Virus record (IMG/VR): IMGVR_UViG_3300044673_000327
Span: 21,289 to 85,288 of that record
From: a virus
Reading direction: 5' to 3' (one strand)
Length of the DNA stretch: 64,000 bases
The position numbers were made by a program, and so were the translations under genes. Shown piece by piece: positions 1 to 64,000 of the stretch. Positions within the stretch are counted from its first letter, which is position 1, and each line of letters begins with the position of its first letter. The notes under the pieces are model-generated. The model made no database searches and was not told where the DNA came from. It was given only the letters and a program-made list of their open reading frames with translations.

Positions 1-35
1 TTGTTTTGGAATCATGAACTGGATAGAGTTTTGAC

Positions 36-548
36 ATGGAGACTATCGAACTAACACCGAAAAGATTTAACGAGGTGGTCGGTGAATACGATCTCGAACC
101 CGAGACCGTTAAAGTCGAAATCACTCTCGGGGTAGCCGATCACGTCAGAAACGAGATACCCGATCGGGAAGACTCCGCCCCGATCCCCTGCATCGTTTAC
201 GAGATCACGGATAAAAACACCCTGCTCGGTACTGGCTCTCATCCCGGTTATATTTACGCCCTGACGTGGGACGAGGTACAGGAGTTGTGGGGTGAAAATT
301 ATAATGGTGACTGGATTTACCTCAACGTCTTCGGGGCTAACAGGGGAACCCATCTCGATATGGAACACGATAACGATCCTATCTGTGAAGACTGTATCGC
401 GGCAGGTTCCGCCGAATCTTTCGAGTACGATAAAAACCCCGAAAGCGATAAAGCCTGTTGGTCTTGCTGTCAGATGATCGATGAAGGACTCGAACAGAAA
501 GACGAAGAACGGCAATACCGAAACCTCAAGGCGGGAGAGTATCGTTAA
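36..548 (+). CDS. hypothetical protein with C-terminal CxxC..CxxC putative Zn finger
   Basis: 170-aa ORF; CEDC and CWSCC motifs. Confidence 0.7.
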   Translation: METIELTPKRFNEVVGEYDLEPETVKVEITLGVADHVRNEIPDREDSAPIPCIVYEITDKNTLLGTGSHPGYIYALTWDEVQELWGENYNGDWIYLNVFGANRGTHLDMEHDNDPICEDCIAAGSAESFEYDKNPESDKACWSCCQMIDEGLEQKDEERQYRNLKAGEYR

Positions 549-555
549 TTGATAG

Positions 556-582
556 GATAGCTACGCTCAAGAGATAATGAAT
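556..582 (+). promoter_or_regulatory. class 2 motif WAGCTACGCT-N10-TGART
   Basis: GATAGCTACGCT-caagagataa-TGAAT upstream of ORF 604; 6 copies in window. Confidence 0.75.
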
Positions 583-603
583 AATTAGCGTTCAAGGAGA
601 ACT

Positions 604-810
604 ATGTTAACCAAAACCGTAACCTATTACCTAGAGCTTGATGGAGTCACCTACGGGCTAAAAATAGGCCCGAGCGGTGAACCTTTTACGGGATGGAAAT
701 ACGATGATGAAACCGTAGAAACATCTCTTGAAGAAAGTTGGAAACCGGTAAGAGATCCAGCTTTACAAATCAAGCTCTATGAAGCTCTCGTGAAAGAGTT
801 GATAAAATAA
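604..810 (+). CDS. hypothetical protein
   Basis: 68-aa ORF with AGGAG SD. Confidence 0.75.
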   Translation: MLTKTVTYYLELDGVTYGLKIGPSGEPFTGWKYDDETVETSLEESWKPVRDPALQIKLYEALVKELIK

Positions 811-878
811 TCGCTCTAGAATCACGCGCTGAATTAAACACCCGATCCTAATCGATCGGGTTTTATTACAGGAGTTAT

Positions 879-1274
879 ATGATCTTCGACAAAGACAAAA
901 TATCCGAACAACTGGAAGCGAACAAAGATCTACTCCTCGAAAAGTTTCCAGCTTTCTCTCATTACGTGGAAAAGAAAAGCCATCAGTACCTATTCTGTCC
1001 CTACAGTATCGAATCGTTCAACGCCGAGATTCAATTGTTATGGGAGGTTGGAAACAAGCCGAAGGGAATGGCTATCTATAACTACTCTCTCAAGTACGAT
1101 AGAGAGCGGGGGGGATATTGGGAGCTTCTTAAAGAAGCCCTGCTCTCTCAGTTGGAGATGGAATCGAAGGCCGAGATTAATCCCGATGTTGTCTATCCCG
1201 ATACGGGAATTCCCCTACGCAAAGGGTTCGCCGATGACCTCACGGGAATGTTGAAAGGGATTATCGATCTCTAA
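879..1274 (+). CDS. hypothetical protein
   Basis: 131-aa ORF with AGGAG SD. Confidence 0.75.
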   Translation: MIFDKDKISEQLEANKDLLLEKFPAFSHYVEKKSHQYLFCPYSIESFNAEIQLLWEVGNKPKGMAIYNYSLKYDRERGGYWELLKEALLSQLEMESKAEINPDVVYPDTGIPLRKGFADDLTGMLKGIIDL

Positions 1275-1333
1275 ATACACGGACACTTTATCTCCCCGAT
1301 CCCTTCTCTCCGTCGGGGATGTCCACTAGAATA

Positions 1334-1436
1334 GATCTAGCGCGAATAAAACCCTATCAGGGATTGAAACGAATAAGTCTGCGCTTAATGCCGTAAGCTA
1401 TTTGTTTACCGCGCTCTCTAAATCCCTATTAGGGAT
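1334..1436 (+). CRISPR. CRISPR mini-array / solitary repeat unit (type I-D-like repeat, one ~35-nt spacer, truncated second repeat)
   Basis: ...AAACCCTATCAGGGATTGAAAC ends at 1370; ...AAATCCCTATTAGGGAT recurs 72 nt later; matches the 3' half of cyanobacterial I-D repeats (CCCTATTAGGGATTGAAAC); no cas genes in window. Confidence 0.7.
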
Positions 1437-1469
1437 ACCCCGAATACGAGTAGGGGAAAGTTTTAAATC

Positions 1470-1859
1470 ATGGTCTTTAATATCGATAATGAACGTCCCG
1501 ACATTCAGCGCGCCTATCACGCCAGCGAGGACGAAAAACGTGAAGCCTATTACGAATCTCTCCGAATCGACATCCCGATCGCCCGTTGTGCCAAAAGCGA
1601 AGAGGGCGCAGTAAGGTTATCCGATGCTGTTCGAGAATTAGTAGAAAACGGAGGTGGCAGAAGATTATTCTTCAAAGAGAATCTTTATCTCGATGTCGAC
1701 TGGGATGAATTACCAGAACTGATCACGACACGATTGATAACCCCCGAGGGATGGGATTATCCGCTTACCGATTCGGATAATCTAAATATCGACTGGCACG
1801 AGCCGGGTAGTCACCAGATCGAGATTTCGGTAGAGCTATTCGATCCTACCGATGATTAA
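1470..1859 (+). CDS. hypothetical protein
   Basis: 129-aa acidic ORF. Confidence 0.7.
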   Translation: MVFNIDNERPDIQRAYHASEDEKREAYYESLRIDIPIARCAKSEEGAVRLSDAVRELVENGGGRRLFFKENLYLDVDWDELPELITTRLITPEGWDYPLTDSDNLNIDWHEPGSHQIEISVELFDPTDD

Positions 1860-2692
1860 CCCCCGACGATCTCTCTGCTCGGTTTCCCGAAATAATAGCC
1901 CTGCCCCATCTCGATACCGAACGATCGGACTAATTCCAGATCCCGATCGCTCTCGATTCCCTCTGTCAGAATCGTCTTCACCCCGCTCTCTCTCAATCGC
2001 TTTACTTCCCGTTTCAATCTCTCGGGGTTAATCAGTAAGGTTCTATCGAGTTTAACGACATCGATTCCGACCCGTCTTAAATCCAATCCTTTCCGAGTTC
2101 GATCGCTCTCGGGACTCCCCCAATCATCGAGGGCGATTCTCACCCCCCGAGAACGGAACGAGTTGATAACGGCGATCTCGGATTCTCCTAGTCGATCGCC
2201 CTCGTGAATCTCGAAACAGATCGCAGTTCGGGGGAAGTTAAAACAGAACGCCGCGACCAGTTCGTGAACCGTGGGACAGGCTAATCCTATCGTGGTGACG
2301 TTGAACCAGAGAGAGGGAATCTCTTTCTTTTCTCTCTTTTCTTCCCCTACTCCAACGCCTGCGAGATCTCTCGTCACCCTCTCGAATAGGGTTCTCTTCG
2401 CCCGAATCCCTAACCCCGTATCCCAAACCTTTTTGTAGAAACCCTCGGGATCGATAACGGGATCGTCTAGCGATACCCCCGAATCCCCTTTCCGATAGCC
2501 CCGTTCGGGAAAACGACTCAATACCTCGTACCCTACTGTCTCGGTCTTTCCGTCACGATTAAGCCAAACGATCGGTTGATAAACGGGGACGAGCCGATCG
2601 AGCGCGTACCGGAGTCCGTCCATCTTGCCCGCAAGCGGGTGGGGCGAGATCTTAAATAAGTGTTTAGAAGCTATCGATCGAGAGGTAGGCAT
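1856..2692 (-). CDS. stand-alone EAL-domain c-di-GMP phosphodiesterase
   Basis: YQPIV, YEVLSR (EAL), FNV, FEIHE, IALDDWG, VKLDR, TEGIE, QGYYFGKP; ATG at 2692 preferred over GTG at 2803. Confidence 0.9.
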   Translation of the reverse strand: MPTSRSIASKHLFKISPHPLAGKMDGLRYALDRLVPVYQPIVWLNRDGKTETVGYEVLSRFPERGYRKGDSGVSLDDPVIDPEGFYKKVWDTGLGIRAKRTLFERVTRDLAGVGVGEEKREKKEIPSLWFNVTTIGLACPTVHELVAAFCFNFPRTAICFEIHEGDRLGESEIAVINSFRSRGVRIALDDWGSPESDRTRKGLDLRRVGIDVVKLDRTLLINPERLKREVKRLRESGVKTILTEGIESDRDLELVRSFGIEMGQGYYFGKPSREIVGG

Positions 2693-2838
2693 GGCAAACT
2701 GAGGAAAGCCCCGGCACAACGGGGAATATCTTTCCTCGGTTCGCGTAACGAACGGGAATAAAAGAGGGCGATGTGAAGATCCCCTCTTAGTATTTTGTAA
2801 CACGAGCCTGAAAGATCCGTCGAAAGATAGACGAATCC

Positions 2839-3150
2839 CTATTCCTGAAAATCATCGAAACCCGCGAATCCTTCGGTCGTCGGTAAGAGTTTACGGGAGG
2901 GCGAGCGTAACGGGAAATCGGTCGGGGAGGTTCCCATCTCGCTCTCCTTCATCATAACCGCGCGGACGTGCTTGCAGATATTAAATCCCCTGACCGTGAT
3001 GCCGTCCCTACCCTCGACGGCTCTACTCGGTATTTCCTGACCCCCCGACCAATTCGAGGGCAACGACGACGAGAACCCCCGCGTGAAGATCTTGCCCGGT
3101 CGTTGACGGGTCGCGTCGGGACAGTTGCAGGTATAGACGATCTTGGGCAT
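2839..3150 (-). CDS. SWIM-type zinc finger protein
   Basis: CNCPD ... CKH motif. Confidence 0.7.
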   Translation of the reverse strand: MPKIVYTCNCPDATRQRPGKIFTRGFSSSLPSNWSGGQEIPSRAVEGRDGITVRGFNICKHVRAVMMKESEMGTSPTDFPLRSPSRKLLPTTEGFAGFDDFQE

Positions 3151-3260
3151 AGAGGGGAAAAAAGAAAGAACGAGATCTACTTTTCCGAGAATCCCGCGAA
3201 TAGGGACGAGGTTAGGAAACCTATAGGTGTCCGGAATTCAACTCCATTCAGTTCATCTAT

Positions 3261-3404
3261 ATGAAAAACATCAAAGGCATTGTTCTAACCGCCCTCGTTC
3301 TCGTTTCCGTCGCTGGTTCCGCTATCGCTCAAACCAACCCCGTCAAAGAATCGGTTAACCCCGAGATCTGCCGACTAACTACTCAGGGTTGGCGTTGCTG
3401 GTAA
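3261..3404 (+). CDS. small secreted peptide (47 aa; signal peptide, C-terminal Cys pair)
   Basis: MKNIKGIVLTALVLVSVAGSAIA|QTNPVKESVNPEICRLTTQGWRCW; below ORF-track cutoff; followed by hairpin/T-tract at ~3424-3451. Confidence 0.7.
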   Translation: MKNIKGIVLTALVLVSVAGSAIAQTNPVKESVNPEICRLTTQGWRCW

Positions 3405-3453
3405 TTGGGTTCGGTTGATGTCGATCGCTCTCTGAAAAGGGGGCGATTTTTGA

Positions 3454-4044
3454 TTATTGAAAAGCTCCTTCTAAAGCAATATTATCAATAAATATTTCTA
3501 CCAATCCGATAGGTGAATATGTAAATACGGAGAACCCTAATGTTTGAACAGGTATATTTTGTATCGAGAACCAAGAACCTAATAACGATCGCCATCCGAT
3601 TGTGGGTGAAGAGGTTACGGGTAATTCGGCAATTATCAGGTTATTTAAATAAAACCTAATAAACACTACTAGAGGATAAGAATTCCCAAGAGCGGCAGAA
3701 CAAGAAACCCTTATCCATCTACAGTTATTAGGGATAGAGACAGATTGAGTTAACATCATCGGATTGGTTTGTGGGCTACCAACCTGAGATCCGAACGCTT
3801 GCGCTCCGTTGGGATAGGGCGTGGGTATACCAAAATCGTTATTCCCGTTAAGGATAACTGTATTGTTGTAAATTCGATTCCATCCTGTAACAGCATTAAC
3901 GTATTGAAAGCTATTAGTCGATATGACATCACTCTCAAAACTCCCATTTGCGATCGGGATATTTGCGTTGATAAAATTGCCGACAATTGTATTAACCGAA
4001 CCAGTTCTCCTACTCCTTAACTCCATTCCTCTCATCGCTAACAT
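3454..4044 (-). CDS. tail fibre/receptor-binding protein, carbohydrate-binding-module-like
   Basis: ANGSFE ... IFIDNIAL jelly-roll signature; AT-rich; within tail cluster. Confidence 0.6.
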   Translation of the reverse strand: MLAMRGMELRSRRTGSVNTIVGNFINANIPIANGSFESDVISTNSFQYVNAVTGWNRIYNNTVILNGNNDFGIPTPYPNGAQAFGSQVGSPQTNPMMLTQSVSIPNNCRWIRVSCSAALGNSYPLVVFIRFYLNNLIIAELPVTSSPTIGWRSLLGSWFSIQNIPVQTLGFSVFTYSPIGLVEIFIDNIALEGAFQ

Positions 4045-4460
4045 TAGTAATCCTCCCCGATAACGATGACATTAATCTGAGTTCCAGAAGTAGCGGCACT
4101 CACTAAATTAGCCCGTAACTGAAATCCTCTTCTCAACTGCAAGATCCGATTACCCTGAGCGTCAAACGGTAATCCCGGTATTCCAGAAAGAACATCTACG
4201 GGTAGCACGGAAGTGGAGTTTCCACTACTCGCGGGGATAGTCATTCTTCTCAGGACAAAGTTGCTCGTTCCATCCGAGATATAGAATTGAATATCCTCTG
4301 GTGCTGTATCGGTTGAAGTGACGATAATCGCTTTAATATTCGAGTCATCGACCCCCGCGGTGTAACAGGTTTTGATGTTAGTTCCGTCACTGTTAGCGAA
4401 GGTTTGCGGGACTTGTGGGTTGATGTTTTGAGCGGCTGGTGAGACGTATATTTTAGGCAT
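4044..4460 (-). CDS. small tail/structural protein
   Basis: beta-rich 138 aa; resembles 11595..12050. Confidence 0.6.
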   Translation of the reverse strand: MPKIYVSPAAQNINPQVPQTFANSDGTNIKTCYTAGVDDSNIKAIIVTSTDTAPEDIQFYISDGTSNFVLRRMTIPASSGNSTSVLPVDVLSGIPGLPFDAQGNRILQLRRGFQLRANLVSAATSGTQINVIVIGEDY

Positions 4461-4472
4461 GGTTTTAATTAG

Positions 4473-5138
4473 CTAAATGGGTGTAAAGTTATTCGTGTAC
4501 TTAGCGTATCCTCTATAAACCCGAAGATCATCCATCTGTCCTCGCCATCTCCAGTTGGGTGTATTAGCGTCGGGGGTTCCTCCTATCTGTACTGTCGTCG
4601 TATTGTTATTGTAAGGTGTATTATTTGCTAGACTACCCGCAAAACTACCGTTTCTATAAATATTAATAACCCCGCTGTATTTAACGATAGCTATATGTGA
4701 CCATTCATTTAAAGGTATCGAGGAGTTAACAATGGTAAAGTAATTACCGTTAATTACCCATACAAGTTGTGATGCGTTCATTAAAAACATCCAACTATAT
4801 CCGGAGATAAATTGGTGTTTCGATATAACTACATTCCAATCCTGACTCCACGCTGCAGGTCTCAACCAAACCTCAATTGTAAAGTCCCGATCGGTAAAAC
4901 TAAAATCGTCACCGGCTAGGGAATTTATATTAATAAAGTTATTACCATCGGTAAATTGTCCGCTACTCGTTCCGTTTCTAAAATTGGTAGTATTTCTTGT
5001 AACACCATTGTTACTAGAAGCACTGGTTTTTGGAAATGGGGATGTATCGAGAGCGGGGTTAGCTGTCTCAAATAATAACTCGTAACTCGCTGGTGGATGA
5101 ACTATTGTACTGTACAACTCCCTTAATCCGATCGTCAT
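4473..5138 (-). CDS. LamG/ConA-like domain tail fibre protein
   Basis: DFTIEVW, NEWSHIAIV, GQMDDLRVYRG-AKY. Confidence 0.85.
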   Translation of the reverse strand: MTIGLRELYSTIVHPPASYELLFETANPALDTSPFPKTSASSNNGVTRNTTNFRNGTSSGQFTDGNNFININSLAGDDFSFTDRDFTIEVWLRPAAWSQDWNVVISKHQFISGYSWMFLMNASQLVWVINGNYFTIVNSSIPLNEWSHIAIVKYSGVINIYRNGSFAGSLANNTPYNNNTTTVQIGGTPDANTPNWRWRGQMDDLRVYRGYAKYTNNFTPI

Positions 5139-5139
5139 C

Positions 5140-6123
5140 TTAAATCCCTCCCGCTAATAACATGGCTTGAATATCGGCTAGTAAATTAATCTGTTGCGTT
5201 TCGCCTATCCCGCTAACAATACTCCACCTATTCGTATGGAAAACCAACTCAACTCCCTGTCCCCCTCGATCTAATACCAGATTCGTATTCCCGACGATAT
5301 TGTGTCCCGTATTAGCGGTAATCGTGAGAGGATTAACCCCAAATCCCGTGAGTAGAGAGGAGTTGTTAAAATCGGCTACCTCGATGACATCCCCGTTATT
5401 TGGAGAGGCGGGAAGAGTGAGAGTGAATGAACCGCTAGAGGTGTTACAGAGATAGCGGGTATTAGATACAGCCGTGGTGTTTGTGGTGATGACGGATGTG
5501 GTGAGGGAAGATCCACCCCCGGCACTTACATTCACCGTAACAGCACCACCGCTATTCGTGGCGGTTACTCCAGCACCCGTGAAGTTGAAAGATGTGGCGT
5601 TAGATGTGAGCGTTGTACCCTCGTCCTGTACGGTGATAGCGGAACCTCCACTAGATACCGTACTCCACGTACCATCTCCTCTTAGATAAGTTGTATTATT
5701 CGCTGTTCCTGTAGCGGAGAGTTTCGGAATCGTTACCGCTCCATCGGCTATTTTACTCGTGCCGATCGCCCCGTCCTGTATTTTGTCCGAAGTTACGGCG
5801 TTACTGGCTATTTTGGTTGCCGTCACCGACGCGTTGGGAATTGCCGTCAGATAATTCGCGTCGTTGGTAAAAGCCGATACGTTACTCGGGAAGTTCTCCC
5901 ACGTCGCCTGTCCGTTAGTGCTGGAGGACTTGCGGAGGTATTGCCCCGTCGTTCCCCCCGATGGCAACCCGAAGATCCCGTTGAGTATCCAATCCCTGAT
6001 CCGAGTCAGGGTGAGTTTATAGGTAGCGGTATTCTCTACCTCCGATTCCACGAGTTCGTTCCCCGAGATGGAACCGGGTAGGGCATCGTAATCGGCTATT
6101 GTTTTATAAACGGGATCGGTCAT
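5140..6123 (-). CDS. tail fibre protein
   Basis: GGTTGQYLRK, repeated VTxxKI units, YLRGDGTW, TLTLPASPNNGD. Confidence 0.85.
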   Translation of the reverse strand: MTDPVYKTIADYDALPGSISGNELVESEVENTATYKLTLTRIRDWILNGIFGLPSGGTTGQYLRKSSSTNGQATWENFPSNVSAFTNDANYLTAIPNASVTATKIASNAVTSDKIQDGAIGTSKIADGAVTIPKLSATGTANNTTYLRGDGTWSTVSSGGSAITVQDEGTTLTSNATSFNFTGAGVTATNSGGAVTVNVSAGGGSSLTTSVITTNTTAVSNTRYLCNTSSGSFTLTLPASPNNGDVIEVADFNNSSLLTGFGVNPLTITANTGHNIVGNTNLVLDRGGQGVELVFHTNRWSIVSGIGETQQINLLADIQAMLLAGGI

Positions 6124-6179
6124 GGCTTACTCGTATGATGGAGAGACTATTCGCGAATGAAGGAAGGAAAGAGTTTTAT

Positions 6180-6482
6180 TTAATTTTCTTTTTCAAAGTA
6201 TTTACACTCCCACTTTGAGTTTCTTGTTATGTCAATCATGAAAGTGTTATACATAAAGCTTTCCGCTTTACGATTAGCTTCATGAATTTCAACTCCAGCA
6301 TTGTGTAACAACATTGAAATGTTGCAATACCACGTCCAAGCCCACTCGGGGTCTGCCTTTAATCTCTCTCTAAAAAGACGAAAAGCACTAATGCCGCTAA
6401 CTCCGAATCCAAAGATCGTACAAGCCCACCCGAGAACAAAACCTAACCAGATGTAACTTAATATGTTGATTAAATTATTCAT
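6180..6482 (-). CDS. hypothetical membrane protein (AT-rich moron)
   Basis: N-terminal hydrophobic helix; lower GC than neighbours. Confidence 0.6.
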   Translation of the reverse strand: MNNLINILSYIWLGFVLGWACTIFGFGVSGISAFRLFRERLKADPEWAWTWYCNISMLLHNAGVEIHEANRKAESFMYNTFMIDITRNSKWECKYFEKEN

Positions 6483-6511
6483 AGCTCTTTCCTTCCTATC
6501 TTTCCTTCTTT

Positions 6512-9214
6512 TTAATTGCCGATCCAGAAGTAAGAACCGGTGATCGTCTTACCCATGTCGGACGAGTTAAATGTCATCGTCCCGTTTCCGTTGAGGGTGA
6601 TCTCGTTCGGGGCTGGAGCTATACCGTCCGTTCTGAGTCTCGTTATCGGGGAACCCGCTATCAAGAACTCGTGTAGGTCGGGGCTATCGATCTCGACGCG
6701 GATAAAATCTATATCGAGACTAGCGGGAAGAGTGAGGGTATAAGGGGATGAAGACGGTATCGTTCCCGTGTAGAAAGCCTTGTTGAGGTTCTTGGTGTAA
6801 TACTGCCAAGAGATAACGATATTCTCGAAATTGGATTTGAGTAGTCCGTAGTTAAAAGGTTGGGTGAGATATTCTCCCGTCACGTAACTGTTATTGGGGA
6901 AATCCTCCCGATTCGAGAACGCTACGGTTATCCCCTCGATAAGAGGTTCTAGAACCGCGTGAGTGGTCTTCGCCCCCGATCCCCCCGCGACCCAATTAGA
7001 GCCGTTCCAACCGTAACCCGTCCACGCTTTGGTTAGAGCCACGCCATCGACGACCTGAAAGAAACTCGATACCCGTTCCGATGTATCGGTGAGTAGAAAG
7101 ATGCCCGTATCCCAATGGAGTAGGGTGGTCGATCGGTTGATCCGGGTCTGATCCGAGGGCGAGTGCAGGAGTGTCCCGTTTCTAGTGAAGATTCCCCGAG
7201 AGGTGACGACCCCGTTTTTCCAGAAACCCACCGCGAGAGTGTTAGAGGGGGGAGTTAGTTGAGGACTATCCCCGACCCCGAAGGTATAGGACGGGATAGT
7301 AACGGTAGTAGAGCCGTGGGTCAGGTATTGCAACCTTCGATCGCCCCCTCCGATCGCCACCCAGAAGTCGGCATCCTCGGGACAGTTAGCGAGAGACGCG
7401 GGGTTGGTCAGGTGAACGCTAACGAGATCCGATAGCGTTACCGTCGGGTTATCGGTCGATCGCCACGCGACCCGTCGGGTGTTCTCGTTACCCGTTACCC
7501 CATCGGAGTAGACGATCGCGAGCCTATCGCCCGCGCTATAACGATCGCCCTTGAAAAAACGAACCCGAAACCAGTTGCCCCCCGCGGTCACGGGGGAGAA
7601 CGAAAAGGGTAAAGCGTCGTTAAAATTCGAGGCACTAGAGGTCAACCGTCCATCGAGGATAGCGTAGACCGTACTTCCCGTTCCCGCCACGTCGAGTCCG
7701 AAACAGGGAAGATCGATCGGGTTCGTGACCTGATTGACCACCGCTCCGGGGTTGGAGTCATCGAAGGTGATGCGCCAGATCCCCGTCTGCCGACAACCGA
7801 CCCATATCCGGTTATTGACTCTATCGATGCAGACCTGCCCGATCGCCGTAGCCCCGAGCGCGGGGGTAGAAGAATTATTCCAAGTTCGATAGGTTCCATC
7901 CCATAGGTTCAGGAGCGTTACCCCCGTGGAATCGTACTGTACGACCCGAACCTCGTCCCACTTATGGAGATCCGCGTCGGTACTTCTCCAACCGTGAATA
8001 TCGGGACGGCTCCGATTCAGGTGCTGTCTCCACGGGATAGCGATCGGGCGGGAGTTGTAGGAGTTACCGAAAAACCCCGTGTGTCTCTTGGCGTGAACCC
8101 GATAGGTCGCCGTTCCCACCGCGCCCCCCGTCACGATCTCGATTCTCAAGATAACGGGCAGTAACCGATTCCACGTCCCGCCCCACGAGAGTTGACCCCG
8201 CTCCGATCGATTGGGGCTGGTATCCTCGAAGAAGGGACTCGTTCCGCTCGCGGTATGCCAACAACTAACCTGTCTCGGTTCGGGGGGACGGTTGTTATCG
8301 GTCGCCGTGTACCTCGTCCCCTTTCCATTACCCGTACTATCGACCCCGTGATAATAAACCCGCAACCTATCCTCGAAACTCAACCCGAAATAGAGCGAGT
8401 TGATAATCATCCCGAGACTATAAATATTGCGGTACTGGTAATTAACCGTCTTTTTATTCTTAAAGTGATCCGATACCACCACCTCGGTTCTACTGGCGCT
8501 CGCCACGTTACCCGGAAAAGGATCGGTCTCGGACGCAAAAGAAACTCCGTTCGATAGCCGTTCCGATGGCATGACCAGATCGTGATCGATGCTTGTTCCT
8601 CTTACTCCCGATACCCCGAGGTGTTTGAAAGAGTCGAAAGTCCCCGAGCCGTATCGGTAGAAGATCTGTTTCGCCATCTCCCGCAATACCCAAGGCTTAA
8701 CCCCGAATCCCGAGAGAGGAAACTTGATCTGGTAGAAGACCCGAAGGATCTCGGTCGCCTTTTGGGTGAGCGGTACATCGAGACGGGTATAGGCGAGGGC
8801 GGTAACGGTGCTATCGGTCGAGATAATACTCCCCGAGTTGGTAAGCAGTACCGTTCGGAAGGTTCTATCGCTCCCCGCGAACTCGATCGTCGAGGCTATT
8901 TCTCCGAAGATCGGATCTTCGGTATCGATGAACGTCGGGGCGCTATTATTCGGCACTCCCGAGGGACGGAACCCGATGGCGATCGTGTTAGGTATATCCG
9001 AAACACCGAACGCGGGAAGAGATGAATAGGTCGAGATACCGACGTTGGTATCGGTCGTGAAAAGAAAAGGTAGATCGTTGAGAAGTTGCAGTAACGCGGC
9101 GTTGGTGATGAGATTCGATTTCGTTATCTCTCTCGTTCTACCCGTCTCTCTATCGATAAAGATTAAACGGATCTCTCCCTCTAATCGGGGGAACGGGATT
9201 TGAATATCCTTCAT
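6512..9214 (-). CDS. large virion structural/tail protein (probable beta-propeller region)
   Basis: 900 aa; NLITN N-terminal tail motif; beta-rich WVG/GIW repeats. Confidence 0.65.
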   Translation of the reverse strand: MKDIQIPFPRLEGEIRLIFIDRETGRTREITKSNLITNAALLQLLNDLPFLFTTDTNVGISTYSSLPAFGVSDIPNTIAIGFRPSGVPNNSAPTFIDTEDPIFGEIASTIEFAGSDRTFRTVLLTNSGSIISTDSTVTALAYTRLDVPLTQKATEILRVFYQIKFPLSGFGVKPWVLREMAKQIFYRYGSGTFDSFKHLGVSGVRGTSIDHDLVMPSERLSNGVSFASETDPFPGNVASASRTEVVVSDHFKNKKTVNYQYRNIYSLGMIINSLYFGLSFEDRLRVYYHGVDSTGNGKGTRYTATDNNRPPEPRQVSCWHTASGTSPFFEDTSPNRSERGQLSWGGTWNRLLPVILRIEIVTGGAVGTATYRVHAKRHTGFFGNSYNSRPIAIPWRQHLNRSRPDIHGWRSTDADLHKWDEVRVVQYDSTGVTLLNLWDGTYRTWNNSSTPALGATAIGQVCIDRVNNRIWVGCRQTGIWRITFDDSNPGAVVNQVTNPIDLPCFGLDVAGTGSTVYAILDGRLTSSASNFNDALPFSFSPVTAGGNWFRVRFFKGDRYSAGDRLAIVYSDGVTGNENTRRVAWRSTDNPTVTLSDLVSVHLTNPASLANCPEDADFWVAIGGGDRRLQYLTHGSTTVTIPSYTFGVGDSPQLTPPSNTLAVGFWKNGVVTSRGIFTRNGTLLHSPSDQTRINRSTTLLHWDTGIFLLTDTSERVSSFFQVVDGVALTKAWTGYGWNGSNWVAGGSGAKTTHAVLEPLIEGITVAFSNREDFPNNSYVTGEYLTQPFNYGLLKSNFENIVISWQYYTKNLNKAFYTGTIPSSSPYTLTLPASLDIDFIRVEIDSPDLHEFLIAGSPITRLRTDGIAPAPNEITLNGNGTMTFNSSDMGKTITGSYFWIGN

Positions 9215-9278
9215 AGATCCGAAAGTGATAAGGAAAGGACATTGACTATTGACTATCTACTATTTTATCACTTCCGAT

Positions 9279-10901
9279 CTACCCGATCACGTTCGGTAAA
9301 AGATCGATGTACTCGTATTTCTGCCCCGAGAAAACCATCACCCCGAAATTCTGGTAGCGGGGATTATCTCCAGAGGCGTTCCCGAAAACCACCGTACCGA
9401 GGGTGACGCGGATACTCCTCTCGGTCGTCGCGGTGAACGTTCCCCGAATACTACCGTCTACCCCGACCCGAACACTACCGTCTACCGCCTTTCTCGCCGA
9501 CGCGAAGATCGCCGCGGGTTGAATCCCTACCCGGATACTGCCGTCCACCCCTTCGCGTCTCGCCCTGACGAACGATCGAACTAGGGTATCGGAGAAGGTC
9601 AATCGACGTTGGGAGACATCGAGGGAGGTTATCGAGCCGGTATGGGGACTTAGGGAAAGGGAATCGATGGTATCTTCTAGATCGATTCTCCGATTGGATA
9701 GATCTAGGGTTTGTGATGACGAGGTATTGCTGTAACTATCGAGAGGAGAGAAAGGTTCCTCGATAAACCCGTAAGAGAGAGAATCGGATGGAGCTTCGAT
9801 AACGACATCGGGGCTGTAATGACGGTAGGGTTCACTCCCCCCGTACTCCCATTCGGTGAGGGGACGGTAACGGGTTCCTCCCGAAAGCGATACTACCCGA
9901 CGGTTCGGAAAAACGTGGGTAACATCGGGGAGATAGGTTCCCGTCGTGTTGATCGTCCAGTAAGTACGGGTTATCTTCTCCCGATCCCGTATCGGTAACT
10001 GCCAGTAAACCCATTGACGATCGCTTGCGTTAGGGGTTCTCCACCAATAGGTATTAGCGATCGAGGGATCGAGTTGTCGGGGAAAGAACGTGAGTTTCCC
10101 GATCCAGTAATCGGGGTTATCGCCGTAGCCCCCGACGATACCCGTCCCGGTGAAGAAAGACGTGGGAATGGTATAGATGAGAAGTTCATCGAATAACAGT
10201 TCATCTCCCACGGGTGTCGCCTTGACGATGATGGGTTTACTTCTCTCGATCGCCCCACCCCCGGAAGCGGAGGAAGGCAATACCAATTTCGGTAGAGCGG
10301 TATTGTCGGAGAAGAAAATCTGACGGAATCCCGAGATCTGTTTCCACTCGAACTCGTCCTCATCGGGTATCCAGTTCGAGGATAGGTCGATCGCTCTCTC
10401 TTCTCCCTCGGGCAATTCGGGATAGATAGCCTCGCCCCGCTCGGTGTTCTCGTCCCCGATTAGTTGATAGATCGCACCTCCGAAGATCGTTAGGGTTCTC
10501 AAAAACTTGATATTGACGTTCCGAACGGTACGAACCACCTTCCAGAAGTTATCGGGGGAGTTGTTCGTCACGAAGAAATATTCCGTCTCCCCTACCAATC
10601 GAATCTCATCGTAGGGCTTCTCGTCGATACGGGCGATGAAGGTGTTATAGATAGCCCGCTCGTACCGCGCCTGTTGGCTATCCCGGTTATATTGCTGGTT
10701 CGGGGTATCGGGATCTTGCCGACGGAACAATAGGGGAGATGGATTCTCCACCACCCGCTCGGGCATACCCCCGAGTGCTTTCTGCTCGCTATACGGACTC
10801 GGCTCTACCTTGAAAGAGGTTTTATTCCCTTGCCCCGTCTGCCATACCGATTTAATCTTGCCCCGGTTCTTGCCCGTGTTCCCGTTAAAACTACTGCCCA
10901 T
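9279..10901 (-). CDS. putative virion structural protein
   Basis: 540 aa in tail cluster; VDGS(I/V)R repeats near C-terminus. Confidence 0.55.
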   Translation of the reverse strand: MGSSFNGNTGKNRGKIKSVWQTGQGNKTSFKVEPSPYSEQKALGGMPERVVENPSPLLFRRQDPDTPNQQYNRDSQQARYERAIYNTFIARIDEKPYDEIRLVGETEYFFVTNNSPDNFWKVVRTVRNVNIKFLRTLTIFGGAIYQLIGDENTERGEAIYPELPEGEERAIDLSSNWIPDEDEFEWKQISGFRQIFFSDNTALPKLVLPSSASGGGAIERSKPIIVKATPVGDELLFDELLIYTIPTSFFTGTGIVGGYGDNPDYWIGKLTFFPRQLDPSIANTYWWRTPNASDRQWVYWQLPIRDREKITRTYWTINTTGTYLPDVTHVFPNRRVVSLSGGTRYRPLTEWEYGGSEPYRHYSPDVVIEAPSDSLSYGFIEEPFSPLDSYSNTSSSQTLDLSNRRIDLEDTIDSLSLSPHTGSITSLDVSQRRLTFSDTLVRSFVRARREGVDGSIRVGIQPAAIFASARKAVDGSVRVGVDGSIRGTFTATTERSIRVTLGTVVFGNASGDNPRYQNFGVMVFSGQKYEYIDLLPNVIG

Positions 10902-10984
10902 AAAAGAAAGAAAAGAGAGAAGAGGAGAGAGTTGATTTATCTTTTTCTCTTTATCCCCGAGTATTTTTCCTTCCCCCTAGACCG

Positions 10985-10994
10985 TAGGAAAACT
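10985..10994 (+). promoter_or_regulatory. class 3 (late-type) motif TAGGAAAACT
   Basis: leader nearly identical to that at 54006-54050. Confidence 0.65.
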
Positions 10995-11029
10995 AAAGGA
11001 TTTGAAATTCATTCATTCCTTCCTCTCCT

Positions 11030-11530
11030 ATGGTCGCCTTATCCCCCCTCGACAAAGAACGCGCCCGGTTCCATCTCGGACTATCCTCGACCGCCAATAT
11101 AGACTCGGGAGACATCGCCCGTTTCGAGGACGGGGTCAAACAGATCCCCTCGGACTATATCAAAACCAAGATCAAAGAACTTCTCGATCGCCTCGACAAG
11201 ACTTACGAGAATCTCGACCTCATCACCAACGACGGTCGAAGTGTCTCGGAAATCTACGCGGGGGATATTAACCGAACGGTCATCCGTAAAGAAGAACGCG
11301 AGCAACAACAGATCTGGTGGGCGGAGTACATGAAACTCACCGACAGGTTAGCCCAAACCCTCGCCTGTGCCAACTATAATCACGAGGGGATGGATCGCTA
11401 TAAGCATAGTGCCTTCCCCACGGGTGTGACCGTCTCTACCATGCCCGGAGCGGCGGATACCTCGATAGCCTCCCGAGTGGTAGCCAAGAGAATATTCCCC
11501 GCTCTCAGTTGTGATTTCGGGTATTTGTAG
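11030..11530 (+). CDS. putative head-tail adaptor/neck protein
   Basis: helical 166 aa with DKERARFHLG N-terminus; late-type promoter. Confidence 0.45.
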   Translation: MVALSPLDKERARFHLGLSSTANIDSGDIARFEDGVKQIPSDYIKTKIKELLDRLDKTYENLDLITNDGRSVSEIYAGDINRTVIRKEEREQQQIWWAEYMKLTDRLAQTLACANYNHEGMDRYKHSAFPTGVTVSTMPGAADTSIASRVVAKRIFPALSCDFGYL

Positions 11531-11594
11531 AGTCAGGAACGAGATCGGATTCAAGATAGAATATAGTCAATCTATTATTCTTTTTGGCTTATAC

Positions 11595-12050
11595 ATGTCT
11601 CTCAACGTCCCGAATACAGAACCGATCTTTCCCGATAAGGTATTGGAGTGGAACGCTACCCTAACGACAGAGGTAGCCCCCCGCGTTATCACGACACAGA
11701 CCCCGAAACAACTCGGGACGATGGGAGCTAACGGGGGATTCATTCACTCGATCGTTCTCACCCCCCGCGGTAACTGTGCCGCTACCGTGTTCCGTCTCTA
11801 CAAATCGATGCAGGAGAATAACGCCACGGTTTATAAGCTCCTGCTGGAGACGACCCTACCCGAGATCACCAACGCCTCCGAAGCGGCGGGATTGGCGAGC
11901 GTCAACGTCACCCTACCCGAGGTCAAGACGGGAGGGGCGACCCAGAACAAGATCGATTGTCCGAGTGACGCGGTTTACTTTTGCGCCCTCGGTACGGCGA
12001 CCAACGCCAACACCGGCTATAACGTTTGGGTTAGAGGGGGGATGTATTGA
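11595..12050 (+). CDS. small structural protein (likely paralog of 4044..4460)
   Basis: shared G..G.IxsI.vT and NVxVxGxxY C-terminus; ATG at 11595. Confidence 0.55.
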   Translation: MSLNVPNTEPIFPDKVLEWNATLTTEVAPRVITTQTPKQLGTMGANGGFIHSIVLTPRGNCAATVFRLYKSMQENNATVYKLLLETTLPEITNASEAAGLASVNVTLPEVKTGGATQNKIDCPSDAVYFCALGTATNANTGYNVWVRGGMY

Positions 12051-12226
12051 TCCGCGATCATTCCGTAACATACGGATAGATAGAAGGTAGATCGTAGCGT
12101 TACTATCGGGTATCCACTCTCCGATATCCATGCGTTACGACCCTACACCCGACGAGTATATCCTGACTATTCTGGTAATCTTAATGGAGATCTCGATCGT
12201 CATCCTGTTATTGACTTAATCGATCG

Positions 12227-12374
12227 AGTAGGGCGATAGGCTGGAATCGAACCAGCGCGGGTATTTAATCCCTCGCATCTTTTAGCGATAGCTCCGAAAC
12301 CGATCGCACACCGCATCAAGATTAAGCTTACAGATCCATTCTGCTCTACGCCAATTCTATAGTAGCATATACCC
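12227..12374 (-). ncRNA. tRNA-like element / degenerate tRNA
   Basis: perfect T-arm GCTGG-TTCGATT-CCAGC followed by CTATCGC-C-CTA; D and anticodon arms not canonical; 5' end uncertain. Confidence 0.45.
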
Positions 12375-12416
12375 TTCGGCAAAGCTTATAATTATTAAAA
12401 AGGTTGGAGCCTTTCA

Positions 12417-12638
12417 GTGATGTTAAAACGATTGATTCGGCTACTCGGTAATATTTTTTACCCATTATACAAATCGCAAGAGAACGAGCTAGAAGATATA
12501 TCGAATTATATCTCCATCGATCCTATTGAAGACCGATTTCGAGAACTGGAAAGAGAATTTACTTCACGAAAACCAGAAACCTACAGGGGTGATATAAATA
12601 GAGAACCCTTAAAAAAGATCGACAAGGATAATGTATAA
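12417..12638 (+). CDS. hypothetical protein
   Basis: 73-aa ORF. Confidence 0.55.
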   Translation: MMLKRLIRLLGNIFYPLYKSQENELEDISNYISIDPIEDRFRELEREFTSRKPETYRGDINREPLKKIDKDNV

Positions 12639-12924
12639 AATAACTCACACATCTTTGCGATACGGAGAAGTTTCGGATGAAACCGAATATTACGCTAGAG
12701 ATGAATCGGAACGAGACGAGATCGTGACCCACCTTCTCGATCGCGCTAAAAACGCGGGAGACATAGAGTATTCACTGGAAGATAAACCCTGTAAACCTAC
12801 CGATCGATGGGATAGAGTTTACTGGACTTTTGAAACAATAGACTTACCGAAATGGGGATATACTATTCGTGTAAAAACGATTCACTTCGGATTAAATAGA
12901 AATGAGTTGAGTTTTAATCTATAG
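12631..12924 (+). CDS. hypothetical protein
   Basis: 97-aa ORF with AAGGA SD. Confidence 0.65.
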   Translation: MYKITHTSLRYGEVSDETEYYARDESERDEIVTHLLDRAKNAGDIEYSLEDKPCKPTDRWDRVYWTFETIDLPKWGYTIRVKTIHFGLNRNELSFNL

Positions 12925-14056
12925 GCAACCATCCCTCGGGAAAACCCATCATCATCCGAACGAATTCGGGATTGAGTTTATCGTTATGTTTACGATCGGT
13001 GTAGGGTACTCTCCAAGGTACGAGAGCGTGGGGGAGGTGTTTATTATTACCGGGTTTCCAACTCCTATGACCGGGATGAATCGAATTACAGGAGAGAGGG
13101 GTCGGTAAATAAAATTTATCCTTGACCCGAACGGGATCGCCCCATTTGGAGGATTGAAAGATAGGAAATTGTCCGAACACGGGACTTAATACACCTTCGG
13201 ATGGCATTAATCCGAGGTCGCTTAAGCGATGTGTTTGAATAAAACTCGCCCTGTAAAATACCTCTTCTCGATCGTGTAGATGTTTGTGAAATCTCTTCCA
13301 TACCCGACTCGCCACCCGCGGGACGATCGCGTTACCGTAGGCTTTCAGATGCGCTTTACGGTAGGGTTTATCCTCGGTATCGCAGGAGATGGGCAAGTAG
13401 TTCTCTAATCCCTCGTGGGTTAGCAGAGACCTCTCGATAAGAGGAGAGGAAGGAAGGAAAGAGTTTTTATTTTTCTCTTTAGTCGTGGGTAGCGCGGTTC
13501 TCGGGGTAGTGTCCGCGCGGTATCCCAGAACCCAGAATCGTTTTCTCAAGTGAACCGCCCCCACCTGAGCGGCGCTGTAATGCCCCCACTCGATCACGTA
13601 GGGCGTATCGAGGGCGCACAGCTTTCTAAGAAAGTTCTTAAAATATTGTCCTTTCTCGGAAGTACGGAACCCGGCGACGTTCTCCAAGAGGAATCCAGAA
13701 GGCTTACATTCTCCGACCAGACGGATAAACTCGTCACCGAGATCCCGTTCGTCCCCGCTCCCCTTGCGGTAACTGCCCGACGCTTGAGAGTGGGGCTGAC
13801 AGGGGATAGAGGCTTGAATGATGTCGTATTCCCCCTCGGATAGGGATACCTGTCGCACGTCCCCGAGGACGGGTTTCTTGAAGTTCTCGGACAAAACACG
13901 AGAGCAGAACGGGTCGTTATCGCAATAGGTCGTGACCTCGTAGCGATCGTCCAGACCGGAGTGAATCAGTCCGAGGGTAAAACCGCCGATACCGGAGGCG
14001 AGATCGAGAACGCGGTAGGGCTGGTGGAGAGAGGGATTGGAGCGGGGAGACGGCAT
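12914..14056 (-). CDS. DNA (cytosine-5) methyltransferase
   Basis: VLDLASGIGG, PCQ, ENV, RKR, YGNAIVP, LNPxxxxxMMGFP motifs. Confidence 0.9.
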   Translation of the reverse strand: MPSPRSNPSLHQPYRVLDLASGIGGFTLGLIHSGLDDRYEVTTYCDNDPFCSRVLSENFKKPVLGDVRQVSLSEGEYDIIQASIPCQPHSQASGSYRKGSGDERDLGDEFIRLVGECKPSGFLLENVAGFRTSEKGQYFKNFLRKLCALDTPYVIEWGHYSAAQVGAVHLRKRFWVLGYRADTTPRTALPTTKEKNKNSFLPSSPLIERSLLTHEGLENYLPISCDTEDKPYRKAHLKAYGNAIVPRVASRVWKRFHKHLHDREEVFYRASFIQTHRLSDLGLMPSEGVLSPVFGQFPIFQSSKWGDPVRVKDKFYLPTPLSCNSIHPGHRSWKPGNNKHLPHALVPWRVPYTDRKHNDKLNPEFVRMMMGFPEGWLPID

Positions 14057-14148
14057 AACGGGGAGGCAAGAGCGCGACCCCGTTAATTCTTCCTATGTTT
14101 ATCCGAACCCTCGGAAGAATAGATCGGGTAGTTCCCGATCGATAAACC

Positions 14149-14388
14149 ATGCCCTATATCCCCGATCGCTCCGAAGCTTCAGCTAACGATCGCTATTCCA
14201 CGACTCTCGGGTTCGCCTCTCAGGTGATCGGTTGGCTCGTTCTCGGACTCTCTTTCTTTACCCCCGTATCCGATGCGACGAGGATCGCTATCTCCCAAGC
14301 CGTCATCGGTCAATCGATCGGTGGGGGAATCCTCGCCCGATCGAATAAGTTCACGAATTCCTCCCAGAACCCCGACCCTAACCCCTAG
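14149..14388 (+). CDS. putative holin
   Basis: 79 aa with two hydrophobic segments, directly upstream of lysin. Confidence 0.5.
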   Translation: MPYIPDRSEASANDRYSTTLGFASQVIGWLVLGLSFFTPVSDATRIAISQAVIGQSIGGGILARSNKFTNSSQNPDPNP

Positions 14389-14456
14389 AGAAATAAATAA
14401 ATCTCTTTCCTTCCTTCCTTCGCGAATAATCTCTCCATCACACGAGTAACCTAATC

Positions 14457-15146
14457 ATGAAGATTACAGCCACCACCCCGACCTTTCTCAAGAAAAAGCC
14501 CATCCAATCTACCGAATTACCCGATAGTCAGAAAGTCGAGGTAGAGAAGGACAAGACCTACCCGATACTCAAGATCTCCGACGAGAGAGAGGGACATCGA
14601 TTCGTAGAACTGGAACACTCCGCGGGCAGTTGGTGGATCTTCTCTAATCACTGGAAGATCGAGAACGAGGACGATAAACCCGAGACTCCCGACGGACAGT
14701 TCACGGGTATCGTCACCGCTACCTTCACGATGAATCTCAAAAAAACCCGATCGCTCGTAGAGGGATTACTGACTTTCAAACGGGGGAATATCAAACTCCT
14801 TGAGGTGGTCGCCACATCGGGAGCGCCGGGTTTTCAGTACGAGGGCGCGTGGACTATCAAGGGAAGAGGTTGTATCCCCCCAGCTAAAGACTGGAAGATC
14901 TCGACCAACGGTTACTATCTCCCGACGAAAGGGATCGAGGGACAGTTCTACCACATCACTCCCGACCCCCGATTCGGCAGAAGTCAACTCGGACTGCATC
15001 GCGATTCCAACTACGATCGCTCCCCCGGTTCCGCTGGTTGTATCGTGGTTATCGATAGCGACATCTTTAACCGTCGGGTCGTTCCCCTGTTCGATGGGTT
15101 AAAGAAAACTCAAGCGAACGTGAACCTCTCGGTGGTTTACTCGTGA
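14457..15146 (+). CDS. putative endolysin, L,D-transpeptidase/Tlde1-like catalytic domain
   Basis: GLH...PGSAGCI His/Cys motif; N-terminal TxLKKKPIQSxEL domain seen in cyanobacterial cell-wall hydrolases. Confidence 0.7.
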   Translation: MKITATTPTFLKKKPIQSTELPDSQKVEVEKDKTYPILKISDEREGHRFVELEHSAGSWWIFSNHWKIENEDDKPETPDGQFTGIVTATFTMNLKKTRSLVEGLLTFKRGNIKLLEVVATSGAPGFQYEGAWTIKGRGCIPPAKDWKISTNGYYLPTKGIEGQFYHITPDPRFGRSQLGLHRDSNYDRSPGSAGCIVVIDSDIFNRRVVPLFDGLKKTQANVNLSVVYS

Positions 15147-15189
15147 GTCTACCGATCGCCGTAATCTCTTTCGAGGTGAGATGAAATTA

Positions 15190-15909
15190 TTAAAGTCTTC
15201 GCAAAAAACCTAACCCGTTTAATTCAAAATATACTTCATTAACTTCGTCTTCACTAACCAAGCCTTGTCGATGTAGCTCTATCAGCCTATCGAAGGGAGT
15301 TAAGTCATCTTGGGACTGGTTTACTACTCGATCGTAAATAGATTGTACCCGATCTTCTCGCGTTGCCTTATTTTGGTACACTTTCTCCGATTCCTCGCTT
15401 CCCTTAAACCGAATTCCCTCGATAGAACCTATCGGCACTTCCCGACCGGGATTCATATAGGGTAAGGTATGTTGGTTGAAATAGGGATCGGAGGCGAGTG
15501 GTTCGGGAAGAATGAATAGATCGGCGGAAGCCACCTTATATTTTTCTTGGTAGGGAAGAATAGAATTTTCCCCATAATATCTTTTATCAATTCTCCGCAC
15601 TTGTGAAGCGATATTCGATAATCTTTTATGAGAGGTCGGTAGATCTGAAGAGTTCGCAAGAATTTGTTCTTGTAAATAATTTAATACCTCTCCGTTGTGT
15701 TTATAAATATTTCTACCCGAGGGAGGTTGGAAAGCCATACCGAAAGCGGGAACTTTTACAGCCTCGTAACTATTCGCGGGAACCGTCACCGCGTTATCGG
15801 CTTGCATCTTGAGAATATCGACGGCGTTGGGATCTTCAACGATAAAGGCGCGGGCTGTCGGTTCGATATGTTCTAGAGTCTGGTTTAATAATCGGAGTTT
15901 AGGGTTCAT
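15190..15909 (-). CDS. hypothetical protein under its own late-type promoter
   Basis: 239-aa ORF; TAGGAATACT at 15937-15946. Confidence 0.7.
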   Translation of the reverse strand: MNPKLRLLNQTLEHIEPTARAFIVEDPNAVDILKMQADNAVTVPANSYEAVKVPAFGMAFQPPSGRNIYKHNGEVLNYLQEQILANSSDLPTSHKRLSNIASQVRRIDKRYYGENSILPYQEKYKVASADLFILPEPLASDPYFNQHTLPYMNPGREVPIGSIEGIRFKGSEESEKVYQNKATREDRVQSIYDRVVNQSQDDLTPFDRLIELHRQGLVSEDEVNEVYFELNGLGFLRRL

Positions 15910-15936
15910 CGGGGGAAAAGATAATCGACCCCGATT

Positions 15937-15946
15937 AGTATTCCTA
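15937..15946 (-). promoter_or_regulatory. class 3 motif TAGGAATACT
   Basis: same motif before 19989, 20879 and 44890; variants before 18032 and 28594. Confidence 0.65.
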
Positions 15947-16148
15947 AAGAAAAAACCGGACGGGTTAAATCGTCCGGGTGTAGAGGTTAAACGGTGGTGA
16001 AAACTTTAGGGGGGAGAGGAAAATTCTTTCCGTTTATCTCTCCACGCTTTTGTCGGACTGTAGCCCAACTCTTCGAGGGTGTTTCGGACGCGAGGATCTA
16101 ACTCCGTCCATAACTTCATTCTCTCTATTTCCTCCACGAGTTTTTCTT

Positions 16149-16682
16149 TCACGATCCCCCCGAAAAAGTAAGACGATCCTTAACTAACTCCCATCGAATA
16201 TTCTGACGGATCTTGGAACTGACGATCTCCTGTAACTGCTCGAACGAGGTATATCCTCCCTCGGGTTTGTTCTCGATTATCGCCCGAATACTCTGACGAC
16301 CCAAACCGGGTAAGGATTTAGCGATCGCCTCGATCTGCTTGATCGTGATGGTATTGGGATCGATCTTCGGGGTTAGATCGGGCAACGGTTGACTCGGGGG
16401 TAAGGCGGGACGGCTCGGGGCGGGATCGATCGATTGACGTTCTTCCACGATCTCCGCGTCGATAACATCCCCCACCCCGATCCGAACGGTTAACTCCCCG
16501 CTAGTGGGGTAAGGACTCATCGCGGGAGGGACATCGGGAAGATCGGAAAACTCCCCGAGCGGTCTTCCCTCGATCAGCCCCGTGTGAGGATGACGGAAGT
16601 TGATATGACTGGAGTAGATAGCCAGTACCTCTACCGCCATCCCGTTCCAGTATTTGATAATTTGCCCCTGTCCCTCGCTCAT
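16149..16682 (-). CDS. helix-hairpin-helix (ComEA-like) DNA-binding protein
   Basis: IDPNT...LPGLGRQSIRAIIEN..GGYTSFEQL. Confidence 0.7.
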   Translation of the reverse strand: MSEGQGQIIKYWNGMAVEVLAIYSSHINFRHPHTGLIEGRPLGEFSDLPDVPPAMSPYPTSGELTVRIGVGDVIDAEIVEERQSIDPAPSRPALPPSQPLPDLTPKIDPNTITIKQIEAIAKSLPGLGRQSIRAIIENKPEGGYTSFEQLQEIVSSKIRQNIRWELVKDRLTFSGGS

Positions 16683-16719
16683 CGATCGCTCCCGTTAATA
16701 GATACACCCCGATCTCGAT

Positions 16720-17367
16720 CTACGACCAAAGAATCCCCTCGTTACGCCGGGTGACTTCTGCCGGGTTGGGAACCCTCCGGATCTTACCCGCGATCCAGAC
16801 GACGATCTCTAGATCTCCCCCGGTCACGCTCACCGAGGACGCGGCGGAACTAGCCTCGGTCGCGTTGCCGTCGGTGGCGAATAGTTGATACGTCACGTCG
16901 CTACTGCCTACCGATACGGGGGTGACATTCCATACCCCGTTCGTCAGGGTCGTGGAAAACGGAATATTCGCGAGGACATTAGAGGAAGCGGCGGGGGACG
17001 AGAGAAATATCCCCGCGGTGTTGGTGGTTAACGTCGGGGCGAGCTTGAGTTTTCCCGCCGCCGTGGTGTGAGTGAGCGATCGGTTATTGCGGGCTTTATT
17101 CGCGCTATCGGGAGCGTCATCGAAATAGAAACCGAGAGAGGTGATCAGGGTATTGGCGGGAACGATTAGAGCGCGGTTAGCCTCGACCCGTCCCTGACTA
17201 TCGAATCGGTGGATGTTAAAGGTAGCGGTAGCGGCGGAAGTGATCCGACAACGACCGCACCACTCGAAATACTCGAACCCATCGAATCCCCTGACGACGG
17301 GATTACGGATAGACGCGTCCATCGCGCCCGTATCCGAGGGATTAATAGATAAACCAAATGCTCCCAT
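16720..17367 (-). CDS. putative capsid decoration/structural protein
   Basis: 215 aa A/S/T-rich beta protein downstream of capsid gene. Confidence 0.5.
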   Translation of the reverse strand: MGAFGLSINPSDTGAMDASIRNPVVRGFDGFEYFEWCGRCRITSAATATFNIHRFDSQGRVEANRALIVPANTLITSLGFYFDDAPDSANKARNNRSLTHTTAAGKLKLAPTLTTNTAGIFLSSPAASSNVLANIPFSTTLTNGVWNVTPVSVGSSDVTYQLFATDGNATEASSAASSVSVTGGDLEIVVWIAGKIRRVPNPAEVTRRNEGILWS

Positions 17368-17549
17368 AGCTTTTGTCCGGTGGTAGAAAAGATAATCGAT
17401 TGACTACCTACCATCATACCCCACCGATCGCCGAAGGTTCACGGGAAAAGAGAGAGTAGAGAAACAGAACTCTCTACCCTCTCTACGATCTATTCAATAA
17501 TTTAAATTAACCTCTCCTCTCCTCTCTTTCCTTCCTCCCTAATCGATGT

Positions 17550-18032
17550 TTAGAGTAAACCCTGTTTCTTGAGGGCGAGTTGACGCATCAGTTCGGGATC
17601 GAGGGAACGCTCGGGATTCTCTACCCGGTTTAGATAGGACTCCAGAAAAGCCAGTTTGGTATCGAGGGGATCGACGGGGGTGGATTCGACGACAACGGGA
17701 TTAGAGTTGGATTTCCAATCCTCGTCGGGAAAATAATTAATCGCCATCTCCTCGCGGGGAATAGCCACGGCACGGGAGACGGTTCTCTCTTCGGTAGGGG
17801 CTACCATCACCGCTCGGGTGGTTCCCGATACGGTGCTAGGATTAACGATCCCCTTCTCGATGAGGCGTTGCCGACGGGGGTAATAATCGGCGGGCAGGGG
17901 TTTGGCGGGGATATAACCCCCGTCCATACGTTTATTGACGATGAGAGCGTCGTCGGTACGGGCGACGGCTCCCGTAGCGAGAAGTTCGTCTAGGGTCTGG
18001 GGACGGAAGCGGACATTCGGGAAGAAGGACAT
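17550..18032 (-). CDS. hypothetical protein
   Basis: 160 aa; class 3 motif at 18068-18077. Confidence 0.7.
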   Translation of the reverse strand: MSFFPNVRFRPQTLDELLATGAVARTDDALIVNKRMDGGYIPAKPLPADYYPRRQRLIEKGIVNPSTVSGTTRAVMVAPTEERTVSRAVAIPREEMAINYFPDEDWKSNSNPVVVESTPVDPLDTKLAFLESYLNRVENPERSLDPELMRQLALKKQGLL

Positions 18033-18106
18033 GGGATTACTCGGGAGTGTTATCGATAACCCCGAGTAGTTTTCCTATGTCTTTTCGATTCCCTCTAGAT
18101 CTTTTC

Positions 18107-18250
18107 CTACGCTTTCGGAACCGCCACGTTAAAACGGGGAACCGTAGCGGCGGACGGGGGAGGCGATACCGTATCGAGTACCTGACGGGGGATCAGGGGA
18201 TTGGTGAAGTTCTGGGCTTCTACCTTGAGTTTTAGATCTTTGGCTTTCAT
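18107..18250 (-). CDS. small hypothetical protein (47 aa)
   Basis: MKAKDLKLKVEAQ...; preceded by the TTCGCGAATAAT leader motif. Confidence 0.45.
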   Translation of the reverse strand: MKAKDLKLKVEAQNFTNPLIPRQVLDTVSPPPSAATVPRFNVAVPKA

Positions 18251-18390
18251 GGGGGTTATCGGTGGGGTGGAAAGATTATTCGCGAATGAAGGAGAGGAGA
18301 GGAAGGAAAGAGTTTTTCTTTCTTTATTAGGGGTGGGGTTTAAGATCTAGGGTGTAGCTCTTGCCTCTCCCGTGTGTTGGAGAGATAGGG

Positions 18391-18417
18391 GATAGCTACG
18401 CTATAGAGAGAGTGAAT
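18391..18417 (+). promoter_or_regulatory. class 2 motif
   Basis: GATAGCTACGCT-N10-TGAAT. Confidence 0.75.
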
Positions 18418-18443
18418 CGGTATTTAGTTTTCCTAGAGGTAAT

Positions 18444-18659
18444 ATGAACGAGAACAAGCGGGGATTCACGGTAGAGGAATACGATCGCCTCGGTCAGGAG
18501 TTTATCGATTCCCTGAACGATACCCAGAAACGGCAGTTGTTCGAGATGTTGGCTCACGATAACGCGATGGAACGGATAGCGGGTTATACTCCCTGTTTCA
18601 ATCACCTATTCCGTACCCTCAAGGATGAGGGAGTGGAGCCGTTACATCAACATTGGTAG
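18444..18659 (+). CDS. hypothetical protein
   Basis: 71 aa, GAGG SD, class 2 motif upstream. Confidence 0.7.
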   Translation: MNENKRGFTVEEYDRLGQEFIDSLNDTQKRQLFEMLAHDNAMERIAGYTPCFNHLFRTLKDEGVEPLHQHW

Positions 18660-18660
18660 A

Positions 18661-19989
18661 CTAGAACCCGAGTAGTTCCTGTAACTCCTTACTCCCCTGT
18701 TCGTCTAACTTGAGTCGGGAGAAGTCTACCCCGTTCCCATCACTTTCGGCGAGGAGTTCATCGAGACTCTTTTTCCCGAATCGTTTATTGAATTTGTCGC
18801 GTTCTTTCTGTCGCTTTTGTTGGATACGGTAATCGTAGGAGTTCGGGGTAATAGAGCGGTGAATTCTAGCGGCTCTCGGATCATCGTATCGGGCTTGTAG
18901 TTTCAATCGCTCCACGTCTCCCTCTCTCCACGTATCTAAAACCTCGAACCATGTATCGGGAGGGTAGATCGATTCCGATTCGGCATCGTTAAACGTCGTA
19001 TTAGGATAACGGGTCGAGGTATCGTAATCGATGACGACCGGGTACTCCCCGTTCCGTTTCGAGAAAAAGTCTACCCGACCCGGATCGGTCGTCACCGAAT
19101 GAAAAGCGGGATCTTGCCAGTAAGAAGTATTCTCGTCGGTATAGCCACCAAAGAGTACATCATCGAGAAACTTCTGGCGATCGCCCTCGGTAGAGAAGTG
19201 CATCCCCCGTTGAATTCGAGAGCCATCGAGATCCGCCGATACCTCTTCGGGTAATTGACGAAGAGTTTTATCGATAGAGAGAATGTCTTTCTTTACGGTA
19301 GGCTCGATCTTCTCGTTAACTTGATTTAGCAAGTTAGCTCGTTGTACCGATCGTTTCTGTAATTCGGGATAGTAAGAATCAAGGTTGTCAATTAGATCTT
19401 TTACCTGTTCTCGATAAACGGGTAGATCCGAGTATCTAACACTCTCGGGAATATCGACTATTCCCATCTCTTTTAAACGTGGATAACTATTTAACGAATC
19501 GATAGGTACACTCGGATCGACTTTATCCCATAACTTTTCTTCTAACATTCTCGCCATCGGAATAGCGGACTCATCTCCTCCTACAGCCTCTTTATAAACG
19601 TCGGCGAGTTGTTGTTTGTCTCGGGTATTGTCAACGGGGCTAAAGTTTAACTCATCTAAAAAAGAGTTTAAAAATCTTCCGACCTTATCTTTAGAACGTT
19701 CGTCTACAACGTTATCGAATTCTTTGTATATAGATTTTAATTCGGGGATTTCGTTCTCGAAGGATTGTCTCGATACCGCTGTATCCGCCGCTTTCTCTTT
19801 TCCGAACCGGAGGTAGTCGTTATAAACCTTATATTCATAATCCCCCGCGTATTTCTGCAACTCGATACGGATCTGTTCTTCGGTTAGAGGTTTAGCGAAA
19901 CGTACCGATCGCCCCTCTTGATACACGTTCTGGGGTTTACCGAGATCGGCTTGACGGGCTTCTTTAATTAATCTGGCGAATACACTCAT
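18661..19989 (-). CDS. putative R-S-E ADP-ribosyltransferase (VIP2/Alt-like C-terminal domain)
   Basis: IQRGM, FHSVTT, AESESIYPPDTWFEV in canonical order. Confidence 0.65.
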   Translation of the reverse strand: MSVFARLIKEARQADLGKPQNVYQEGRSVRFAKPLTEEQIRIELQKYAGDYEYKVYNDYLRFGKEKAADTAVSRQSFENEIPELKSIYKEFDNVVDERSKDKVGRFLNSFLDELNFSPVDNTRDKQQLADVYKEAVGGDESAIPMARMLEEKLWDKVDPSVPIDSLNSYPRLKEMGIVDIPESVRYSDLPVYREQVKDLIDNLDSYYPELQKRSVQRANLLNQVNEKIEPTVKKDILSIDKTLRQLPEEVSADLDGSRIQRGMHFSTEGDRQKFLDDVLFGGYTDENTSYWQDPAFHSVTTDPGRVDFFSKRNGEYPVVIDYDTSTRYPNTTFNDAESESIYPPDTWFEVLDTWREGDVERLKLQARYDDPRAARIHRSITPNSYDYRIQQKRQKERDKFNKRFGKKSLDELLAESDGNGVDFSRLKLDEQGSKELQELLGF

Positions 19990-20033
19990 CGGGGTAGAGG
20001 GAGAACAAGACCCCGAGTAGTATTCCTAGATCG

Positions 20034-20879
20034 CTAGAATATCGAACGTATCGGTAGTATCTTGGCTATCCGATTCTTATTGTCGAGAGGAAGATATTCT
20101 TTGGAATAAAGATTTCTCTGTACCTCGGGCATAAAACCACCGGAAACCTTTCGTTCCCGATCGCCCATCTCGTCCCATTTCAAAACCGTACCCGATCTTT
20201 TAGCGTTTTCTATCTCTTCATCCGTGGGTTTCGACTTAAGTTGCACCGATTCGATCGTGTAGAAAGGATTTCGTTCATCTCCCCAATATTGGAATTCTAC
20301 GAATGGAGAGGTCACGCGGTTTTTCTCCATCCCCCGCCCGGTATGAAATCTATCCCAGAGATCTCGAACGTTCTCGGGATCGGCGGAAACCAAAGGAACT
20401 TTCCCCCAATCGCGGATCGAATCCCCGATCGAAAGAGTGCTTTTTTCTAGAATAGCGGGGTTCATTTTAATAACCGATGTCTCTACTAACTCGCCCCCGA
20501 TCGAACCGTTATTGCCGATAATATCGGGTCTAGCGTAGGGTTGGTTATTTTTTTCGGGGGCGATAAACCCGTAAATCGGGGAAACGTCGGGGTTCGCCCA
20601 CTCGGGTCGCCAGTAATCGTAGTACACGAATTTTCTAGTATTCATCGCCCCTTTTCGCTCTCCCGCCCCCGGTCGATAGCCCTCTTTTAAGATCGAGCTA
20701 ACGTGTTGACGGGGAGCTATGATATAGGGAACCAACGCGCCGCTCTCTCCCGATAAAAAGCGATCGAGTAGAGCGAGACGTTTATTATAATTCCCCGAAG
20801 AGATCTCGTCATAACTCCCTAAAGGATAACGAGCATCATAATCCTGTTGACGGTAAAGATCGGCGAGATTGGAAGACAT
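20034..20879 (-). CDS. DUF3626-like protein
   Basis: SILKEG, PIYGFI, STLSIGDS, FVEFQYWG..IESV pattern. Confidence 0.5.
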   Translation of the reverse strand: MSSNLADLYRQQDYDARYPLGSYDEISSGNYNKRLALLDRFLSGESGALVPYIIAPRQHVSSILKEGYRPGAGERKGAMNTRKFVYYDYWRPEWANPDVSPIYGFIAPEKNNQPYARPDIIGNNGSIGGELVETSVIKMNPAILEKSTLSIGDSIRDWGKVPLVSADPENVRDLWDRFHTGRGMEKNRVTSPFVEFQYWGDERNPFYTIESVQLKSKPTDEEIENAKRSGTVLKWDEMGDRERKVSGGFMPEVQRNLYSKEYLPLDNKNRIAKILPIRSIF

Positions 20880-21013
20880 GACGGGGCATGGAAAACAAGA
20901 CCCCGATTAGTATTCCTAACCGAAAGAAATCGGTACGATCGCCCGAAGGAAATGTACCGATAATTTACTTGAGGTTATGTCCCTAGTCTTGAAACTCGAA
21001 TCGGGTCAACGAT

Positions 21014-21061
21014 CTAGTTCTGGAACGAACGAACGATCGTGCAGAAACGTTCATCGACAAG
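21014..21061 (-). pseudogene. displaced original 3' end of the major capsid gene (LVDERFCTIVRSFQN*)
   Basis: 16 codons encoding the same peptide as the capsid C-terminus except one I/V change; abuts the HNH stop codon. Confidence 0.9.
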
Positions 21062-22009
21062 TTACCCGTCTTTATTAGTATTCCTGTGTTTGCCCGTGGC
21101 GATTAAACCGACCGTCGCTCTAGACACCCCGTAAAGTTTGGCGATCGCCCCCTGTGTCATCGCTCGGGCTTCCCATATCTTGCGAATTTCTTCTACCTGT
21201 TCGTCTGTCAACTTGCACCGAGGATTGTTCTCTCCCGCTAGTAACCCCTTTCGGACTTGTTTGTTTCGTTCGATAACTTTATCCGGGCGGGAAACTCCTT
21301 TCGCTCGAAGAATTCTTTCTACAGTTCCGATCGATAATCCCACCACATCGGCTATTTCTCTACTAAAACAGCCATCTTGCCGCATCGAGATTATTGTTTC
21401 AGCGATCGCTTCATTAGTTCTAACACCTGTATTGAAATGCTCTTTAACTTTCTTGTTCAGGATTCGCTCGAAATAGTCACGGCTATTATCCTGATGGGTT
21501 CCGATTTCGAGGTGGTCGGGATTAATGCAAAGTTTATTGTCGCATTTGTGACGTATTAGCTTTTCTTTAGGAACTGGTTCTTTAAAAACCTCGTAGCTTA
21601 ATCTATGGGCTTGCCATATCTTGCCGTGATAACCGATGCTTCCATATCCCGCGCTGGTAACTCCACCAATCCAATTCCAACAATCGGTTTCACGATCGAT
21701 TACTCGTTTCTGTTTTAGTCGAACTTGAATAGATTCTCCTCGGTGACGTGGGCGATCACCTAAAACTAAATGCTCTGGGTTAACACAATGATTATTTTTA
21801 CAGGTATGGTTGACGATCTTTCCCTCGGGAATAGATTCAAGTTCGTTATAAATGCAATACGAGAGACGATGAGCCATTACCGTTTTTCTGTTGATATGCG
21901 TCGTTCCAAACCCATCCCAATTGATAGCGGCTATCCAAAGCCAGCATCCATCGGGATCGGAACGCTTGTCGATCTTGGAATGAAACCGATCTACAATTTC
22001 CTGTTTCAT
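21062..22009 (-). CDS. free-standing double-HNH homing endonuclease with C-terminal HTH
   Basis: two CWxW..AHRLSY..HxCxNxxCxNPxHL domains; AT-rich. Confidence 0.9.
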   Translation of the reverse strand: MKQEIVDRFHSKIDKRSDPDGCWLWIAAINWDGFGTTHINRKTVMAHRLSYCIYNELESIPEGKIVNHTCKNNHCVNPEHLVLGDRPRHRGESIQVRLKQKRVIDRETDCWNWIGGVTSAGYGSIGYHGKIWQAHRLSYEVFKEPVPKEKLIRHKCDNKLCINPDHLEIGTHQDNSRDYFERILNKKVKEHFNTGVRTNEAIAETIISMRQDGCFSREIADVVGLSIGTVERILRAKGVSRPDKVIERNKQVRKGLLAGENNPRCKLTDEQVEEIRKIWEARAMTQGAIAKLYGVSRATVGLIATGKHRNTNKDG

Positions 22010-22199
22010 AGAATCATCTCATTGTCGTGTCTCTTTATTATGCCATGTATCGAGCGTAATCAGCAATCTATATGATTATGTAGCTTATAATAGAAATAAG
22101 CCTCTTGGAATTATCCAAAAGGCTTACTGTGTCTAAAATCTAGTTGTTGTTCTAGTTTTGGAAAGAGCGTACAATTGTACAAAAACGTTCGTCAATTAG
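21062..22199 (-). mobile_element. HNH insertion element carrying a recoded capsid 3' end
   Basis: bounded by duplicated capsid C-terminal codons at 22152-22199 and 21014-21061. Confidence 0.8.
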
Positions 22200-23351
22200 C
22201 TCGAACGACCCGAAGATCTGCCAAATGCAGATAATGAACCGTTGGAAGTCATCGTTGGAGTTCATGAGGATACGCGGGCCATCTCCACCGATACCGACCC
22301 CGATACACTGCGGGCCGAAAACGATCCCGAGTTCGGCGGTACGAGCGGCGGAACCACCGGTCACACCCGCGGGTTGGTTGGAGTAGTTCACCGTGACGGT
22401 AGCTTTAGGCATATTGGTCGTGGTGAAGTAGCGGATACCGTTGAACACGAAACCGGAGGGCATCGTTTGAGCGCCGAGCATATCGATCATCTGACCACCG
22501 GCGAGACCCGCGAACCAAGTCGAGCTAGACTGACCGACGGGCATACCACCACCACCGATCTGCGGGATAGACATCGGTTCGGCTCCGACTCCCATACTGG
22601 AGACGGGGATATTACCGGGGTAGCGGGTGATCTCGCGGAAGTCTTTATCGGCGCGGAGATCTTGCAGGAAACGGGGGGAGCAGAGACACCAGTAGTTACC
22701 GTCCTCGAAACGGGGTACTAACCGTTCGGACATACGGGTGTTCACCTCTTCCATGAAGTTGACGGTGATCTTGGGAACCTTCGATCCGTAGACGGTGCTA
22801 GAACCGATGTCCACGGTCGCGCCATCGGCGAAACCACCGGGGTTGTAGACGAAGGTGGATTTCAACATCTCGTTGATGTAAACCCGATCTTCCCAACGAC
22901 GGTAATCGTCGAGGAGATTAGCCGAACCGATCGAATCGTGGAAAGCCTGAGCGCCGTAATCCCAATATTTCCGTTGCGCCGTCATCAATTGTTGGATAGG
23001 GATCTGGAACGTCGCGGGGGTGTTCGGGCTATCGATCGCCGACGGTCCGGTGTACTCCCGGAGGGTCATGATCACCTTGTCTTTGTCGAACCCGCGGGCG
23101 TTACCCACACCGATCGTTTGGGTCTGACTACGTTCGCGAGCCGTTTTGGTTAGACTCTGCTCGCGGTTGGCGGAACTGAGTTCTTTATCCGCCCAGAACG
23201 CGGGACGATCGAGTTGCACCGAATCACCCGGGCCTTTGGTGTGGTCGTACATGACGCGGGGACGGGTGATCAGTTTAGAGATATAGGTCGGGACGGGGCG
23301 GAATAATTCAGCGCCGAGAATTAACGGAACATCATTATCGATAAAGCTCAC
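22152..23351 (-). CDS. major capsid protein (N4-gp56-like)
   Basis: 399 aa; GDSVQLDR, CLCSPRFLQDL, FNGIRYFTTTN, IVFG; downstream of portal/scaffold; AGGAG SD with GTG start. Confidence 0.85.
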   Translation of the reverse strand: MSFIDNDVPLILGAELFRPVPTYISKLITRPRVMYDHTKGPGDSVQLDRPAFWADKELSSANREQSLTKTARERSQTQTIGVGNARGFDKDKVIMTLREYTGPSAIDSPNTPATFQIPIQQLMTAQRKYWDYGAQAFHDSIGSANLLDDYRRWEDRVYINEMLKSTFVYNPGGFADGATVDIGSSTVYGSKVPKITVNFMEEVNTRMSERLVPRFEDGNYWCLCSPRFLQDLRADKDFREITRYPGNIPVSSMGVGAEPMSIPQIGGGGMPVGQSSSTWFAGLAGGQMIDMLGAQTMPSGFVFNGIRYFTTTNMPKATVTVNYSNQPAGVTGGSAARTAELGIVFGPQCIGVGIGGDGPRILMNSNDDFQRFIICIWQIFGSFELIDERFCTIVRSFQN

Positions 23352-23852
23352 GGTTTTGACTCCTAGCTAGGAAGAATAGGTTGGAGTCAAGTGGTAGTTA
23401 CCAATCCCTCACCGTTGTTTTTTCCGAAAAGCGGTGGGGGATTTCCCTTTGAAAGACTTTGTAGAGAGGAGAGGAAGGAATGAAAGAGTAGATAAAGCGT
23501 TTTGGTAGAGAGTTGTTATCGGTAGTGGTTGTCGATCGCTCTATCGATTGAAAAGAGAAATTGAAAATTCATTCATTCCTTCCTTCCTCTTATCGAACGG
23601 AGTAGAGTATTCCTAGATACGATCGCTATCGAGAGATCTATCAAAAAGAAATCGATACGGATTCCCGAATAGAACCGTATCGATGAACCATCTATATGAA
23701 CAAACCGTTTGGAAGAACCCGAGTGCTGTCGTGTTCGGAAATTAGTATTCCTCGATCGCCCGAGAAGGCAAAGAAAAGAACACGGGGTTTAATCCGTGTT
23801 CCACGCTCGCACGACCACTTGGCAAAACCGATTGTCTATTCCCGTCCGATCG

Positions 23853-25334
23853 CTATCGGATCATCGCCCCTTTAGCGGTTCCGATCTTGCCCGCGCTCTC
23901 TAGGGCGGTGAGGGCGAGGTATCGTTTCGAGGGATCGATCGCCGATATGCCACCTCGGGGAACCGCGTTCGTCCCGTAGGGAGCGGCTTGACCCGAGGGT
24001 AATTCGGGACGGGTGACGTTGATAGAGTTCGTCGGGAGTTCGTTGCCGATACCCTCGGGGAAAACGGTACGGGGATCGATACCCTTGCGGGCGAGATGTT
24101 TGGCGTAGCTCGCCTTATCCGCGGGCGATAGGGCTTTCGGATCGATGCCGACGATCGAATTATTCGGGTTCGGGGGAGTGGCGGGAGGTAACGCCGCTCT
24201 CTCGGGTTGACCGCCCATCGGGATCGCTTGTTGCTGTCCCCGAACGGGTTGTTGCCCCCTCCGTTGCATCTCGATACCGTACTGCCGCTCGATGAGGGCT
24301 TTCTGTACCTCGGGTTGTTGTAATCGGGGGTCGTTAGGATCGATACCGTTCTCGGAGATCGCCGCGCCTAAAAGAGCGCCCATGAGTTGTTGTTGCTTCT
24401 CCACCTGAACGAGGTTAGCGAAATACTCGTTGAGTTGTTTCGGATCGGTGAGAAGATCTTGCATCTTATCGTGACGTTTCTCTAGTTGTTCGTACCGCTC
24501 GACGTGGAGAACGAGATCCTTGAGGAATTCCTGATGCGAGATAAAGTATTTCACGTACTCGACGATCGCCGCCGCCTGACGTTGATTGAGATCTTCGAGC
24601 TTGGCGTGGGACTCGTTGAGAAGTTCGGCGATCTGGGCGATCGGGAGGTTGAACGCTTTCTCCAGTTCGATCGCCGAAGCGAAACCCTCCGAGGAGATTT
24701 TACTTACGGGTTGACTTTGACTTTGACTTTGATTTAGGTTTTGAGCCTGTTCTTGAATTCCGTTGCTGTTTAAACTGGGTGTAGGTTGGGAAAAGCTGGG
24801 TTGCTGTTGTCGCGGATAGGTCGGGTGGTACTGGTGCGAGGGAGTCACGTAATCCGGGGCTAAACCGTTGGAGTTCGGGTAAGCTACCGGAACCGTCCCC
24901 GGTTGTCGATTGACCAACATCTGAGCCTGGTACGGGTAATCCGGCGAGGTATTCTGGGCGGATCGAATTCCCTCCTGCATAAACCCCTGCACCTCCCGAT
25001 AGCCCATCGGACGGAGATCCCGCGCCTGTCCCCAAGGTTCCGAGTATTGTGGCGTTGGGATATATTCCTGTTGCCTGTAATGGGGTGTAATTGTAGGCGG
25101 GGTTGATACCGGGGTTTGTAGATACCCCGTATTTTGTACCGGTGAGGTATTCGAGTATTGCGGGATCTGATAGGTTTGTTGCGGCTGGTACGGAACCATT
25201 TGCGCCGTTTGCACCGGTTGTAGGTTCAGCGTCTGGACTTGCTGAGGATAGTCCGGCGATATAGTCATCGTAGGCGCTGGAGCCGGTTGGGAAGGGGTTA
25301 TCGGTTGGAGTTGCGGGTTCGATAGGTCTGACAT
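23853..25334 (-). CDS. putative capsid scaffolding protein
   Basis: Q/P-rich N-terminus, central coiled coil, between portal and capsid. Confidence 0.65.
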   Translation of the reverse strand: MSDLSNPQLQPITPSQPAPAPTMTISPDYPQQVQTLNLQPVQTAQMVPYQPQQTYQIPQYSNTSPVQNTGYLQTPVSTPPTITPHYRQQEYIPTPQYSEPWGQARDLRPMGYREVQGFMQEGIRSAQNTSPDYPYQAQMLVNRQPGTVPVAYPNSNGLAPDYVTPSHQYHPTYPRQQQPSFSQPTPSLNSNGIQEQAQNLNQSQSQSQPVSKISSEGFASAIELEKAFNLPIAQIAELLNESHAKLEDLNQRQAAAIVEYVKYFISHQEFLKDLVLHVERYEQLEKRHDKMQDLLTDPKQLNEYFANLVQVEKQQQLMGALLGAAISENGIDPNDPRLQQPEVQKALIERQYGIEMQRRGQQPVRGQQQAIPMGGQPERAALPPATPPNPNNSIVGIDPKALSPADKASYAKHLARKGIDPRTVFPEGIGNELPTNSINVTRPELPSGQAAPYGTNAVPRGGISAIDPSKRYLALTALESAGKIGTAKGAMIR

Positions 25335-26970
25335 AGCCGAGTTCGTTAAATATAGTTTCTAGGGAACGCTGGATCATCGGAACCACCGGCAGACTCGCCG
25401 ATAGCGGTAAACCGGGGTTAGCCTGATCGGGAAGTTGGAGAAGGTTTTGGTAGATCCCGAGCAATTGTTGTGTCGTACCCGCGACCGCGTTGAGATAGCG
25501 GAACGGATACCCACCACTTAACATTCCTATCTTTTCCTTCTCCGTCTTCTCGGGGAAAAGGAAAGTCAGGGCATCGAGCGATCGCACACCCAACTCCTGA
25601 AGGTTACGGGTAACGATAGATTTCTTCTGGAGATCGTCGGGACTATCCTCGAATACAGAACCTTTCCATCGCCACTCGATCGTTCTCTTACCGAGGGGGG
25701 GCAAGCCGAAAACACCCTCGGGTAGGGGAGTACCCGCTTGCATCATGGCGTTAAACTCCTCGACCGATACGGGTTCGGTATTCGGATCTCTACCGAGGGC
25801 GATCGTCAGACTTCTCAGGAATAGATCTTCCTCGATCGCTAGAATCTTCTCTAAAACCTTACAGATACCGTGGGTGTAGATAGCGACGGCTTTTTTCTTC
25901 GCGGTCGTGGCGACCTTACCGTACACCGTCTTCATCTCGTAAGCGGTAGCGGACGCGTGAATCCCCCGCTCGTCGATACCCCCGAGGGCGAAGTGGATAG
26001 CCTCCCGCTCCTGTTGGACGTGATTGAACTGATCGGGACTCACGGGATCGGGGGTGATAAAAGCGAATCGCTCATCCGCCCCGACGTTACCGATCACCTG
26101 CTTGAGTCGGAATCCCTTCGAGGTCATTCCCCCGCGTCTGGGATCGCCCTTACGGGTGGAGAACGAGTTATTGCCGTACCATCCCGAGTTAGCGGCGACG
26201 GTATTGGCGCGGTTGAGATTGCGGGAACCCCATCCCCCCGCTTCCTGTAGTTCGGAGGGAGATCGGGTACTGACTAAAATGGGATGACCGAAGAAGGCGA
26301 GGTTCTCCTGAATCGCCACGACATCGGCGTTGTGCGCCTCGATCTGGGAGCGGAACGGCTCGAAGTCCCCCGTACCCGGTTGACCCTTCCCTTTCGAGTT
26401 ATTCTTGATCACCACCACGGGGATAAACCCGAGGGAGTTCTTGAAGGTCTGTCTATTGGGTGTCTGGATCTCGGAATCGAACGAGGGTCGGGATTCGTAC
26501 TCCTCCTGATAGACGAGATCTTTGGTGAGGATTAATTTAATCCACGATTCTTTCTTCCAGTTATCGGTTTTGCCTACCTTGTTAAAAGGGTAGATCACGA
26601 TCGCCCGCTCTATTTCCCCATCGCGATCGTAGTAAACGCGATACTGTCCCCTCTCGTAGAAATAGATGTCGTAGGTGGCTTTCTTATTAGGACGAAAGTA
26701 GACGAGTTGTTCGCCCTTACAGATATGGATCTGCCAGATCCGTTCCATCTGTAAATCGAGTTGATTGTGCTTTACGATGTCCTCGATAAAACCCTTACGA
26801 GTCCCCCGATCGTCATCTTGAGTGGGGTAATATTCTACCCCGGCTCTCAATCCGAACATGGTCATTTGAGAGACGTGGTTCTGCACCACCATCGTCCGCG
26901 CCTCTTCCTCGTTCGGGAAAGACTCGGGGTAGAGGTAACTATTAACGAGATCGTCTAGGGTCGCTGACAT
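24700..26970 (-). CDS. portal protein
   Basis: NSLGFIPVVVIKN...GTGDFEP portal motif; position upstream of scaffold and capsid. Confidence 0.8.
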   Translation of the reverse strand: MSATLDDLVNSYLYPESFPNEEEARTMVVQNHVSQMTMFGLRAGVEYYPTQDDDRGTRKGFIEDIVKHNQLDLQMERIWQIHICKGEQLVYFRPNKKATYDIYFYERGQYRVYYDRDGEIERAIVIYPFNKVGKTDNWKKESWIKLILTKDLVYQEEYESRPSFDSEIQTPNRQTFKNSLGFIPVVVIKNNSKGKGQPGTGDFEPFRSQIEAHNADVVAIQENLAFFGHPILVSTRSPSELQEAGGWGSRNLNRANTVAANSGWYGNNSFSTRKGDPRRGGMTSKGFRLKQVIGNVGADERFAFITPDPVSPDQFNHVQQEREAIHFALGGIDERGIHASATAYEMKTVYGKVATTAKKKAVAIYTHGICKVLEKILAIEEDLFLRSLTIALGRDPNTEPVSVEEFNAMMQAGTPLPEGVFGLPPLGKRTIEWRWKGSVFEDSPDDLQKKSIVTRNLQELGVRSLDALTFLFPEKTEKEKIGMLSGGYPFRYLNAVAGTTQQLLGIYQNLLQLPDQANPGLPLSASLPVVPMIQRSLETIFNELGYVRPIEPATPTDNPFPTGSSAYDDYIAGLSSASPDAEPTTGANGANGSVPAATNLSDPAILEYLTGTKYGVSTNPGINPAYNYTPLQATGIYPNATILGTLGTGAGSPSDGLSGGAGVYAGGNSIRPEYLAGLPVPGSDVGQSTTGDGSGSLPELQRFSPGLRDSLAPVPPDLSATTATQLFPTYTQFKQQRNSRTGSKPKSKSKSKSTRK

Positions 26971-26973
26971 GAT

Positions 26974-27489
26974 CTACTCGGATAGATTAGAGGGGAGGGT
27001 CGCGGGGGCGGGAAAGATATTCGGTTTGGGTTTCTGTACCCGAGACACCAGATCGTTATGCTTGGCGTGGATCTCCTTGAGGGCGATCTGACAGGTTCCG
27101 AGTTGTTGTTGGAGTTTGGAGATGTACTCGTCCCGTTCGGCGATCGCTTTATCCTTCTCGGCGATAACCCGATTAGCCTGAACGCGATAGGTATCGAGTT
27201 GGTATTCGAGGTTATAGATCCTCTCCTGTAATTGCCGCTCTCTCGATTCGAGTTCGTTGATACGGGTATTGAGTCGGATACGATCGTTCTCTAGCGCTTC
27301 CCAGAAAAGTTTTTTCTCGGACTCGAACATCTTGGAGAGTTCGCCCTGCACGAACTTGTCGTACTCCAGATCGATCTCCCGAGAGCTTTTACGATCGCGG
27401 AAACGACCCGTGACGTAGGCGGAAGCGAACCCGGTGATCGTGCCGATAACACCGGTAATAACTTGAGGGTTGAGTAGGGATTCGAGCAT
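26974..27489 (-). CDS. membrane-anchored coiled-coil protein (possibly spanin/lysis)
   Basis: N-terminal TM segment followed by long coiled coil. Confidence 0.5.
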   Translation of the reverse strand: MLESLLNPQVITGVIGTITGFASAYVTGRFRDRKSSREIDLEYDKFVQGELSKMFESEKKLFWEALENDRIRLNTRINELESRERQLQERIYNLEYQLDTYRVQANRVIAEKDKAIAERDEYISKLQQQLGTCQIALKEIHAKHNDLVSRVQKPKPNIFPAPATLPSNLSE

Positions 27490-27545
27490 GGTAGATAACG
27501 GGGTGAAAGGAATGAGAGAAGGGGAGAGGAGAGAGGAGAAAAGAT

Positions 27546-27821
27546 TTATAGCGTGTTCGGAGACGGTTCGTAGTATTCCTTACCCGCGACCTGTCCGTTA
27601 TTCCAAGCGTAAGAAGATAGGGGAAGAGACGGGGGAGTGGCGACGGGTTGTGGTTTAGGCTTTTTCCGATTAGCGGACGAGGGATCGATCGCTAAAAGTT
27701 CTTGTCGTAATACTTGAGCCTTGTCTAAACCCTCGTCCTCGATTAGAGCTTTTAAACGAGGGGAGAATATTACATCCATCGGGTAATACTCGGTACGCTT
27801 GATTTTTCGATCGCCGTTCAT
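27546..27821 (-). CDS. hypothetical protein
   Basis: 91 aa; shares AGKEYYEPS motif with 27896..28594. Confidence 0.65.
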   Translation of the reverse strand: MNGDRKIKRTEYYPMDVIFSPRLKALIEDEGLDKAQVLRQELLAIDPSSANRKKPKPQPVATPPSLPLSSYAWNNGQVAGKEYYEPSPNTL

Positions 27822-27895
27822 GATCTTGAGAGAAGAGGAATGAGAGGAGAGGAAAGATTAATTAATCGATCGATTAATCAATGCGATGGAGAGAT

Positions 27896-28594
27896 CTAGG
27901 GATTCCAGAAGTCGGGATAATCGCCCTCGGTGTAATCGTCCTTGGGGTATTCCTCGGGATTATTCTTGGGAATCGCCGAATTAAAACCCTGTAATGTATT
28001 CGCGGACGGTTCGTAGTATTCCTTGCCGGCGGGAGTTCCATCACTCCACGAGTAAGAGGCGATCGGCTCGGGTTCTTTGGGAGTCTCGGGAGCGGGCGCG
28101 GGAGTAGACTTCGGGGCTTTGAGAGAACGGATTTCTTTTTGAAGTTCGGCGATCATCTCGGCGAGGTGATTACCCTCTAGAGGTTTCTCGATCGCTTTAG
28201 GTACGAGATCGGGATAGTCGGGTTCTCGATCGGGGGAATCAAATATCCGACGACCGGTCATCGGATCGAACGGGGGAAATTTTAATAACTCTCGATCTTT
28301 ATTGATAGGGGAAGCGATCGCCTTACTCTTTCTGGTAACGCTAGGTTGACCGGGTTTACGGCGACGCTTGGGTTTGGTCTCGGGTTCGGGGGAGGGGAAA
28401 GGAATTAGCCTTCCGTCCGCGCTCTCGATGGGAGTAAAAGGTTGTCGGAGGTTAGCGATCGCTTTGGATAGGGACTCGATCGCCCGGGCGGAGTGGTACA
28501 TATCCTCGAACGTATCGAGGTAGGGAAGTTCGGTGACGAGGTTAGCGATAGTCAACCGGAGGGTTTTATCGAGATCGACGGGGAAAGAGGTCAC
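27896..28594 (-). CDS. hypothetical Pro-rich protein
   Basis: 232 aa; class 3 motif at 28624-28633. Confidence 0.7.
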   Translation of the reverse strand: MTSFPVDLDKTLRLTIANLVTELPYLDTFEDMYHSARAIESLSKAIANLRQPFTPIESADGRLIPFPSPEPETKPKRRRKPGQPSVTRKSKAIASPINKDRELLKFPPFDPMTGRRIFDSPDREPDYPDLVPKAIEKPLEGNHLAEMIAELQKEIRSLKAPKSTPAPAPETPKEPEPIASYSWSDGTPAGKEYYEPSANTLQGFNSAIPKNNPEEYPKDDYTEGDYPDFWNP

Positions 28595-28814
28595 GATCGT
28601 TCGGGGTTTCGGGAACGATCGCTAGTCTTCCTATGTTCGAGTCGATTAAAAGGAATTTTCCGGTAGGGTTTTATCGGAAATTGTCTGGAGTTCTGGAGGG
28701 GGGGAAAGAGATCGCTATCTCCGGAGCGGGAGGCGATCGCCTAAAAGGTTATCGGTGGGATTCGATCGCCGTCGGGGAGATCGCCGGGGGATGGGTGAGA
28801 GACGATCCCTTTTT

Positions 28815-28847
28815 TAGGTAAGCCCTTCGGGTTATTCGAGGATGTAA
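28815..28847 (+). promoter_or_regulatory. class 1 motif TAGGTWAGCCCTTCGGG-N11-TGTAA
   Basis: exact 17-mer core, 10 copies in window. Confidence 0.8.
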
Positions 28848-28863
28848 TCATTCAGGAAATTTT

Positions 28864-29076
28864 ATGACCACTTATGAATACCCGAGAGGGTATCAGATCA
28901 CCCATCACGATAACGGTCAACGATCGATCTCGGTCGTTGACGAGAATGGAAACACGCTATTAGACGCGAGCCTTCCCGCTCGCGACGAATTCGATCGAGA
29001 GTTCACCCGAGACTTCATTCTTTTCTTTTCGGGGATGGTAAGTCCTGAAATATTCGACTTTCACTTCCCCTTTTAA
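28864..29076 (+). CDS. hypothetical protein (cassette gene)
   Basis: 70 aa between class 1 motif and terminator. Confidence 0.7.
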   Translation: MTTYEYPRGYQITHHDNGQRSISVVDENGNTLLDASLPARDEFDREFTRDFILFFSGMVSPEIFDFHFPF

Positions 29077-29081
29077 TTTAT

Positions 29082-29118
29082 TCCCCTCTTCGGAGGGGAT
29101 TTCTTTTTGTCACGGGCT
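29082..29118 (+). terminator. hairpin + T-tract + CACGGGCT cassette end
   Basis: TCCCCTC-TTCG-GAGGGGA, T-tract, CACGGGCT. Confidence 0.8.
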
Positions 29119-29189
29119 GAGGGATGGGTGAGTATCGATCGCCTTCCTTTCATAGCGATCGCCTATCGGTGGGAGACCACGACTCTTTT

Positions 29190-29222
29190 TAGGTAAGCCC
29201 TTCGGGGAGATGGTCGGTGAAT
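29190..29222 (+). promoter_or_regulatory. class 1 motif
   Basis: TAGGTAAGCCCTTCGGG-N11-TGAAT. Confidence 0.8.
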
Positions 29223-29250
29223 ATTCAGCCTTTAAGGAGGCACTTCTATC

Positions 29251-29862
29251 ATGACTACCGTAACCAGCACCACCGTTTCCGCTTCCGTTGCCGTTTCCGT
29301 AGCTCAGTCGTATCCGTATATGACTTTCTACGCGAACGGGAAACGCGCGCGCGTGCAGTTATTCATCGGGTTCGATTGTGGACGTGAACGCGCGGAAGCG
29401 ATCGTGAACTCGATCGTTGCCAAGTATCCCACCGCTTCTTTAGCGAAGTGGGAGGACGGTAGCAAGGTCTTCACCGAACGCTACTGGTGCAATACCCAGA
29501 AGCGTCTCGTGCGTAGCGATCGCAAGGGATTCGTCTTGAATATCCCGATGGGCGACATGGTTGTTCCCTCGGAATCCAAGCCCGGTTTCCGCAAGCTCGA
29601 CGTGTTGCGCGCTTGGGTTAATGCGACCCAGAAGCCCCGCCTTGTCGGGCAACTGGAAGCGAATCTCGCCACGTCAGCGTCGGGTTCGGGCGCGGAAGTG
29701 GACGTGACCGCGGGAACTCAACCCCCCGCGAGCGATCGCCGTTCCGAGTTAGAGGCTATGGCATGGTCTGACCTTCTGAAACTCGCCCAATCGCTCAATA
29801 AGCCTAAGTCTCTCAAGAAGAAAGCTGAACTCGTAGCCTTCATCCTAGAGAACGAATTCTAA
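29251..29862 (+). CDS. protein with C-terminal Rho-N/HEH-like domain
   Basis: ELEAMAWSDLLKLAQSL..KKKAELVAFI; AGGAGG SD. Confidence 0.7.
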   Translation: MTTVTSTTVSASVAVSVAQSYPYMTFYANGKRARVQLFIGFDCGRERAEAIVNSIVAKYPTASLAKWEDGSKVFTERYWCNTQKRLVRSDRKGFVLNIPMGDMVVPSESKPGFRKLDVLRAWVNATQKPRLVGQLEANLATSASGSGAEVDVTAGTQPPASDRRSELEAMAWSDLLKLAQSLNKPKSLKKKAELVAFILENEF

Positions 29863-29879
29863 TCTCTTTCCTCTCTTCT

Positions 29880-29922
29880 CCTTCCTCCTCTTCCGGGGGA
29901 AGGTTTCTTTTTGCCACGGGCT
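29880..29922 (+). terminator. hairpin + T-tract + CCACGGGCT cassette end
   Basis: CCTTCC..GGAAGG stem, TTTCTTTTT, GCCACGGGCT. Confidence 0.75.
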
Positions 29923-29977
29923 GAGAGTACGGGAAGGGAATATGCCGCGTCCTCCCGTCACGAACCATGACTCTTTT

Positions 29978-30010
29978 TAGGTAAGCCCTTCGGGTTATTC
30001 GAGGGTGTAA
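29978..30010 (+). promoter_or_regulatory. class 1 motif
   Basis: TAGGTAAGCCCTTCGGG-N11-TGTAA. Confidence 0.8.
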
Positions 30011-30033
30011 CTTACCACTAAGGTACTTCTATC

Positions 30034-30213
30034 ATGACTACCAAATCTGTTCGTCGCATCATCTTAACCGCTCATGTCGTTGGTTATAAACCAGTGACCA
30101 CCACGGCTAAGAACGATAAAGAAGTTCAACTCAGAATCGTACAATCCCTCGAACATTTCTCGAAACTCGGTGTTCAATCCGATAAAGTAGAAATTCAACG
30201 CGCTTATCTATAA
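30034..30213 (+). CDS. small hypothetical protein (59 aa, cassette gene)
   Basis: MTTKSVRRIILTAHVVGYKP...; not in ORF track; fills the cassette. Confidence 0.7.
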   Translation: MTTKSVRRIILTAHVVGYKPVTTTAKNDKEVQLRIVQSLEHFSKLGVQSDKVEIQRAYL

Positions 30214-30224
30214 TCCATCTCCCT

Positions 30225-30270
30225 ATCCTTCCCTCATCTCGGGGGAAGGATTTCTTTTTTACCACGGGCT
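30225..30270 (+). terminator. hairpin + T-tract + CCACGGGCT cassette end
   Basis: ATCCTTCCC..GGGAAGGAT, T-tract, CCACGGGCT. Confidence 0.8.
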
Positions 30271-30357
30271 TTCGTTTTATTCCTATTACTAACACCTCAT
30301 CCCTGTAGTATGTCGCGTTAGAATATAAGGGTAGTATTTGTATTCCTTGAAAGATAC

Positions 30358-30933
30358 ATGGACGTTACGATTAAGCTGATTACTAGCGTTTCTCAACGGG
30401 ACAGTTTACAGGCGATCGCCGATCGCTACCGAGCCGCGAGGGAATGGTTGGACGAGACGGCAGATCCGAGGCTTATCAGTTACTCGGGGATCTACCAACT
30501 CTATTACGGGGAGTTACGGGAACGTTTCGGATTAGGAGCGCACCAATCCCAACAGGTCTGTCAGGAGGTTTCGATCGCGAGGGGGGTGGCTCGAAAGAAC
30601 GATGGGGTCGTAACTTTCGAGCGGGATTCGTTCACCCTACATAGCGGGGGTTTTAGCGTCTTCGTGGGGAAGTCGTCCAAACAGAACCTATCCCTCAGTA
30701 TAACCGGGCTATCGGGGCGGGAGTATTACGCCCTCAAGTCGGGAGTCCGTTACTACAGTGTCTTCGTCAAGAAGGGAACGATCGCCAAGAAAGCGCGGGT
30801 GTTCCTCGGCGATGACGGTATCTGGCGAGTGACCGTGACCCTCGCCGATCGTCCCGCGGGGAAAGAGCCGAATCACAAGGAGGCGATCCGAACCTTTAAC
30901 GCGGATTGCGTGAGTCGGAAGATCGGGATCTAG
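30358..30933 (+). CDS. TnpB-like N-terminal fragment lacking RuvC/Zn ribbon
   Basis: TIKL..Q..L....RY..A..W, YQLYYGELRERFGLGAHQSQQV resemble the IS200/IS605 TnpB N-terminus; stops before any GIDxG. Confidence 0.6.
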   Translation: MDVTIKLITSVSQRDSLQAIADRYRAAREWLDETADPRLISYSGIYQLYYGELRERFGLGAHQSQQVCQEVSIARGVARKNDGVVTFERDSFTLHSGGFSVFVGKSSKQNLSLSITGLSGREYYALKSGVRYYSVFVKKGTIAKKARVFLGDDGIWRVTVTLADRPAGKEPNHKEAIRTFNADCVSRKIGI

Positions 30934-31595
30934 TACATCGGGGGTGGAAAGTTTTTCTTCACCCCCGTTCTCGATCGCGCGACGACCTTTCCTAACCGCG
31001 CGACAGGCTGTTGAAATAGTTAGAATCACCAAAATTTTTTTCTCATGCAGAGCGGGGTTTCCACGAAATCGCTAGATATATTATTAGATATTTTTTAAAT
31101 TCTTCTTTCTTCTCCCGAACACCTGTACTGTACGAGGAACTTAGTACGATCGGGGGAGGGGAAAGGGAGAGGAGAGGAAGGAATGAGTTTTTATTTTCTT
31201 TTTCAGTCGTGGGATGGATAGACCCCCGAGTGTTAGCGAGGGGATGGGGGTGATGGAGAGATGGTAGACGGGAGCGAACGCTATCCCCCTCCCGCGGGAC
31301 GGAGAGACTAGGGCGAGGTTTAAATCCCCTCTAGTAGGCTTCGGGATAGTCGGCTATCTCTTTACCCCACTCGTGGGATTCAAGACCTTTAAGCGAGGTT
31401 TATAACCCACTAGAGAGGGCTAAGGACTAGGATTATCCTCTCGTGTTAACCCAAGTCTTTTCGAGGGGAAGAGATCGCCCGCCCCGTGTAGTATGTTTGT
31501 AGTTCACTTATCAAGAGCGTTGACGTTCCCCGATCGCCCCGTTATTAAACATCGCAACTATGCTACGTCCTCTATAGTTGCTGTTAGAATTAAAG

Positions 31596-31622
31596 GATAG
31601 CTACGCTATATAGGGTATGAGT
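31596..31622 (+). promoter_or_regulatory. class 2 motif
   Basis: GATAGCTACGCT-N10-TGAGT upstream of ssb. Confidence 0.75.
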
Positions 31623-31738
31623 TAATTCGTTGGGGTAATTAACTCTATCTTCTTCTTTCATAGAGCTTTCGGTATTAGTAGATCGTTCTAGGAAGGGAAA
31701 GATATTTCCGAACTTGTCGTCTACCCCCGACTCTTTTT

Positions 31739-31771
31739 TAGGTAAGCCCTTCGGGGTAATAGTAATTGTAA
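31739..31771 (+). promoter_or_regulatory. class 1 motif
   Basis: TAGGTAAGCCCTTCGGG-N11-TGTAA. Confidence 0.8.
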
Positions 31772-31796
31772 TCAACTCAACTTGAGGTTTAATTCT

Positions 31797-32285
31797 ATGC
31801 GTAGCATGAACGTCCATATCATCTCGGGCAACATCGGCGGATATATCACCAAAGTTCGCAACGAACAAGGTGAACTCGAACGTAAGTTCTTCGACCGTCC
31901 AGTGATGAGCAAGACTTCTTCTGGCAAGAAGCTTATCATCCTGACCGTCGCCGTGACCGTCGGTGTCAAGAAAGGTGACGAGTGGACGAACGAAACCCTC
32001 TGGAAGGAATTCCGCTTCTGGGATAACGATGCCTCTTTCCTCGCGGAGTATTCCGCTCAGGGAAATTTCATCGAGATCCAGTACGAGGAAATCCCGAACG
32101 TTTGGATGGACGAGAACGGCAAGAAACGCTACGGCGATCCCGATCTCCGCGTCGTCCGGTTCGTTCTTCCTAAGATGAATCGTTCTGCCAAACCCTCGAA
32201 CGGTGACGATGACTTCGAGGCGATGACCGTCCCGACCGAGGCTCCCGAACTAACTGCCGAAGAGTTAGCCGACATCCCCATGTAA
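31797..32285 (+). CDS. ssb: single-stranded DNA-binding protein
   Basis: MNVHIISGNIG, VAV, TLWxxFRFW OB-fold pattern; acidic tail ELADIPM. Confidence 0.8.
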   Translation: MRSMNVHIISGNIGGYITKVRNEQGELERKFFDRPVMSKTSSGKKLIILTVAVTVGVKKGDEWTNETLWKEFRFWDNDASFLAEYSAQGNFIEIQYEEIPNVWMDENGKKRYGDPDLRVVRFVLPKMNRSAKPSNGDDDFEAMTVPTEAPELTAEELADIPM

Positions 32286-32311
32286 TCCCGATTTCAATCT
32301 CCTAATCCGGC

Positions 32312-32359
32312 TCCCTAGTCCTCTTCGGAAGACTAGGGATTTTCTTCTTTCCACGGGCT
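32312..32359 (+). terminator. hairpin + T-tract + CCACGGGCT cassette end
   Basis: TCCCTAGTC..GACTAGGGA, T-tract, CCACGGGCT. Confidence 0.8.
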
Positions 32360-32387
32360 TTCCCCCAACTCTCAACAGGTTATCCCC

Positions 32388-32654
32388 ATGAGCTACGAAT
32401 ACCAGTACGACACCGATCGCTATCCCGTTCCCGCCTATCCCGAGAACGAACACCTGGACGAACCGACCCTCACTCCCTACGACAAGGGGCTATTCGACGG
32501 AGTGACCTATAACCTTTCCGAGGAATTGATCCGGCACATCGACGATGCCGATTACGTTCGGGGATACCTCGATGGAGTGCGGGAGGCGATCGCTTCCAAG
32601 AGATACCTTCTCTCCCTACAGGGGAAGGTTAAACCCCATCCCGATAGCTTCTGA
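32388..32654 (+). CDS. hypothetical protein
   Basis: 88 aa; YDKGLFDG / YVRGYLDG repeat. Confidence 0.65.
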   Translation: MSYEYQYDTDRYPVPAYPENEHLDEPTLTPYDKGLFDGVTYNLSEELIRHIDDADYVRGYLDGVREAIASKRYLLSLQGKVKPHPDSF

Positions 32655-32818
32655 ACGCGGTACGCTACGCTCGAACTACAATTCGGGGAAGTAGGATTGA
32701 CCCGGTTCTCTCCGTTCCCCGTCAATCCCCCGCGTACCCTCTAGAATATTTTCGGGGTAGCCTTTTCCATCCCCCCGAATATCTCTTTTCCCTACACGCG
32801 CGGGTATTATATCTCTAT

Positions 32819-32852
32819 TAGGTTAGCCCTTCGGGGCGTTCGGCAGTTGTAA
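32819..32852 (+). promoter_or_regulatory. class 1 motif
   Basis: TAGGTTAGCCCTTCGGG-N12-TGTAA. Confidence 0.8.
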
Positions 32853-32870
32853 TTCCACTTGAGGTTTATT

Positions 32871-33074
32871 ATGCGATTAATAACGATTGTCGGTGATGCG
32901 GTTCCCCGTGGCGGGACATATCACGCGGTAGCCGTGTACGAAACTTCTGCGGGTCGTCGTACCAAGACCGTAACTATTCCGGGATTTACCGGAACCTATC
33001 GAGGGTTTTGGGATCGACAACCTTTCGATGAAGTATTGAACATCGACGAAGTTCCTAGTTGGCTATTGAAATAA
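32871..33074 (+). CDS. hypothetical protein (cassette gene)
   Basis: ATG at 32871 with GAGG SD; cassette end variant GTCGCGGGCT at 33124-33133. Confidence 0.7.
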   Translation: MRLITIVGDAVPRGGTYHAVAVYETSAGRRTKTVTIPGFTGTYRGFWDRQPFDEVLNIDEVPSWLLK

Positions 33075-33132
33075 TTCTTTTATCTCTTTCCTTCTCTCAT
33101 CTCGGGGGAAGGATTTCTTTTTTGTCGCGGGC

Positions 33133-34743
33133 TTAATTCCTCGCGTGGAATTCCTCCATCGCAGTCTCCAGTCTCCGACGTACACCCAATCCCTTGAAGG
33201 CGAGGGCGAGGGAATCCACACAATCGTTATAGGCAACGGAACCGAATTGGGTTAGCTCGTTAATCCACGGACTCCAATCGATATACCGATTGAAGTAGAC
33301 TAACCCGTTGTGGAATAGACCCGTCATGCCGAGAAGATGACTCAGCTTATCGCCCCCGAGTTTGATGCCGTACACCTGCATCGAGTACAGTCCCTTCTCG
33401 TTGTGGATGTATTGAGTGAAGTCCATGACAAGGGATGCCTGATACGCCACGTCCTCGATGTAAACACGCCACGGGGTAACGCCATCGTCCCATTCCTCGT
33501 ATAGTTCCAATATCACCTCGCACTTATCGAGGTTGGATACCCACTTCCCGCGTCTACCATCGAGAACGTAGAAATGATCGCCTCTTTTCCCGAGTAGGGT
33601 GATGACGGTATAACAGGCTTTTTCTTTCTCCGATACGGCGAGATCGATACCGATAGCGAAGGAATCGAACGCGGTTCCGAGGGGGATGTCTTTGTAGAGA
33701 ATCCACGAGGGATCGATGCTCATCCCCTCGACTCGAACGACAACGTTCTGGTACTGGAACGAGAAGCCGAAGGGGTCTTCCCTCTGGAGTGTCTTGAGCT
33801 TTTCTGTCGGCCACCAATCGGGCCAGTAGGAAACGAGATTCCCCGAACCGTCATCGATAAGCGCCGATTGCTCGATAACCTTCCAGCCCTTTTCGGTCGT
33901 AAAGTCGGTGCAGTATATGTCATCGGGACGCATCCGAGTCCCTACACAGATCATCCGACCCCCATCGAGTAGGGTCGGTTTGATAACCGAATGGAACTTG
34001 GTTTGAATCTTCTCTCTCGTCTTGAGACTGGCGATGTCATCGGGAGATTTGATGATGTCGTCGAAGATAATAAGATGAGTACGCTTACCGACAATGGAAC
34101 CGGTGATACCCGTCGCGAGCATCGTGTAATCCTCGCCCCCCGTGTTATCGATTCCCGCCCACTTGCGATCGATCGTCCAGTAAGTATCGCTCCATTTATT
34201 CCCCTTGCGAATACAGGGAAAGACTTTCCGGTATTCTTCCCCGGTGAGGGTGTCTTTGATGATACCGCTTCTAGCTAGAGCGATCGCTTGAGAGGCGGAA
34301 GCGTAAAGAATCTGTAAGGCGATACCTTCGAGGGCGTGAGTACCGATCGCCCATGCCACGAACATATCGATGCGGGTACTCTTCGCCGAACCGCGAGGGC
34401 TGAGGATCAGGATATTATCCCCAGCTATCCCTCGAAGGTGTCGGCTATCGTTGCCCGTGACGAGGTGTTCGTCCCATCTCTTGTGATGCTCCGCCCCCGC
34501 GAGAGATTTATCGGGGGGTAGATTACGGGTGACATACCAACAGAAGTAATCGAAGTCTTTCCTCGCCCGAAGAATCTCCTCGTCGTCGGTATGCCATCGA
34601 TTCTCTTTTGCGATCGCCCCCTGCCGTTCTAGTTCTCTCTCCTCGGCGCGGGCGATCTCTATATCCACGAGAGCGCGACGGTATCGGTTCTTCTTGCCCG
34701 TACCGCTCGACCTGTTCCCCCTCGTTCCCGTCCTCGATGCCAC
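33133..34743 (-). CDS. terL: terminase large subunit
   Basis: SPRGSAKST Walker A, LIIFDD Walker B, GTR, IGIDLA, NDCVDS nuclease motifs. Confidence 0.95.
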   Translation of the reverse strand: MASRTGTRGNRSSGTGKKNRYRRALVDIEIARAEERELERQGAIAKENRWHTDDEEILRARKDFDYFCWYVTRNLPPDKSLAGAEHHKRWDEHLVTGNDSRHLRGIAGDNILILSPRGSAKSTRIDMFVAWAIGTHALEGIALQILYASASQAIALARSGIIKDTLTGEEYRKVFPCIRKGNKWSDTYWTIDRKWAGIDNTGGEDYTMLATGITGSIVGKRTHLIIFDDIIKSPDDIASLKTREKIQTKFHSVIKPTLLDGGRMICVGTRMRPDDIYCTDFTTEKGWKVIEQSALIDDGSGNLVSYWPDWWPTEKLKTLQREDPFGFSFQYQNVVVRVEGMSIDPSWILYKDIPLGTAFDSFAIGIDLAVSEKEKACYTVITLLGKRGDHFYVLDGRRGKWVSNLDKCEVILELYEEWDDGVTPWRVYIEDVAYQASLVMDFTQYIHNEKGLYSMQVYGIKLGGDKLSHLLGMTGLFHNGLVYFNRYIDWSPWINELTQFGSVAYNDCVDSLALAFKGLGVRRRLETAMEEFHARN

Positions 34744-35119
34744 TAAAGATCGCCCCCGTCTCTACACGGGTCTTATCTTTCCTACATCGGGGGACTCGGG
34801 GTACAATCTAACGAATTCAGGTTTCATGATAGAAGGCTCGGGTGTTCCATCTCTTCAGCGCGAGCGAAGCGCTGGCGTAGCCAGTTCGCCCCACCTTTTT
34901 CCTATTCCGATCGCGTACAATGAAGAAGTACACCGAGACGGTCGGTAAATTGTACTAGGTTCGGAGAGGGGGCGATCGTGGATCACCCCCTCTCTTTATG
35001 GTTGGATTATTTGTTTTTAGAATCACCATTCTGCACACCGAATAATATTCCTGATAGTAATCCTTTTGAATCGGGAAAGACGATCGCTAATCCCTTCTTT
35101 CGAGTATCGAGTCTTTTTT

Positions 35120-35152
35120 TAGGTTAGCCCTTCGGGTTGATCTGTAATGTAA
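35120..35152 (+). promoter_or_regulatory. class 1 motif
   Basis: TAGGTTAGCCCTTCGGG-N11-TGTAA. Confidence 0.8.
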
Positions 35153-35202
35153 ACCACCCCACTCTCTTCACGGGGTATTTTCAACCAAAGGATTAATCGA
35201 TC

Positions 35203-35523
35203 ATGAATACTTTCCATCACATCATTGACCTCTGCATTATTCTCTCCGCTTTATCTTTAACCCTTCTCTCCTTTCTTCCTCTCCTCTTTAAAGGGATTAT
35301 CTGCCTCCAGAAGTTCCCGAGCAAAGTCCGTCAATGCCGAGCCGACAAACGACAAGCTCTCTACCGTCAAGCTGTTGCTCGTGAGTTCGATGCGTTGATG
35401 AAACATCCCTATCACGATCTCAAGAAGTACGTTCGACATCTCGCCCTACCGACCGACGATATGAAGAAGCCTACGATAGCGTGGGCGATCGCTAACTATC
35501 ACGTTCAGAGTTACGGTCTCTAG
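35203..35523 (+). CDS. membrane-anchored protein with Rho-N/HEH-like C-terminus (cassette gene)
   Basis: N-terminal TM; LMKHPYHDLKKYVRHL..MKKPTIAWAI; cassette end CCACGGGCT at 35562-35570. Confidence 0.6.
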   Translation: MNTFHHIIDLCIILSALSLTLLSFLPLLFKGIICLQKFPSKVRQCRADKRQALYRQAVAREFDALMKHPYHDLKKYVRHLALPTDDMKKPTIAWAIANYHVQSYGL

Positions 35524-35660
35524 TCTCTTCCCCCCCTCCCATCGGAGGGGATTGTCTTTTCCCACGGGCTTTCGATAGAATCCCCGGTTAGTCTCGCACT
35601 AACATCTCGACCTTTGACGGACTGCTTTAACTTTAAGCTACGGGGAGCGTGACTATTCTA

Positions 35661-36254
35661 TCACCCTTCCTTCGCCTCGATCAAGATCGTCTCGATCGCT
35701 TTCTCTAAAGCCTCCTCGAAAGAACTCCCCTTGAAGATCTCCCGTAACCCATCCGCCATGCGCATCATCCCCGCTTTCTCGAACTCCTCTTTCTCTTGAA
35801 GATTGCCGATGCGGATGAAGGTATCGATCGCCTTGACCGCGCTGTTACGGAGGTGCGGGAGAACCTGTAGGAACTTCTCGTCGGGGATGGAATCCTGCCC
35901 GGCTTTCACTCTCATGGTCGCCATGTCCAGATCCTCTACCGTATCCACGATCAACTTCTGTATCGTGCCGATAGGATCGAATCCCCGATAGTCCGCTAAC
36001 TTCTCGTTGAGGGCTAAAGCTCTGGCTCCCGCGGTCTTATATCTCTCGTACCAATTACTCACCCCGTCGATCGATACCTTGAACTCGGGACTGAGATCGA
36101 GAAGGTATCTCTGGATGTCCGATAGTCGCGGGTTAGGACGGTTGGCGATCGCCAGTAATCCCGCGTCCTGATCGGGAGTTAGCATCTCGCGGAACCTATC
36201 GATCTTTGTCGGGGGAGATTTACGGGGTTTGAGTATCGGTTTAGCGTCAGCCAT
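35661..36254 (-). CDS. putative terminase small subunit (Mu gp27/DUF3486-like)
   Basis: helical 197 aa with HTH-like N-terminus, upstream of terL on same strand. Confidence 0.5.
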   Translation of the reverse strand: MADAKPILKPRKSPPTKIDRFREMLTPDQDAGLLAIANRPNPRLSDIQRYLLDLSPEFKVSIDGVSNWYERYKTAGARALALNEKLADYRGFDPIGTIQKLIVDTVEDLDMATMRVKAGQDSIPDEKFLQVLPHLRNSAVKAIDTFIRIGNLQEKEEFEKAGMMRMADGLREIFKGSSFEEALEKAIETILIEAKEG

Positions 36255-36585
36255 AATAGAGGAGAGGAAGGAATGAATGAATGAATTAATTTATTTTTCC
36301 GTTCTTAATCGGGGTAATTAAGACGGGGGATTAGTATTCCTTTCTTTCTAGGTTTCGTTATAAGCCGAGGTGACAGATGGTATATAAAATCGTTTGGCAA
36401 AGCAAGATAACCGGCTATCGATCGGAGGGAAGTCCGAGTGATAATTTGACAGAGCTTGAGGTGTTGACAAATAGAATGAATAAAGAATATCCAGATATAG
36501 ATCACTGGATACTCCCCGTCGATGAGTCAAATCAAAAAGGGGATTAGTATTCCTTTCTTTCTCTCTCTCCGTATCGAATCCTTTT

Positions 36586-36618
36586 TAGGTTAGCCCTTCG
36601 GGTTATAAGTAGGTGTAG
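36586..36618 (+). promoter_or_regulatory. class 1 motif
   Basis: TAGGTTAGCCCTTCGGG-N11-TGTAG. Confidence 0.8.
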
Positions 36619-36635
36619 TTAATCGAGATTGAATT

Positions 36636-36818
36636 ATGTATATCGCTTTTCAATGCGCCGGTGAAGAACTCTACTGGAAGTCGGGTGGTAAGCGCGAGCC
36701 ATTGGTTCTGACTCTTGAAAAAGAGAAAGCCACTCGAATTACGTTGGGTGTGTTTCCTAAAAACTGGTGGTATCGAATGAATGACAAAGTTCAAGATCTG
36801 GATTTTCAGATCGTTTAA
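36636..36818 (+). CDS. small hypothetical protein (cassette gene)
   Basis: 60 aa after class 1 motif. Confidence 0.65.
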   Translation: MYIAFQCAGEELYWKSGGKREPLVLTLEKEKATRITLGVFPKNWWYRMNDKVQDLDFQIV

Positions 36819-36830
36819 TTGGAGGAGTTT

Positions 36831-36980
36831 ATGTATATCAGAATCAAAGACTATCTTCCCGATGCGAACATCTCTCCCGAAGTTCAAGTACGGGTCGATG
36901 ATAACTTCAACCCGAAAGATAAATACACTCTAGACTGGCTAGAGTATTTGGTCTTACTCTGGAACTCAAGAGAAAAATAA
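36831..36980 (+). CDS. small hypothetical protein (49 aa, cassette gene)
   Basis: GGAGGAG SD; MYIRIKDYLPDAN...; cassette end CCACGGGCT at 37040-37048. Confidence 0.65.
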   Translation: MYIRIKDYLPDANISPEVQVRVDDNFNPKDKYTLDWLEYLVLLWNSREK

Positions 36981-37052
36981 TTAATTCATTCCTCTCCTTC
37001 CTCTCCTTCCTCTCTTATCGAGGGGAAGGATTCTTTTTTCCACGGGCTTTAT

Positions 37053-37793
37053 CTATACCCCTCTCCACAACTTACGGGATTCGGCGCGGTTGACATTATC
37101 GAGTCGGATCTGTTGACCGATTCTATTACTCTCGATCTCCATCGTCTGATCGGCCGCTTGACGTTGTAGTCTCTCGCGGTTTTGGGCTTGCGTTCCCTCG
37201 AACCGGACATTCTGATCGCCCTGCGCCCCGATCTGGGCGATGTTATACCCCGATTGCTCTCTCGCCAATCGGGATCTATTCTCGGTATCGACACCCATCC
37301 TCTGGATCTGATTGGTATTATCGACGTTCATACGTTGGATCTGATTGCCGTTATCGACGTTCATCCTCTGGATAGTCTGGTCGCTACCCTCGCGTTGGAT
37401 GCGGGATGTACTCTCGGTATTCGCCCCGATCTCCCCGAGTCGGTACTGATTGGCGAGTCCCATTAATTCCCTCTGGTTCGCCTGTTGTTGGGTGATGAGG
37501 GCAGAATAATCGGAAGAACCCGAACCCGTCGATGAACCGGAAGAATCGGGATTGAAAGATGGATTAGAACCACCACCTCCCGAACCTCCCCCGTTACGGA
37601 GGGCGTTTAATCGTTGGTTTAATTCCTCTTCGGCTATCTGTTCCTGTAGTTTCTTCTGGCGGATCTGGCTATCGTTGAGCATCGAGGCGCCACCTCTTCC
37701 GTAACTAGCCTGTCCCCCCCCGCCCCCAGAACCGAACGGACCGTAAGATTTACCCGGCCCACCTATCTCGATCGGACTCCAACTGATACTCAT
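37053..37793 (-). CDS. putative DNA ejection/pilot protein with 11-residue repeats
   Basis: IQRMNVDNxNQ-like unit x3; G/S/Q-rich. Confidence 0.55.
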   Translation of the reverse strand: MSISWSPIEIGGPGKSYGPFGSGGGGGQASYGRGGASMLNDSQIRQKKLQEQIAEEELNQRLNALRNGGGSGGGGSNPSFNPDSSGSSTGSGSSDYSALITQQQANQRELMGLANQYRLGEIGANTESTSRIQREGSDQTIQRMNVDNGNQIQRMNVDNTNQIQRMGVDTENRSRLAREQSGYNIAQIGAQGDQNVRFEGTQAQNRERLQRQAADQTMEIESNRIGQQIRLDNVNRAESRKLWRGV

Positions 37794-37813
37794 ACTCTTT
37801 CTCTCCTATAGAT

Positions 37814-38881
37814 TTACCAATAACTGAAGTTCGGGGTAGACCCGAAGGCGATCGCCGCTTGCAGTTGACGGTTACGCTCGTTACTCCGACTATCTCTCGC
37901 CATCGCTTCCCGTTGTAATCCGAGGTTGGCGTAGAACCGGTTCTGTTCCGCCGATAGATTATTCCGAGAGATCTCCGCTTGCAGTTCCTGCCCGCGTCGG
38001 GTAGTATCGTTACTCATCCGATTGGCTTCCCGTTGCGCCTCGATGTTATTGTTCTGTAATCCCGCCTCGATACGGATACGGGCGGCGTTCTGGGCGAGGG
38101 TCAGTTGATTGTTCGCCTGACTCGCCGCTAGTTGGTTAGCCGCGGCGGTAGAGGCGGCGTTGATCTGTTGACCCTGTAGAAAAGATTGATAGTTGAAACC
38201 CTCGCGTTGGAACTGGCGATCGTCCTGAGACGCGATCCGATTGACCTCGTTCTCCCGTCCCCAAGCCTGACCCGCGTTGAATCTCCCCTCTTGGAGTAAT
38301 CGGTTATCTCTCCGTGTCTCGTACTCCTCGATCGCCCGTTGCGCCGCCTCGATAGCGGTCTGCTGTTGATCCATCACTCCCGCTACCTCGTTACCCACTC
38401 CCGCCCCGGTCAGGGATCGGAAACCTCCCTGAAGATCCTTGAGGGAGGTGGTCGTGAACATCGAGGGAGTCTTCGGGGTGTTATCGATAGTGATACTCGG
38501 GGCTACGGTAGAGGTGGTGGACGTTCCCCCCGTTCGGGCGATGTTACCCACGGGATTGGACGAGAGGGATACCCCGCTCCCCCCGTAGATGGTGTTCCGT
38601 TTCTCGTTATCGTTCTTGACGGAGTTCATGAAACTGACTCCTCCCTTGCCCGAGGGATCGACGGTCGGGACTTGGAGATCGAACCCCCCGCTTCCCCCGC
38701 TACCGACGTTACCGAAACTGCCCGCGTTACCGAGAAGGGTAGAGCGGGACGGATTGAAGTTACCGACCGAGGAAATGGAATTCGATCGCGAACTACCGGT
38801 CTTGTTCCCGAACTCCCCGATATTATCCCGTACCCTCTTACCGAGGTCGGAAGCCTTGCCGATCTGATTGACCTTCGCCAT
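37814..38881 (-). CDS. putative DNA ejection/internal virion protein
   Basis: Q/N/A-rich coiled coil. Confidence 0.55.
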   Translation of the reverse strand: MAKVNQIGKASDLGKRVRDNIGEFGNKTGSSRSNSISSVGNFNPSRSTLLGNAGSFGNVGSGGSGGFDLQVPTVDPSGKGGVSFMNSVKNDNEKRNTIYGGSGVSLSSNPVGNIARTGGTSTTSTVAPSITIDNTPKTPSMFTTTSLKDLQGGFRSLTGAGVGNEVAGVMDQQQTAIEAAQRAIEEYETRRDNRLLQEGRFNAGQAWGRENEVNRIASQDDRQFQREGFNYQSFLQGQQINAASTAAANQLAASQANNQLTLAQNAARIRIEAGLQNNNIEAQREANRMSNDTTRRGQELQAEISRNNLSAEQNRFYANLGLQREAMARDSRSNERNRQLQAAIAFGSTPNFSYW

Positions 38882-38895
38882 AATTCTTTACTCCT

Positions 38896-39762
38896 CTATC
38901 GTCTCCGAATCCAGTTGTAGTTAGGTTGTCCCTGCCCGAGGATGTTTTGTACCGCCTCGTTACTACGGGCGGAAGCGGTACTGAAAGCGTTCATCTGCTC
39001 GCGTAGGTTAGCGGCGGAGTAGTTGAGTAACCCCGCTTCCCGGTTCTGTTGGGCGATGATATTCGCCTTCATCACCGTATCTCGATCCTCGACTTGGTTC
39101 CGACGAACGTAGTCTTGGAACTGGAGATCGGAAGAGAAGGTCGCCGCTCTTTTATCCCGCTCTAGATTCTTGTCGCGATTGGACTGATCGAGATTGTTAC
39201 GGAAGCTTAGATGGCTTTCCCCGAGAGCCTTGAGTTGTTCGGGAGAACGGTATCGTCTTTCGTTTCTCTCCGCTTCCTTATCGGTGAGTTCTTTAAAGAA
39301 ATTGAACTCGTTTTGCCGATCGGTTCGGGTCTGATTGTACTGAGTCTCTTGCTGTTTGATATAGCGATCGTAGAACGATTGTGCCTCTTGCTGTTTCTGT
39401 TTCTCTCCCCGCTCGATCTCTTTACCCGTTATCGCCACACCAATAACATCGGGGTGCAGTGGCTGACTCGAATCAGAAGGGAGTCCCGCCGCCCGGTAAG
39501 CCGCGGGGGATGTGGGATTGAATAATTTGTTCGCCTCGGGGTTATTGGCTCGAACCTTTTGTTTCTCCTGTTCGTTGAGGCGATCGTACTCGACACGGGC
39601 GCGGTTAGGATTCTTGCGAACCCAATCGGGGTTGTTGATACCCCCTCCCGTAGGATCGAGCATCGTCCCGAGTTGGGAGTAGGTATCCCCCCGAAATAGT
39701 TCGTTTAACGACTCGGGGCTGAAGGAATTAAAGTAATTTCCGAAAGCTTCAAAAAGTGACAT
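38896..39762 (-). CDS. putative internal virion protein
   Basis: Q/R-rich coiled coil. Confidence 0.5.
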   Translation of the reverse strand: MSLFEAFGNYFNSFSPESLNELFRGDTYSQLGTMLDPTGGGINNPDWVRKNPNRARVEYDRLNEQEKQKVRANNPEANKLFNPTSPAAYRAAGLPSDSSQPLHPDVIGVAITGKEIERGEKQKQQEAQSFYDRYIKQQETQYNQTRTDRQNEFNFFKELTDKEAERNERRYRSPEQLKALGESHLSFRNNLDQSNRDKNLERDKRAATFSSDLQFQDYVRRNQVEDRDTVMKANIIAQQNREAGLLNYSAANLREQMNAFSTASARSNEAVQNILGQGQPNYNWIRRR

Positions 39763-39780
39763 GGCTTTTTATCTCTCCCC

Positions 39781-40929
39781 CTATAGTCTTTGATTGAGGA
39801 TATTGGCTACCGTATCGTTCGTGACTTGCATCGCGGCGAGTTGATTACTCACCCGATTCGCCATCATCCCTACCTGAGCGTTGCGTAACCCCGCGAGGGA
39901 TTGGTACTCCAGTTGGTTCTTCGCCGCCCATTGTGCCTGTTCCCTACCCATCACCATCTGTTGTTGAGGGGTGGGCATATAGGGCAACATCCGATTCCAT
40001 TCACGATCGGCTTCTTCCCGTAGACGTTGCCGCTCGATAGCGAGACGGGCGTTGTCGCTCTCACCGGGGAGAATATCTTGAACCAACTCTTTACCGTCCG
40101 CACCGAGCATTTGATAAACTCCCGTCCCGACCGCGGCGGTTCCCCCGACGATCGCCCCACCGACTAGAGCGGCTTTACCGAACTTACCACCTCCACTCTT
40201 GAGGTTGTTGCCAACTTCTCCCGCTTTCCCCCATACCTTAGCGGCGGTTTCCTTGGTTCGATCGATTTGATTTCCAACACGCGCACGAAATCCCGAAGCT
40301 TTCTTTTCTGGTTCCGTTCCATTGGCGACGGGTTCGAGGATGGTGGAATCTTCCGAACCGATACCCGTTCTCGGAGGAGGTTCGAGTATTGCTACCGAAT
40401 TGCCCGCTACCGTTCCCGCCGATCGCATCGGATCGGTGAAGTCATTATCGATCGGGATCATTCTCCCGTTTCGATCGCGGACAAAGTTTCCCTGAGAGGT
40501 TTGGATAATCGAGTAATCTCCGTCCTCGACAACTCGACCGGATAGATCGTTGGTGGCGGGCGGATTGGTTCTACCCACCGTGTTTCCCGTGGTCGCCCAC
40601 GGATCTACCATAGCGCTATAGCCCGCGCTATCTAATGGATTATCGAAAGAGATCTCGGGAAGTTTATTAATGGAAGCAATAGGTTTTGAATTGGTATTTC
40701 TCGTCCAATCATTACCCCACGTTATCGAGGAATCTGTCCACTCACCGACATCGGGAGTGCCGAGTACCGCATTAGAGGTTAATCGATTGAAACCACCTCC
40801 GTAAAAATCCTTGTAACGATTAACGATATTCCCCGCGGAGTCGATGACGTAATCGATACCTCGTTTGGCGGAATCGCTAGGTTCGGTTTTTCCGAATCTA
40901 CTCGCTATGTATAATTCGTAATCGTTCAT
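39781..40929 (-). CDS. putative internal virion protein with Gly-rich TM segment
   Basis: AALVGGAIVGGTAAVGTG followed by coiled coil. Confidence 0.5.
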   Translation of the reverse strand: MNDYELYIASRFGKTEPSDSAKRGIDYVIDSAGNIVNRYKDFYGGGFNRLTSNAVLGTPDVGEWTDSSITWGNDWTRNTNSKPIASINKLPEISFDNPLDSAGYSAMVDPWATTGNTVGRTNPPATNDLSGRVVEDGDYSIIQTSQGNFVRDRNGRMIPIDNDFTDPMRSAGTVAGNSVAILEPPPRTGIGSEDSTILEPVANGTEPEKKASGFRARVGNQIDRTKETAAKVWGKAGEVGNNLKSGGGKFGKAALVGGAIVGGTAAVGTGVYQMLGADGKELVQDILPGESDNARLAIERQRLREEADREWNRMLPYMPTPQQQMVMGREQAQWAAKNQLEYQSLAGLRNAQVGMMANRVSNQLAAMQVTNDTVANILNQRL

Positions 40930-41957
40930 AATAATTGCGGGGGGGATAGATACTCGTTTCCTTGAGAGCGGATCTGTTTTACCTTCTCTCGGGTACGCTC
41001 TCTAATATTCCTTAGTTGTTCGGCGTAGTCGGAAGATGCTACCCCTCCACCCGAAGGAAAAGAATTAACTCTTTCCTCTCCTCTCCTTCCTCCGAATTGA
41101 TTCTGTAAATCCTCAACGGAATACCCCTGACGTTCCAACTCTTTTACTTGATCGGGTGATACTCCGATCCCGTTCTCCTGTAACTTGCGGGCTTTCTCGA
41201 AAGCGTCTTCCGTTACCGATTCATAAGCTTTGGTCGTCGCGAGATCTCCTAATCCCGCGCCTACCATACTCCCGATGATGCCGACGATAGGGGCGGCCGG
41301 TCCGAGCGGTGCGCCCAACGCCATGCCCGCGGTGAACCCGAGTTGCGCTCCGGCGATCGAACCGGCAGTACCCGCTCCGGCGCGAACCACGTTCTGCCCC
41401 GAACCTACCCGAGAGGTGAAATCGAGAACATCCCCGATCGCTCCCGCCGATTGGAGTACCTTACCCGGTACGTTAGCCGCTACCTGTAGGGCTTTACCCG
41501 CTCTCTCCCCCCCGAGGTTCTTGGTTCCCCAATCTCGTACTCCCTCGAACGCGTCGTAGTTGGTAGGGTTCCATGTATTGAGAGCCATATCCCACTGCTC
41601 GATGTACTGGTTGAGAGAGTTCTTGAGGATAGCCGAGGGGGTTCCTTTGAAACCTAAACCCTGACGGTTAGAATGGGCTTTATCTATTTCATCCTTGAAG
41701 ACATCCCATTTAGTCCGTCCGTCTTGCACTCCCGCCATCGCCTGTAAACCGCGGGCGAAACCACCACCACCGTACTCGGTGAGTTGTTGGTACTTCTGAT
41801 TGCCCGCTTCCCCGAGATCCCAACCGAGATAATCGGGAGTACTGATGTCGAGATAGTCGGTATTGTCGGTGAGGGTTGTCGGCAACTTCCACCATCCCCA
41901 AGCTCGGGAGCGATCCGGGGACGCGGTAGACGCGGGAGAGTAGGGAGTAGCGGTCAT
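40926..41957 (-). CDS. glycine-zipper membrane/ejection protein
   Basis: AGAGTAGSIAGAQLGFTAGMALG...IGSMVGAGLG. Confidence 0.55.
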   Translation of the reverse strand: MTATPYSPASTASPDRSRAWGWWKLPTTLTDNTDYLDISTPDYLGWDLGEAGNQKYQQLTEYGGGGFARGLQAMAGVQDGRTKWDVFKDEIDKAHSNRQGLGFKGTPSAILKNSLNQYIEQWDMALNTWNPTNYDAFEGVRDWGTKNLGGERAGKALQVAANVPGKVLQSAGAIGDVLDFTSRVGSGQNVVRAGAGTAGSIAGAQLGFTAGMALGAPLGPAAPIVGIIGSMVGAGLGDLATTKAYESVTEDAFEKARKLQENGIGVSPDQVKELERQGYSVEDLQNQFGGRRGEERVNSFPSGGGVASSDYAEQLRNIRERTREKVKQIRSQGNEYLSPPQLL

Positions 41958-42523
41958 CGGTAATCCTCCATCGCGTTCTGTTGGTACTCGATCAACCTCG
42001 CCCTCTGCATAGCGGAGTTACGACGTTTCTGTAACTCGTTCTGAATACGGTAGTATTCTTCGGGGGTCATAGTCCGATCCCCCCCGTTATTAAACATTCT
42101 TTTTTGAAGAGCGTTCGTATCGATAGGTCGATTATCTTCGGGGGGTTTAGGCTCGCTCATCTTTTTCTCGACTAACGCTTTGGCTTCATCGGCGGGAATC
42201 CCGCTACTGACCAATTCGTTATAAAGAGATTCGGCGTAATCGTTCGGGAGATCCGATCTTAAATTCCAAGCGTTTCCCGTCACCGTATCGATCGCCCCAC
42301 CGAGGGGATTTCCTAGAGCGGTATTGGCGACGATGCCTAATCCCGTCGAGACGGGGATAGAGACGAGGGGATTATCGATCATCGCGTTAGCGGTAGCGAT
42401 CATCGGTTTGGAAACGATACCTACCCCTACAGCATCGGCTACACTACCGATCATTCCCGGAACCAGGGAGGCTACCCGAGAGGGCATGGTACTTACAAAA
42501 TAAGCTCCGTCTAATTTACTCAT
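41954..42523 (-). CDS. putative internal virion protein
   Basis: 189 aa; paralog of 42523..43083. Confidence 0.5.
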   Translation of the reverse strand: MSKLDGAYFVSTMPSRVASLVPGMIGSVADAVGVGIVSKPMIATANAMIDNPLVSIPVSTGLGIVANTALGNPLGGAIDTVTGNAWNLRSDLPNDYAESLYNELVSSGIPADEAKALVEKKMSEPKPPEDNRPIDTNALQKRMFNNGGDRTMTPEEYYRIQNELQKRRNSAMQRARLIEYQQNAMEDYR

Positions 42524-43083
42524 TACCGTACCGCTCCTTCATTCTGCATGGATTGTAATTGTCGGAGGGTGATCATCTTACTGGCGATGTCCCTCTGTAA
42601 TCTATCGATCTCCCGACTAGCATCCTCCGCGCTGAGGGGGGGAACGGTTCCCGCGACGGGTACGGGAGTGTCCATCCCCCGACGATCTTCATCGGGTCTA
42701 AGGTTCAGGGTATTGAACGTGGCGAGATCGATAATCCCCTCGACGGGTTTATTCAACATCTGATCGACGACGTAAGCCCCTCCCGCGATAGCGGCGCTAC
42801 GTCCGGGGTAACGGGCGATGTAAGCGGTAGGGCGATCTCCGAATCGAGGTTCACTATTCGCGTTAAGAGAGATCGGTGTATTCTTAACCCCGAAGGTCGG
42901 GTTAACCCCACCGATGACCGTTCGATAGGTATCTTCGGTTGAAGGATCTACATAGGATCGTCCGAATTCATCGACGATACCGACCTTCGATCCTTTGGTA
43001 TTCCAGTTCTCTAGGTTATTGCCGACGATGGCGGAAGTGCGATTCCACTGATCGGCGATGGCGTTCTTTAAGTTATTCAGCAT
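42523..43083 (-). CDS. putative internal virion protein
   Basis: 186 aa; shared PxxGxIDxxTxNxxNLR motif. Confidence 0.5.
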   Translation of the reverse strand: MLNNLKNAIADQWNRTSAIVGNNLENWNTKGSKVGIVDEFGRSYVDPSTEDTYRTVIGGVNPTFGVKNTPISLNANSEPRFGDRPTAYIARYPGRSAAIAGGAYVVDQMLNKPVEGIIDLATFNTLNLRPDEDRRGMDTPVPVAGTVPPLSAEDASREIDRLQRDIASKMITLRQLQSMQNEGAVR

Positions 43084-43127
43084 GGCGGTAGGGGAGAGGA
43101 GAGGAGAGGAAAGGAAAGAGATTTAAA

Positions 43128-43367
43128 TTAATCCAATCGAATGTAAAACCATTCGATAATAGATAAGGAGCAAGAGACAACACCTATTAGAGTGCTTAAA
43201 ATATTGCCACTGAAAGCGGCACTAGCGATTAACGCGATGGCGGAAGCCCCACCAAGAATAATACTCTTACTCGATCGACGGGGATACCTAAACGACGACA
43301 CCACGAGAGCGATAGATAACACGGAAAAAAGACTACCGATAAACCCGAAACAATCTATCAATGACAT
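43128..43367 (-). CDS. small three-TM membrane protein
   Basis: 79 aa, almost entirely hydrophobic. Confidence 0.6.
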   Translation of the reverse strand: MSLIDCFGFIGSLFSVLSIALVVSSFRYPRRSSKSIILGGASAIALIASAAFSGNILSTLIGVVSCSLSIIEWFYIRLD

Positions 43368-43368
43368 T

Positions 43369-43674
43369 ATTTAATCCTCCCGAGATGTTGATGTGGATAA
43401 TGGTTTATTAAGCGAGTAGAATCGATTCTTCAATTGCTTCACTCTTTCTTGATAAGAGAGATGAGTTTTAGATCCTGCGGTGATAACATCTTCCGAAGTT
43501 TCCATCCACGGCTCTACCCACTTACCTCGATCGCTATCCGGGTAAACGAGTACGGCATCCTCCCAATCATCATCGAAGGGCAGGGCATCGGGATCGGATA
43601 AAGCGTTCCGTTCGATTTCCTCTTCGGTCATACGTTCATTGTTGTCCATCATTTAATCCTCCCGAGATGTTGAT
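43369..43674. repeat. exact 24-bp direct repeat ATTTAATCCTCCCGAGATGTTGAT (43369-43392 and 43651-43674)
   Basis: read directly; flanks ORF 43371..43652. Confidence 0.9.
43371..43652 (-). CDS. hypothetical protein with BrnA-antitoxin-like N-terminal motif
   Basis: MTEEEIERNALSDPDALP. Confidence 0.5.
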   Translation of the reverse strand: MMDNNERMTEEEIERNALSDPDALPFDDDWEDAVLVYPDSDRGKWVEPWMETSEDVITAGSKTHLSYQERVKQLKNRFYSLNKPLSTSTSRED

Positions 43675-44890
43675 TGAGTAAACGGAAAGCGGTAGCGGTT
43701 CCCCCGAGAGCGACGAGTCCGGTCGGGGTGACGTTGTACCCCACGAACTGCACCTCGGGTTGATTCTGGATACCGTCGGGGTTGAACTTGAGAACCCCGA
43801 GCGTAGCCTGACCGATCGGGTCGGGGGTCTTGCCCGATTGCCAATTGCGATAGGCTCGGTATTTCTCGTAGCTGACATCGGGACGCTCTTGGCTGAACTC
43901 GTCCCAATCGAGAATCCTTCCCCTTCTCCCGAGAAAGTATCTCTGGGCGATGTCGATCGGCGCGTTGAGGGATTTCGTCGGGTCGTCCTCGTCGGGGGTG
44001 ATCGCTTGAAATCCCGCGGGACGATTCCCCTCCATCGGATTGAGAAGGTTCTGGTTCCCCGAGAACTGTCCCATGAGTTCTGTCGCGAGGAAAGCCCCAC
44101 CCGTGGCTACCGCTCCCGCCGCTAGACTATCGCGGGGTAATCCGCCGGGGGGACTGGCGATAAACTCGTACCCTTTGGTGAACCCGAGATCGGCGGGATG
44201 CCATCTCCAATAGTTATGACGCATACCGCTACCCGCGATGTCCGCGCCCACCCGTCCTAATCGATAGCCCACCATCCCCGCGTCGGTTAGATCGGCGACG
44301 GATAGGGGATCGGTCGGTTTGTAGGCGGGTAGCGACCAACGGGGGTAAACTCTCTCCTCGCTATCGATACCCGGCTTCTGTTGTCCCTGAAGGTAGCCCC
44401 GCTTGAGTCCCCCGAAGAAACCGACGTTCGGTTCGGGGAGAGCGTCCATAAAACCGGGGATGATATCGGGGGTCTGTTCGGGTAACTTCGGGGGATCGTA
44501 ATCCTCCCCGATATAGCCCTGTAGGATCTCTAGAGGATCGCCCCCTTTCCCCTTGTACTTAGGATCGGCGCGATGGGCGGGAAGTTCTTTAGATAGATCC
44601 CGATCGACATCGTTACTCGGATTACTCGCTTCCCCGATCGCCATCCGTTGACTCGTTGTATCCCGAACGATACGGGCGTTACGTCTCGCCTCCTGTAAAG
44701 AAACGGGGATCTCGTAACCCCCGACACCCTCTAAAAACTCGGCTATCTGGAGGGGGGTTAGAGTATCGGGATTAACCCCGCTCGCCCCGAATCCCCGTTC
44801 CAAACTACGGGTAAGCCAATCGAGATCCGTGATAAGCGGATCGTGATCTCTTCGGTAAGCTTCGGCGATTCGGAAGAATCGGGAGTTCAT
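43649..44890 (-). CDS. putative internal virion protein
   Basis: 413 aa; hydrophobic Gly/Ala segments; class 3 motif at 44931-44940. Confidence 0.55.
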   Translation of the reverse strand: MNSRFFRIAEAYRRDHDPLITDLDWLTRSLERGFGASGVNPDTLTPLQIAEFLEGVGGYEIPVSLQEARRNARIVRDTTSQRMAIGEASNPSNDVDRDLSKELPAHRADPKYKGKGGDPLEILQGYIGEDYDPPKLPEQTPDIIPGFMDALPEPNVGFFGGLKRGYLQGQQKPGIDSEERVYPRWSLPAYKPTDPLSVADLTDAGMVGYRLGRVGADIAGSGMRHNYWRWHPADLGFTKGYEFIASPPGGLPRDSLAAGAVATGGAFLATELMGQFSGNQNLLNPMEGNRPAGFQAITPDEDDPTKSLNAPIDIAQRYFLGRRGRILDWDEFSQERPDVSYEKYRAYRNWQSGKTPDPIGQATLGVLKFNPDGIQNQPEVQFVGYNVTPTGLVALGGTATAFRLLNQHLGRIK

Positions 44891-44963
44891 AGGAGGAAGG
44901 AGAGGAGAGGAAAGATATTTCTAGGGTTAGAGTATTCCTATTTCTTTTCCCTTTCCGTTCCGA

Positions 44964-45722
44964 TCACCCCGCGACTTTCTCCAATCGCTCGATCACTCTC
45001 TCCACCCTCGGATCGATCTGTGACGGGGGAGTGAAAAAGCGATCGCCCGTGAAGGTGTTGTAGTCTTTCGAGAGTTTATCCGTCCACGTTCTCTCTTTTC
45101 TGTCGTCGTCGGAACTATCCATCTCGTGAATAACCCTACGGCACGAGGAATAAAGAACCGCGTCCTCCACCCAACGATCGAAAGTGAGGGCTTTATCTTT
45201 CGGGTTGGATAGACGGGCTTTCGCTTCCTCGAATAATTTCTCTAGGGCGGGAAGACTGTTATCGAAATCCACCCGATCGATCGATACGTTCAATCCCTTC
45301 AACCTCGCCATCATCTTCCAATAACGCACCACCCTCTCGGATTTGACCTGAGAGAATCGGATCGGGTGATGTTTATCGCGGACGTACTGGAGGATAGCCC
45401 CTCGAATACAGGGATAGGCGAAGGTAGAGAAACGATTACCCGTACTCGGATCGTATCTCTCGATCGCTTTGGTTAATCCCATCACTCCCTCGTGGATAGC
45501 GTCGGTCTCGTTTCCTTTGAGACAGTTGAACGCCTCTCCTTTAAAGGAATGGAATACCTTGAGAACGAGGTTGTAGTTATTCATCAGGATCGTCTCTCTC
45601 ATGTCGAGGGGACGATCTCGATCGATATATTCTTTCCAATATTCTAGATCCGTTCCCGATTTAGAGATCTGGATTAGATCTATTTCTCTTAAGCCACTAT
45701 GTAAACCCTTCGGTGATGGCAT
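44964..45722 (-). CDS. phage sigma-70-family factor (SigF/SigB-like region 2; region 4 not recognisable)
   Basis: NLVLKV, EGVMGLTKAIERYDPSTGNRFSTFAYPCIRGAILQYVRDK. Confidence 0.9.
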   Translation of the reverse strand: MPSPKGLHSGLREIDLIQISKSGTDLEYWKEYIDRDRPLDMRETILMNNYNLVLKVFHSFKGEAFNCLKGNETDAIHEGVMGLTKAIERYDPSTGNRFSTFAYPCIRGAILQYVRDKHHPIRFSQVKSERVVRYWKMMARLKGLNVSIDRVDFDNSLPALEKLFEEAKARLSNPKDKALTFDRWVEDAVLYSSCRRVIHEMDSSDDDRKERTWTDKLSKDYNTFTGDRFFTPPSQIDPRVERVIERLEKVAG

Positions 45723-45777
45723 GGTATATCCTGTTAAAATAGAGTAGATGGATAATAGATCTTCTAATGAATCGAGA

Positions 45778-45966
45778 TCACGAACAGACGGAAACGATCC
45801 AGTTCTTTTCCTTTCTTCTCAAGGTAGAAAACAATCCCCGACATACACGGGTGTACTCTTTATCGGGAAGGTATTGAGCTAGTGCCGTATTAACCTCTCG
45901 GAATCCATCCGCGTCCCGAGCGTTTAATCTATCGTACAAATGGGCGATAAGAGAGAAGGTTTCCAT
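45778..45966 (-). CDS. hypothetical protein
   Basis: ATG at 45966 (METFSLIAHLY...). Confidence 0.5.
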   Translation of the reverse strand: METFSLIAHLYDRLNARDADGFREVNTALAQYLPDKEYTRVCRGLFSTLRRKEKNWIVSVCS

Positions 45967-46208
45967 TAGTATCACCGAGAGCTTCACTAACAGTATGCCC
46001 GATTCTTCAAGAATTATCTTCAGGGTTATTAATAAATTATGTAGAAGAAATATTCGGGATTTCAATCAATAGCTTCGGTGTTTTCCCTCATGCTAGTTCG
46101 TTATCCCTATGCTAGACCCCGATCGCTCTCGGTATTTATCCGAATATTTCTTCTCTTAACTAAAACCCTTTCCTCTCTTTCCTTCCTTCCTATGTACGGA
46201 GACTCGGG

Positions 46209-46235
46209 GATAGCTACGCTACGGGGGGGGTGAGT
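46209..46235 (+). promoter_or_regulatory. class 2 motif
   Basis: GATAGCTACGCT-ACGGGGGGGG-TGAGT. Confidence 0.75.
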
Positions 46236-46255
46236 CTTATTCGTGGGGGTCAACT

Positions 46256-46723
46256 ATGGTAGAAGGAAAAAGCAAAGTCGGTAAGATCGTTATCGGCAAT
46301 ATCCGGAACCTCTCCCCGCTCGTGGGGGTAGAAGACGTGTATATGGAGCGGGAGAACAAAGGGATTCTCGCCAATCCGTTCGTGTTGATCGGTGATAACC
46401 CGAGCGATCGGGATACGGTGATCGACGCGTTCCGGTTGTACTTTAACGGGGTGTTATCGATAACACCCGAGGATCGGGGATGGGATCTTCAGATCGATTT
46501 CATGAAACTCGCTAAAGACATGACTGAAAGACTCAATCCCGAGAGAGCTTTTCGATTAGCCCGAATGGGTATCACGACCCCGAAGTTAATTCACGAGGCG
46601 TTAGATATCCTAGAGGTTAAACTAAAAGCGGGGCAGGATCTGCGGTTCGTGTGCTGGTGCGATCCATTGCCGTGCCATACCCATATCGTTCGGGATTATT
46701 TACTTAAAAGGTTGGAGAAATGA
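46256..46723 (+). CDS. DUF4326-domain protein
   Basis: VYMER..LANPF..RDTVIDAF..CWCDPLPCH. Confidence 0.8.
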   Translation: MVEGKSKVGKIVIGNIRNLSPLVGVEDVYMERENKGILANPFVLIGDNPSDRDTVIDAFRLYFNGVLSITPEDRGWDLQIDFMKLAKDMTERLNPERAFRLARMGITTPKLIHEALDILEVKLKAGQDLRFVCWCDPLPCHTHIVRDYLLKRLEK

Positions 46724-46998
46724 GAGAAGAATCCAAGTCATTAGGGAACAGTACCACGAAACTATTTATCGATCGATGGATAGTCGAGTGTATTCAAGAC
46801 ACGGGGGTTATTTTATTCGAGCTTGAACCCGATAACTGGAAATGGAAGTATACCGCTTGCGGTACTACCTTTCAGTGTCATGGCGACTTCGATACCGCGC
46901 TCGATGCTCTACACGATTTTCTATCTCTTCTGGTTTGCAACACTCGGGATGTAGAAATGTTTAATATCCTTTGTTCTCAAGAGGAGAGCGGAAAATAA
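46720..46998 (+). CDS. hypothetical protein
   Basis: 92 aa, translationally coupled. Confidence 0.65.
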   Translation: MREESKSLGNSTTKLFIDRWIVECIQDTGVILFELEPDNWKWKYTACGTTFQCHGDFDTALDALHDFLSLLVCNTRDVEMFNILCSQEESGK

Positions 46999-47048
46999 AA
47001 CTGAATCGATAACGACCGCGCTAGAAGCTTTCGAGGAGTTTTGATCCT

Positions 47049-47375
47049 ATGACACAATTTCGCTTAATCGGTAACGCTACATGGATATACGAGTTATGTT
47101 ACTCGGTAAAAAAGGTAGCAGAGGATGAACACGGACGCGTCAACGATATATTGGAGGACAATCTTACTTTCACTAATACGGTTGTCGGGGACTGGAGTTC
47201 TTCCAAGTTCGAGGCTCTTAATAGTTACAATATCGGATTCTCTAAATCGGGTGATAAATGTTTGGCACTCGCTAAAAAGCGACGGGATTTTATAGAAACC
47301 GAATTCGGAAGTATTCTTGTTTTCCGAATTACCGGTATTACTGTACATTACACGGAGATAGAGGAAAGAGAATAA
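47049..47375 (+). CDS. hypothetical protein
   Basis: 108 aa, GAGGAG SD. Confidence 0.65.
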   Translation: MTQFRLIGNATWIYELCYSVKKVAEDEHGRVNDILEDNLTFTNTVVGDWSSSKFEALNSYNIGFSKSGDKCLALAKKRRDFIETEFGSILVFRITGITVHYTEIEERE

Positions 47376-47376
47376 A

Positions 47377-47826
47377 ATGATCACCGTATACATCGGCTTC
47401 AAAGAAACGGGACTATCCCCGTATAACTTTCAAGATTGGTTTAGAAAATATCGAAGCCTCTTCAGCGACATCGAGGATAAACCCGTCGAGTTTCCAGAAG
47501 AGATGACGTTCGACGAGAAGATGATCTGTCGGGTGATTCATTTCTATGTAGGGAAGATAAAACTCGTCCGAACCTCTTCTCCCGCGATAAGTGGATTGCT
47601 CGATATGTTATCCCCCGAAGCGATCGCTTTCATCGTTCGATCGCTCGTGGAAATAAATAACCTGACGATCTATACTAATAATCCTACGGTTGTCACTTGG
47701 TTTTTGGTTAGAGCGAATAACGTAACGGTATTCGATAAAGGCAAAGAATACTCGAAAGAGGTTATCGAGTCCGTCTATCACGGATGTATAGACCTATCTA
47801 TCGGAGAGATCGATATTAACCCATGA
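47377..47826 (+). CDS. hypothetical protein
   Basis: 149 aa. Confidence 0.65.
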   Translation: MITVYIGFKETGLSPYNFQDWFRKYRSLFSDIEDKPVEFPEEMTFDEKMICRVIHFYVGKIKLVRTSSPAISGLLDMLSPEAIAFIVRSLVEINNLTIYTNNPTVVTWFLVRANNVTVFDKGKEYSKEVIESVYHGCIDLSIGEIDINP

Positions 47827-48230
47827 ACAAATACACGCTCTACTGGAAAGCGGGGAAGAAGGAAACGATAGAGGGGAACGATCTACGTGACGCTCTCGAA
47901 CGGGCGGGATACCCCGAAACGGTACTCGTATCGATAAGTCATGTATCTTTGGACGAGAACGATTACTGGTGGGATTCGGAACGGAAATGTTGGTCGCTTA
48001 ATAATCCCGAGTCTAAACCCCCGATCGATCTCAAAACGATCAAGCGGGTCGAGTACGTGTACGAAGAAATCCGTCGGTATAAGTTTATTACCGAGGTTCC
48101 TTTCTCGATGGAGACCGAAGAGATGGAAGATCATTTCGAGAACCTATTCGCCAACAATAAAGAGTTGTTTAAGAGCGCGGAGTTTATCGAATCCTCTACC
48201 CAACTCGATAATTTCTCGGTATTCGATTAA
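47823..48230 (+). CDS. hypothetical protein
   Basis: 135 aa, translationally coupled. Confidence 0.65.
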   Translation: MNKYTLYWKAGKKETIEGNDLRDALERAGYPETVLVSISHVSLDENDYWWDSERKCWSLNNPESKPPIDLKTIKRVEYVYEEIRRYKFITEVPFSMETEEMEDHFENLFANNKELFKSAEFIESSTQLDNFSVFD

Positions 48231-48284
48231 TCTCGGGAGGGGGAACGGTTTCTTTTTACCCTCTCGTGGGTATCATGACCCCGT

Positions 48285-48449
48285 TGGGTTAGCCCTTCGG
48301 GGTGTGATTTTATTTCTCTCTCTTTCAGTCCCCCCGTTTGTTGGCGTAGATTATTCGCGAATGAAGGAAGGAAAGAATTTATTTTTTTCTTCTTATCGGT
48401 GGGTGGCGTAACTTTTTTAGGTTAGCCCTTCGGGGGGTATAGGAATAAT
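48285..48449 (+). promoter_or_regulatory. two class 1 cores (48285-48301 variant, 48418-48434) plus class 3-like TAGGAATAAT (48440-48449)
   Basis: read directly upstream of ORF 48469. Confidence 0.65.
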
Positions 48450-48468
48450 TGAAGATAAAGAGGTGATT

Positions 48469-50136
48469 ATGAATCGTATCGCTAATTTAATCCCGAGGGG
48501 GGCGAATGTTTATTCGAGAAATCCGGTCGCCGCGGTTTTAACCAACCCGACGGAACTCGCCCGATCGCTCGGCACGATCTCCCATCCGTACCCTCTGTAT
48601 AGTACGGATGGGCGTTTATTTCTCGATGTGGATACGGCTTATATCGATACTCTCAAACCCCGTTTCACTCAACCTTACGACGATCGTATGGTGAACGGGA
48701 TGGCGAGATTGAACGCCGCCAAGTTTCGGAGTAACCCCGAGTTATTAGAAATGGTTGAAGCTTCGGCGGGACAAGCTGGATTAGACCCGGAATCCTTTTT
48801 GCGATCGCTCCGGCACGAGGTAGTCGGCAACAAGTTCTGGGAAACCCCATCCCGTAAAGCTCCCGATGGAATGTCGGGGGCGATCGAGGCTTTAGCGAGA
48901 GGGTACGGTATGGCGAGACAAAACCCCGATTTATCCCTGCCATCCGGCAAGGTCATCTCGGTTCATCTTCCTCAGCCCCAGCATCCCGTGAATCGGGCGA
49001 AACAGAAACCGCTCGGTGTAGACGAAGGTGTAGCCGATTGGATAGCGAATCGTGACCCCGAGGGTTTGATTTTATTCGGGGATAACTATATCGGTAAGGG
49101 GAAAGCGGGTCAGGCGATTATCCGGGATAAGGATATAGCCGTAGGGATACCGACCAAGAAACTCCCCGCGATGAGTCCCGATTCCTTTCTCTACGATGAA
49201 GATCTCGACGAGTATATCCGACGGGTCAGCCCGACAATCGAGCGCTTACAACAGCATCTCGATCGCGGGGGGAGATTGTACTTCCTCTCCACCGGTATCG
49301 GTACGGGGTTAGCCGTAGCCCGTAACGGACGCTCTCAGAAACGGGTAGGGGATTGGTTGGCTAACCGTCTATACGAACTCGGAGTACCCGAATCGATTAT
49401 CGGTAATCCCCTCGGTGGTTCACTATCCCGTCAGCCCGTCGTCGCGAGTCACGTCGTGTCTTTCGCTAGTCCCAAGATGGAGAGTAATTCCGTGAATAGA
49501 ACGGCTAATATTAGCATCCCCGAATGGAATCCCGAACCCTATTTATCGGGGGGTAAGGTGCTGATGGGAACGGGTCATCGTCCCGACAAACTGGGAGGCT
49601 ACGATATTTATCCCTCGACCCTTAACAAGCTCACCGATCTGGCGGGCAATTATCTAGAAGAACTCGAACCCGATCGGGTGGTATCGGGCATGGCTCAGGG
49701 ATGGGATAGCGCGTTGGCGATCGCCGCTATCCGTAAGGGTATCCCGTTGACCGCGGCTGTCGCTTTCGATGGGGTCGAGAAACGTTGGACTCCCGACGCT
49801 CAACGATTATTCCACCGTATTCTCGACAAGTCCGATAACGTGCGGGTTGTCGGTAATACGGGAAGCGGTCGGAGCGCGGGGCAACTACTTAACGATCGCA
49901 ATCTCTGGATGATCGATAACTCTTCCGGGGTTCTCGCCCTCTGGAACGGGACATCGGGGGGAACGGCTAATGCGGTTCGAGACGCTATCGGTCGCGATAA
50001 GCCTATCCTCAATCTCTGGGATGAGTGGCGGGGAAAACCTACCCCGATCGTCGCTAATCCGATCGCTCCCACTCCTACCGATTCCCGTCCCGGTTTCGGT
50101 AACTGGCAAGTCACCTATTACGGGAAACCGAAATAG
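48469..50136 (+). CDS. multidomain protein: Macro-like domain plus YspA/DUF1273-type SLOG domain
   Basis: ILFGDN..GKGKAGQA..AVGIPTK..GIGTGLA (Macro-like); GTGHRP, SGMAQGWD, RNLWMID, GGTANAV (SLOG). Confidence 0.75.
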   Translation: MNRIANLIPRGANVYSRNPVAAVLTNPTELARSLGTISHPYPLYSTDGRLFLDVDTAYIDTLKPRFTQPYDDRMVNGMARLNAAKFRSNPELLEMVEASAGQAGLDPESFLRSLRHEVVGNKFWETPSRKAPDGMSGAIEALARGYGMARQNPDLSLPSGKVISVHLPQPQHPVNRAKQKPLGVDEGVADWIANRDPEGLILFGDNYIGKGKAGQAIIRDKDIAVGIPTKKLPAMSPDSFLYDEDLDEYIRRVSPTIERLQQHLDRGGRLYFLSTGIGTGLAVARNGRSQKRVGDWLANRLYELGVPESIIGNPLGGSLSRQPVVASHVVSFASPKMESNSVNRTANISIPEWNPEPYLSGGKVLMGTGHRPDKLGGYDIYPSTLNKLTDLAGNYLEELEPDRVVSGMAQGWDSALAIAAIRKGIPLTAAVAFDGVEKRWTPDAQRLFHRILDKSDNVRVVGNTGSGRSAGQLLNDRNLWMIDNSSGVLALWNGTSGGTANAVRDAIGRDKPILNLWDEWRGKPTPIVANPIAPTPTDSRPGFGNWQVTYYGKPK

Positions 50137-50322
50137 AGAGAAGAGAAAGAGAGAAGGGGATTAATTACTTTTTAAAAGAGGGTAATTAATTCTCTCCGTA
50201 TCCGATCGCCCCTCTATAAATTAATAACCTCTCCTTCATTCCTTCCTTCTCTCTCTAGGGTATAGAGATAGTCGGGAGGAATTGTTGTAGATGGGTTACT
50301 CGTGGTGGTAATTCAATTTCTT

Positions 50323-50355
50323 TAGGTTAGCCCTTCGGGGTATCGGTGGGTGTAA
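50323..50355 (+). promoter_or_regulatory. class 1 motif heading the RNA polymerase operon
   Basis: TAGGTTAGCCCTTCGGG-N11-TGTAA. Confidence 0.8.
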
Positions 50356-50379
50356 TTAATTTATTCAAAGTAGCCAATT

Positions 50380-50658
50380 ATGCTTTACGTTGTTGAACGC
50401 TGGAGACAACTTTCCGATAACAGTTGGGTGTTTCAATGCTTCGATGTTTATCAGAACGAAAAGACCGCGCGACGTATCGCCAAGATGTTTCATGACGCGG
50501 ATAAAGAATGGTTCCCAACTCGCACTCCTCGCAAGGTTAAACGTTCTGAAGTATCGACCTTTCTTCGTGCCGCTCGGAAAATCAAAGTAACCCTTAGCCT
50601 GTATCCCGACTTCTCTATGGGATGTTGGGGAGTGAACTTCCTAGAGGGAAGAAATTAA
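50380..50658 (+). CDS. hypothetical basic protein
   Basis: 92 aa. Confidence 0.7.
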   Translation: MLYVVERWRQLSDNSWVFQCFDVYQNEKTARRIAKMFHDADKEWFPTRTPRKVKRSEVSTFLRAARKIKVTLSLYPDFSMGCWGVNFLEGRN

Positions 50659-50678
50659 TCGGAAATCATTTAATCAAA

Positions 50679-50741
50679 AACCTATCGGGGTTGGGTTAGT
50701 AGGTACTGCAATACCTCTTATCACTAACTTCCCGATAGGTT
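50679..50741 (+). promoter_or_regulatory. long interrupted stem-loop in the RNA polymerase leader
   Basis: AACCTATCGGG/CCCGATAGGTT, GTTAGT/ACTAAC, AGGTA/TACCT nested stems. Confidence 0.65.
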
Positions 50742-50769
50742 CCTGTTCACTCAACAAGGTAATTCTATC

Positions 50770-53397
50770 ATGAGCCAAGCCAAATACGTTCCGACCGAGA
50801 AGTTTATTCCCCGTCGGTTCCGATTCAACTCGTCTACAGAAGGCGAGTTCGTGGATCTCCCCGTGGAATTATGCACTCAATACCGCCACACTCTCTTTCA
50901 GGCGATGCACGGGAACGTGGATGACGTGATTCTCGTCGATTGTTCCAAGCTCACCTCCGATGACAAGGGACGGGAGATTAACCCCGACCTTGTTACTCAA
51001 GCACTGACCGACAACCTACCCGATGGATACCGCCTAGACGGGGCTACGGGTAGCCGGAAGAAAGGTCAGGTATTCGCTACCTCCCGTAAGGGAAAGACCT
51101 ACTCCGAACTCTACCTATCCGGTTCCAAGCGGGTATCCCATTATTCGATGCTCTGGAGCGAGAACCGGGCGATCGTTAACCTCTCGAATGTCCGTGTCGT
51201 GGTTCTCGATGATGCCGATTACGAACTGCAAGTAGAAATTGGAGTCGGTGATTGTCACGGTCTAATCGGTCACTCTCTTCATCAAGCGATCGTCGAAGCA
51301 TCAGATCCTTTTCTCAAGTCCCCGATCGATCCTCGGGGGATGCTCCAGTTCCGTCTAGCCCTCAAGTCCAAATGGTGCGCGAAGGGTACGACTCTACCCC
51401 TCGGTGGTGAGTTGGAATTCAAGGGGGAACCCGTCGATCTGATTCTGCCCGCTTCCTCGTTCAAGGGTTCATGTCCGAAGCTCGGTAAGGTTCACGAGTA
51501 CAAATCTCTGTACTTCGGGATCTATAAAGTCTCCCGCACCACCCGGTACTCTACCTCCCATACCGTGACGGGTTGGTTTCAATCCGAGGACTCCAAGAAG
51601 TTTCTTCTCGACGCGGCTCGCGAGGAGATGGAAACCCTGATCGAGAAACGCAAGGATGTCCGCAAGTTAGCCGTTCACTACCTCGATCGCACCGTGGGAA
51701 CGGTTGACGGGGAACTGTCCGACGACCCCGAAGAACGTATCGAACAGGAGAAGAAACTAGCCTTCTGCTCTTACGCCCGTATCTTGAGTAAGGACACTTA
51801 CAACCAACTCGCCCTACACCCGAAAACGAAGCAGTGGGCGAACCAGATTACCGCTAATCTAGTCAAGGATATAGCCCTCGGATCGTTCATTCGCGCCAAG
51901 GGTTCGATGTTAGCCCCATTGCCTTTCCTCAAGGGCGATACGGTTATCTCTCACGATTTACCGACGGGACAGTACGTCTATTGGCGATACCCGATCAGGG
52001 CTTACAACGACATCTTTAAGGTGTACGTTATCAACACAAGAGATTTGCGTTGTCGTCTCGAACGCTATCTCGGGTACTTTACCGATCTCAATCTTCTCGA
52101 CTCGATTTATTTTCAATCTCTCGTCAACTCCGATCTAACGGGAACGGCTTGGGTTTCTCCCTCCGTCGCCCGTAAATCAGCCGCCGATTATGACGGTGAT
52201 TACGGTTGTTTCATTCCCTGTAGCGAGATCCGTCCTCTTGCTGACGAGATCGATACTTGGCAGGAATTACCCGAACCGGTCAAACCCCCGAAGAATCCGA
52301 TTAACGGTTCCCTCGAATCCATCGCCGCCAAGTCGATGTCTAACAAGGTAGGTCTGATTTCCTACATCATCACCTGTTGCCGTATCCTCGGGTGGAAGTT
52401 TCATTACCCCAAGTTAGCGGAGGCTTTACAGACGGAAGTAGACGGTCTAAAATCCGAGAACCCCGTGGATTGGGCTTACGTTAACGATGTTCTAAAACGA
52501 ACGGGTAGCGCGTTTAAAGAAGCGGAGAAGAAGGGAATTCAGGCGTGGGTACGTTGTTACAAGCATCCCGATCTCTATACCCAACGCCCCCTTGTCTCCC
52601 ACTACGACGATATAATCTCCAAACTCTGCAATCTAACATCGGAGATGTGGGAAAAAGGAATCGACCCCGATGACATCTCCCCGTTCCAGTGTCGTTCTAC
52701 TCACGACTTCCGTTGTCTATTCGATCCCCTCGTTCCCTACGAATCGATTCCTAAAGAGTGGTTTCATCGGGCGGGCGATTGGGTTTACGAGTACAAGAAG
52801 ATGTTAGGAGGTGTCCTAAGAATCAAGAAAGAACGCATGACAGTGACCGAGATCGAGGAGTTCCGTCAGGGACTCAAGGAGATAGGCGACCACTTTAAAC
52901 GCAAAGCCGATTCGATCACCAATCCCGCGTCCAAGCTTAAGTTCGCCGCCGCCATGCACCGTGTCCTGCACGATCGCCCCAAGCCCGGCGAGGACAATTC
53001 GGAACGGATCTGCTCTCTGGTTTTTCAGATATTCCCCGACGAGTATATTCGAGCGCTCTCGACCCCTCCCAACTATCAATTCCGGTTGTGGAGAAATTGC
53101 GAGAAAGCACCTTCCGATCTAGGGGATAAGGTATTCAATAACGAGATCGTTCCCGTCAAGATCACTAATACCCGATTCACCGTTAACGGTCAGGAGGTGG
53201 ACGCGCTCTATATGGTCGAACTGCACACGGGTAAGAAGGTAGCCCGTGTTGTCACCGATAACATGGCGGGGTACGTCTCCCTGCCCCTACCCGAGACCCG
53301 TCTCGTGGTCAAGGTCAACTCGGTATTCAGCCCGAGTAAGAAGACCTATACTTATCACGAAGCTCGTGTAGTTCCCGAAGAAGCTCTAGAGTTCTAA
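50770..53397 (+). CDS. single-subunit two-barrel RNA polymerase (YonO / cellular RdRP family)
   Basis: GDCHGLI, QFR..KGT, SSFK, WRYP, ADYDGD (DYDGD at 52186-52200), VGLIS, EVDGLK in RdRP-family order. Confidence 0.8.
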   Translation: MSQAKYVPTEKFIPRRFRFNSSTEGEFVDLPVELCTQYRHTLFQAMHGNVDDVILVDCSKLTSDDKGREINPDLVTQALTDNLPDGYRLDGATGSRKKGQVFATSRKGKTYSELYLSGSKRVSHYSMLWSENRAIVNLSNVRVVVLDDADYELQVEIGVGDCHGLIGHSLHQAIVEASDPFLKSPIDPRGMLQFRLALKSKWCAKGTTLPLGGELEFKGEPVDLILPASSFKGSCPKLGKVHEYKSLYFGIYKVSRTTRYSTSHTVTGWFQSEDSKKFLLDAAREEMETLIEKRKDVRKLAVHYLDRTVGTVDGELSDDPEERIEQEKKLAFCSYARILSKDTYNQLALHPKTKQWANQITANLVKDIALGSFIRAKGSMLAPLPFLKGDTVISHDLPTGQYVYWRYPIRAYNDIFKVYVINTRDLRCRLERYLGYFTDLNLLDSIYFQSLVNSDLTGTAWVSPSVARKSAADYDGDYGCFIPCSEIRPLADEIDTWQELPEPVKPPKNPINGSLESIAAKSMSNKVGLISYIITCCRILGWKFHYPKLAEALQTEVDGLKSENPVDWAYVNDVLKRTGSAFKEAEKKGIQAWVRCYKHPDLYTQRPLVSHYDDIISKLCNLTSEMWEKGIDPDDISPFQCRSTHDFRCLFDPLVPYESIPKEWFHRAGDWVYEYKKMLGGVLRIKKERMTVTEIEEFRQGLKEIGDHFKRKADSITNPASKLKFAAAMHRVLHDRPKPGEDNSERICSLVFQIFPDEYIRALSTPPNYQFRLWRNCEKAPSDLGDKVFNNEIVPVKITNTRFTVNGQEVDALYMVELHTGKKVARVVTDNMAGYVSLPLPETRLVVKVNSVFSPSKKTYTYHEARVVPEEALEF

Positions 53398-53454
53398 TCT
53401 AGAGTACGAACATCGATGTAGTTTATCGGGAGGGCGATCGCTCTCCCTGGTTCT

Positions 53455-53772
53455 ATGACCTTTAAATTACAAATTGAATTGAGCAATCCAAGAACACTAT
53501 CAGATGTTGCTGTGATAGCGCAACTGTTGGAAGCTTACGAGGAATCAGAGGATCTTATTGTAGATTCGGAATTTCTTGTTAATGCTATCTACCAATTTTT
53601 CTTCGCCTTGAGAAGACAACTAATCGACTACGTGGAGCCGAGTGAACGGCTCAAAGAACTTAATTCCTATATCGAGGACTCTGGCGCAAGCTCGCACAAG
53701 CAAAAGTTCGTCCTAGACATCCTGCTAAGGCTATACGATTTGGAGTTGAAGAAAGAAGAAAGGAAGGAATAA
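53455..53772 (+). CDS. hypothetical protein
   Basis: 105 aa. Confidence 0.65.
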   Translation: MTFKLQIELSNPRTLSDVAVIAQLLEAYEESEDLIVDSEFLVNAIYQFFFALRRQLIDYVEPSERLKELNSYIEDSGASSHKQKFVLDILLRLYDLELKKEERKE

Positions 53773-53798
53773 TTATTAGTCTCGATTTTTAGGTTGAT

Positions 53799-53839
53799 AA
53801 CTCCCCCGATGTGGGGGAGTTTTTCTTTTACCACGGGCT
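53799..53839 (+). terminator. hairpin + T-tract + CCACGGGCT closing the RNA polymerase operon
   Basis: AACTCCCCC..GGGGGAGTT, T-tract, CCACGGGCT. Confidence 0.8.
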
Positions 53840-53852
53840 TTAAAATAAACGA

Positions 53853-53982
53853 GGGAGTCAAGGTAAGGTAGACGGTTCGATTCCGTCATCGGATGGTTCC
53901 GTGTGAGGTTCGATTCCTCTTAACTACGGTAGCGAATAGGGTAATCCCCGCCGAGTAGGTTCGAGTCCTACAACTCCCACTA
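53853..53982 (+). ncRNA. tRNA-like RNA with three T-arms
   Basis: GGGAGT/ACTCCC-A acceptor-like stem enclosing GACGG-TTCGATT-CCGTC, GAGG-TTCGATT-CCTC and GTAGG-TTCGAGT-CCTAC. Confidence 0.65.
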
Positions 53983-54005
53983 ATCGGTTGAATAACCTTA
54001 ACGAC

Positions 54006-54015
54006 TAGGAAGACT
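54006..54015 (+). promoter_or_regulatory. class 3 motif TAGGAAGACT
   Basis: leader nearly identical to 10985-11029. Confidence 0.65.
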
Positions 54016-54050
54016 AAAGGAATTGAAAACTCTTTCTTTCCTTTCTTCCT

Positions 54051-57000
54051 ATGTCCGATCCCCTCACCCGTATTCTCCGCGTCGTTTCCCGCGACGGTAC
54101 TGAAGACATCGTACCGATCGGGGCTTTCGGTATCCCCGATTTTCAAGGGGATCTACCGCCGCTCACCCGTTCGAGTCAGTTAGTCGATTTCGCCCTACCC
54201 CATAATCAGAAGTACGGATCTGGGGAGTGGAGAGTTAACGAGAAGACGGGACAGCCTTATTTCGTCAAGATAGACTACGGGATCGAGGGGGATAAGTTCG
54301 ATCGACTGGTGGCGGGATTAAGAACTCAGACTACCCGTAAAGATAACTTCACCGGTCGGGCGTTAGGCAGGAGCGGGGGTAGGATCGGGAATCCCGATGT
54401 TCGTCCGATGCGGATCGTGACCTACGATAACCCCGATCTTAACGAGGGAACGGGGCAGATATTAGAGGTGACGGGGGTTAGTACCCTCGGGGAGAAGTAC
54501 CCCGCGCTGACCGGCAGGGATTGGAGCGGGGACATCTGGAGCGATCGGGATGGAGATGAACTGAAAGCCTTAAGCGATGAACAGAAAGAACGGGTAAAAC
54601 AACAGGCTACCGATTACGCCAGAGCGGAAGGGGCTGTACGCCCGGATGGAACGGTGGTTGGTCGGTACACGGGGGATACCCTCGGCGATCGCCGTAATTA
54701 CTTCGTCGATGGCGATACCCGCTATTCCAAACCGGGTTACTCCCCCTACTACTCCGACGCGAACGTTATCGATTTCAAGCCCGTGGGGGAACCTTTCCCT
54801 CTCTCGCGATCCCCGCGAAATATTCTCGACAAGATCGCCCTAGAACGGAGAGCGAACGCGGAATCGAAGATCGTTAACCCCGATGGCTCTATCATCCATA
54901 CCTCCCGTCAACCGATCGACGGGGTGGTGACGGATAGCGAGGGCAACGAGATCCTTTACCCCTCTCTCAACGACGCGGGATTAGAGAGTCTCGGGATCTA
55001 TAACAAGACGGGGGGATTCGTCTCTGGAGGGGAACGACAGAACGGTATCAAGTACGAGGGGATCGATATGCCTAAAAATCCCCTCAAGTTCGTGATACCG
55101 GGTGACGAGGATAATTATAACGCGGCGTTGAATTACCCGATGGACGGACAACCGGGGCGGAATATCGTACCGGTACGGGTCGGGGGATTACGGTATCAAC
55201 TCGGGTTGGCGGACAATAAACCCGATACGAATCAGTTCTCCGAGTTGGTCAAGCGGTACGCGGGGGGAGATTTCGATCCTCAAGACCTACCCGATTTCAT
55301 TCTGAACGCTCCCCCCGGCTCCATCCCGACCGACGGACGGGGTAAACCTTTCCACGGGGCGAGTAACCCGAGTATGAACAGTCTCGCCTACCGGATAGCG
55401 GAACAGGTAAAACTGAACCGACAGTTACGGGAAGCGAGTCAAGCCTTCAGCGAGAGTACCCTATTCCCCCGTAACCAACTGGAGACGCTGGACGGGACGG
55501 TAGCGGAGATCGATCGTACCCAGAAAGCTTATCTCTCCAGTAGTAAGAACCCCGTCGATCTATTACAGGGACACGCCAAGTTTTATCTTCAAGACGAGAA
55601 CACGAAAGATAACTTCGATTACGAACCCGCTATGAGCCACGAGGCGCGGGAGATCTTGAGCGATAACCCCAACTACGGCAAGACGATCACCACGGGCAAT
55701 ATTCCCCTCGTCGATAATCTATACCGTCAGGAGTTGAGGGAATCCAGGCCGAATGGGGGATTGGGGGTAAGAGGATTCGGTTCTGATTCCCGCGGTTTCT
55801 ACGCCGATTATTTCGGAAGGTTCGAGAATAAGAGAGTGGACGAGAACGGGAATCTTATTCGGACATTCGTTCAGAAACCCCTCTTTAAAACCGAGGCGGA
55901 TCGACAGTATGTCGATAGTCGATTAGTTGGAAAACGATTCGAGGACGAGAACTATCAACCGTTCGTGACGTGGGGGATGAAAGATGGCAAGCGAGTGGTG
56001 ATCGATGATGGTTCCCCGATCGGGCCGTATCTCCCCAGAGCTTACGAGCCGAAGGTAAATTCATCGTCCCCCCTAAACCCGATCGATTCGGTTATCACCT
56101 CGCTTCCCTCGGCTAACCTCTGGCTCGATGGGGGGAATCAATACCCCCTCGCGAGAACGGTCAAATGGATTAACGAGTATTGGCGACCGAATAATCCGAA
56201 AGCGGCGGGACTCGATCTCTCCAGAATGACCGAACCCGAGAAGTTCGAGTTAGATCGCGCCCTCGGACTCGTGACCGATGAACCGTTACCGATCGAACTG
56301 GCTTCCCTCTCAGATCCGAGAGCGGTAGCGGAAGGTGGGGTATCGAGCAGACCCCTGACCGATGAAGAGATTCGGGGACGGGGCGAGGGAAGAGAGAGCG
56401 ATCGGGTTTACGAGTGGAGTGCCAAAGCACCTGAATCCCAACTCGAACAGGTTTTCTTAGACTCGATGGATAACCCTCGAACCGGTGGGGTTCGACTCGG
56501 GGAAGTTCTCGGGTTGCCTTTTGTTAACCCCTCCACCCGAAAGGATGGAGTGAAATACTCTCTCTCTTCTATTATCGGGGGGGGTGATTCTTCTCCTAAT
56601 ACGACGGGAAATTTGGAAGATACTTTATCGCTCAAGGGAACCGGCTACAACCCCGAGAATCAAGACCTCTCGATCTTCGATCTTCCCGATAACGTGTTCG
56701 TTCTCGATTCCCCTCGTGAAACTCCAAAAATCCTGAGTGTTCAGGGGACGAAATCCGATAGCTACGACGGGGCGAGAGTACCGGGTTTTCTCAATCAACT
56801 ACGGGGTATGAGACAAGATCCCAAGACGGGACAGATGACCTACTCCGACAGGGCGAATATCGTCGGGGTTAACCCTCCCGAAGAAGTTCCCGCCAACGCC
56901 GACGAGATCGTGCAAGGTATGGGTTACGAGAACTACGCCCATTACCTTAACGAAAATCGATTCCTACACCCGAACCAGAATAAAGCGAAGGTGAAAGTCG

Positions 57001-58616
57001 ATCGCAAGAAGTTGTTCGTGACCGATACAAGTTACGACTTTAACGATCCTCTCGTACAAGACGCGGCTTTCGTTCCGTTTAAAGAGATCGCTAAGAATTC
57101 CGATGGAACGATTAACGATAAATATCTATTCGCTCCCGCTCGGTACTCTACTGGCGAGATGCCAGAGAAAGGATTGATGTACCCCTCCGCCGAAGACGAG
57201 TTCACGATTCTCGACGATCTACTCGGGAGAACCTATATCGAGTTCAACGGGAAGAAATATCCCATCGAACCGACCCCGATAGATCCGAAAGATCCCCTGC
57301 TCGAAGGAGCGATGACCCCGACGATCGAGAACGCGATTCAGGAGGGCAAGAGAAAGATCGCCATGATTAAATCGGAGTTGGGATTACGGAGAGGCAGAAG
57401 CCCGGCGCGGATCGAGAAGGAACTTAACCCCAAACTCGAACCGTGGGAAAGACCCGACCCGTCGGCGCGACAACAAGCCGTGGGCGCTCCGATTGTCTCG
57501 AACACACCGCTATGGGTAGACGAGAGCGTGACGGGACTCGCCGCCCCCTCGCTCGCCGATCTACCGCGGTTAACTCCCGAGATTAAGAACACCGTCTATC
57601 GCGAGCATTTCCCCAATACCAACTCGGGAGACTTCAACCCGAACCGAACGGATTTTCTCTCTTCCGATCGGGTAATCCCGAACGAGAAAGAGGCGACTAA
57701 ACCCTTCACCTTCTACGATGACATCATCCCCGTGGGCGAGTTGGACGACACGACCCTTAACGATCTGATCGCCCATTACGAGAAAGAGATCGCCCGCGCC
57801 GAGTTAGCCCGAGAGAAGGTGTACGGGTTACAGGAGGTTGACCCTATCGATCTCAAGGTGCGTTCCGTTGTCACCCCCGTAGCCGATAGAGATTCGTTCA
57901 AAAGCGTAGCCCGTCCATCCGTAGAGTTAACCCCCGAAGAGGTGGAAGAACTGCAACGACCGGGTAAAGAGCGAGCGGTCTCTAATCTCTCCGCTTTACT
58001 AGAGGAGATCAAGAAAACGAGAACCGCCCCGAGAATCCCGCTACCCGCGCCGATACCGAGAACCGAACGGGTCAGAGTTCCCGCCCCCGTACTCGCCCCC
58101 GAACGTGAACCATTACCGCCCCCGACCCTCGCCTCTATATTCGGCAACGAACCGGTGATCGATGTTCCCGCGGTCGAAGTACCCGAGACTCCCGTTCCCG
58201 CCGCTCCCGCTACCCCGAACAAGTCGGTATGGTTCGAGCCGGTAGAGGAGAGGAAGGAAAGAGAGGAGGTTTTAAATTCTCTTCTCGGGGGGAGTAGTCA
58301 ATTTGTCGGGGCAACTCCGAACACTCTCGATGAGTTATTGAACCAACCGATAATCTCTAGCCCTGTCGCTACCGCTACGAGACCCACCCCGGAAGAGAAT
58401 ATACAAACTCTTTCCTCTCCTTCCTCTCCTCCGAACGCCCCGATCGAGAACCCGAACGGGTTAGTTCGATTGCCCGATGGTCGGGTCGTACCCCGATGGA
58501 TGATCGCCCTCGGACTCGGGGGTGTGGCTCTCGGGGGATTGGCGGTAGGACGGGAACTGAGTCGGGATAATCGAGACGATCGCTCTAGTCGGGTCAGGGA
58601 TTGGTACGGGTACTAG
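54051..58616 (+). CDS. very large hypothetical protein with C-terminal TM helix (possible internal virion protein)
   Basis: 1521 aa; Pro-rich linker; WMIALGLGGVALGGLAVG; late-type promoter. Confidence 0.7.
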   Translation: MSDPLTRILRVVSRDGTEDIVPIGAFGIPDFQGDLPPLTRSSQLVDFALPHNQKYGSGEWRVNEKTGQPYFVKIDYGIEGDKFDRLVAGLRTQTTRKDNFTGRALGRSGGRIGNPDVRPMRIVTYDNPDLNEGTGQILEVTGVSTLGEKYPALTGRDWSGDIWSDRDGDELKALSDEQKERVKQQATDYARAEGAVRPDGTVVGRYTGDTLGDRRNYFVDGDTRYSKPGYSPYYSDANVIDFKPVGEPFPLSRSPRNILDKIALERRANAESKIVNPDGSIIHTSRQPIDGVVTDSEGNEILYPSLNDAGLESLGIYNKTGGFVSGGERQNGIKYEGIDMPKNPLKFVIPGDEDNYNAALNYPMDGQPGRNIVPVRVGGLRYQLGLADNKPDTNQFSELVKRYAGGDFDPQDLPDFILNAPPGSIPTDGRGKPFHGASNPSMNSLAYRIAEQVKLNRQLREASQAFSESTLFPRNQLETLDGTVAEIDRTQKAYLSSSKNPVDLLQGHAKFYLQDENTKDNFDYEPAMSHEAREILSDNPNYGKTITTGNIPLVDNLYRQELRESRPNGGLGVRGFGSDSRGFYADYFGRFENKRVDENGNLIRTFVQKPLFKTEADRQYVDSRLVGKRFEDENYQPFVTWGMKDGKRVVIDDGSPIGPYLPRAYEPKVNSSSPLNPIDSVITSLPSANLWLDGGNQYPLARTVKWINEYWRPNNPKAAGLDLSRMTEPEKFELDRALGLVTDEPLPIELASLSDPRAVAEGGVSSRPLTDEEIRGRGEGRESDRVYEWSAKAPESQLEQVFLDSMDNPRTGGVRLGEVLGLPFVNPSTRKDGVKYSLSSIIGGGDSSPNTTGNLEDTLSLKGTGYNPENQDLSIFDLPDNVFVLDSPRETPKILSVQGTKSDSYDGARVPGFLNQLRGMRQDPKTGQMTYSDRANIVGVNPPEEVPANADEIVQGMGYENYAHYLNENRFLHPNQNKAKVKVDRKKLFVTDTSYDFNDPLVQDAAFVPFKEIAKNSDGTINDKYLFAPARYSTGEMPEKGLMYPSAEDEFTILDDLLGRTYIEFNGKKYPIEPTPIDPKDPLLEGAMTPTIENAIQEGKRKIAMIKSELGLRRGRSPARIEKELNPKLEPWERPDPSARQQAVGAPIVSNTPLWVDESVTGLAAPSLADLPRLTPEIKNTVYREHFPNTNSGDFNPNRTDFLSSDRVIPNEKEATKPFTFYDDIIPVGELDDTTLNDLIAHYEKEIARAELAREKVYGLQEVDPIDLKVRSVVTPVADRDSFKSVARPSVELTPEEVEELQRPGKERAVSNLSALLEEIKKTRTAPRIPLPAPIPRTERVRVPAPVLAPEREPLPPPTLASIFGNEPVIDVPAVEVPETPVPAAPATPNKSVWFEPVEERKEREEVLNSLLGGSSQFVGATPNTLDELLNQPIISSPVATATRPTPEENIQTLSSPSSPPNAPIENPNGLVRLPDGRVVPRWMIALGLGGVALGGLAVGRELSRDNRDDRSSRVRDWYGY

Positions 58617-58641
58617 ATCGTCAATCGATTCCTTTAATCGG

Positions 58642-58668
58642 AATAGCTACGCTACGGGGGGGGTGAGT
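58642..58668 (+). promoter_or_regulatory. class 2 motif
   Basis: AATAGCTACGCT-ACGGGGGGGG-TGAGT. Confidence 0.75.
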
Positions 58669-58691
58669 TTTTTTATTCACCCTCTCTTGTT

Positions 58692-58910
58692 ATGGCTAAA
58701 GATCTAGAAACGGAAAAGAGTTTTGAAGAGATTAAGCGGGATGAAACGCTCGCTAACTTCCGCGTGTTCGCCACTCTCGTATCCCCTCGCTGTCCTATTT
58801 GCGATGGGGATGGATATACCTACGAACTGGAAGAAGCGGTGATCGATACCGAGTACGGTACTCGAATAGAGACACGGGTAAGTCGGATTCACTGTACGAA
58901 CTGCCAGTAA
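58692..58910 (+). CDS. small Zn-finger protein
   Basis: CPICDGDG ... CTNC. Confidence 0.65.
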   Translation: MAKDLETEKSFEEIKRDETLANFRVFATLVSPRCPICDGDGYTYELEEAVIDTEYGTRIETRVSRIHCTNCQ

Positions 58911-58977
58911 AAAACCCGTTCGAGAACGGGGATAAATCTCAGGGTTGCGAAGTTCAAATTTACCCCTTCATTTTATC

Positions 58978-59745
58978 ATGAATACATCGACGGTTGTATC
59001 TTCCCTACAGTACGATCGATACTATGTAGAGAAGAATTATCGGGAACTTCAGAAAGTGAGTACCAAGTCCTCGATCGATCTATCGGAGTTATCCTATAAC
59101 CGACTTCGATTACTCGCCCTCAAGATCAATTCGGTCAAACAATGCCACATCATCCGGGTAGGGAAACACGATCGAGAATCCCTGATCGAGACGATACGAT
59201 CTACCCTGATACTTACCTCTCGCGCTAAATCGATGTGGAACCTAACCGATGATGATTGGGTGACTCGGGATATAGGACACCCCCATCGCGCGGCGCTCGT
59301 CGAGAATCGTTTTATCCATCGGGGTAAGGCGATACTCTGGACGACCTGTATCGGAAGGGAATCCCTCTCTAAAGCCCTTCAGTTACGGCGATGGCTGATC
59401 GATAAAGGACAGGTCAACGTCGTGGGTTTTCGGAAACGACAGAGATTACCGGCTGGTTGCGGGATGGATTGGGAACTCAAGTGTTGGGGGTTGAGAGAGG
59501 GAACCCTAGAAAAGCTCGCCGAACTAGAACTCGATCGCCAGAAGAAACTCGGTATCGAATTCCCTACCGTGGAACCTATAGATCCCCTCTCCGAATCCGA
59601 GATAAAGATCTGGAAAGAACATTTCGAGGACTTACAGAACTTCAAATCGGAAGGGTTAGACGAACTCTATCGAGAGGCGTTAAAAGAAGCGGAAGAGAAT
59701 CGGATCGTACTCGTCAACGATCGTCTCTATCGTAAGGTCGTTTAG
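58978..59745 (+). CDS. hypothetical protein with Rho-N/HEH-like segment
   Basis: ATG at 58978; LSELSYNRLRLLA..RESLIETI. Confidence 0.6.
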   Translation: MNTSTVVSSLQYDRYYVEKNYRELQKVSTKSSIDLSELSYNRLRLLALKINSVKQCHIIRVGKHDRESLIETIRSTLILTSRAKSMWNLTDDDWVTRDIGHPHRAALVENRFIHRGKAILWTTCIGRESLSKALQLRRWLIDKGQVNVVGFRKRQRLPAGCGMDWELKCWGLREGTLEKLAELELDRQKKLGIEFPTVEPIDPLSESEIKIWKEHFEDLQNFKSEGLDELYREALKEAEENRIVLVNDRLYRKVV

Positions 59746-59870
59746 AAGAAGAGAGGAAAGAAGGAAGGAGTGATTTATTTAATTAATTCACTTCGTTCTT
59801 TATCTTTCCAAACCCGAACGCTTTACCGTATCGGGTATTCCTATCACCGTTCTCTCACTCCCTCTCGGGG

Positions 59871-59897
59871 GAAAGCTACGCTACGTAGGAGATGAGT
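59871..59897 (+). promoter_or_regulatory. class 2 motif
   Basis: GAAAGCTACGCT-N10-TGAGT. Confidence 0.7.
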
Positions 59898-60053
59898 TAA
59901 ACCTATCGAGTGGGTAACTAGATCTAGGTTTGTATTTATTTATAGATCTAGTTCTAGATCCACTTATTCGATAAAATAGTAGATAGACAATCTACTTGTC
60001 ATTTACACGACTCGACCACTTTACACGATCACACAATTTAAGGGTTCGTACCT

Positions 60054-61073
60054 ATGGCTACCGCCAATAAAACCAAGTCCGATGTTTCCGTTCCCGCTAC
60101 CGAACTGACCGTCACCGATACCGTGACCGCTCCCTCTTTGCTATCGGGTGATGATGCCCGTAAAGCGATGGAAGATTTCTTCGGTGATGACCCGAAATAT
60201 ATCGGTACGATGACCTCTTTCCCCGTGGCTATCGTTCTCAACGGCAGTGACGCGACGTTCGGTATCTTCCTCAAAGAAGACGAGATGCAACGGGCGGGAT
60301 GGAAAACCGATCTCTCTCACAACGGGGAGAAGCGGTTACACCAGTTCCGTTCGGGAAGTAAAGAGAAGAAGCCCGGTTTATTGTTCCGCGCTCCTTTTGT
60401 CCATATCATCGATCAATCCGGTCGTTGGATCGAGATTAAACGGAACGAGCGGAACGGCGATCTTCATCCCGAACTCGGTAAATCGGGAACCATCATCGGG
60501 GAGTACGCCGATCGTAACGGACGGATCGATCCGGTATACGCCGCCGCTTACGAAAAGCTGAAAGTCGATGAACTGGCTACCCTGCGGACTATCTACCTGA
60601 TCCGTTTCGTCAACGAGTCCGGTCAATCCCTACACGATATTCCTTTCGCGTTATCCATTCACGGGACTACAGCCGTGGAATTCTCGAAGGCGATCGATAC
60701 CGTTCGGGTGAGCGCGTTCAGTAAACCCCTCAGTCCCGAAGCTTTCTCGCTTCTGGTCTGGAAACCGGTATTCGCCGCGGATCTCGTCGGCAGTGGCGAT
60801 AAACAATCCTACTGCACGATTATCTCGAAAGACGATTCGGGGAAACTGCAACAGGATTTCGCGATTCCCTCGAATCCGAAAGAGTTGGAAGAAGAGTTCA
60901 ACGCCATCCGGGAAGCTAACGGTAACTTCGCTTGGCGGTTCTTCGAGTCGAACGAGTATCACCCGTTCGCGAAAGCCCTGACCGAGAGAACCAATCTGCT
61001 GGCAGTGGGATTTGATGAATACGATCTACCCATCAATCAAGACGATCCTTCTTTCGATCGGATTCCTTACTAA
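60054..61073 (+). CDS. DUF5895-like protein (putative ssDNA-binding/annealing)
   Basis: GIFL....AGW, H.F.SG...GLLF..P, YLIRFVN...LHDIP..L...G; acidic tail. Confidence 0.6.
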   Translation: MATANKTKSDVSVPATELTVTDTVTAPSLLSGDDARKAMEDFFGDDPKYIGTMTSFPVAIVLNGSDATFGIFLKEDEMQRAGWKTDLSHNGEKRLHQFRSGSKEKKPGLLFRAPFVHIIDQSGRWIEIKRNERNGDLHPELGKSGTIIGEYADRNGRIDPVYAAAYEKLKVDELATLRTIYLIRFVNESGQSLHDIPFALSIHGTTAVEFSKAIDTVRVSAFSKPLSPEAFSLLVWKPVFAADLVGSGDKQSYCTIISKDDSGKLQQDFAIPSNPKELEEEFNAIREANGNFAWRFFESNEYHPFAKALTERTNLLAVGFDEYDLPINQDDPSFDRIPY

Positions 61074-61148
61074 CCTTATTCCGTGATCTCGGGGGTACTC
61101 GCTACCCCCTTTTCTTTTTAAGATCGGGATACTCTCTCCCCGTCTAGT

Positions 61149-61739
61149 ATGAACGATCCCCAACCCCGTCCCTTTACCGCCATCGACTTTATCAAGAATT
61201 TCGTTCAACTCGTCATGACCTACCCGAAAGTGTCCGTACCGTATCCCTTCGTCCTCGATGACACGACATCGAAGATTCTCGAATCCCTCGAACCTAGAAT
61301 CAAAGACGATCTCTATCACTCGATCCAGTGTCTTTATAGTGCCGCTTTACTTTATCGGGGGACGGGATTTATTCCCGTTGTTGATGAAACGTTAACCGAC
61401 GCGAGAGATCTAGAAACCATCGTGGTTCATATTGTCGAATCCCGTCTTCCGAACTCCATCCACACCCCGCTCACCGATAAAGACTCTTTCCTCACCCCCG
61501 AGGAGACGATCGGTTTAATGTCCGACGAGAGATTACGGCAGAAGATCCGCGATCTCGATAAGTCCCTCTGGCTTAAAGCGAAGAGACACCTACCCCAATT
61601 CACACCCTCGAACGGATGTCACCCCTCTTACCCGAACTGGTTGGAGAACGGGGTTAATCCTTTCACCGTGGCTCTCTACCTCGATGTTCGTACCGAACGG
61701 TGGGAACCCGTTCAACTCATTCTCAAGGAACGTCGATAA
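61149..61739 (+). CDS. hypothetical protein
   Basis: 196 aa. Confidence 0.65.
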   Translation: MNDPQPRPFTAIDFIKNFVQLVMTYPKVSVPYPFVLDDTTSKILESLEPRIKDDLYHSIQCLYSAALLYRGTGFIPVVDETLTDARDLETIVVHIVESRLPNSIHTPLTDKDSFLTPEETIGLMSDERLRQKIRDLDKSLWLKAKRHLPQFTPSNGCHPSYPNWLENGVNPFTVALYLDVRTERWEPVQLILKERR

Positions 61740-61790
61740 TTCTTGTTCCCTAACCCCTAATCGATAACCTCTATACCTCACCCTAGAACT

Positions 61791-62327
61791 ATGCCGACCG
61801 ACGAATTAAAAACCAGAAACAAAACCTCTTTCCTCTCCTCTCCTTCCTCTCCTCTTGCCGAAGACTCCGATACCCCCGAGGAGGTCTTGAGATACCTCGA
61901 CCTACGGGAACAGAGAGAGGTGGTCGATGCCGCGCTCAAGGAACTAGAACCCCTCGTTATCCGATGGGGGGAAAAACAGATCCGGGAATGTCGATTAACC
62001 TCCAAGACCTTACCGATCCCCGAACTGGAAGCGAAGGGTAAGCAACTCTCGATCACCGAGAAAAAGACCCACGATAAGAACAACCCCGAACTGGTTCTTC
62101 TCGACGAGATGATCGACGAGCAGAAAGCGATCGCCGCCCGCAAGAACAAGAAAGAGATCAACCGATTGATGTCGGAGATCGGGAAACTCCAAGAAGCCCT
62201 GCAACGGGTAACGATCACCCCGCGAGGTTTCGATCTGACGCGGAAGAAAGACGAACTTCTGGAGCGGATCACCTATCGGGCTAAAGGTCTGATGGTTCGG
62301 AATATCAAGGGGAAGAGCGATCGATGA
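61791..62327 (+). CDS. hypothetical coiled-coil protein
   Basis: 178 aa. Confidence 0.65.
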   Translation: MPTDELKTRNKTSFLSSPSSPLAEDSDTPEEVLRYLDLREQREVVDAALKELEPLVIRWGEKQIRECRLTSKTLPIPELEAKGKQLSITEKKTHDKNNPELVLLDEMIDEQKAIAARKNKKEINRLMSEIGKLQEALQRVTITPRGFDLTRKKDELLERITYRAKGLMVRNIKGKSDR

Positions 62328-62905
62328 ACAGAACCGGCAAACTACAGAAAGAACGGACGGCGTTAGATTTCTACGAGACTCCCGAGGAACTGACGCTTTC
62401 ACTCCTCAAACACTGCCCCGCGATTACCCGAGCGAGTTCTATTCTCGAACCCTGCAACGGTCACGGGGCTATCTCTCGGGTACTGGAACGGGAGATCAAA
62501 AAGTGCGAGATCGTCACCAATGACATCGATCCCGAGAAGCCAGCCGATTTTAATTTCGACGCGACCGGTTCTATTCATTGGAAGATGAAATTTCCCGATT
62601 GGGTGATCACCAACCCACCGTTCAATCAATCGGGTCGGATTATTTCTCTCGCTTACCGTCACGCTTTATTAGGTATCGCTTTTCTACTTCCCCTCAATTT
62701 TCTCGAACCCTGTAAGGATCGGGTGGATTTCTTGAGAGCGGCGGGCGATCCCGATCGGGTGATCGTATTTAATCCCCGCCCCCGCTTCCGCCCCGATACC
62801 GATAAGACGGATTCTAAGACCGTCGCGTGGTTCGTGTGGCACAAAGAACCGTTCAAGGTTCATTACAGTCCAACTTTTATTTACGAGACAGGATGGAGAA
62901 AATGA
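62324..62905 (+). CDS. DNA adenine (N6) methyltransferase
   Basis: DFYETP, ILEPCNGHGAI, NDID, ITNPPF. Confidence 0.85.
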   Translation: MNRTGKLQKERTALDFYETPEELTLSLLKHCPAITRASSILEPCNGHGAISRVLEREIKKCEIVTNDIDPEKPADFNFDATGSIHWKMKFPDWVITNPPFNQSGRIISLAYRHALLGIAFLLPLNFLEPCKDRVDFLRAAGDPDRVIVFNPRPRFRPDTDKTDSKTVAWFVWHKEPFKVHYSPTFIYETGWRK

Positions 62906-63195
62906 AACAAGAACAGATAAAACAACTCAAGAACCTGATCGATCAAACCGTGACTTGGACAAGTAGCGCGCAAGGATGCGAAAAAAAGAAAACAGGGAAA
63001 GTGATAGATTATATTCCGCCTAGTTACGACGCATACGATCTATTACCTTATGGTGCGGATCTAAGTAGCTTAAAGTTTCAGCGCGAATCCTCCGTCCCCC
63101 GTCTTCTGGTCGAGGTTCCTCGCTTTCACAAAAAGACCGGTAAAGAACTTCCCTCTTTCTATTACGCTCCGTTAGCGAGTCGTTTCCTGAAATGA
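62902..63195 (+). CDS. hypothetical protein
   Basis: ATG at 62902 with GGAG SD; VTWTSSAQG..KTGKV. Confidence 0.65.
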   Translation: MKQEQIKQLKNLIDQTVTWTSSAQGCEKKKTGKVIDYIPPSYDAYDLLPYGADLSSLKFQRESSVPRLLVEVPRFHKKTGKELPSFYYAPLASRFLK

Positions 63196-63410
63196 ATAAA
63201 CTCCGATTCAAAGCCCTCGAAAAGATAATCGATGCCCAAATATCGGGTGTTGAACCCTATCCATCCAAAGCACAGATTTACCTCAATATGGAAAAGGATG
63301 GGTTGGTAGAACGATCCACTACTGAACTTGGCGAGGAAGGTTGGATTCTTACCACAAAAGGAAAAGCGGATTGGATTAATAACGTGAGGATGAAAAGAAG
63401 TTATGAATAA
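63192..63410 (+). CDS. small winged-helix-like protein
   Basis: MEKDGLVE...WILTTKGK. Confidence 0.5.
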   Translation: MNKLRFKALEKIIDAQISGVEPYPSKAQIYLNMEKDGLVERSTTELGEEGWILTTKGKADWINNVRMKRSYE

Positions 63411-63696
63411 ATTAATCACCGCGCTACCCGATCAAGCCCCTTGTCTTCCTTTTGATAAATCTTTTGCCGAGCAGAAGGATAGGCTAATCTCTATCCTAGA
63501 AAATGCCCTAGAAAAGATCGGGGAAGAAGAGGGATTAGATCCCGAATTAGATTTTTTCTGTCATCTGATTAACTATCTGCTCGGTGAATTACATTCGGGC
63601 AATCGAGAGGTTATTCGTCTTTGTTATTTAGTCTGTCAAGATGACCTCGATCGGAAAATCACCAAGCTCAGAGAATATGCCGAGGAGTATCTTTAA
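63403..63696 (+). CDS. hypothetical protein
   Basis: 97 aa. Confidence 0.6.
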   Translation: MNKLITALPDQAPCLPFDKSFAEQKDRLISILENALEKIGEEEGLDPELDFFCHLINYLLGELHSGNREVIRLCYLVCQDDLDRKITKLREYAEEYL

Positions 63697-63719
63697 TCTA
63701 AACAGAGAGAAAGAAAAGA

Positions 63720-63953
63720 ATGAGTGATTCAATATTTTTTGTTTTAATCTCCCCCTACATGGACTCTATTAAAATTTGCGAGGGGGATTCCGTACAGAAC
63801 GCTCTCCGAAGCTTCCGATCTTCCGTTTGGAAACAAGGATCGGGAGCCGATGAAAGAGTTAATGAAGAGTACGGGGGGTGGGGAGTTTACGAATGGCAAG
63901 AGAGAAATTTAATTTATCTCGCTACTTTTGCGGAATTTGATTACGGGATGTAA
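63720..63953 (+). CDS. hypothetical protein
   Basis: 77 aa. Confidence 0.55.
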   Translation: MSDSIFFVLISPYMDSIKICEGDSVQNALRSFRSSVWKQGSGADERVNEEYGGWGVYEWQERNLIYLATFAEFDYGM

Positions 63954-64000
63954 TTAATTTATGACGCTTATCGAAAGTAAAAGAACATGATAGATCTTAT

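Follow-up and report, generated by a model that had tools for sequence, protein, structure and literature searches.

[quoted passage not shown] Such an RNA would most likely turn the host CRISPR machinery against the host's own promoter. The argument is carried by homology of the unit to host sequences, by the genomic context of these host counterparts, by PAM-flanked partial targets, by periodic conservation, and by conservation of the unit in other mobile elements.

The unit and its setting

The virus record (estimated completeness 62%) has genes for tail and baseplate-like proteins inside the window and a tyrosine integrase just 5' of it (G000, the virus record, 18865-20112; PF00589, E 1.3e-29), 2.5 kb from the CRISPR-like unit. 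Together with the strong over-representation of GATC (977 copies), CGATCG (279) and the cyanobacterial HIP1 octamer (33) in the window, these genes indicate that the virus is probably a temperate cyanophage. Among GenBank phages there are no nucleotide relatives for the first 8 kb of the window, and as none of 1,723 spacers from ~120 cyanobacterial array loci matches the phage, spacers provide no link to a host.

The unit is present once in the 85-kb record, in a 195-nt gap separating two orphan ORFs on the same strand (P0001 and P0002, Table 1). P0001 has no Pfam or PHROG match, and a back-translated search found no relatives of it in viral contigs. The first-pass annotation had called the unit cas-less and this holds, as it lies inside a virus record, has no cas genes with it, and the phage contains no remnant of cas3' or cas10d. 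A sigma-70 consensus scan called no promoter upstream of the unit, a point against the crRNA-like reading, and no terminator either. The TAGAAT hexamer would serve as a promoter -10 box, placing the transcript start at about 1339-1341.

Table 1. Features of the CRISPR-like unit and its surroundings (window coordinates)
Feature	Position	Strand	Evidence
P0001, upstream orphan ORF, 131 aa	879-1274	+	ORF list
Hairpin CCCCGA...TCGGGG after P0001, without T-run	1294-1318	+	read from sequence
Weak -35-like TTCTCT, 17-nt spacer to TAGAAT	1304-1309	+	sequence
-10-like box TAGAAT	1327-1332	+	same alignment columns as TAAGAT of phage L161
Short 5' flank of pseudo-repeat 1, GCGAATAAAA; phage-phage conservation begins here	1342-1351	+	pairwise alignment
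Pseudo-repeat 1 hairpin CCCTATCAGGG, expected Cas6 recognition hairpin	1352-1362	+	near-invariant in 13-unit alignment
8-nt 5' handle ATTGAAAC	1363-1370	+	DR5 alignment, host repeat match, 13-unit alignment
Pseudo-spacer GAATAAGTCTGCGCTTAATGCCGTAAGCTATTTGT, 35 nt	1371-1405	+	similarity to host units
Pseudo-spacer seed GAATAAGTCTG	1371-1381	+	matches PAM-flanked host targets
Pseudo-spacer core conserved with host units, 29 nt	1371-1399	+	host comparison
Inverted repeat GCTTA-ATGCCG-TAAGC inside pseudo-spacer	1383-1398	+	arms invariant, centre variable across units
Diverged 5' half of pseudo-repeat 2	1406-1423	+	similar to repeat 1 and host repeats only in final AAAT
Pseudo-repeat 2 hairpin CCCTATTAGGG, expected 3' processing site of RNA	1424-1434	+	identical in 28 other viral contigs
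Conserved cassette tail: ATA, CCCC...GGGG hairpin, A/T-rich stretch up to ATG	1435-1469	+	viral alignments
P0002, downstream orphan gene, 129 aa	1470-1859	+	ATG at 1470-1472

The architecture is as first described, a hairpin with its handle, a stretch of about 35 nt, and a second hairpin at a hairpin-to-hairpin period of 72 nt. The two 'repeats' have nothing in common in their 5' halves, repeat 2 has no TTGAAAC tail, and an AT follows its hairpin directly, to 1436. The parts retained are those for one crRNA, as had been proposed, namely the hairpin and handle of repeat 1 and the hairpin alone of repeat 2. The extent originally given, 1334-1436, stands for these elements and fails at its boundaries, since conservation between phages runs from 1342 to the ATG of P0002. 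A canonical CRISPR array has at least two near-identical full-length repeats scoring at the family threshold and a spacer fully matching a mobile element; the unit has neither, as judged for the spacer from the phage, plasmid and viral-contig collections and the virus record.

Repeat family

The motif is not due to chance: CCCTATNAGGGAT occurs three times in the 64 kb where 0.42 matches would be expected, a count that was not attained in any of 100 shuffles. The Rfam CRISPR-DR5 model aligns to 1345-1370 over model positions 11-37 with 22.7 bits; as the first 10 model positions have no counterpart here, this falls short of the gathering score of 40. A second alignment covers 1422-1436 (18.8 bits against the same gathering score), and at the gathering threshold Rfam reports nothing in the window. 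Matching the repeat to a CRISPR repeat family, a check suggested in the first-pass annotation, thus gave a sub-threshold DR5 alignment and an identical repeat in filamentous cyanobacteria: ATAAAACCCTATCAGGGATTGAAAC, the 3' 25 nt of repeat 1, exactly matches a repeat with 108 copies in their arrays. The last 6 nt of the short 5' flank also match host repeats, and all 120 genome matches of the 19-mer comprising hairpin and handle are cyanobacterial, mostly in arrays of ~72 nt period. The 25-nt identity to DR5-type host repeats and the partial Rfam alignments bear out the proposed type I-D repeat family. It is established that cyanobacterial Cas6 enzymes cut at the base of such a hairpin and leave the 8-nt handle.

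The pseudo-spacer copies a host mini-array

A search with the spacer first matched three cyanobacterial loci directly after an isolated repeat. These share a layout of hairpin, ATTGAAAC, GAATAnGTCTGnnCTTAnnGnnGTAAGCT and a degenerate second repeat, a conserved host mini-array that is present in at least 24 cyanobacterial loci. In these loci the unit has the 3' end of cas3' of type I-D (TIGR03158, E about 1e-110) on one side and cas10d (TIGR03174) on the other, and runs antisense to the cas genes. By pattern search the unit was detected in 9 of the 401 cyanobacterial genomes sampled, and a metagenome scan added 14 contigs with the motif; in 13 of the 14 the motif borders type I-D cas3' at its 3' end. 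Over its first 29 nt the phage pseudo-spacer is identical at 27 positions to two host units (L147 and L149) and at 23-26 positions to the others, many of them at 25-26, while the seed is identical at all 11 positions in three host units (L148, L149 and L156). Similarity between phage and host loci is limited to G000 22633-22724, i.e. window 1345-1436. The phage copy has neither cas neighbours nor an adjacent target, and is a mimic of the host type I-D regulatory mini-array, not a member of it. The first-pass annotation had missed this host homology, as well as the continuation of the cassette to the downstream start codon and the integrase, with the attachment-site reading that the latter raises.

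Type I Cascade leaves every sixth base of the guide flipped out and unpaired. We aligned 13 units, two from phages and 11 from hosts (alignment A2). Across 12 distinct pseudo-spacers, the three most variable of positions 1-28 are 6, 12 and 18; position 24 is also variable. Mean entropy is 1.49 bits at the every-sixth positions against 0.25 bits elsewhere. This pattern, and that of the target mismatches described below, are as would be expected for a guide read by type I Cascade with every sixth base flipped.

The inverted repeat inside the pseudo-spacer, GCTTA-N6-TAAGC, has a degenerate second copy ~510-560 nt away in the host loci, lying, as seen from the unit, beyond the target sites and a small conserved gene. 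Positions 19-29 of the pseudo-spacer, which hold this palindrome, are conserved although targets pair only to about position 17, a point that weighs against the crRNA-like reading.

Predicted targets lie beside the host units

In 22 of 24 distinct host loci, the cas-sense strand has one or two sites with a seed match next to a GTT or GTC PAM, no more than 130 nt from the unit, when at least 8 of the 10 non-flipped seed positions are asked to match. On the opposite strand, used as the control, such a site is present in 6 of 24 loci, all of one subgroup with an inverted proximal site. Most often a locus has two sites, at distances of ~53-67 and ~79-93 nt from hairpin 1. For the Microcystis type I-D system the PAM has been determined by experiment as 5'-GTH-3' (PMC7648086). 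The phage seed itself matches a host site at nine or more of the 10 paired positions in 19 of the 24 loci, and at all 10 in 12 of them. In one locus (L194) the target mismatches fall exactly at positions 6, 12 and 18, and direct comparison of the phage sequence with the L149 site (GTT-GAATAAGTCTGAGCTTA) shows identity at 15 of 15 non-flipped positions, i.e. three full segments. Complementarity stops at about position 17-19 and is therefore partial, as for regulatory crRNA-like RNAs.

A TTGACA is overlapped by the proximal site; followed at 17 nt by a TATGCT or AATGCT box, it looks like part of the host unit's own promoter. The distal site faces in the cas-sense direction, where the genes are those of a conserved 64-75-aa protein, variable cargo (MNT/HepT, DUF433 or a YhcG-type nuclease) and cas10d. 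The target sites are putative promoters. The 64-75-aa host protein belongs to no Pfam family and has no homolog in the two phages known to carry this pseudo-spacer, this one and L161 (see below); neither phage record contains a PAM-flanked seed site.

The first-pass annotation had seen no protospacer in the window, and there is none in the whole 85-kb record either. None was found in plasmids, nor by exact matching in IMG/VR, and the phage collection gave only a 20-nt chance match. The first-pass annotation had also suggested a search for GTN PAMs or partial matches in cas promoters, and partial matches in cas promoters are the option that the evidence favours, with GTT/GTC-flanked sites in 22 of 24 loci. 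A protospacer on a competitor or plasmid is not supported, none having been found in these collections.

Conservation in mobile elements

The unit recurs in one other phage, represented by two contigs (L161 and L175) that are 99.99% identical to each other and carry a pseudo-spacer of the same class. Its only nucleotide similarity to the present phage is the 134-nt unit, with 85% identity (G000 22630-22760, window 1342-1472). L161 has a full TTGACA-17-TAAGAT, and similarity to our phage starts just downstream of it, with GCGAAT at 1342. The seed is identical in the two phages, and differences within pseudo-spacer positions 1-29 are at 12, 21 and 24. In L161 the unit adjoins integrase-like, HTH repressor-like and RDF-like genes, with tail genes on its other side. 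Both phages have integrases and the unit lies at the junction of lysogeny and tail genes, a frequent place for attP, which speaks against the crRNA-like reading. A plasmid-like metagenome contig (L192; DUF3854, HerA-like ATPase, no cas) contains three tandem compact units of the same class, which vary at positions 1 and 6, as host units do. As the unit alone is shared by the two phages with its seed intact, as it occurs in an array on L192, and as there is no target in the phage, these comparisons speak for an RNA maintained by selection and against a fragment in decay. The matching sequences come from rhizosphere and estuary metagenome DNA contigs; no RNA run is among them.

The 3' part of the unit is shared more widely. 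A second contig from the same metagenome sample matched window 1419-1472, and a scan for CCCTATTAGGGATACCCC returned 28 viral contigs. About 26 other viral contigs have the same architecture with different pseudo-spacers. The shared cassette consists of a hairpin with ATTGAAAC or a T-variant of it, ~35-40 nt, CCCTATTAGGG, an ATACCCC-loop-GGGG hairpin with a Shine-Dalgarno-like 3' arm, and an ATG; it precedes at least six different small genes in the other viral contigs. Relatives of P0002 (47-57% identity) are the downstream gene in at least eight of these, and in two contigs (L169 and L171) the R2 cassette occurs without the R1 unit. P0002 is a candidate anti-defence protein; it has no Pfam or PHROG match, a back-translated search was without result, and its AlphaFold2 model, made with an 8-sequence alignment, is unusable (mean pLDDT 36.5).

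In our phage the arms of the tail hairpin are CCCC at 1438-1441 and GGGG at 1453-1456. Since the cassette tail stands in place of the TTGAAAC handle, RNA downstream of repeat 2 would carry no Cascade handle. We considered Cas6-dependent unmasking of the Shine-Dalgarno sequence and rejected it, because the CCCC/GGGG hairpin is wholly downstream of the predicted cut and cleavage would not open it. The commonest of the other viral pseudo-spacers (TATGAACTATAGTCG...) has two matches at three mismatches in the 401 cyanobacterial genomes, against five for the control. As it is thus without a host counterpart in the sampled genomes, the R1/R2 cassette may have a further or a different role.

A speculative extension, unlikely as a whole, would see in at least 30 cyanophage contigs a modular, Cas6-processed cassette made up of promoter, hairpin and handle, exchangeable pseudo-spacer and a second hairpin fused to the Shine-Dalgarno hairpin. 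The Cas6 cut would both free a Cascade-reprogramming RNA and set the mRNA 5' end of a variable anti-defence gene, coupling counter-defence by RNA and by protein, and the palindrome would be a recombinase core or operator for insertion into, and rewiring of, the host cas3'-cas10d hotspot.

Alternative explanations

The alternative that survives best, itself unlikely, is that the unit is an RNA decoy only, its repeat parts titrating Cas6d, Cas7d and Cas5d in the manner of a Racr and its spacer match reflecting capture from a host locus. Hairpin and handle are indeed the best-conserved part, Racrs are repeat mimics behind promoters in phages, and crRNA competition is also part of the published Cracr mechanism. 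A decoy leaves unexplained why the 72-nt spacing and the second hairpin have been kept, why the seed is identical in two divergent phages whose flanks and non-paired positions have diverged, and why the three units of L192 vary at positions 1 and 6 like host units. The first-pass annotation had entertained a solitary repeat of the Racr type, which has to be given up, as the spacer copies a conserved host pseudo-spacer with its seed preserved and a second hairpin is present.

Next, and also improbable, is an attachment site: a temperate phage would integrate into the host type I-D mini-array with GCTTA-N6-TAAGC as the core, and the full copy it carries would rebuild the RNA gene. The nearby tyrosine integrase, the position of the L161 unit between the integrase/HTH/RDF-like module and tail genes, the resemblance of a palindrome with a variable centre to core-type sites, and its degenerate second copy in the host loci would all suit attP, as would the cas3'-cas10d gap being a gene-shuffling hotspot. 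Against it, no integrase homolog adjoins the unit in the 11 host genomes that have it, nor in ~145 host loci, and no lysogens were found in this comparison; host genome G005 has integrase homologs, but on other contigs, which are without unit-like sequence. The two phages, moreover, differ inside the putative core and not in the seed, and an att site needs neither the three-unit array of L192 nor a correctly spaced second hairpin. An attP role is compatible with the crRNA-like RNA and does not exclude it.

We think it quite improbable that the unit is inert, a piece of a type I-D locus that the phage gained from a host by illegitimate recombination and that is now decaying. Repeat 2 is degenerate and repeat 1 is without its 5' half, as this would predict, but similarity begins and ends with the RNA, which a randomly captured piece of host DNA would not do. 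No damage is seen in the hairpins, the handle or the seed, the -10-like box is aligned in both phages, and 85% identity over 134 nt links phages that share no other nucleotide similarity. Still less probable is a cis-acting leader, in which R2 and the ATACCCC...GGGG/Shine-Dalgarno hairpins form a 5'-UTR controlling the stability, processing or translation of the downstream gene and the CRISPR-like part is mainly a processing signal for Cas6 or another RNase. The recurrence of CCCTATTAGGGATACCCC, the conserved hairpin and the ATG in 28 viral contigs before at least six different genes, and the two contigs lacking R1, agree with a leader, which leaves the handle and the copying of host units by the pseudo-spacer unexplained; such a role is compatible with the crRNA-like RNA and probably additional to it. 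Least probable of all is an ordinary virus-borne mini-array that would point the host's type I-D interference at a rival phage or at a plasmid, as has been proposed for cyanophage N-1 and for archaeal viruses. The cas-less DR5 array of N-1 is a precedent, and the spacer length and 72-nt period are canonical, but no protospacer was found in the phage, plasmid or IMG/VR collections, and the spacer, unlike acquired ones, recurs in at least 24 host cas loci, always in the same regulatory place.

Proposed mechanism

The preferred reading is a crRNA-like RNA that reprogrammes host Cascade. Transcription of the unit would be driven by its own -10 box, or would reach it from the upstream gene, and host Cas6d would cut at the 3' base of both hairpins, releasing an RNA with the handle AUUGAAAC first, the 35-nt pseudo-spacer, and the second hairpin at its end. 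This RNA would compete with host crRNAs for loading into the type I-D Cascade of the host. Through its seed, plus up to ~17 nt, it would pair with the GTT/GTC-flanked sites that the host mini-array recognises in the cas3'-cas10d gap and, because the match is only partial, Cascade would bind without cutting. The bound complex would block the promoter or promoters of the small conserved gene, of the toxin-antitoxin or nuclease cargo and of the cas10d effector operon, and also the promoter of the host mini-array itself. The phage copy would escape this feedback because there is no target beside it. During infection or lysogeny, the interference genes or the CRISPR-guarding toxins would then be expected to be silenced. 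All of these steps, from the transcription of the unit, its processing and its loading to repression and the benefit to the phage, are inferred.

Relation to known systems

Type I-D regulatory mini-arrays between cas3 and cas10d, with targets in the promoters of cas10d or of cargo (TA) genes, have been predicted by Shmakov et al. 2023 (10.1101/2023.03.03.530964), who also described host-like mini-arrays in phages for types I-B and I-F1, and creA-like elements have been noted for I-D (Liu et al., 10.1101/2023.03.10.532045). The function of the host type I-D mini-array is itself a computational prediction in this literature, which tells against our reading. The phage unit shares with the host mini-array the hairpin, the handle, the first 29 nt of the pseudo-spacer and the predicted GTH-flanked partial targets, but it lies outside a cas locus with no adjacent target, and has flanks of its own and another tail after repeat 2.

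Viral Cracr RNAs reprogramme Cas effectors to silence cas or toxin promoters (Liu et al., 10.1101/2024.10.29.618823). The 219 published candidates belong to types V-A, I-F, I-E, I-C and I-B in Pseudomonadota, Bacillota and Actinomycetota, and the text of that preprint makes no mention of type I-D or cyanobacteria. Its criterion is a spacer matching a host CreR/CreA-type RNA over at least nine PAM-proximal nt. The phage unit has the viral location, repeat-like flanks, CreR/CreA match of at least nine nt and PAM-flanked partial target of a Cracr. Like Cracrs it is virus-encoded outside a cas locus, with degenerate mimics of the host repeat; its spacer is copied from a CreR/CreA-type RNA of the host over far more than nine PAM-proximal nt; the phage contains no target for it; and it has small orphan genes for neighbours in a (pro)phage accessory region and exists in an arrayed form (on L192). 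Unlike Cracrs, its spacer is not shortened, and repeat 2 is fused to a hairpin/RBS cassette leading into the next gene.

With the Racrs (Camara-Wilpert et al. 2023, PMC10651486) the unit has in common that it is a cas-less phage RNA mimicking a repeat, which probably competes for Cas proteins; it differs in its two repeat-like hairpins and conserved, target-matching spacer. In cyanophage N-1 (Chenard et al. 2016, PMC4916379) there are five full 37-nt DR5 repeats and, between them, four spacers without known targets. The N-1 repeat is cut by Anabaena Cas6 enzymes (10.1101/2020.04.14.041012), therefore host Cas6 can process phage-borne repeats of the DR5 family. Both elements are from cyanophages, with DR5/type I-D repeats and no cas genes, but the present unit has a single pseudo-spacer, which is homologous to a regulatory RNA of the host, and its repeats are cut down to hairpins. 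In the literature we found no paper joining cyanophages with a crRNA-like anti-CRISPR, and as far as that literature shows the unit is the first candidate Cracr-like RNA both for type I-D and for cyanophages.

Should this be borne out, the hijacking of CRISPR self-regulation by RNA would reach to type I-D, to cyanobacteria and to their phages, in organisms that are ecologically important in blooms, mats and soil crusts. It would also give independent evolutionary support to the type I-D cas3'-cas10d mini-arrays as real regulators, because phages copy them. The unit suggests a minimal natural type I-D guide scaffold, with a 10-nt flank, 11-nt hairpin and 8-nt handle on the 5' side and an 11-nt hairpin alone on the 3' side, that could inform TiD genome-editing and CRISPRi designs, and it points to a wider family of CRISPR-like cassettes in freshwater cyanophages.

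Results and discussion

A conserved cyanophage cassette containing a pseudo-spacer is found in 28 IMG/VR contigs (L157-L184), in which the order is hairpin with ATTGAAAC/T, pseudo-spacer, CCCTATTAGGG, ATACCCC-loop-GGGG with a Shine-Dalgarno-like arm, and ATG. The pseudo-spacers are 35-40 nt long, chiefly TATGAACTATAGTCGTAGTTGCGTGCGC or TTTTCTTTACTCAATTTAGTGCG, and two contigs (L169 and L171) lack the first pseudo-repeat, a TTGACA promoter there preceding the second pseudo-repeat and Shine-Dalgarno part. At least six different small genes are found downstream across these contigs, the commonest in other phages being the family of P0002, the orphan product encoded directly behind our unit. This family has an invariant N-terminal IxNxRPDxQRAY and no known domain, the AF2 model of P0002 is of low confidence, and we regard the family as a candidate anti-defence protein.

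Within the pseudo-spacer the inverted-repeat arms GCTTA/TAAGC (at most AGCTTAC/GTAAGCT) are invariant in the phage and in all host units, flanking a variable centre of 4-6 nt and followed by a T-rich stretch. The target sites found do not account for these arms; the palindrome might act as operator, recombinase core or terminator. The host loci also carry a second, degenerate copy of handle and pseudo-spacer (…GGGGGTTGAGAT-GACTTACGCCTGAACTTAATGCCGCAAGCT), in the orientation of the unit but beyond both the target sites and a conserved gene for a small protein of 64-75 aa; this second copy may be a duplication or integration scar. Three compact tandem units whose pseudo-spacers belong to the type I-D class seen in the phage, with a period of ~60 nt and pseudo-spacers beginning GAATATGTCTG... 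(once) and AAATAGGTCTG... (twice), are present in L192, a plasmid-like metagenome contig encoding DUF3854 and a HerA-like ATPase without cas genes; this arrangement looks like a 'Cracr array'.

Locations of features in the phage, host loci and other contigs
Feature	Location	Strand	Remark
Pseudo-spacer palindrome	window 1383-1398
P0002 gene	window 1470-1859		family 126-129 aa
EAL-domain gene	window 1856-2803	-
Tail-fibre-like genes	window 4473-6123
Tyrosine-recombinase-like gene	G000 18865-20112	-	outside window
Second tyrosine-recombinase-like gene	G000 3449-4759	+	outside window
Degenerate second copy	G001:C23:1333-1359; G005:C24:74336-74362; also L152-L154	as unit	~480-560 nt from unit
Example cassette	L158:611-800
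Tandem units	L192:3819-3995
DR5-type mini-arrays	L125:1480-1600; L138:1500-1640; also L123, L136, L140, L141

Further cas-less mini-arrays of the DR5 type occur in viral contigs, two of which (L125 and L138) show a clear TTGACA-17-TAGTAT/TAATAT promoter leading directly into a truncated first repeat and single 35-nt spacer. In a separate viral contig family (L124, L126, L131, L132, L142, L143) one or two DR5-like repeats directly follow a tRNA-like 3' end (GGTTCAAATCC...), and the short 'spacer' is a further copy of the 12 nt TCATCTATAAGG found after that end; this may be an att-site arrangement.

In the phage itself, a stand-alone EAL-domain (c-di-GMP phosphodiesterase) gene converges on P0002 and adjoins tail-fibre-like genes (Laminin_G_3/baseplate PHROGs). 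The entire 85-kb record (G000) is extremely enriched in GATC (977 copies), CGATCG (279) and HIP1 (GCGATCGC, 33), as in HIP1-rich cyanobacterial hosts. It encodes two tyrosine-recombinase-like proteins, the second 34% identical to the integrase-like product of another phage carrying a related unit (L161/L175), and the presence of these two genes indicates that the phage is probably temperate.

Follow-up and report, generated by a model that had tools for sequence, protein, structure and literature searches.

How can a homing endonuclease gene come to lie inside the coding region of an essential phage gene, as part of neither an intron nor an intein, and leave the interrupted protein complete? 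The question is raised by the 3' end of a major capsid gene in the stretch of DNA analysed here (the window, 64 kb, bases 21289-85288 of an 85,288-bp IMG/VR virus record), where the capsid reading frame runs to its stop codon, an HNH endonuclease gene follows, and directly behind the HNH stop codon stands a second, differently spelled capsid 3' end, here called the orphan. A preliminary description of this DNA had proposed that the element invaded the capsid gene and restored the protein with a synonymously recoded C-terminus. We consider it probable that a homing-endonuclease cassette (21062-22199, minus strand) brought in the capsid tail of a diverged relative and displaced the native one, and the evidence for this reading and for its rivals is set out below.

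Anatomy of the capsid locus

All genes discussed here lie on the minus strand in the head module (Table 1). The capsid ORF, for which 512 homologues were found, matched a PHROG family, and its AlphaFold model, computed with 30 homologues (pLDDT 72.5, pTM 0.73), has the HK97 fold, with the cyanopodophage Pan3, P-SCSP1u, A4 and N4 capsids as the top fold matches. The capsid profile had no match among PDB sequences, and the fold comparison was used instead. Both the family match and the model bear out the earlier identification of the interrupted gene as a capsid gene. The last 15 residues of the protein are part of a motif conserved across the capsid family, and the final beta-strand of the model (residues 391-398) lies inside them. 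In the position of a scaffold gene, a Q/P-rich ORF of 493 aa (23853-25334) precedes the capsid gene; with its first ATG as the start it would share 635 nt with the portal-like ORF, in a different frame, and its true start is probably further downstream. An Rfam scan of the whole window gave no family at gathering score, tRNAs included. Relatives of the capsid gene sit on Nodosilinea, Nostoc, Desmonostoc, Chroococcidiopsis and Leptolyngbya assembly contigs, and the window holds 26 copies of GCGATCGC (HIP1), a motif typical of cyanobacteria, and 219 of CGATCG. Therefore, the host is likely a cyanobacterium.

Table 1. Features of the capsid locus, in window coordinates.
Feature	Position	Strand	Properties
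Portal-like gene	24700-26970	minus	phrog_20475, E = 5e-144
Terminator-like hairpin in front of the capsid gene	23640-23700		-17.9 kcal/mol
Major capsid ORF	22152-23351	minus	399 aa; PHROG 1357 (phrog_1357) 'major head protein', E = 4e-11
Native capsid body, codons 1-384	22200..23351	minus	GC3 0.685
In-frame capsid tail, codons 385-399 and TAG	22152..22199	minus	AT-rich; ends LIDERFCTIVRSFQN and stop
Cassette spacer, 142 nt	22010..22151	minus	33% GC; carries terminator-like hairpin
Terminator-like hairpin of the cassette spacer	22095-22128		-23 kcal/mol, z = -7.9
HNH_3 endonuclease gene, 315 aa	21062..22009	minus	ends TAA
Parts of the HNH protein			residues 1-88 degenerate His-Me finger; 91-184 catalytic HNH; ~196-310 two HTH modules
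Orphan tail copy, 15 codons and TAG	21014..21061	minus	LVDERFCTIVRSFQN and stop
Terminator-like hairpin and U-tract behind the orphan	20918..20975	minus	-15.8 kcal/mol

The orphan starts at the base right after the HNH TAA and is in frame with the HNH gene. Its similarity to the in-frame capsid tail runs from the CT of the Leu codon to one base past the TAG, with none further upstream. Between the copies, 12 of the 48 nt are different, spread over 11 codons and altering a single amino acid (I/V); eleven of the 12 differences are at third codon positions and one, the conservative I/V change, is at a first position, a distribution with a probability of ~5e-5 if the differences fell at random. 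When the last 30 capsid residues were used as the tblastn query, the orphan was found at E = 1.3e-5. Because of this match and the third-position bias of the differences, the second tail is not a chance resemblance and the duplication is real. The GC3 is 0.42 in the HNH gene, and 9/15 codons of the orphan end in G or C versus 4/15 of the in-frame tail. The span from the in-frame tail to the end of the HNH gene measures 22199-21062+1 = 1138 bp, which is the insert size given in the preliminary description. The layout described there proved exact to the base on the minus strand, its counts of differing nucleotides, codons and residues were reproduced, and the GC3 values agree with its remark that the orphan has the C/G-ending codon style of the capsid gene and the in-frame copy is AT-rich.

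The HNH endonuclease

The ORF behind the capsid gene matched Pfam HNH_3 (E = 2.3e-16, above cut-off), zf-His_Me_endon (5.3e-11) and HTH_7 (above cut-off), with further HTH matches besides, and it matched endonuclease families in PHROG with E down to 4e-48. It contains two HNH-like repeats, with the full His/Asn/Asn set in the second only, and H154, N163 and N175 are invariant in the alignment with homologues. In the protein model (pLDDT 88), residues 1-88 superposed on SMAD MH1 domains, which are DNA-binding His-Me fingers, with a Z of 6.6, a moderate value that counts only jointly with the Pfam matches. Residues 91-184 superposed on I-HmuI, a nicking homing endonuclease (structure 1u3e), over 82 residues (Z 7.7, rmsd 2.5 A), again a moderate score to be read together with Pfam. 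The family matches, the invariant catalytic residues and the fold match agree in identifying the insert as an I-HmuI-like endonuclease of the HNH_3 type, as had been claimed in outline. Moreover, the protein has an extended modular DNA-binding part, its gene is an ORF of its own behind a stop codon and the spacer, and its occurrence among relatives is sporadic; we regard it as a putative free-standing HNH_3 homing endonuclease.

The first repeat of the protein is without the GT..DN part of the motif. The same tandem of a degenerate and an active repeat was observed in the nuclease of the related locus L178, and four repeats were observed in P0122; in the HNH_3 nuclease family, degenerate His-Me fingers may be DNA-binding modules. 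Matches of the HNH protein to PDB sequences were only spurious armadillo repeats. The gene is single-copy in the 85-kb record and about as rich in CGATCG as the rest of the window, that is, not compositionally alien throughout. The closest homologue in the database aligns with 58% of the query at 41% identity, and no donor of the cassette was found among the database homologues. A promoter scan gave sites no more frequent than in shuffled sequence, and none was recognised for the HNH gene. In addition, a contig of 163 nt in X3, a rhizosphere metagenome run, matches positions 21755-21917 in the HNH gene without a difference; otherwise this run has only scraps of <90% identity, and the gene may sit in another genome context there.

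Capsid 3' ends of the relatives

About 183 related capsid loci were gathered from viral, metagenome and genome collections. A tblastn search with the last 30 capsid residues found no second tail copy in the first ~160, and the loci added afterwards gave one C-terminal match each, so that none of the ~183 has a second tail. The HNH-family profile had strong matches in three of them (L002, L083 and L178), in which an HNH gene on the opposite strand follows immediately after the capsid gene, and no gene of this family was found behind the capsid gene in the other ~180 relatives. L002 and L083 represent one lineage (capsid 52% identical), and L178 is a Chroococcidiopsis assembly contig whose HNH protein has the same double-HNH and HTH build as the one in the window. 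The capsid genes of these loci are interrupted by group I introns, in L178 between the codons equivalent to 370 and 371 (88 bits) and in L002/L083 within the codon equivalent to 379, behind its first base (53 bits). The rest of the capsid C-terminus is encoded by the exon downstream, and for the reading frames to join, each intron must be preceded by a U and end in a G. The junction 384|385 of the window lies 17 nt downstream of the L002/L083 intron site and 42 nt downstream of the L178 site. Thus all three lineages with a neighbouring HNH_3 gene, few as they are, have a capsid 3' end that is interrupted or respelled, and none of the ~180 loci that lack such a gene does.

Several further interruptions were observed in this family. 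On the Leptolyngbya assembly contig L184 (1930-6104), the capsid gene is in four pieces with three group I introns (53-69 bits), and a fourth gap, 1.27 kb long, is occupied by an opposite-strand ORF of 307 aa that has an HTH and a LAGLIDADG-like motif; the capsid genes of the family to which such relatives belong are heavily colonised by selfish elements. A second group I intron match lies ~3 kb downstream of the capsid gene in L178 (8160-8383), another is near the capsid N-terminus in L182 (4094-4319), and a weak partial one was found in L181 (3079-3224), in a 1-kb gap at capsid residue ~100. The capsid homologues P0038, P0040 and P0041 (~295 aa) diverge after '...TMPKN' and end soon after, which points to the conserved MPTGF motif as a further site of interruption.

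At the protein level, the nearest capsid relative is 65% identical, P0002-P0004 are 57-65% identical, and the nearest relatives together span 52-65%. No close relative was found among viral contigs by peptide patterns, an exact 28-nt stretch of the orphan had no match there, and the genes that follow the orphan (281 and 442 aa) had no homologues in the related loci. The contigs of four runs are short fragments with little cover, none across the cassette and none with an empty-site joint; for the two runs that contain all sampled words of the stretch, X1 gave no contig and X2 only scraps of 20-36 nt. So scant a yield speaks neither for nor against an empty site. No RNA run was listed among the sequencing runs that contain the stretch.

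Origin of the two tails and likeness to known homing systems

When synonymous codons were sampled from the usage of the capsid body in 10,000 trials, a codon likelihood equal to or worse than that of the in-frame tail occurred in one trial (P ~1e-4) and one equal to or worse than that of the orphan in 27% of trials (P = 0.27), an argument that covers 15 codons only. Among the 385 capsid windows of 15 codons, the in-frame tail has the lowest GC3. Eight G/C-ending codons stand directly before the junction, and the codon style switches sharply at E384|L385, exactly where the duplication starts; the AT-rich style of the in-frame tail persists through the spacer and over the first half of the HNH gene. 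The hairpins behind the orphan and in front of the capsid gene share the pattern AUCGRUAC...GUAYCGAUUUCUUU, and the hairpin of the spacer is AT-rich, stronger and of another type than these local terminators. Because codon usage, third positions, terminators and composition agree, the in-frame tail appears to be foreign (donor-derived) and the orphan appears to be the displaced native capsid 3' end, an assignment in which the codon test comes out as it had been anticipated; the arguments are indirect and concern a short piece of sequence. Since 11 of the 12 differences are at third positions, both copies seem to have diverged while coding, in two phage lineages. The in-frame tail had been called synonymously recoded; the differences are indeed mostly synonymous, and the tail is better read as an import from a diverged relative.

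The same sequence could also have arisen with the opposite polarity, in that the AT-rich tail is native and the mobile unit consists of the spacer, the HNH gene and the orphan, placed behind the capsid stop. Insertion of an equally long cassette at 22151/22152 would produce an identical sequence, and in their DNA the relatives have diverged too far to tell the two polarities apart: in a comparison with the tails of 180 relatives, 77 were nearer to the in-frame copy and 67 to the orphan, and the preference followed GC content only. However, it is the in-frame tail that is the codon outlier while the orphan fits the capsid gene, the codon switch falls at the start of the duplication, and the hairpin of the local type stands behind the orphan and not behind the in-frame stop; we regard this polarity as unlikely, and its corollary, that the orphan is a leftover from the capsid gene of the donor, as unlikely to the same degree. 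An in-place duplication of the capsid 3' end around an intergenic HNH gene, with later synonymous change in the expressed copy (for example to escape cleavage), would account for change at third positions only, which is what selection on an expressed copy allows. It would, however, need extreme local mutation or selection, with 11 synonymous changes in 15 codons and none of this style in the adjoining codons, and the uniform shift to A/T matches the composition of the spacer and of the first half of the HNH gene, as fits import with the cassette. Drift of a non-coding orphan after such a duplication should have changed all codon positions, and we hold this history to be very unlikely.

A self-splicing intron (or an intein) carrying the HNH ORF would make the orphan a second exon and the in-frame tail a back-up. 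The relatives have group I introns in the same part of the capsid gene, and splicing of E384 to the orphan would yield a protein differing at residue 386 only (I to V). RF00028, however, gave no match at E <= 1 in a permissive scan of 19500-24500 and none at gathering score in the whole window, whereas it reached 53-88 bits on the introns of L002, L178, L182 and L184, and therefore the method works for this capsid family. The non-coding part amounts to the 142 nt of the spacer only, and among the three boundary registers permitted by the shared CT none combines a U ahead of the 5' junction with a final G. An intein is excluded because the TAG that ends the capsid ORF (22152) and the spacer before the HNH start part the two genes and preclude a fusion. 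The earlier statement that the element entered without intron or intein thus stands, and splicing of either kind is highly improbable. Hardly more credible is the idea that the HNH protein is a packaging accessory nuclease of the HK97 gp74 type with an incidental duplication, or that the locus is an assembly artefact. HNH genes near structural and packaging genes can serve the terminase, and the sequence is metagenomic; but the protein is of the HNH_3/I-HmuI type with 315 aa and HTH modules and not of the small gp74 type, and it is absent from ~180 relatives, hence without a core function. As for an artefact, the two tail copies have no long exact repeat to mislead an assembler, every word sampled from the stretch was present in two runs (one or the other of which may be the source of the window itself), and a third run contains an identical HNH fragment.

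Under the cassette reading that we prefer, the mobile unit would consist of the foreign last 15 capsid codons with their stop, the terminator hairpin and the HNH_3 gene. The foreign tail would be read in frame to give a complete capsid protein with one conservative I/V difference, and the native tail would have been pushed downstream and no longer be translated. In a mixed infection, the HNH protein would nick or cut an HNH-less capsid allele in its conserved 3' part, near E384|L385, at the FE|LVD junction. Resection would spare the 3' ends, and the left 3' end would invade the donor capsid gene and copy from the exact break, so that the donor tail, the spacer and the HNH gene would enter the recipient. 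On the right side, the copy would be rejoined at the recipient's own tail, by end-joining in the founding event and in later events by homology with the donor's orphan and the sequence beyond, the orphan being the start of the right-hand homology arm. With copying from the break and the recipient's right end kept, the donor sequence would start and that of the recipient resume at the same codon. The resident in-frame copy would be protected by its 12 mismatches in 48 bp, which lie in the right half of the site; the orphan, without the left half of the site, would also be protected, and being renewed from each new recipient it would not be expected to decay. What the analysis shows is the anatomy, the identity of the nuclease, the codon signatures of the two tails, the lack of an intron and the sporadic distribution; the cleavage, its position, the immunity and the direction of transfer are inferred.

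Previous studies have described the same layout outside phages. The mORFs of fungal mitochondria form 'gene hybrids' in atp6 of Allomyces macrogynus and in atp6, atp9, cox2 and nad3 of Glomus (PMC3630166); Beaudet et al. state that biochemical work has shown the hybrid endonuclease to drive mobility of the element, and they describe the Allomyces atp6 insert as a recent acquisition by horizontal transfer (PMC3630166). As here, an endonuclease ORF lies behind an essential gene, a foreign C-terminus is in frame, the native C-terminus is left downstream, and the copies differ mostly synonymously (PMC3630166). The mORFs differ in residing in an organelle and encoding LAGLIDADG or GIY-YIG enzymes, whereas here the setting is a tailed phage, the enzyme is of the HNH_3 type and a separate unfused ORF, only 15 codons are replaced, and the cassette has its own terminator. 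At FBA1, the aldolase gene of yeast, WHO elements (Coughlan et al. 2020, PMC7282813) likewise exchange the end of an essential gene for that of a diverged resistant allele and leave the old 3' end downstream; the functional unit is the nuclease gene with the resistance-conferring 3' end upstream of it, and the old FBA1 fragment was proposed as a homology arm for the next homing (PMC7282813). They differ in their intein-like LAGLIDADG or zinc-finger nucleases, the meiosis of diploid yeast, ~400 bp of replaced sequence and their occurrence in clusters (PMC7282813), against one HNH cassette, 48 bp replaced and a setting of phage co-infection here. Cleavage has been demonstrated for WHO6 (PMC7282813) and is a prediction for the HNH protein of the cassette. 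The window has the order typical of such 3'-end-replacing cassettes, namely a diverged in-frame tail, the nuclease gene and the displaced old end.

Among phages, the intronless homing of T4 type (SegF, SegG, MobE) shares with our case a free-standing nuclease between phage genes, its sporadic occurrence, and the expected spread by cutting the nuclease-less allele with co-conversion of the flanks (PMC2988022), and the T4 segD adjoins the major capsid gene 23 (PMC2988022). In the T4 cases, however, flanking markers are replaced and the review reports no displaced second gene end (PMC2988022), while here the insertion point is inside coding sequence. Collaborative homing, in which a free-standing endonuclease stands beside an endonuclease-less group I intron, is described for the cyanophage psbA gene and F-CphI (cited in PMC2988022 and PMC6279837). 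L002/L083 and L178 show this layout, with a group I intron and an HNH_3 gene behind the capsid gene, whereas the window has no intron and the presumed target is interrupted by a differently spelled replacement tail. A full-text literature search, too limited in coverage to prove absence, found no phage in which a homing endonuclease had duplicated a gene end; it found the layout described for fungal mitochondria and yeast, and the present case is set apart by the phage setting, the HNH_3 enzyme and the very short replaced end.

On the wider picture we are almost evenly divided, with a slight lean towards doubt: the conserved capsid 3' end may be a recurrent battleground of HNH endonucleases in tailed phages, and a single capsid family may have exchangeable ways to coexist with them, in that two lineages acquired group I introns at two sites (collaborative homing) and this phage a WHO-like cassette, its imported tail serving as immunity and its orphan as a homology arm renewed in each homing. 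If this is true, renewal of the homology arm would explain why the orphan has not decayed. Under the cassette reading, the locus shows that a homing endonuclease can colonise the coding region of an essential phage gene by means of a spare, differently spelled gene end, and it is of added interest that relatives meet the same problem with introns. If this reading is confirmed, tailed phages would join fungal mitochondria and yeast chromosomes as places where the mechanism operates, the junction would be a directly testable prediction of the cut site of the HNH endonuclease, and mosaic, oddly coded capsid 3' ends would be expected to mislead phylogenies and gene callers. With intron-bearing relatives at neighbouring sites, this capsid family is a natural system for comparing protection by an intron with protection by recoding against the same nuclease family.

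Follow-up and report, generated by a model that had tools for sequence, protein, structure and literature searches.

We identified nine presumably early genes or small operons in this cyanobacterial phage that are marked by the same putative start signal, eight of which also end in the same putative three-part stop signal. With a probability of roughly 70%, the left and right boxes within these signals mark where transcription starts and stops in the units of one temporal class (class 1), read by phage-specific machinery. Class 1 is most likely the earliest class of the phage. The window, which is the whole stretch of DNA that we analyzed, spans 64,000 nucleotides (positions 21,289 to 85,288 of IMG/VR record IMGVR_UViG_3300044673_000327), and coordinates refer to it. 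The units and one variant of the left box are the following:

28815-29118, + strand: unit 1; left box 28815-28831, TGTAAT 28843-28848, ORF 28864-29076 (70 aa, no family), hairpin from 29082, octamer 29111-29118.
29190-29922, + strand: unit 2; left box 29190-29206, TGAATA 29218-29223, ORF 29251-29862 (203 aa), hairpin from 29880, octamer 29915-29922.
29978-30270, + strand: unit 3; left box 29978-29994, TGTAAC 30006-30011, ORF 30034-30213 (59 aa), hairpin from 30225, octamer 30263-30270.
31739-32359, + strand: unit 4; left box 31739-31755, TGTAAT 31767-31772, SSB gene 31797-32285 (162 aa, Pfam SSB, E 1.7e-7), hairpin from 32312, octamer 32352-32359.
32819-33133, + strand: unit 5; left box 32819-32835, spacer of 12, TGTAAT 32848-32853, ORF 32871-33074 (67 aa), hairpin from 33089, variant octamer CGCGGGCT 33126-33133.
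35120-35570, + strand: unit 6; left box 35120-35136, TGTAAA 35148-35153, ORF 35203-35523 (106 aa, hydrophobic N-terminus), hairpin from 35533, octamer 35563-35570.
36586-37048, + strand: unit 7; left box 36586-36602, TGTAGT 36614-36619, ORFs 36636-36818 and 36819-36980, hairpin from 37004, octamer 37041-37048.
48285-48301, + strand: variant left box TGGGTTAGCCCTTCGGG, with neither T-run nor TGTAA.
48418-50136, + strand: unit 8; left box 48418-48434, no clear TGTAA, gene 48469-50136 (555 aa, DUF7831 and SLOG/DprA-like domain).
50323-53839, + strand: unit 9; left box 50323-50339, TGTAAT 50351-50356, ORF 50380-50658 (92 aa), predicted two-barrel RNA polymerase gene 50770-53397 (875 aa, AADYDGD), last ORF 53455-53772, hairpin from 53799, octamer 53832-53839.

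The left box (TAGGTWAGCCCTTCGGG) is present in nine exact copies and in one copy with a single mismatch (48285), all on the + strand, compared with 0.02 copies expected from shuffled sequences. The scan of the window recovered all the starts that a sequence-only reading of this DNA had listed, and the motif scan of the full 85,288-bp genome, which that reading had proposed, found left boxes only in this regulon and no other copy with up to two mismatches. The box forms one half of a bipartite signal composed of a T-run, the 17-bp box, 11-12 bp, TGTAAT, 15-49 nt and the ATG, with 32-66 nt between the end of the box and the ATG. The spacer between the box and TGTAA is fixed in length at 11-12 bp and non-conserved in sequence. 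TGTAA lies at this distance in exact form in six copies and with one changed base in one (36586, TGTAG), which makes the earlier count of eight such copies a generous one. The second element is looser at 29190 (TGAAT) and is not clearly recognizable at 48418. No sigma-70-like site occurs at any left box, and in the two regions scanned such sites do not rise above the shuffle level, which led us to reject a sigma-70 reading of the box. Moreover, sigma-70-type factors require a flipped-out A at -11, a position that is G in TGTAAT, and there is no TAnnnT at a constant position. The variant at 48285 sits within a terminator-like hairpin of -22 kcal/mol with a U-rich tract after it, and is more likely the end of the upstream + strand operon than the start of a unit.

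The regulon contains small ORFans, an SSB, a SLOG/DprA-like protein and the phage RNA polymerase, the gene of which (50770-53397) is bracketed by the left box at 50323 and the right box at 53839; Rfam and tRNA scans of the region gave no match. According to its structural model, this polymerase is a single-chain two-barrel enzyme of the QDE-1/YonO/crAss-like type. The 875-aa protein bears an AADYDGD motif, and its AF2 model (pLDDT 85) returned QDE-1 and RDR2 at the top of the Foldseek matches, followed by the phage RNA polymerases P32 gp64, P74 gp62, crAss gp66 (phi14:2 gp66) and P23-45 gp96, with Thermus phage enzymes among them. By sequence, no PDB entry matched, profile included, and the hhalign alignment with YonO covered the DxDGD stretch only (E 0.056). 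The identity of the protein was settled by the predicted fold. The closest homologues, both from Logan, are P0002 (56%) and P0004 (37%). We detected no second RNA polymerase when searching for other DxDxD proteins with RxP spacing, a search that ORFans could escape. The 1521-aa neighbor was also considered as a virion RNA polymerase and found no support, with no homologues and no profile match. Since the polymerase gene lies within its own regulon, either the enzyme would be delivered with the DNA or another polymerase would start the cascade.

We compared the geometry of the box with that of one 10-kb relative from a metagenome scan (L005), whose RNA polymerase is 31% identical to the one of this phage. 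In L005 a different box occurs six times, again with a spacer of 11-12 nt, TGTAA, GAGG and the ATG behind it, and one of the copies heads the RNA polymerase operon of L005. HIP1 is found in 33 copies in this genome and in none in L005, which indicates that the hosts of the two phages probably differ while the core element is common to both. A fragment from the same scan (L006) has no such motif, and no repeated box was found in the 41.6 kb examined of S-EIVl, which has a related portal. With the RNA polymerase as query, tblastn found nothing in a phage collection that includes the S-EIVl record. Similarly, no close relative emerged from INPHARED by DNA or polymerase protein, from IMG/VR by box, RNA polymerase, portal, terL, P0003 or L005 box (the few matches were single chance or coding matches), or from the JGI metagenome contigs scanned and the GTDB contigs.

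The invariant CCCTTCGGG can form a CCC-GAA-GGG mini-hairpin on the template strand, with a 3-bp stem and a GAA triloop, which extends to five pairs in four copies. This would be compatible with a DNA hairpin promoter read by its shape, as in the case of the N4 virion RNA polymerase. N4 hairpin promoters have a stem of 5-7 bp and a 3-nt loop, and are read by an N4-like (T7-family) virion RNA polymerase. Here, however, the stem is 3-5 bp long and no T7/N4-family polymerase was found, by motif or Pfam match, among the proteins scanned. In addition, the homologous L005 box has identical geometry and no hairpin, hence the hairpin is not a conserved requirement. We consider recognition by shape to be improbable.

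The right box consists of a hairpin, a T-tract and the octamer CACGGGCT, which closes units 1 to 4, 6, 7 and 9 and is replaced by its variant in unit 5 (33133). These are the eight closed units that had been proposed from the letters alone, and all of them were found where expected. Exact matches of CACGGGCT in the window are nine, compared with 1.03 expected. The remaining copies (53241 and 54778, both on the - strand of the window, plus one + and one - in the genome outside it) are all inside genes and have no hairpin or T-tract. All eight right boxes have the anatomy of intrinsic terminators, namely a GC-rich hairpin 3' of the stop codon with a T-tract directly after it. Their hairpins have energies of -13 to -19 kcal/mol and start 5-26 nt past the stop codon. 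The octamer, C(A/G)CGGGCT, is invariant in eight out of eight terminators, 10-13 nt past the stem, while the hairpin sequences and the two bases preceding it vary, and it is absent from the other intergenic terminators of the genome. The terminators at 29922, 30270, 33133 and 37048, four of the eight, are paralogs of one another, so part of the octamer conservation could reflect common descent. Each terminator pairs one to one with a left-box unit; unit 8 (48418) has no right box and thus probably reads through into unit 9. The fixed position of the left box relative to TGTAA and ATG, the location of the hairpins after stop codons and the one-to-one pairing argue for a promoter and a terminator.

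The sequence-only reading had also suggested a recombinable cassette system. The boxes would then be the recombination sites of dedicated mobile cassettes, integron- or transposon-like, with AGCCC/GGGCT inverted ends. The units are indeed self-contained, their regulatory modules are mosaic, and three of them are single and antisense among - strand late genes. Unit 6 lies antisense between two - strand genes, the octamer of unit 5 abuts the stop codon of a converging terL-like gene (33133-34743, - strand; a weakly supported assignment, Pfam Terminase_6C, E 6e-5), and a class 3 motif on the - strand (36543-36554) diverges from unit 7. Exact repeats of 31, 28 and 26 nt between modules extend past the boxes, and the 5' module of unit 3 is chimeric, with a spacer like unit 1 and a leader and first codons like unit 2. 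However, the inverted match at the unit ends, which had been read as inverted boxes, is only 5 nt long and arises by chance in about 1 case in 20 (0.05). There are no target-site duplications, no left-box remnants after isolated right boxes and no attC-like structures of integron gene cassettes at the units. No integrase, transposase or other recombinase was recognized among the ORFs scanned, most of which have no family match, and the units bring their own promoter-like and terminator elements, unlike integron cassettes, in which a promoterless ORF is joined to an attC imperfect palindrome and an integrase is encoded nearby. Dedicated mobile cassettes are therefore highly improbable, and what stands of the original suggestion is the mosaicism of the modules, which resembles PeSL-type homologous recombination. 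The sequencing runs listed for this stretch comprised three DNA runs, which gave only short contigs, and no RNA run. We also rejected a 1192-bp Logan contig bounded by boxes as a circle, since the 31-nt repeat gives the same result in a k=31 assembly graph.

A further alternative concerns only the reader of the signals, and hence overlaps with the promoter and terminator reading. Host cyanobacterial RNA polymerase would read class 1, maybe redirected by an ejected or very early box-binding phage factor, and the phage polymerase would read class 2 and/or class 3. The class 2 motif (GATAGCTACGCTA-N9-TGAGTT) is found on + strand genes including DnaB, the class 3 motif (AGGAATACTAAT) on - strand late genes, and either of them could be the true promoter of the phage enzyme. 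The terminators would be ordinary intrinsic ones, with the GC-rich octamer only raising their efficiency via downstream-duplex effects. In agreement with a host reader, a hairpin followed by a U-tract is the native stop signal of bacterial RNA polymerase, and no virion RNA polymerase was found. The presence of the polymerase gene inside the regulon recalls gene 1 of T7, which belongs to the host-transcribed early class. MotA and AsiA redirect the host polymerase at T4 middle promoters, and a box 11-12 bp upstream of a -10-like hexamer fits the geometry of the MotA box. Furthermore, YonO of SPbeta transcribes late rather than early genes (PMC5467207). These points are countered by the G of TGTAAT at the flipped-out position, by the missing TAnnnT and sigma-70-type excess described above, and by the recurrence of core and spacing in L005, which has an apparently different host and the RNA polymerase in common. 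Overall, the host enzyme is a possible but doubtful reader of class 1. The dedicated promoter with a matched terminator that had been proposed is upheld by the anatomy of the units, the L005 geometry and the precedent of phage P23-45, and its assignment to the phage RNA polymerase is plausible.

If the boxes are the start and stop signals of class 1, transcription would begin at or just past the TGTAAT core of a bipartite non-sigma-70 promoter (T-run, 17-bp box, 11-12 bp spacer and core), giving 5' leaders of approximately 15-50 nt with a ribosome-binding site. It would end at an intrinsic-type terminator, in which a variable GC hairpin and a T-tract are reinforced by the invariant distal octamer. 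When the transcript is released, the octamer would be in the DNA immediately downstream of the polymerase, and may act as a sequence-specific pause or termination enhancer for the reader. The reader would be phage-specific machinery, most likely the 875-aa two-barrel RNA polymerase, which would need to enter with the DNA or to be primed by weak host transcription. New units may derive from ordinary homologous recombination between the repeated regulatory modules, as for PeSLs, rather than from a dedicated recombinase.

Little is known about how single-chain two-barrel RNA polymerases recognize promoters and terminators. The promoter of YonO was stated to be undetermined in 2017 (PMC5467207), and for P23-45 only motifs are known, its conserved terminators having been singled out as a mechanism that lacks an explanation (PMC10770324). 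In this phage, a compact testable set is available. It comprises nine near-identical candidate promoters with fixed bipartite geometry, the relative L005, which has the same core and another specificity box and thus amounts to a natural swap experiment, and eight terminators with varying hairpins and a fixed distal octamer. We tentatively propose that T-run, box and TGTAAT may represent the first promoter consensus of a cyanophage-associated clade of two-barrel RNA polymerases, with a phage-specific box and a clade-wide TGTAA core. Hairpin, T-tract and CACGGGCT would likewise be a three-part, partly sequence-specific terminator tuned to the enzyme. Given that the polymerase gene is in the same regulon, the enzyme would then be delivered with the DNA or be autocatalytic. 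Once its start and stop signals are defined, an 875-aa enzyme would also be a candidate for orthogonal expression in cyanobacteria.

The set of promoters and terminators has close precedents in two other phage groups. In the pre-early units of Thermus phage P23-45, both the promoter and a terminator motif are conserved, and the authors attribute the terminator motif to unusual termination by a two-barrel RNA polymerase (Chaban et al. 2024, PMC10770324). Both phages encode a two-barrel single-chain RNA polymerase, and in both the units are short, often tandem and mostly monocistronic, each with a strongly conserved non-sigma-70 promoter motif, which is a putative one in this phage. Both also have a conserved motif at hairpin/T-tract terminators and include the gene of a non-virion RNA polymerase in the regulon. 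In P23-45, however, a second RNA polymerase, which is carried in the virion and fused to the tape measure, reads the pre-early units, whereas we detected no such enzyme here. The P23-45 promoter is an AT-rich motif of 11 bp right at the start site instead of a bipartite 17-bp box and TGTAAT core. The conserved terminator element of P23-45 is the hairpin itself, within a 26-nt motif that differs in sequence and position from the octamer, while here the hairpin varies and the distal octamer is fixed. Finally, its units lie together at one genome end, whereas three of ours are antisense among late genes.

The second precedent is the PeSL modules of T4-type phages, which combine a terminator and an early promoter (Arbiol et al. 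2010, PMC2839356; Comeau et al. 2014, PMC4122927). As in this phage, where such composite modules run from a terminator to the next left box at 29082-29206 and 29880-29994, repeated modules flank small ORFs, which are non-essential in the case of PeSLs. PeSL-mediated indels and mini-circles have been demonstrated experimentally (PMC2839356; PMC4122927), and the extended identity that our modules share would offer homologous exchange a substrate of the same kind as PeSLs do. Unlike the candidate promoters described here, PeSL promoters are strong, sigma-70-like and host-read.

The promoters of T7, T3 and SP6 are also long, nearly invariant and phage-specific, and their specificity part varies between relatives while the initiation part is conserved, but they lack the bipartite arrangement with a non-conserved spacer, and T7 RNA polymerase is unrelated to the two-barrel enzyme. 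A sequence element contributes to termination in T7 class II signals, as the octamer may do here, although these signals act without a hairpin and the octamer follows a hairpin and T-tract. Lambdoid phage morons resemble the units described here in that each is a single autonomous insertion among conserved late genes; their promoters, however, are those of the host, and no single conserved promoter and terminator sequence is common to all morons.

The left box, a conserved 17-bp element that the sequence-only reading placed at ten positions, is present at all ten, exclusively on the + strand and against 0.02 copies expected by chance. A scan of the whole genome allowing two or fewer mismatches returned no further copies. 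Nine of them open the units (class 1) that we number 1 to 9 by box start (28815, 29190, 29978, 31739, 32819, 35120, 36586, 48418 and 50323). The signal is bipartite, composed of a T-run, the 17-bp box, 11 bp (12 in one copy), TGTAAT, 15-49 nt and an ATG. TGTAA or a one-base variant had been reported 11-12 nt past the box in eight copies: six are exact and one is a one-base variant, but the match at 29190 is looser and 48418 has no clear TGTAA. The tenth box, a variant at 48285, lacks both T-run and TGTAA and lies inside a terminator-like hairpin (-22 kcal/mol). TGTAAT has G where sigma-70-type factors need A; no sigma-70-like site was found to coincide with any left box, and such sites are not enriched in either of the two regions scanned. 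An isolated GGGATGTAATTAATTTATG at 63949-63954, with no class-1 box, is near-identical to the stretch from TGTAAT to the leader in unit 9 (50351).

The right box, a conserved octamer lying beyond a hairpin and T-tract, was likewise found at all eight positions claimed for it, each time closing a unit that a left box opens. A GC hairpin (-13 to -19 kcal/mol) and a T-tract precede it in all eight cases, with the hairpin starting 5-26 nt past the stop codon and the octamer 10-13 nt past the stem. The octamer is constant save for one A-to-G change; around it, variation is seen in the two preceding bases, in the bases that follow and in four of the hairpins. The remaining CACGGGCT copies of the genome are intragenic and have no hairpin, and the octamer is absent from the other intergenic intrinsic terminators of the genome, being seen only at those of class 1. 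It sits in the DNA duplex immediately downstream of the polymerase, 2-5 nt past the position at which an intrinsic terminator is expected to cause release. There it may enhance pausing or termination specifically for the reader of class 1, a role that we infer. On this anatomy and on precedent, the proposal that the boxes form a promoter and its matched terminator is well supported. The 5-nt reverse-complement match of the octamer to the left box (AGCCC), from which inverted ends had been suggested, is near chance (~0.05).

The ORFs in the units include small proteins without family match, together with the following genes:

31797-32285, SSB (Pfam SSB 1.7e-7, PHROG 44)
555-aa protein, DUF7831 and SLOG/DprA-like
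Three-gene operon of a 92-aa ORF, an 875-aa protein (50770-53397, + strand, unit 9) and a 105-aa ORF

A right box is missing from unit 48418, which probably reads through into unit 50323. Two + strand ORFs, 30358-30933 (191 aa) and 32388-32654 (88 aa), directly follow right boxes but lack their own left box, and are transcribed either by read-through or from another signal.

The 875-aa protein contains the motif AADYDGD and has 138 representative homologues. Its fold was predicted with a pLDDT of 85, and structurally the model matches QDE-1 and RDR2 best and, after them, the phage two-barrel RNAPs P32 gp64, P74 gp62, phi14:2 gp66 and P23-45 gp96. These matches indicate that the phage encodes a single-chain two-barrel RNA polymerase, whose gene falls within the left-box/right-box regulon. 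No second RNAP was found, and a DxDxD motif at RxP spacing occurs in none of the other proteins. Directly after the operon lies a long ORFan, for which a search of 5.8 billion proteins gave no homologue and neither Pfam nor PHROG a match, and which does not resemble the RNAP profile:

54051-58616, + strand, 1521-aa ORFan, Pro-rich tail, membrane segment at the C-terminus

Among relatives, gene context was accessible only for L005, a metagenome contig of 10.3 kb that encodes an RNAP with 31% identity. On the + strand of L005 a different box, (T)TGACTWCGATGCAGGAGTTWCAC, occurs six times, in each case followed by 11-12 nt, TGTAA(A/T), GAGG and an ATG 21-26 nt later, and one copy heads an operon of a small ORF plus the RNAP. 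Its units are short and tandem, and their near-identical hairpin/T-tract terminators have a conserved sequence past the T-tract. L005 and our phage therefore have the geometry and the TGTAA core in common, and the upstream box is phage-specific. No repeated box was found in the 41.6-kb part of phage S-EIVl examined, and tblastn with the 875-aa RNAP gave no match in a phage collection containing S-EIVl. Across these very few genomes, the comparison favours a signal linked to the shared RNAP; the identity of the polymerase that reads class 1 is something that we infer. An N4-like promoter read by its shape was also considered, and the L005 box, which has no hairpin, argues against it. L005 also has runs of the pentamer CTCAA (188-208, 572-590, 1134-1150 and 6169-6182), placed between terminator and next promoter box, with no equivalent in the window.

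Two other motif classes occur in the same genome. Class 2, (G)GATAGCTACGCTA-N9-TGAGTT, is found on the + strand only, ahead of non-structural genes such as those of the DnaB block, with an ATG 15-25 nt later and often a G-run in the spacer; its architecture is like that of class 1, with another box. Class 3 is AGGAATACTAAT, usually preceded by a T-run and, in several copies, followed by a CGGGG-N-CCCCG hairpin abutting the ATG.

Class 2, window 556, 18391, 31596, 46209, 58642 and 59871, + strand
Class 2 outside the window, genome 3296, 5517, 10377, 15147 and 21219, + strand
Class 3, window 4043, 15934, 20016, 20906, 21074, 23741, 30336, 36330 and 36543, - strand, before late genes

Taken together, the sequences of the three classes suggest a three-class programme. 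The class-2 motif at 31596 lies downstream of the ORF at 30358-30933; of the class-3 copies, the one at 30336 faces units 1-3 in antisense orientation and the one at 36543 diverges from the left box at 36586.

The - strand bears the majority of the structural genes, and a large + strand arm holds DnaB and further non-structural genes:

24700-26970, - strand, portal, structural gene
33133-34743, - strand, terL-like gene, structural gene

The window spans bases 21289-85288 of a single virus contig of 85,288 bp. The contig ends overlap by ~214 bp (window 63787-64000 repeats genome 1-214, in exact blocks of 91 and 127 nt), and the 85-kb map is therefore circular or terminally redundant. The whole genome has 33 copies of the cyanobacterial HIP1 palindrome GCGATCGC (0.39 per kb versus 0.015 expected, ~25 times chance), a count that points to a HIP1-rich cyanobacterium as the likely host. 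The portal protein shares 35% identity with its counterpart in Synechococcus phage S-EIVl and, together with the HIP1 excess, this identifies a cyanophage-like virus. HIP1 is absent from L005, from the contig fragment L006 and from S-EIVl; its absence from L005 means that the hosts of L005 and of our phage probably differ. The sequencing runs containing the virus are labelled rhizosphere metagenomes.

The units had also been read as a dedicated recombination system that shuffles cassettes, which we consider unlikely; homologous shuffling of the PeSL type is plausible instead. The PeSLs of T4-type phages, the nearest known system for the cassette idea, combine a terminator and an early promoter in a repeated module; through homologous recombination they bring about modular shuffling and give rise to mini-circles (PMC2839356, PMC4122927). 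Mosaic modules are present here: units 1 and 3 have a 31-nt exact repeat in common, units 2 and 3 match over 22 nt of leader plus first codons with one mismatch, and the terminators at 30270 and 33133 share a 28-nt exact repeat. Such traces are what PeSL-type recombination would leave, short of proof. The promoters of our phage differ from PeSL in not being sigma-70-like.

The transcription units themselves resemble those of Thermus phage P23-45, in which a virion two-barrel RNAP fused to the tape measure transcribes short tandem pre-early units; a second two-barrel RNAP, a non-virion one, has its gene within these units (PMC10770324). An invariant motif of 11 bp marks the start of the units, and a conserved hairpin/T-tract motif of 26 nt the end of seven of them; in the authors' reading the latter implies an unusual termination mechanism (PMC10770324). 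The design is alike in the two phages, but the sequences are different, and P23-45 has its virion enzyme besides the non-virion one, whereas in our phage a single RNAP was found. Relatives of P23-45 without the virion RNAP must, according to the same authors, begin the cascade some other way (PMC10770324), and our phage raises the same question of how the cascade starts.

Follow-up and report, generated by a model that had tools for sequence, protein, structure and literature searches.

A ten-copy box with a candidate DNA mini-hairpin as a putative promoter for a phage two-barrel RNA polymerase

Introduction

How does a minimal phage RNA polymerase find its start without a sigma factor? This question is raised by a box that recurs ten times in a 64,000-nt window of viral DNA (bases 21289-85288 of an 85,288-bp virus record) and that carries the short inverted repeat CCCTTCGGG in every copy. 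A preliminary description of this DNA proposed that the repeat encodes a C-GAA-G mini-hairpin on the template strand, like the promoters of the N4 virion RNA polymerase. To our knowledge, the hairpin-promoter mechanism has so far been shown only for the N4 polymerase. Extruding a cruciform of 9 nt from duplex DNA is costly, and this counts against reading the repeat as a hairpin. If the proposal is true, the N4 mechanism would have arisen a second time, independently and by convergence, in these boxes. They would also provide a short and concrete promoter candidate, made of a hairpin, a fixed spacer, and a TG box, with which the question above can be approached. Two classes of such boxes in one 85-kb phage, together with natural stem variants in related phages, offer material for in vitro work.

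Results

The virus record

The sequencing runs from which the record derives are labelled as rhizosphere metagenome. GATC occurs 977 times in the 85 kb, and GCGATCGC, the cyanobacterial HIP1 palindrome, occurs 33 times. These counts fit a cyanobacterial host, and the virus is probably a cyanophage. The last 200 bases of the genome (85089-85288) repeat bases 15-214 with one extra G in a G-run, which points to a circular assembly or to terminal redundancy, though the record is classed as linear. The 9-mer AGTATTCCT is found 13 times on the plus strand of the whole genome and not once on the minus strand.

The class 1 box

The 9-mer CCCTTCGGG occurs ten times in the window, each time on the plus strand, and shuffled sequences give an expectation of 1.66. 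For the 18-nt TTAGGTWAGCCCTTCGGG, there are ten matches in the window compared to 0.09 expected. The complete box, called class 1 here, is laid out as T5-AGGTWAG-CCCTTCGGG-N11/12-TGTAA. When the copies are aligned on the 9-mer, with the first C of CCCTTCGGG as the 0 point, the conserved block runs from -14 to +8 (cTTTTT-AGGTWAG-CCCTTCGGG) and a conserved T stands at +20. Directly 5' of this block, GAnTC is often found. The 17 positions of TTAGGTWAGCCCTTCGGG besides the W are all invariant in nine of the ten copies. Outside the hairpin, 14 bases of the box are invariant or nearly so, which shows that the base sequence itself is also read. The downstream element, TGTAA or a one-base variant of it, begins 11-12 nt past the GGG in eight copies. 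The spacer that precedes it is free in sequence, except that copies 1 and 3 are nearly alike.

The 21 kb of the genome outside the window contain no additional class 1 copy, and a search of IMG/VR with the exact class 1 18-mer returned two single matches only. Contigs from two DNA runs contain identical class 1 fragments without variants. One contig, from run X1, covers exactly 28812-30003, from the first to the third class 1 box. Contig ends at the boxes are an artefact of the assembler, which breaks at repeats, and not biology.

Gene context of the class 1 copies

All ten copies are on the plus strand. The first (28809-28848) has the T-tract, AGGTAAG, CCCTTCGGG at 28823-28831, an N11 spacer, and TGTAA at 28843-28847, and is followed by an ORF at 28864-29076. 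The second (29184-29223; hairpin 29198-29206) has TGAAT as its downstream element and precedes an ORF at 29251-29862, while the third (29972-30011; hairpin 29986-29994) precedes one at 30034-30213. The fourth (31733-31772; hairpin 31747-31755) lies directly 5' of ssb. N12 separates the hairpin from TGTAA in the fifth copy (32813-32853; hairpin 32827-32835), after which comes an ORF at 32859-33074. The sixth (35114-35153; hairpin 35128-35136) is followed by an ORF at 35203-35523, and the seventh (36580-36619; hairpin 36594-36602), with TGTAG as its downstream element, by an ORF at 36636-36818. The next copy (48279-48318; hairpin 48293-48301) is degenerate. It reads TTGGGT, has neither T-tract nor TGTAA, and lies within an ORF (47941-48411), 133 nt 5' of an intact copy; it looks decayed and is probably non-functional. 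TAATT replaces TGTAA in that neighboring ninth copy (48412-48451; hairpin 48426-48434), which stands 5' of a 557-aa DUF7831/DprA-like ORF (48463-50136). The tenth copy (50317-50356; hairpin 50331-50339) is 5' of a 92-aa ORF, which is followed by an RNA polymerase gene.

Nine of the ten boxes are thus placed 23-66 nt upstream of the start codons of plus-strand ORFs. For copy 2, the distance is 44 nt to the start of a 203-aa ORF, and 10 nt to that of a shorter overlapping frame. The ssb gene (31782-32285, plus strand) was assigned by its Pfam SSB score of 31.6 bits (cut-off 26) and by PHROG 44. It is preceded by a box of a second class at 31599 and by the class 1 box at 31747, and it starts 26 nt after the latter. 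The phage ssb gene is, therefore, in a class 1 cassette, just as the preliminary description had it. SSB may have a link to the class 1 boxes, for which the position of its gene is the sole basis.

Seven class 1 units between 28.8 and 37.0 kb contain small genes and have strong terminator-like hairpins with T-runs at their ends. These units are antisense among minus-strand head and packaging genes, namely those for the portal, the terminase, and the major head protein. An example of a unit-closing hairpin with its T-run is at 29082-29099 on the plus strand, and the unit-end regions of this kind are 29082-29120, 29880-29925, 30225-30270, 33089-33135, 35533-35570, and 37004-37050. The unit-end hairpins are long and GC-rich and are followed by a T-run and then by a conserved 8-mer, C(A/G)CGGGCT. 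They look like ordinary intrinsic terminators plus this extra conserved 8-mer.

A host sigma-70-type promoter has -35 and -10 hexamers spaced 16-18 nt apart, and judged by their sequence the class 1 boxes are not of this kind. Of the six consensus matches in 28500-37200, none is at a class 1 box, and their number is no excess over shuffles. Furthermore, TGTAA carries a G at the position of the essential A of the -10 hexamer.

The hairpin in this genome

The reverse complement of CCCTTCGGG is CCCGAAGGG, so the template strand of the downstream plus-strand genes reads C-GAA-G. The preliminary description had stated that this strand reads CCC-GAA-GGG, and C-GAA-G is indeed present in all ten copies. 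It had also stated that the stem is extended in four copies (AGCCC-TTC-GGGTT). AGCCCTTCGGGTT does stand at 28823, 29986, 35128, and 36594, but the added bases form an A-T with a G.T on the top strand and an A-T with an A.C on the template strand. The stem is, therefore, without extension on the very strand for which the hairpin had been proposed. The other six copies have a G after GGG and no stem extension.

The class 1 boxes greatly exceed what chance would give; the 3-bp inverted repeat in them does not. A perfect 3-bp repeat with a loop of 3-4 nt is found in 35% of 23-mers drawn at random from this genome. Folding of the ten template-strand copies with a nearest-neighbor DNA model gave -1.2 to -3.8 kcal/mol, with z from -0.04 to -1.7 compared to shuffles, which is no better than the shuffles. 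Thermodynamic models of the nearest-neighbor type miss the stability of mini-hairpins, according to a review (PMC13037366). The stem is 3 bp in all ten copies and never varies, so this genome provides no covariation signal. A template-strand match to the consensus of mini-hairpin DNA occurs by chance in 1.6% of 23-mers; the match is suggestive, but the comparison was made post hoc. As a class, the consensus words show no genome-wide excess. For this genome by itself, a 3-bp stem proves nothing.

A second class of box in the same genome

In an unbiased count of hairpin words with a 3-bp stem, the top strand-specific words were CCCTTCGGG and AGCTACGCT, with ten copies each, all on the plus strand. 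The second word belongs to a box, called class 2 here, that reads GGAT-AGCTACGCT (AGC-TAC-GCT), N10, TGA(G/A)T and occurs ten times in the whole genome. The first class 2 hairpin of the window is at 559-567, followed by N10 and TGAAT, and the other window copies are at 18394, 31599, 46212, 58645, and 59874. In the first 21 kb of the genome, copies are found at genome coordinates 5519, 10379, 15149, and 21221. The class 2 copies head plus-strand operons, and six of the ten are 35-47 nt upstream of ORF starts. Their stem is usually lengthened to TAGC/GCTA. The distance from loop center to TG is 15-16 nt in both classes. Read from the template strand, class 2 is GCGTAGC and so matches GCGNAGC exactly; the chance of this is 0.7% for a 14-nt box.

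The polymerase gene

Downstream of the tenth class 1 box lies the gene for P0001 (50770-53397, plus strand), an 875-aa protein with a DYDGD metal motif. A representative library contains 138 homologues of P0001, of which the closest, P0004-P0009, are 33-37% identical to it. A profile built from 32 homologues matches plant RDR2 over several stretches, including the GGDxDGD site. The AlphaFold model of P0001 (pLDDT 89.3, pTM 0.86) matches the structures of QDE-1 and RDR2 at E about 1e-15 and the polymerases of Thermus phages P74-26 and P32 at about 1e-10. Further matches of the model are to gp66 of a crAss-like phage and to gp96 of P23-45. These profile and model matches identify P0001, as predicted from its modelled fold, as a single-subunit two-barrel RNA polymerase of the YonO/QDE-1 kind.

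With the family HMM, no second member of the polymerase family was detected in any of the six frames of the genome, which makes P0001 the sole detectable one. The T7-like polymerase domain PF00940 had no match in the genome; the control genomes were silent as well. For the enzyme, the likeness to N4 proposed in the preliminary description is not supported: no N4-type virion polymerase was detected, and P0001 is of the two-barrel fold, which is unrelated.

Directly after the polymerase operon is the largest ORF of the genome, which encodes 1521 aa (window 54051-58616) and has no Pfam, PHROG, or Atlas match. Its product is hydrophobic in a segment at the C-terminus and has the string DRDGD near residue 166. 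As a candidate second polymerase it was rejected, with an hhalign probability of 0.2% compared to the P0001 family. At the equivalent position, a contig of the comparison set (L001, 12565-18468) has an ORF of 1967 aa.

Among proteins of prokaryotic viruses, YonO-like enzymes are most closely related to the eukaryotic RNAi polymerases, for which single-stranded DNA is the preferred template. Two enzymes of the same fold as P0001, crAss gp66 and QDE-1, transcribe single-stranded DNA far better than duplex DNA, and both, QDE-1 with RPA, use single-stranded or denatured DNA well and duplex DNA poorly (bioRxiv 10.1101/2020.03.07.982082). A signal in the form of a folded single strand would, therefore, suit a P0001-type enzyme.

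Relatives that share the polymerase

About ten contigs in IMG/VR carry a homologous polymerase that is 22-25% identical to P0001. Scans of IMG/VR with single proteins and sub-alignments added no further polymerase-bearing contigs. GenBank phages gave neither a DNA match nor a protein match, and a scan of genome contigs for relatives found none.

The closest relative with DNA is a metagenome contig, L011, whose polymerase is 31% identical to P0001. It contains five copies of TGACTWC-GATGCAGGAG-TTWCAC, followed by N11-12, TGTAA, and about 25 nt to an ATG. It shares with class 1 the architecture, the TGTAA, the spacing, and a copy before a small ORF and the polymerase gene. At the position of the hairpin, however, it has GT-TWC-AC only, where T-A closes a stem of 2 bp. 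Contig L004, which also encodes a homologous polymerase, has six plus-strand copies of TTTCC-GAC-GGAAA (TTTCCGACGGAAA) with a 5-bp stem and a GAC loop, at 1565, 6279, 7482, 11869, 16653, and 20981. GAG-rich sequence follows them, and some are within ORFs. The GAC loop is not of the G..A type on either strand. Four further contigs (L005, L012, L021, and L022) showed no clear repeated promoter-like motif.

The main comparison was made with five whole records that carry a homologous polymerase, G001-G005, of which G002 is partial. Each of these genomes has 16-31 copies of GGCTAACGCC, nearly all on one strand, and a control pattern gave 0. In 70 of 86 unique sites, GGCTAACGCC is followed by N9-10 and then TGA, and the sites are mostly 26-58 nt upstream of ORF starts on the same strand. 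The pair that flanks GGCTAACGCC is Watson-Crick in 71 of the 86 unique sites (shuffle mean 39), with A-T in 49, G-C in 9, T-A in 8, and C-G in 5. One position further out, 46 of the 86 sites still have a Watson-Crick pair (shuffle mean 25), and the pairs beyond show nothing. Sites are partly orthologous across these related genomes, so the shuffle tests, here and for the class 1-type boxes below, overstate independence. The GGCTAACGCC motif is the counterpart of class 2. The loop TAA coincides with the stop codon of the upstream ORF in 6 of the 16 GGCTAACGCC sites of G003 (L023-L026).

The same records contain a second motif class, which corresponds to class 1. In G003, it is present seven times as AATATTTTTCTTTAAA-CGC-TTC-GCG, N12, TGTAAT, with about 22 nt to an ATG. 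The other four records have TTTTTATGG (T-tract, ATGG), a stem around GC-TAC-GC, about 12 nt, TGTAGTT, and an ATG, in 14-18 copies each in G001, G004, and G005 and in three copies in the partial G002. The T-tract, a TTC or TAC loop, and TGTA(A/G)T are common to class 1 and the boxes of the relatives, and the stem differs. Its middle pair is swapped on both sides, being CCC/GGG in our genome and CGC/GCG in G003, and in the other records the stem varies. Of 41 unique class 1-type sites, 23 have a Watson-Crick pair adjoining the GC/GC core, with four pair types, compared to a shuffle mean of 9.0. The commonest variant, gtcGCTACGCtcc, has an internal mismatch.

This comparison with related phages suggests that the mini-hairpin inside the box is under selection. 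The idea that the hairpin matters, as put forward in the preliminary description, gains comparative support from the second class of box and from the compensating and co-varying stems of the relatives. The 2-bp, T-A-closed stem of L011 and the GAC loop of L004 count against it.

Discussion

The proposed promoter and its reader

The class 1 box is likely to be a promoter, given its sequence, its strand, and its position before genes, and the ten boxes are most likely promoters for the phage's own unusual RNA polymerase. Our best explanation, to which we give a probability of about 0.5, is a two-part promoter specific to the phage, read by its own polymerase and containing a functional DNA mini-hairpin. 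The upstream part would consist of the T-tract, AGGTWAG, and CCCTTCGGG, and the downstream part would be TGTAA, which lies 11-12 nt further on and probably near the transcript start. Each unit would comprise one or a few short plus-strand genes, usually with an intrinsic terminator at the end. The reader of the box would most likely be P0001 or a partner and not the host sigma-70 enzyme. Local unwinding would allow CCCTTCGGG to fold into a mini-hairpin, with the template strand (CC-GAA-GG, of the stable C-GNA-G type) favored. The polymerase would then recognize both this fold and specific bases, and the 11-12 nt to TGTAA would be the ruler that fixes the start downstream. Both classes have the C-GNA-G core and the TG in common. 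A single polymerase may read them, at different strength or timing or with the aid of different helpers. Since the polymerase gene is itself behind a class 1 box, either another activity would read class 1 first or the gene would first be reached by read-through.

The loops bear on which strand could fold. The template-strand readings are CCGAAGG for class 1, GCGTAGC for class 2, and GCGAAGC and GCGTTAGC for the relatives. All four fit the published mini-hairpin consensus GCGNAGC/GCGNNAGC, and the chance of such a match, given above for boxes of 23 and 14 nt, is 0.5% for boxes of 12 nt. As coding-strand DNA or as RNA, no class but class 1 yields a stable loop of known type (cUUCGg, in the six copies that have a fourth G). 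It is, therefore, only on grounds of loop chemistry that the template strand is favored. An excess of G.T over A.C on the top strand of the relatives was considered as evidence for the folding strand and rejected, because the G of the 5' arm is nearly fixed.

That the hairpin functions as DNA is plausible. Its action on the template strand through N4-like extrusion, with any help from supercoiling or SSB, is possible, and we put this forward tentatively. With similar reserve, we suggest that a template C-GNA-G mini-hairpin at a fixed distance from a TG box could be the native promoter code of an entire family of YonO/QDE-1-like phage polymerases. Each phage would have two classes of this promoter, and its polymerase would bind the hairpin once this is extruded or melted, perhaps together with the phage SSB.

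Alternative explanations

The box could also be a promoter that is read purely as duplex sequence, like those of the T7 type, in which case the 3-bp repeat would have no structural role. We consider this rather unlikely. Base-specific reading does predict what is seen in class 1, where the positions of TTAGGTWAGCCCTTCGGG are invariant in nine of ten copies and the N11 is free. The stem is invariant here, it folds no better than shuffles, a third of random 23-mers have such a repeat, and L011 keeps the architecture with a 2-bp repeat only. However, duplex reading needs a repeated coincidence, in which both classes here and both in the relatives happen to have a complementary stem equidistant from TG. 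It also has to accept as chance the compensating swap of the middle pair relative to G003, the co-variation of the flanking pairs, and the fact that every loop is T..C on the coding strand. If transcripts instead start upstream of the box or read through it, the hairpin, CCC-UUC-GGG or, in the six copies with a fourth G, C-UUCG-G, could act in RNA to stabilize the 5' end, to guide processing, or to signal antitermination. In RNA, these six copies allow a tetraloop of the cUUCGg type on a 3-bp stem, and the AG..TT extension is legal, as G.U and A-U. Many hairpins of the relatives are between genes of the same strand, some with the stop codon TAA as their loop, and so they are transcribed by read-through. 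An RNA role is nevertheless improbable, since UAC and UAAC are not known as stable RNA loops, whereas all classes fit the G..A type of DNA loop on the template strand. In the relatives, the class 1-type hairpin often comes directly after a terminator hairpin and T-run, and nothing conserved, such as a promoter, is found further upstream. The most likely start of its own transcript is, therefore, on the downstream side of the hairpin. The fixed N10-12 to TG and the short distance to the start codon fit such a start as well, and no Rfam family matched in the window.

Another possible explanation is that the dyad reflects a protein. The box would then be the site of a phage protein, such as an activator or a recombinase that moves the cassettes, or it would be used by the host polymerase with a phage factor. 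The units do resemble self-contained cassettes, with conserved left and right ends and an antisense position among head and packaging genes, and a long invariant box suits a dedicated DNA-binding protein. Half-sites of 3 bp that are 3 bp apart are too small for a typical dimer, however, and two classes in one genome would require two proteins. The variable and co-varying stems of the relatives fit pairing and not a fixed half-site, and the design travels with the polymerase gene across distant phages. We regard a protein site as improbable, to about the same degree as a role in RNA. An integron-like recombination site was ranked low because the design precedes many genes in the relatives.

Comparison with known systems

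The ops hairpin read by RfaH resembles the proposed promoter in being a very small DNA hairpin in the single-stranded bubble of a two-barrel polymerase that is read by a protein. It differs in that it is not a promoter but a signal of the elongation phase, formed by the non-template strand and acting by way of a separate factor, RfaH (PMC5995543).

The mini-hairpin DNA of Hirao and co-workers, GCGNAGC/GCGNNAGC, shares with all motifs described here two G-C pairs and a G..A loop. According to the review, CC-GG stems and a GTTA loop are acceptable, and such hairpins are found at phage replication and transcription origins. In contrast to our sequence, which is inside a duplex genome, the data on mini-hairpins come from free oligonucleotides, and the Tm of the CC-GG stem (65 C) was obtained with a GAAA loop, not with the GAA of class 1 (PMC13037366). 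If the fold is recognized by the polymerase, this would explain why mini-hairpin sequences recur at transcription origins.

SPbeta YonO (PMC5467207) and gp64/gp96 of Thermus phage P23-45 (PMC10770324) are polymerases of the same broad fold class as P0001. In P23-45, conserved motifs are just upstream of mapped starts, and there are two promoter classes, one of which drives the polymerase gene (PMC10770324). The promoter sequence of YonO is undefined and was left open by the 2017 YonO paper (PMC5467207). A full-text literature search on YonO hairpin promoters found no paper that describes the design of a hairpin plus a box.

The early promoters P1-P3 of coliphage N4, for which extrusion and dependence on SSB and gyrase have been shown, resemble the class 1 box in design. 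Like class 1, they combine a small inverted repeat, whose 3-nt loop on the template strand is of the G-N-A type and is closed by a C-G pair, with conserved stem bases, a set distance to the start region (putative in class 1), and a polymerase encoded by the phage. SSB helps in N4, and is a possible link only in our phage. The differences concern the stem, which is 5-7 bp in N4 and 3 bp in class 1, and the enzyme, which in N4 is a T7-like right-hand polymerase packed in the virion and here has the two-barrel fold (PMC4496689). In addition, N4 has three promoters at one genome end, compared to ten class 1 and ten class 2 boxes across our genome, and the loop center is 11 nt from the start in N4, whereas the conserved TG of class 1 is 16 nt from the loop center. 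Membership in the N4 family is not supported; in its design, the class 1 box would work like the N4 promoters.
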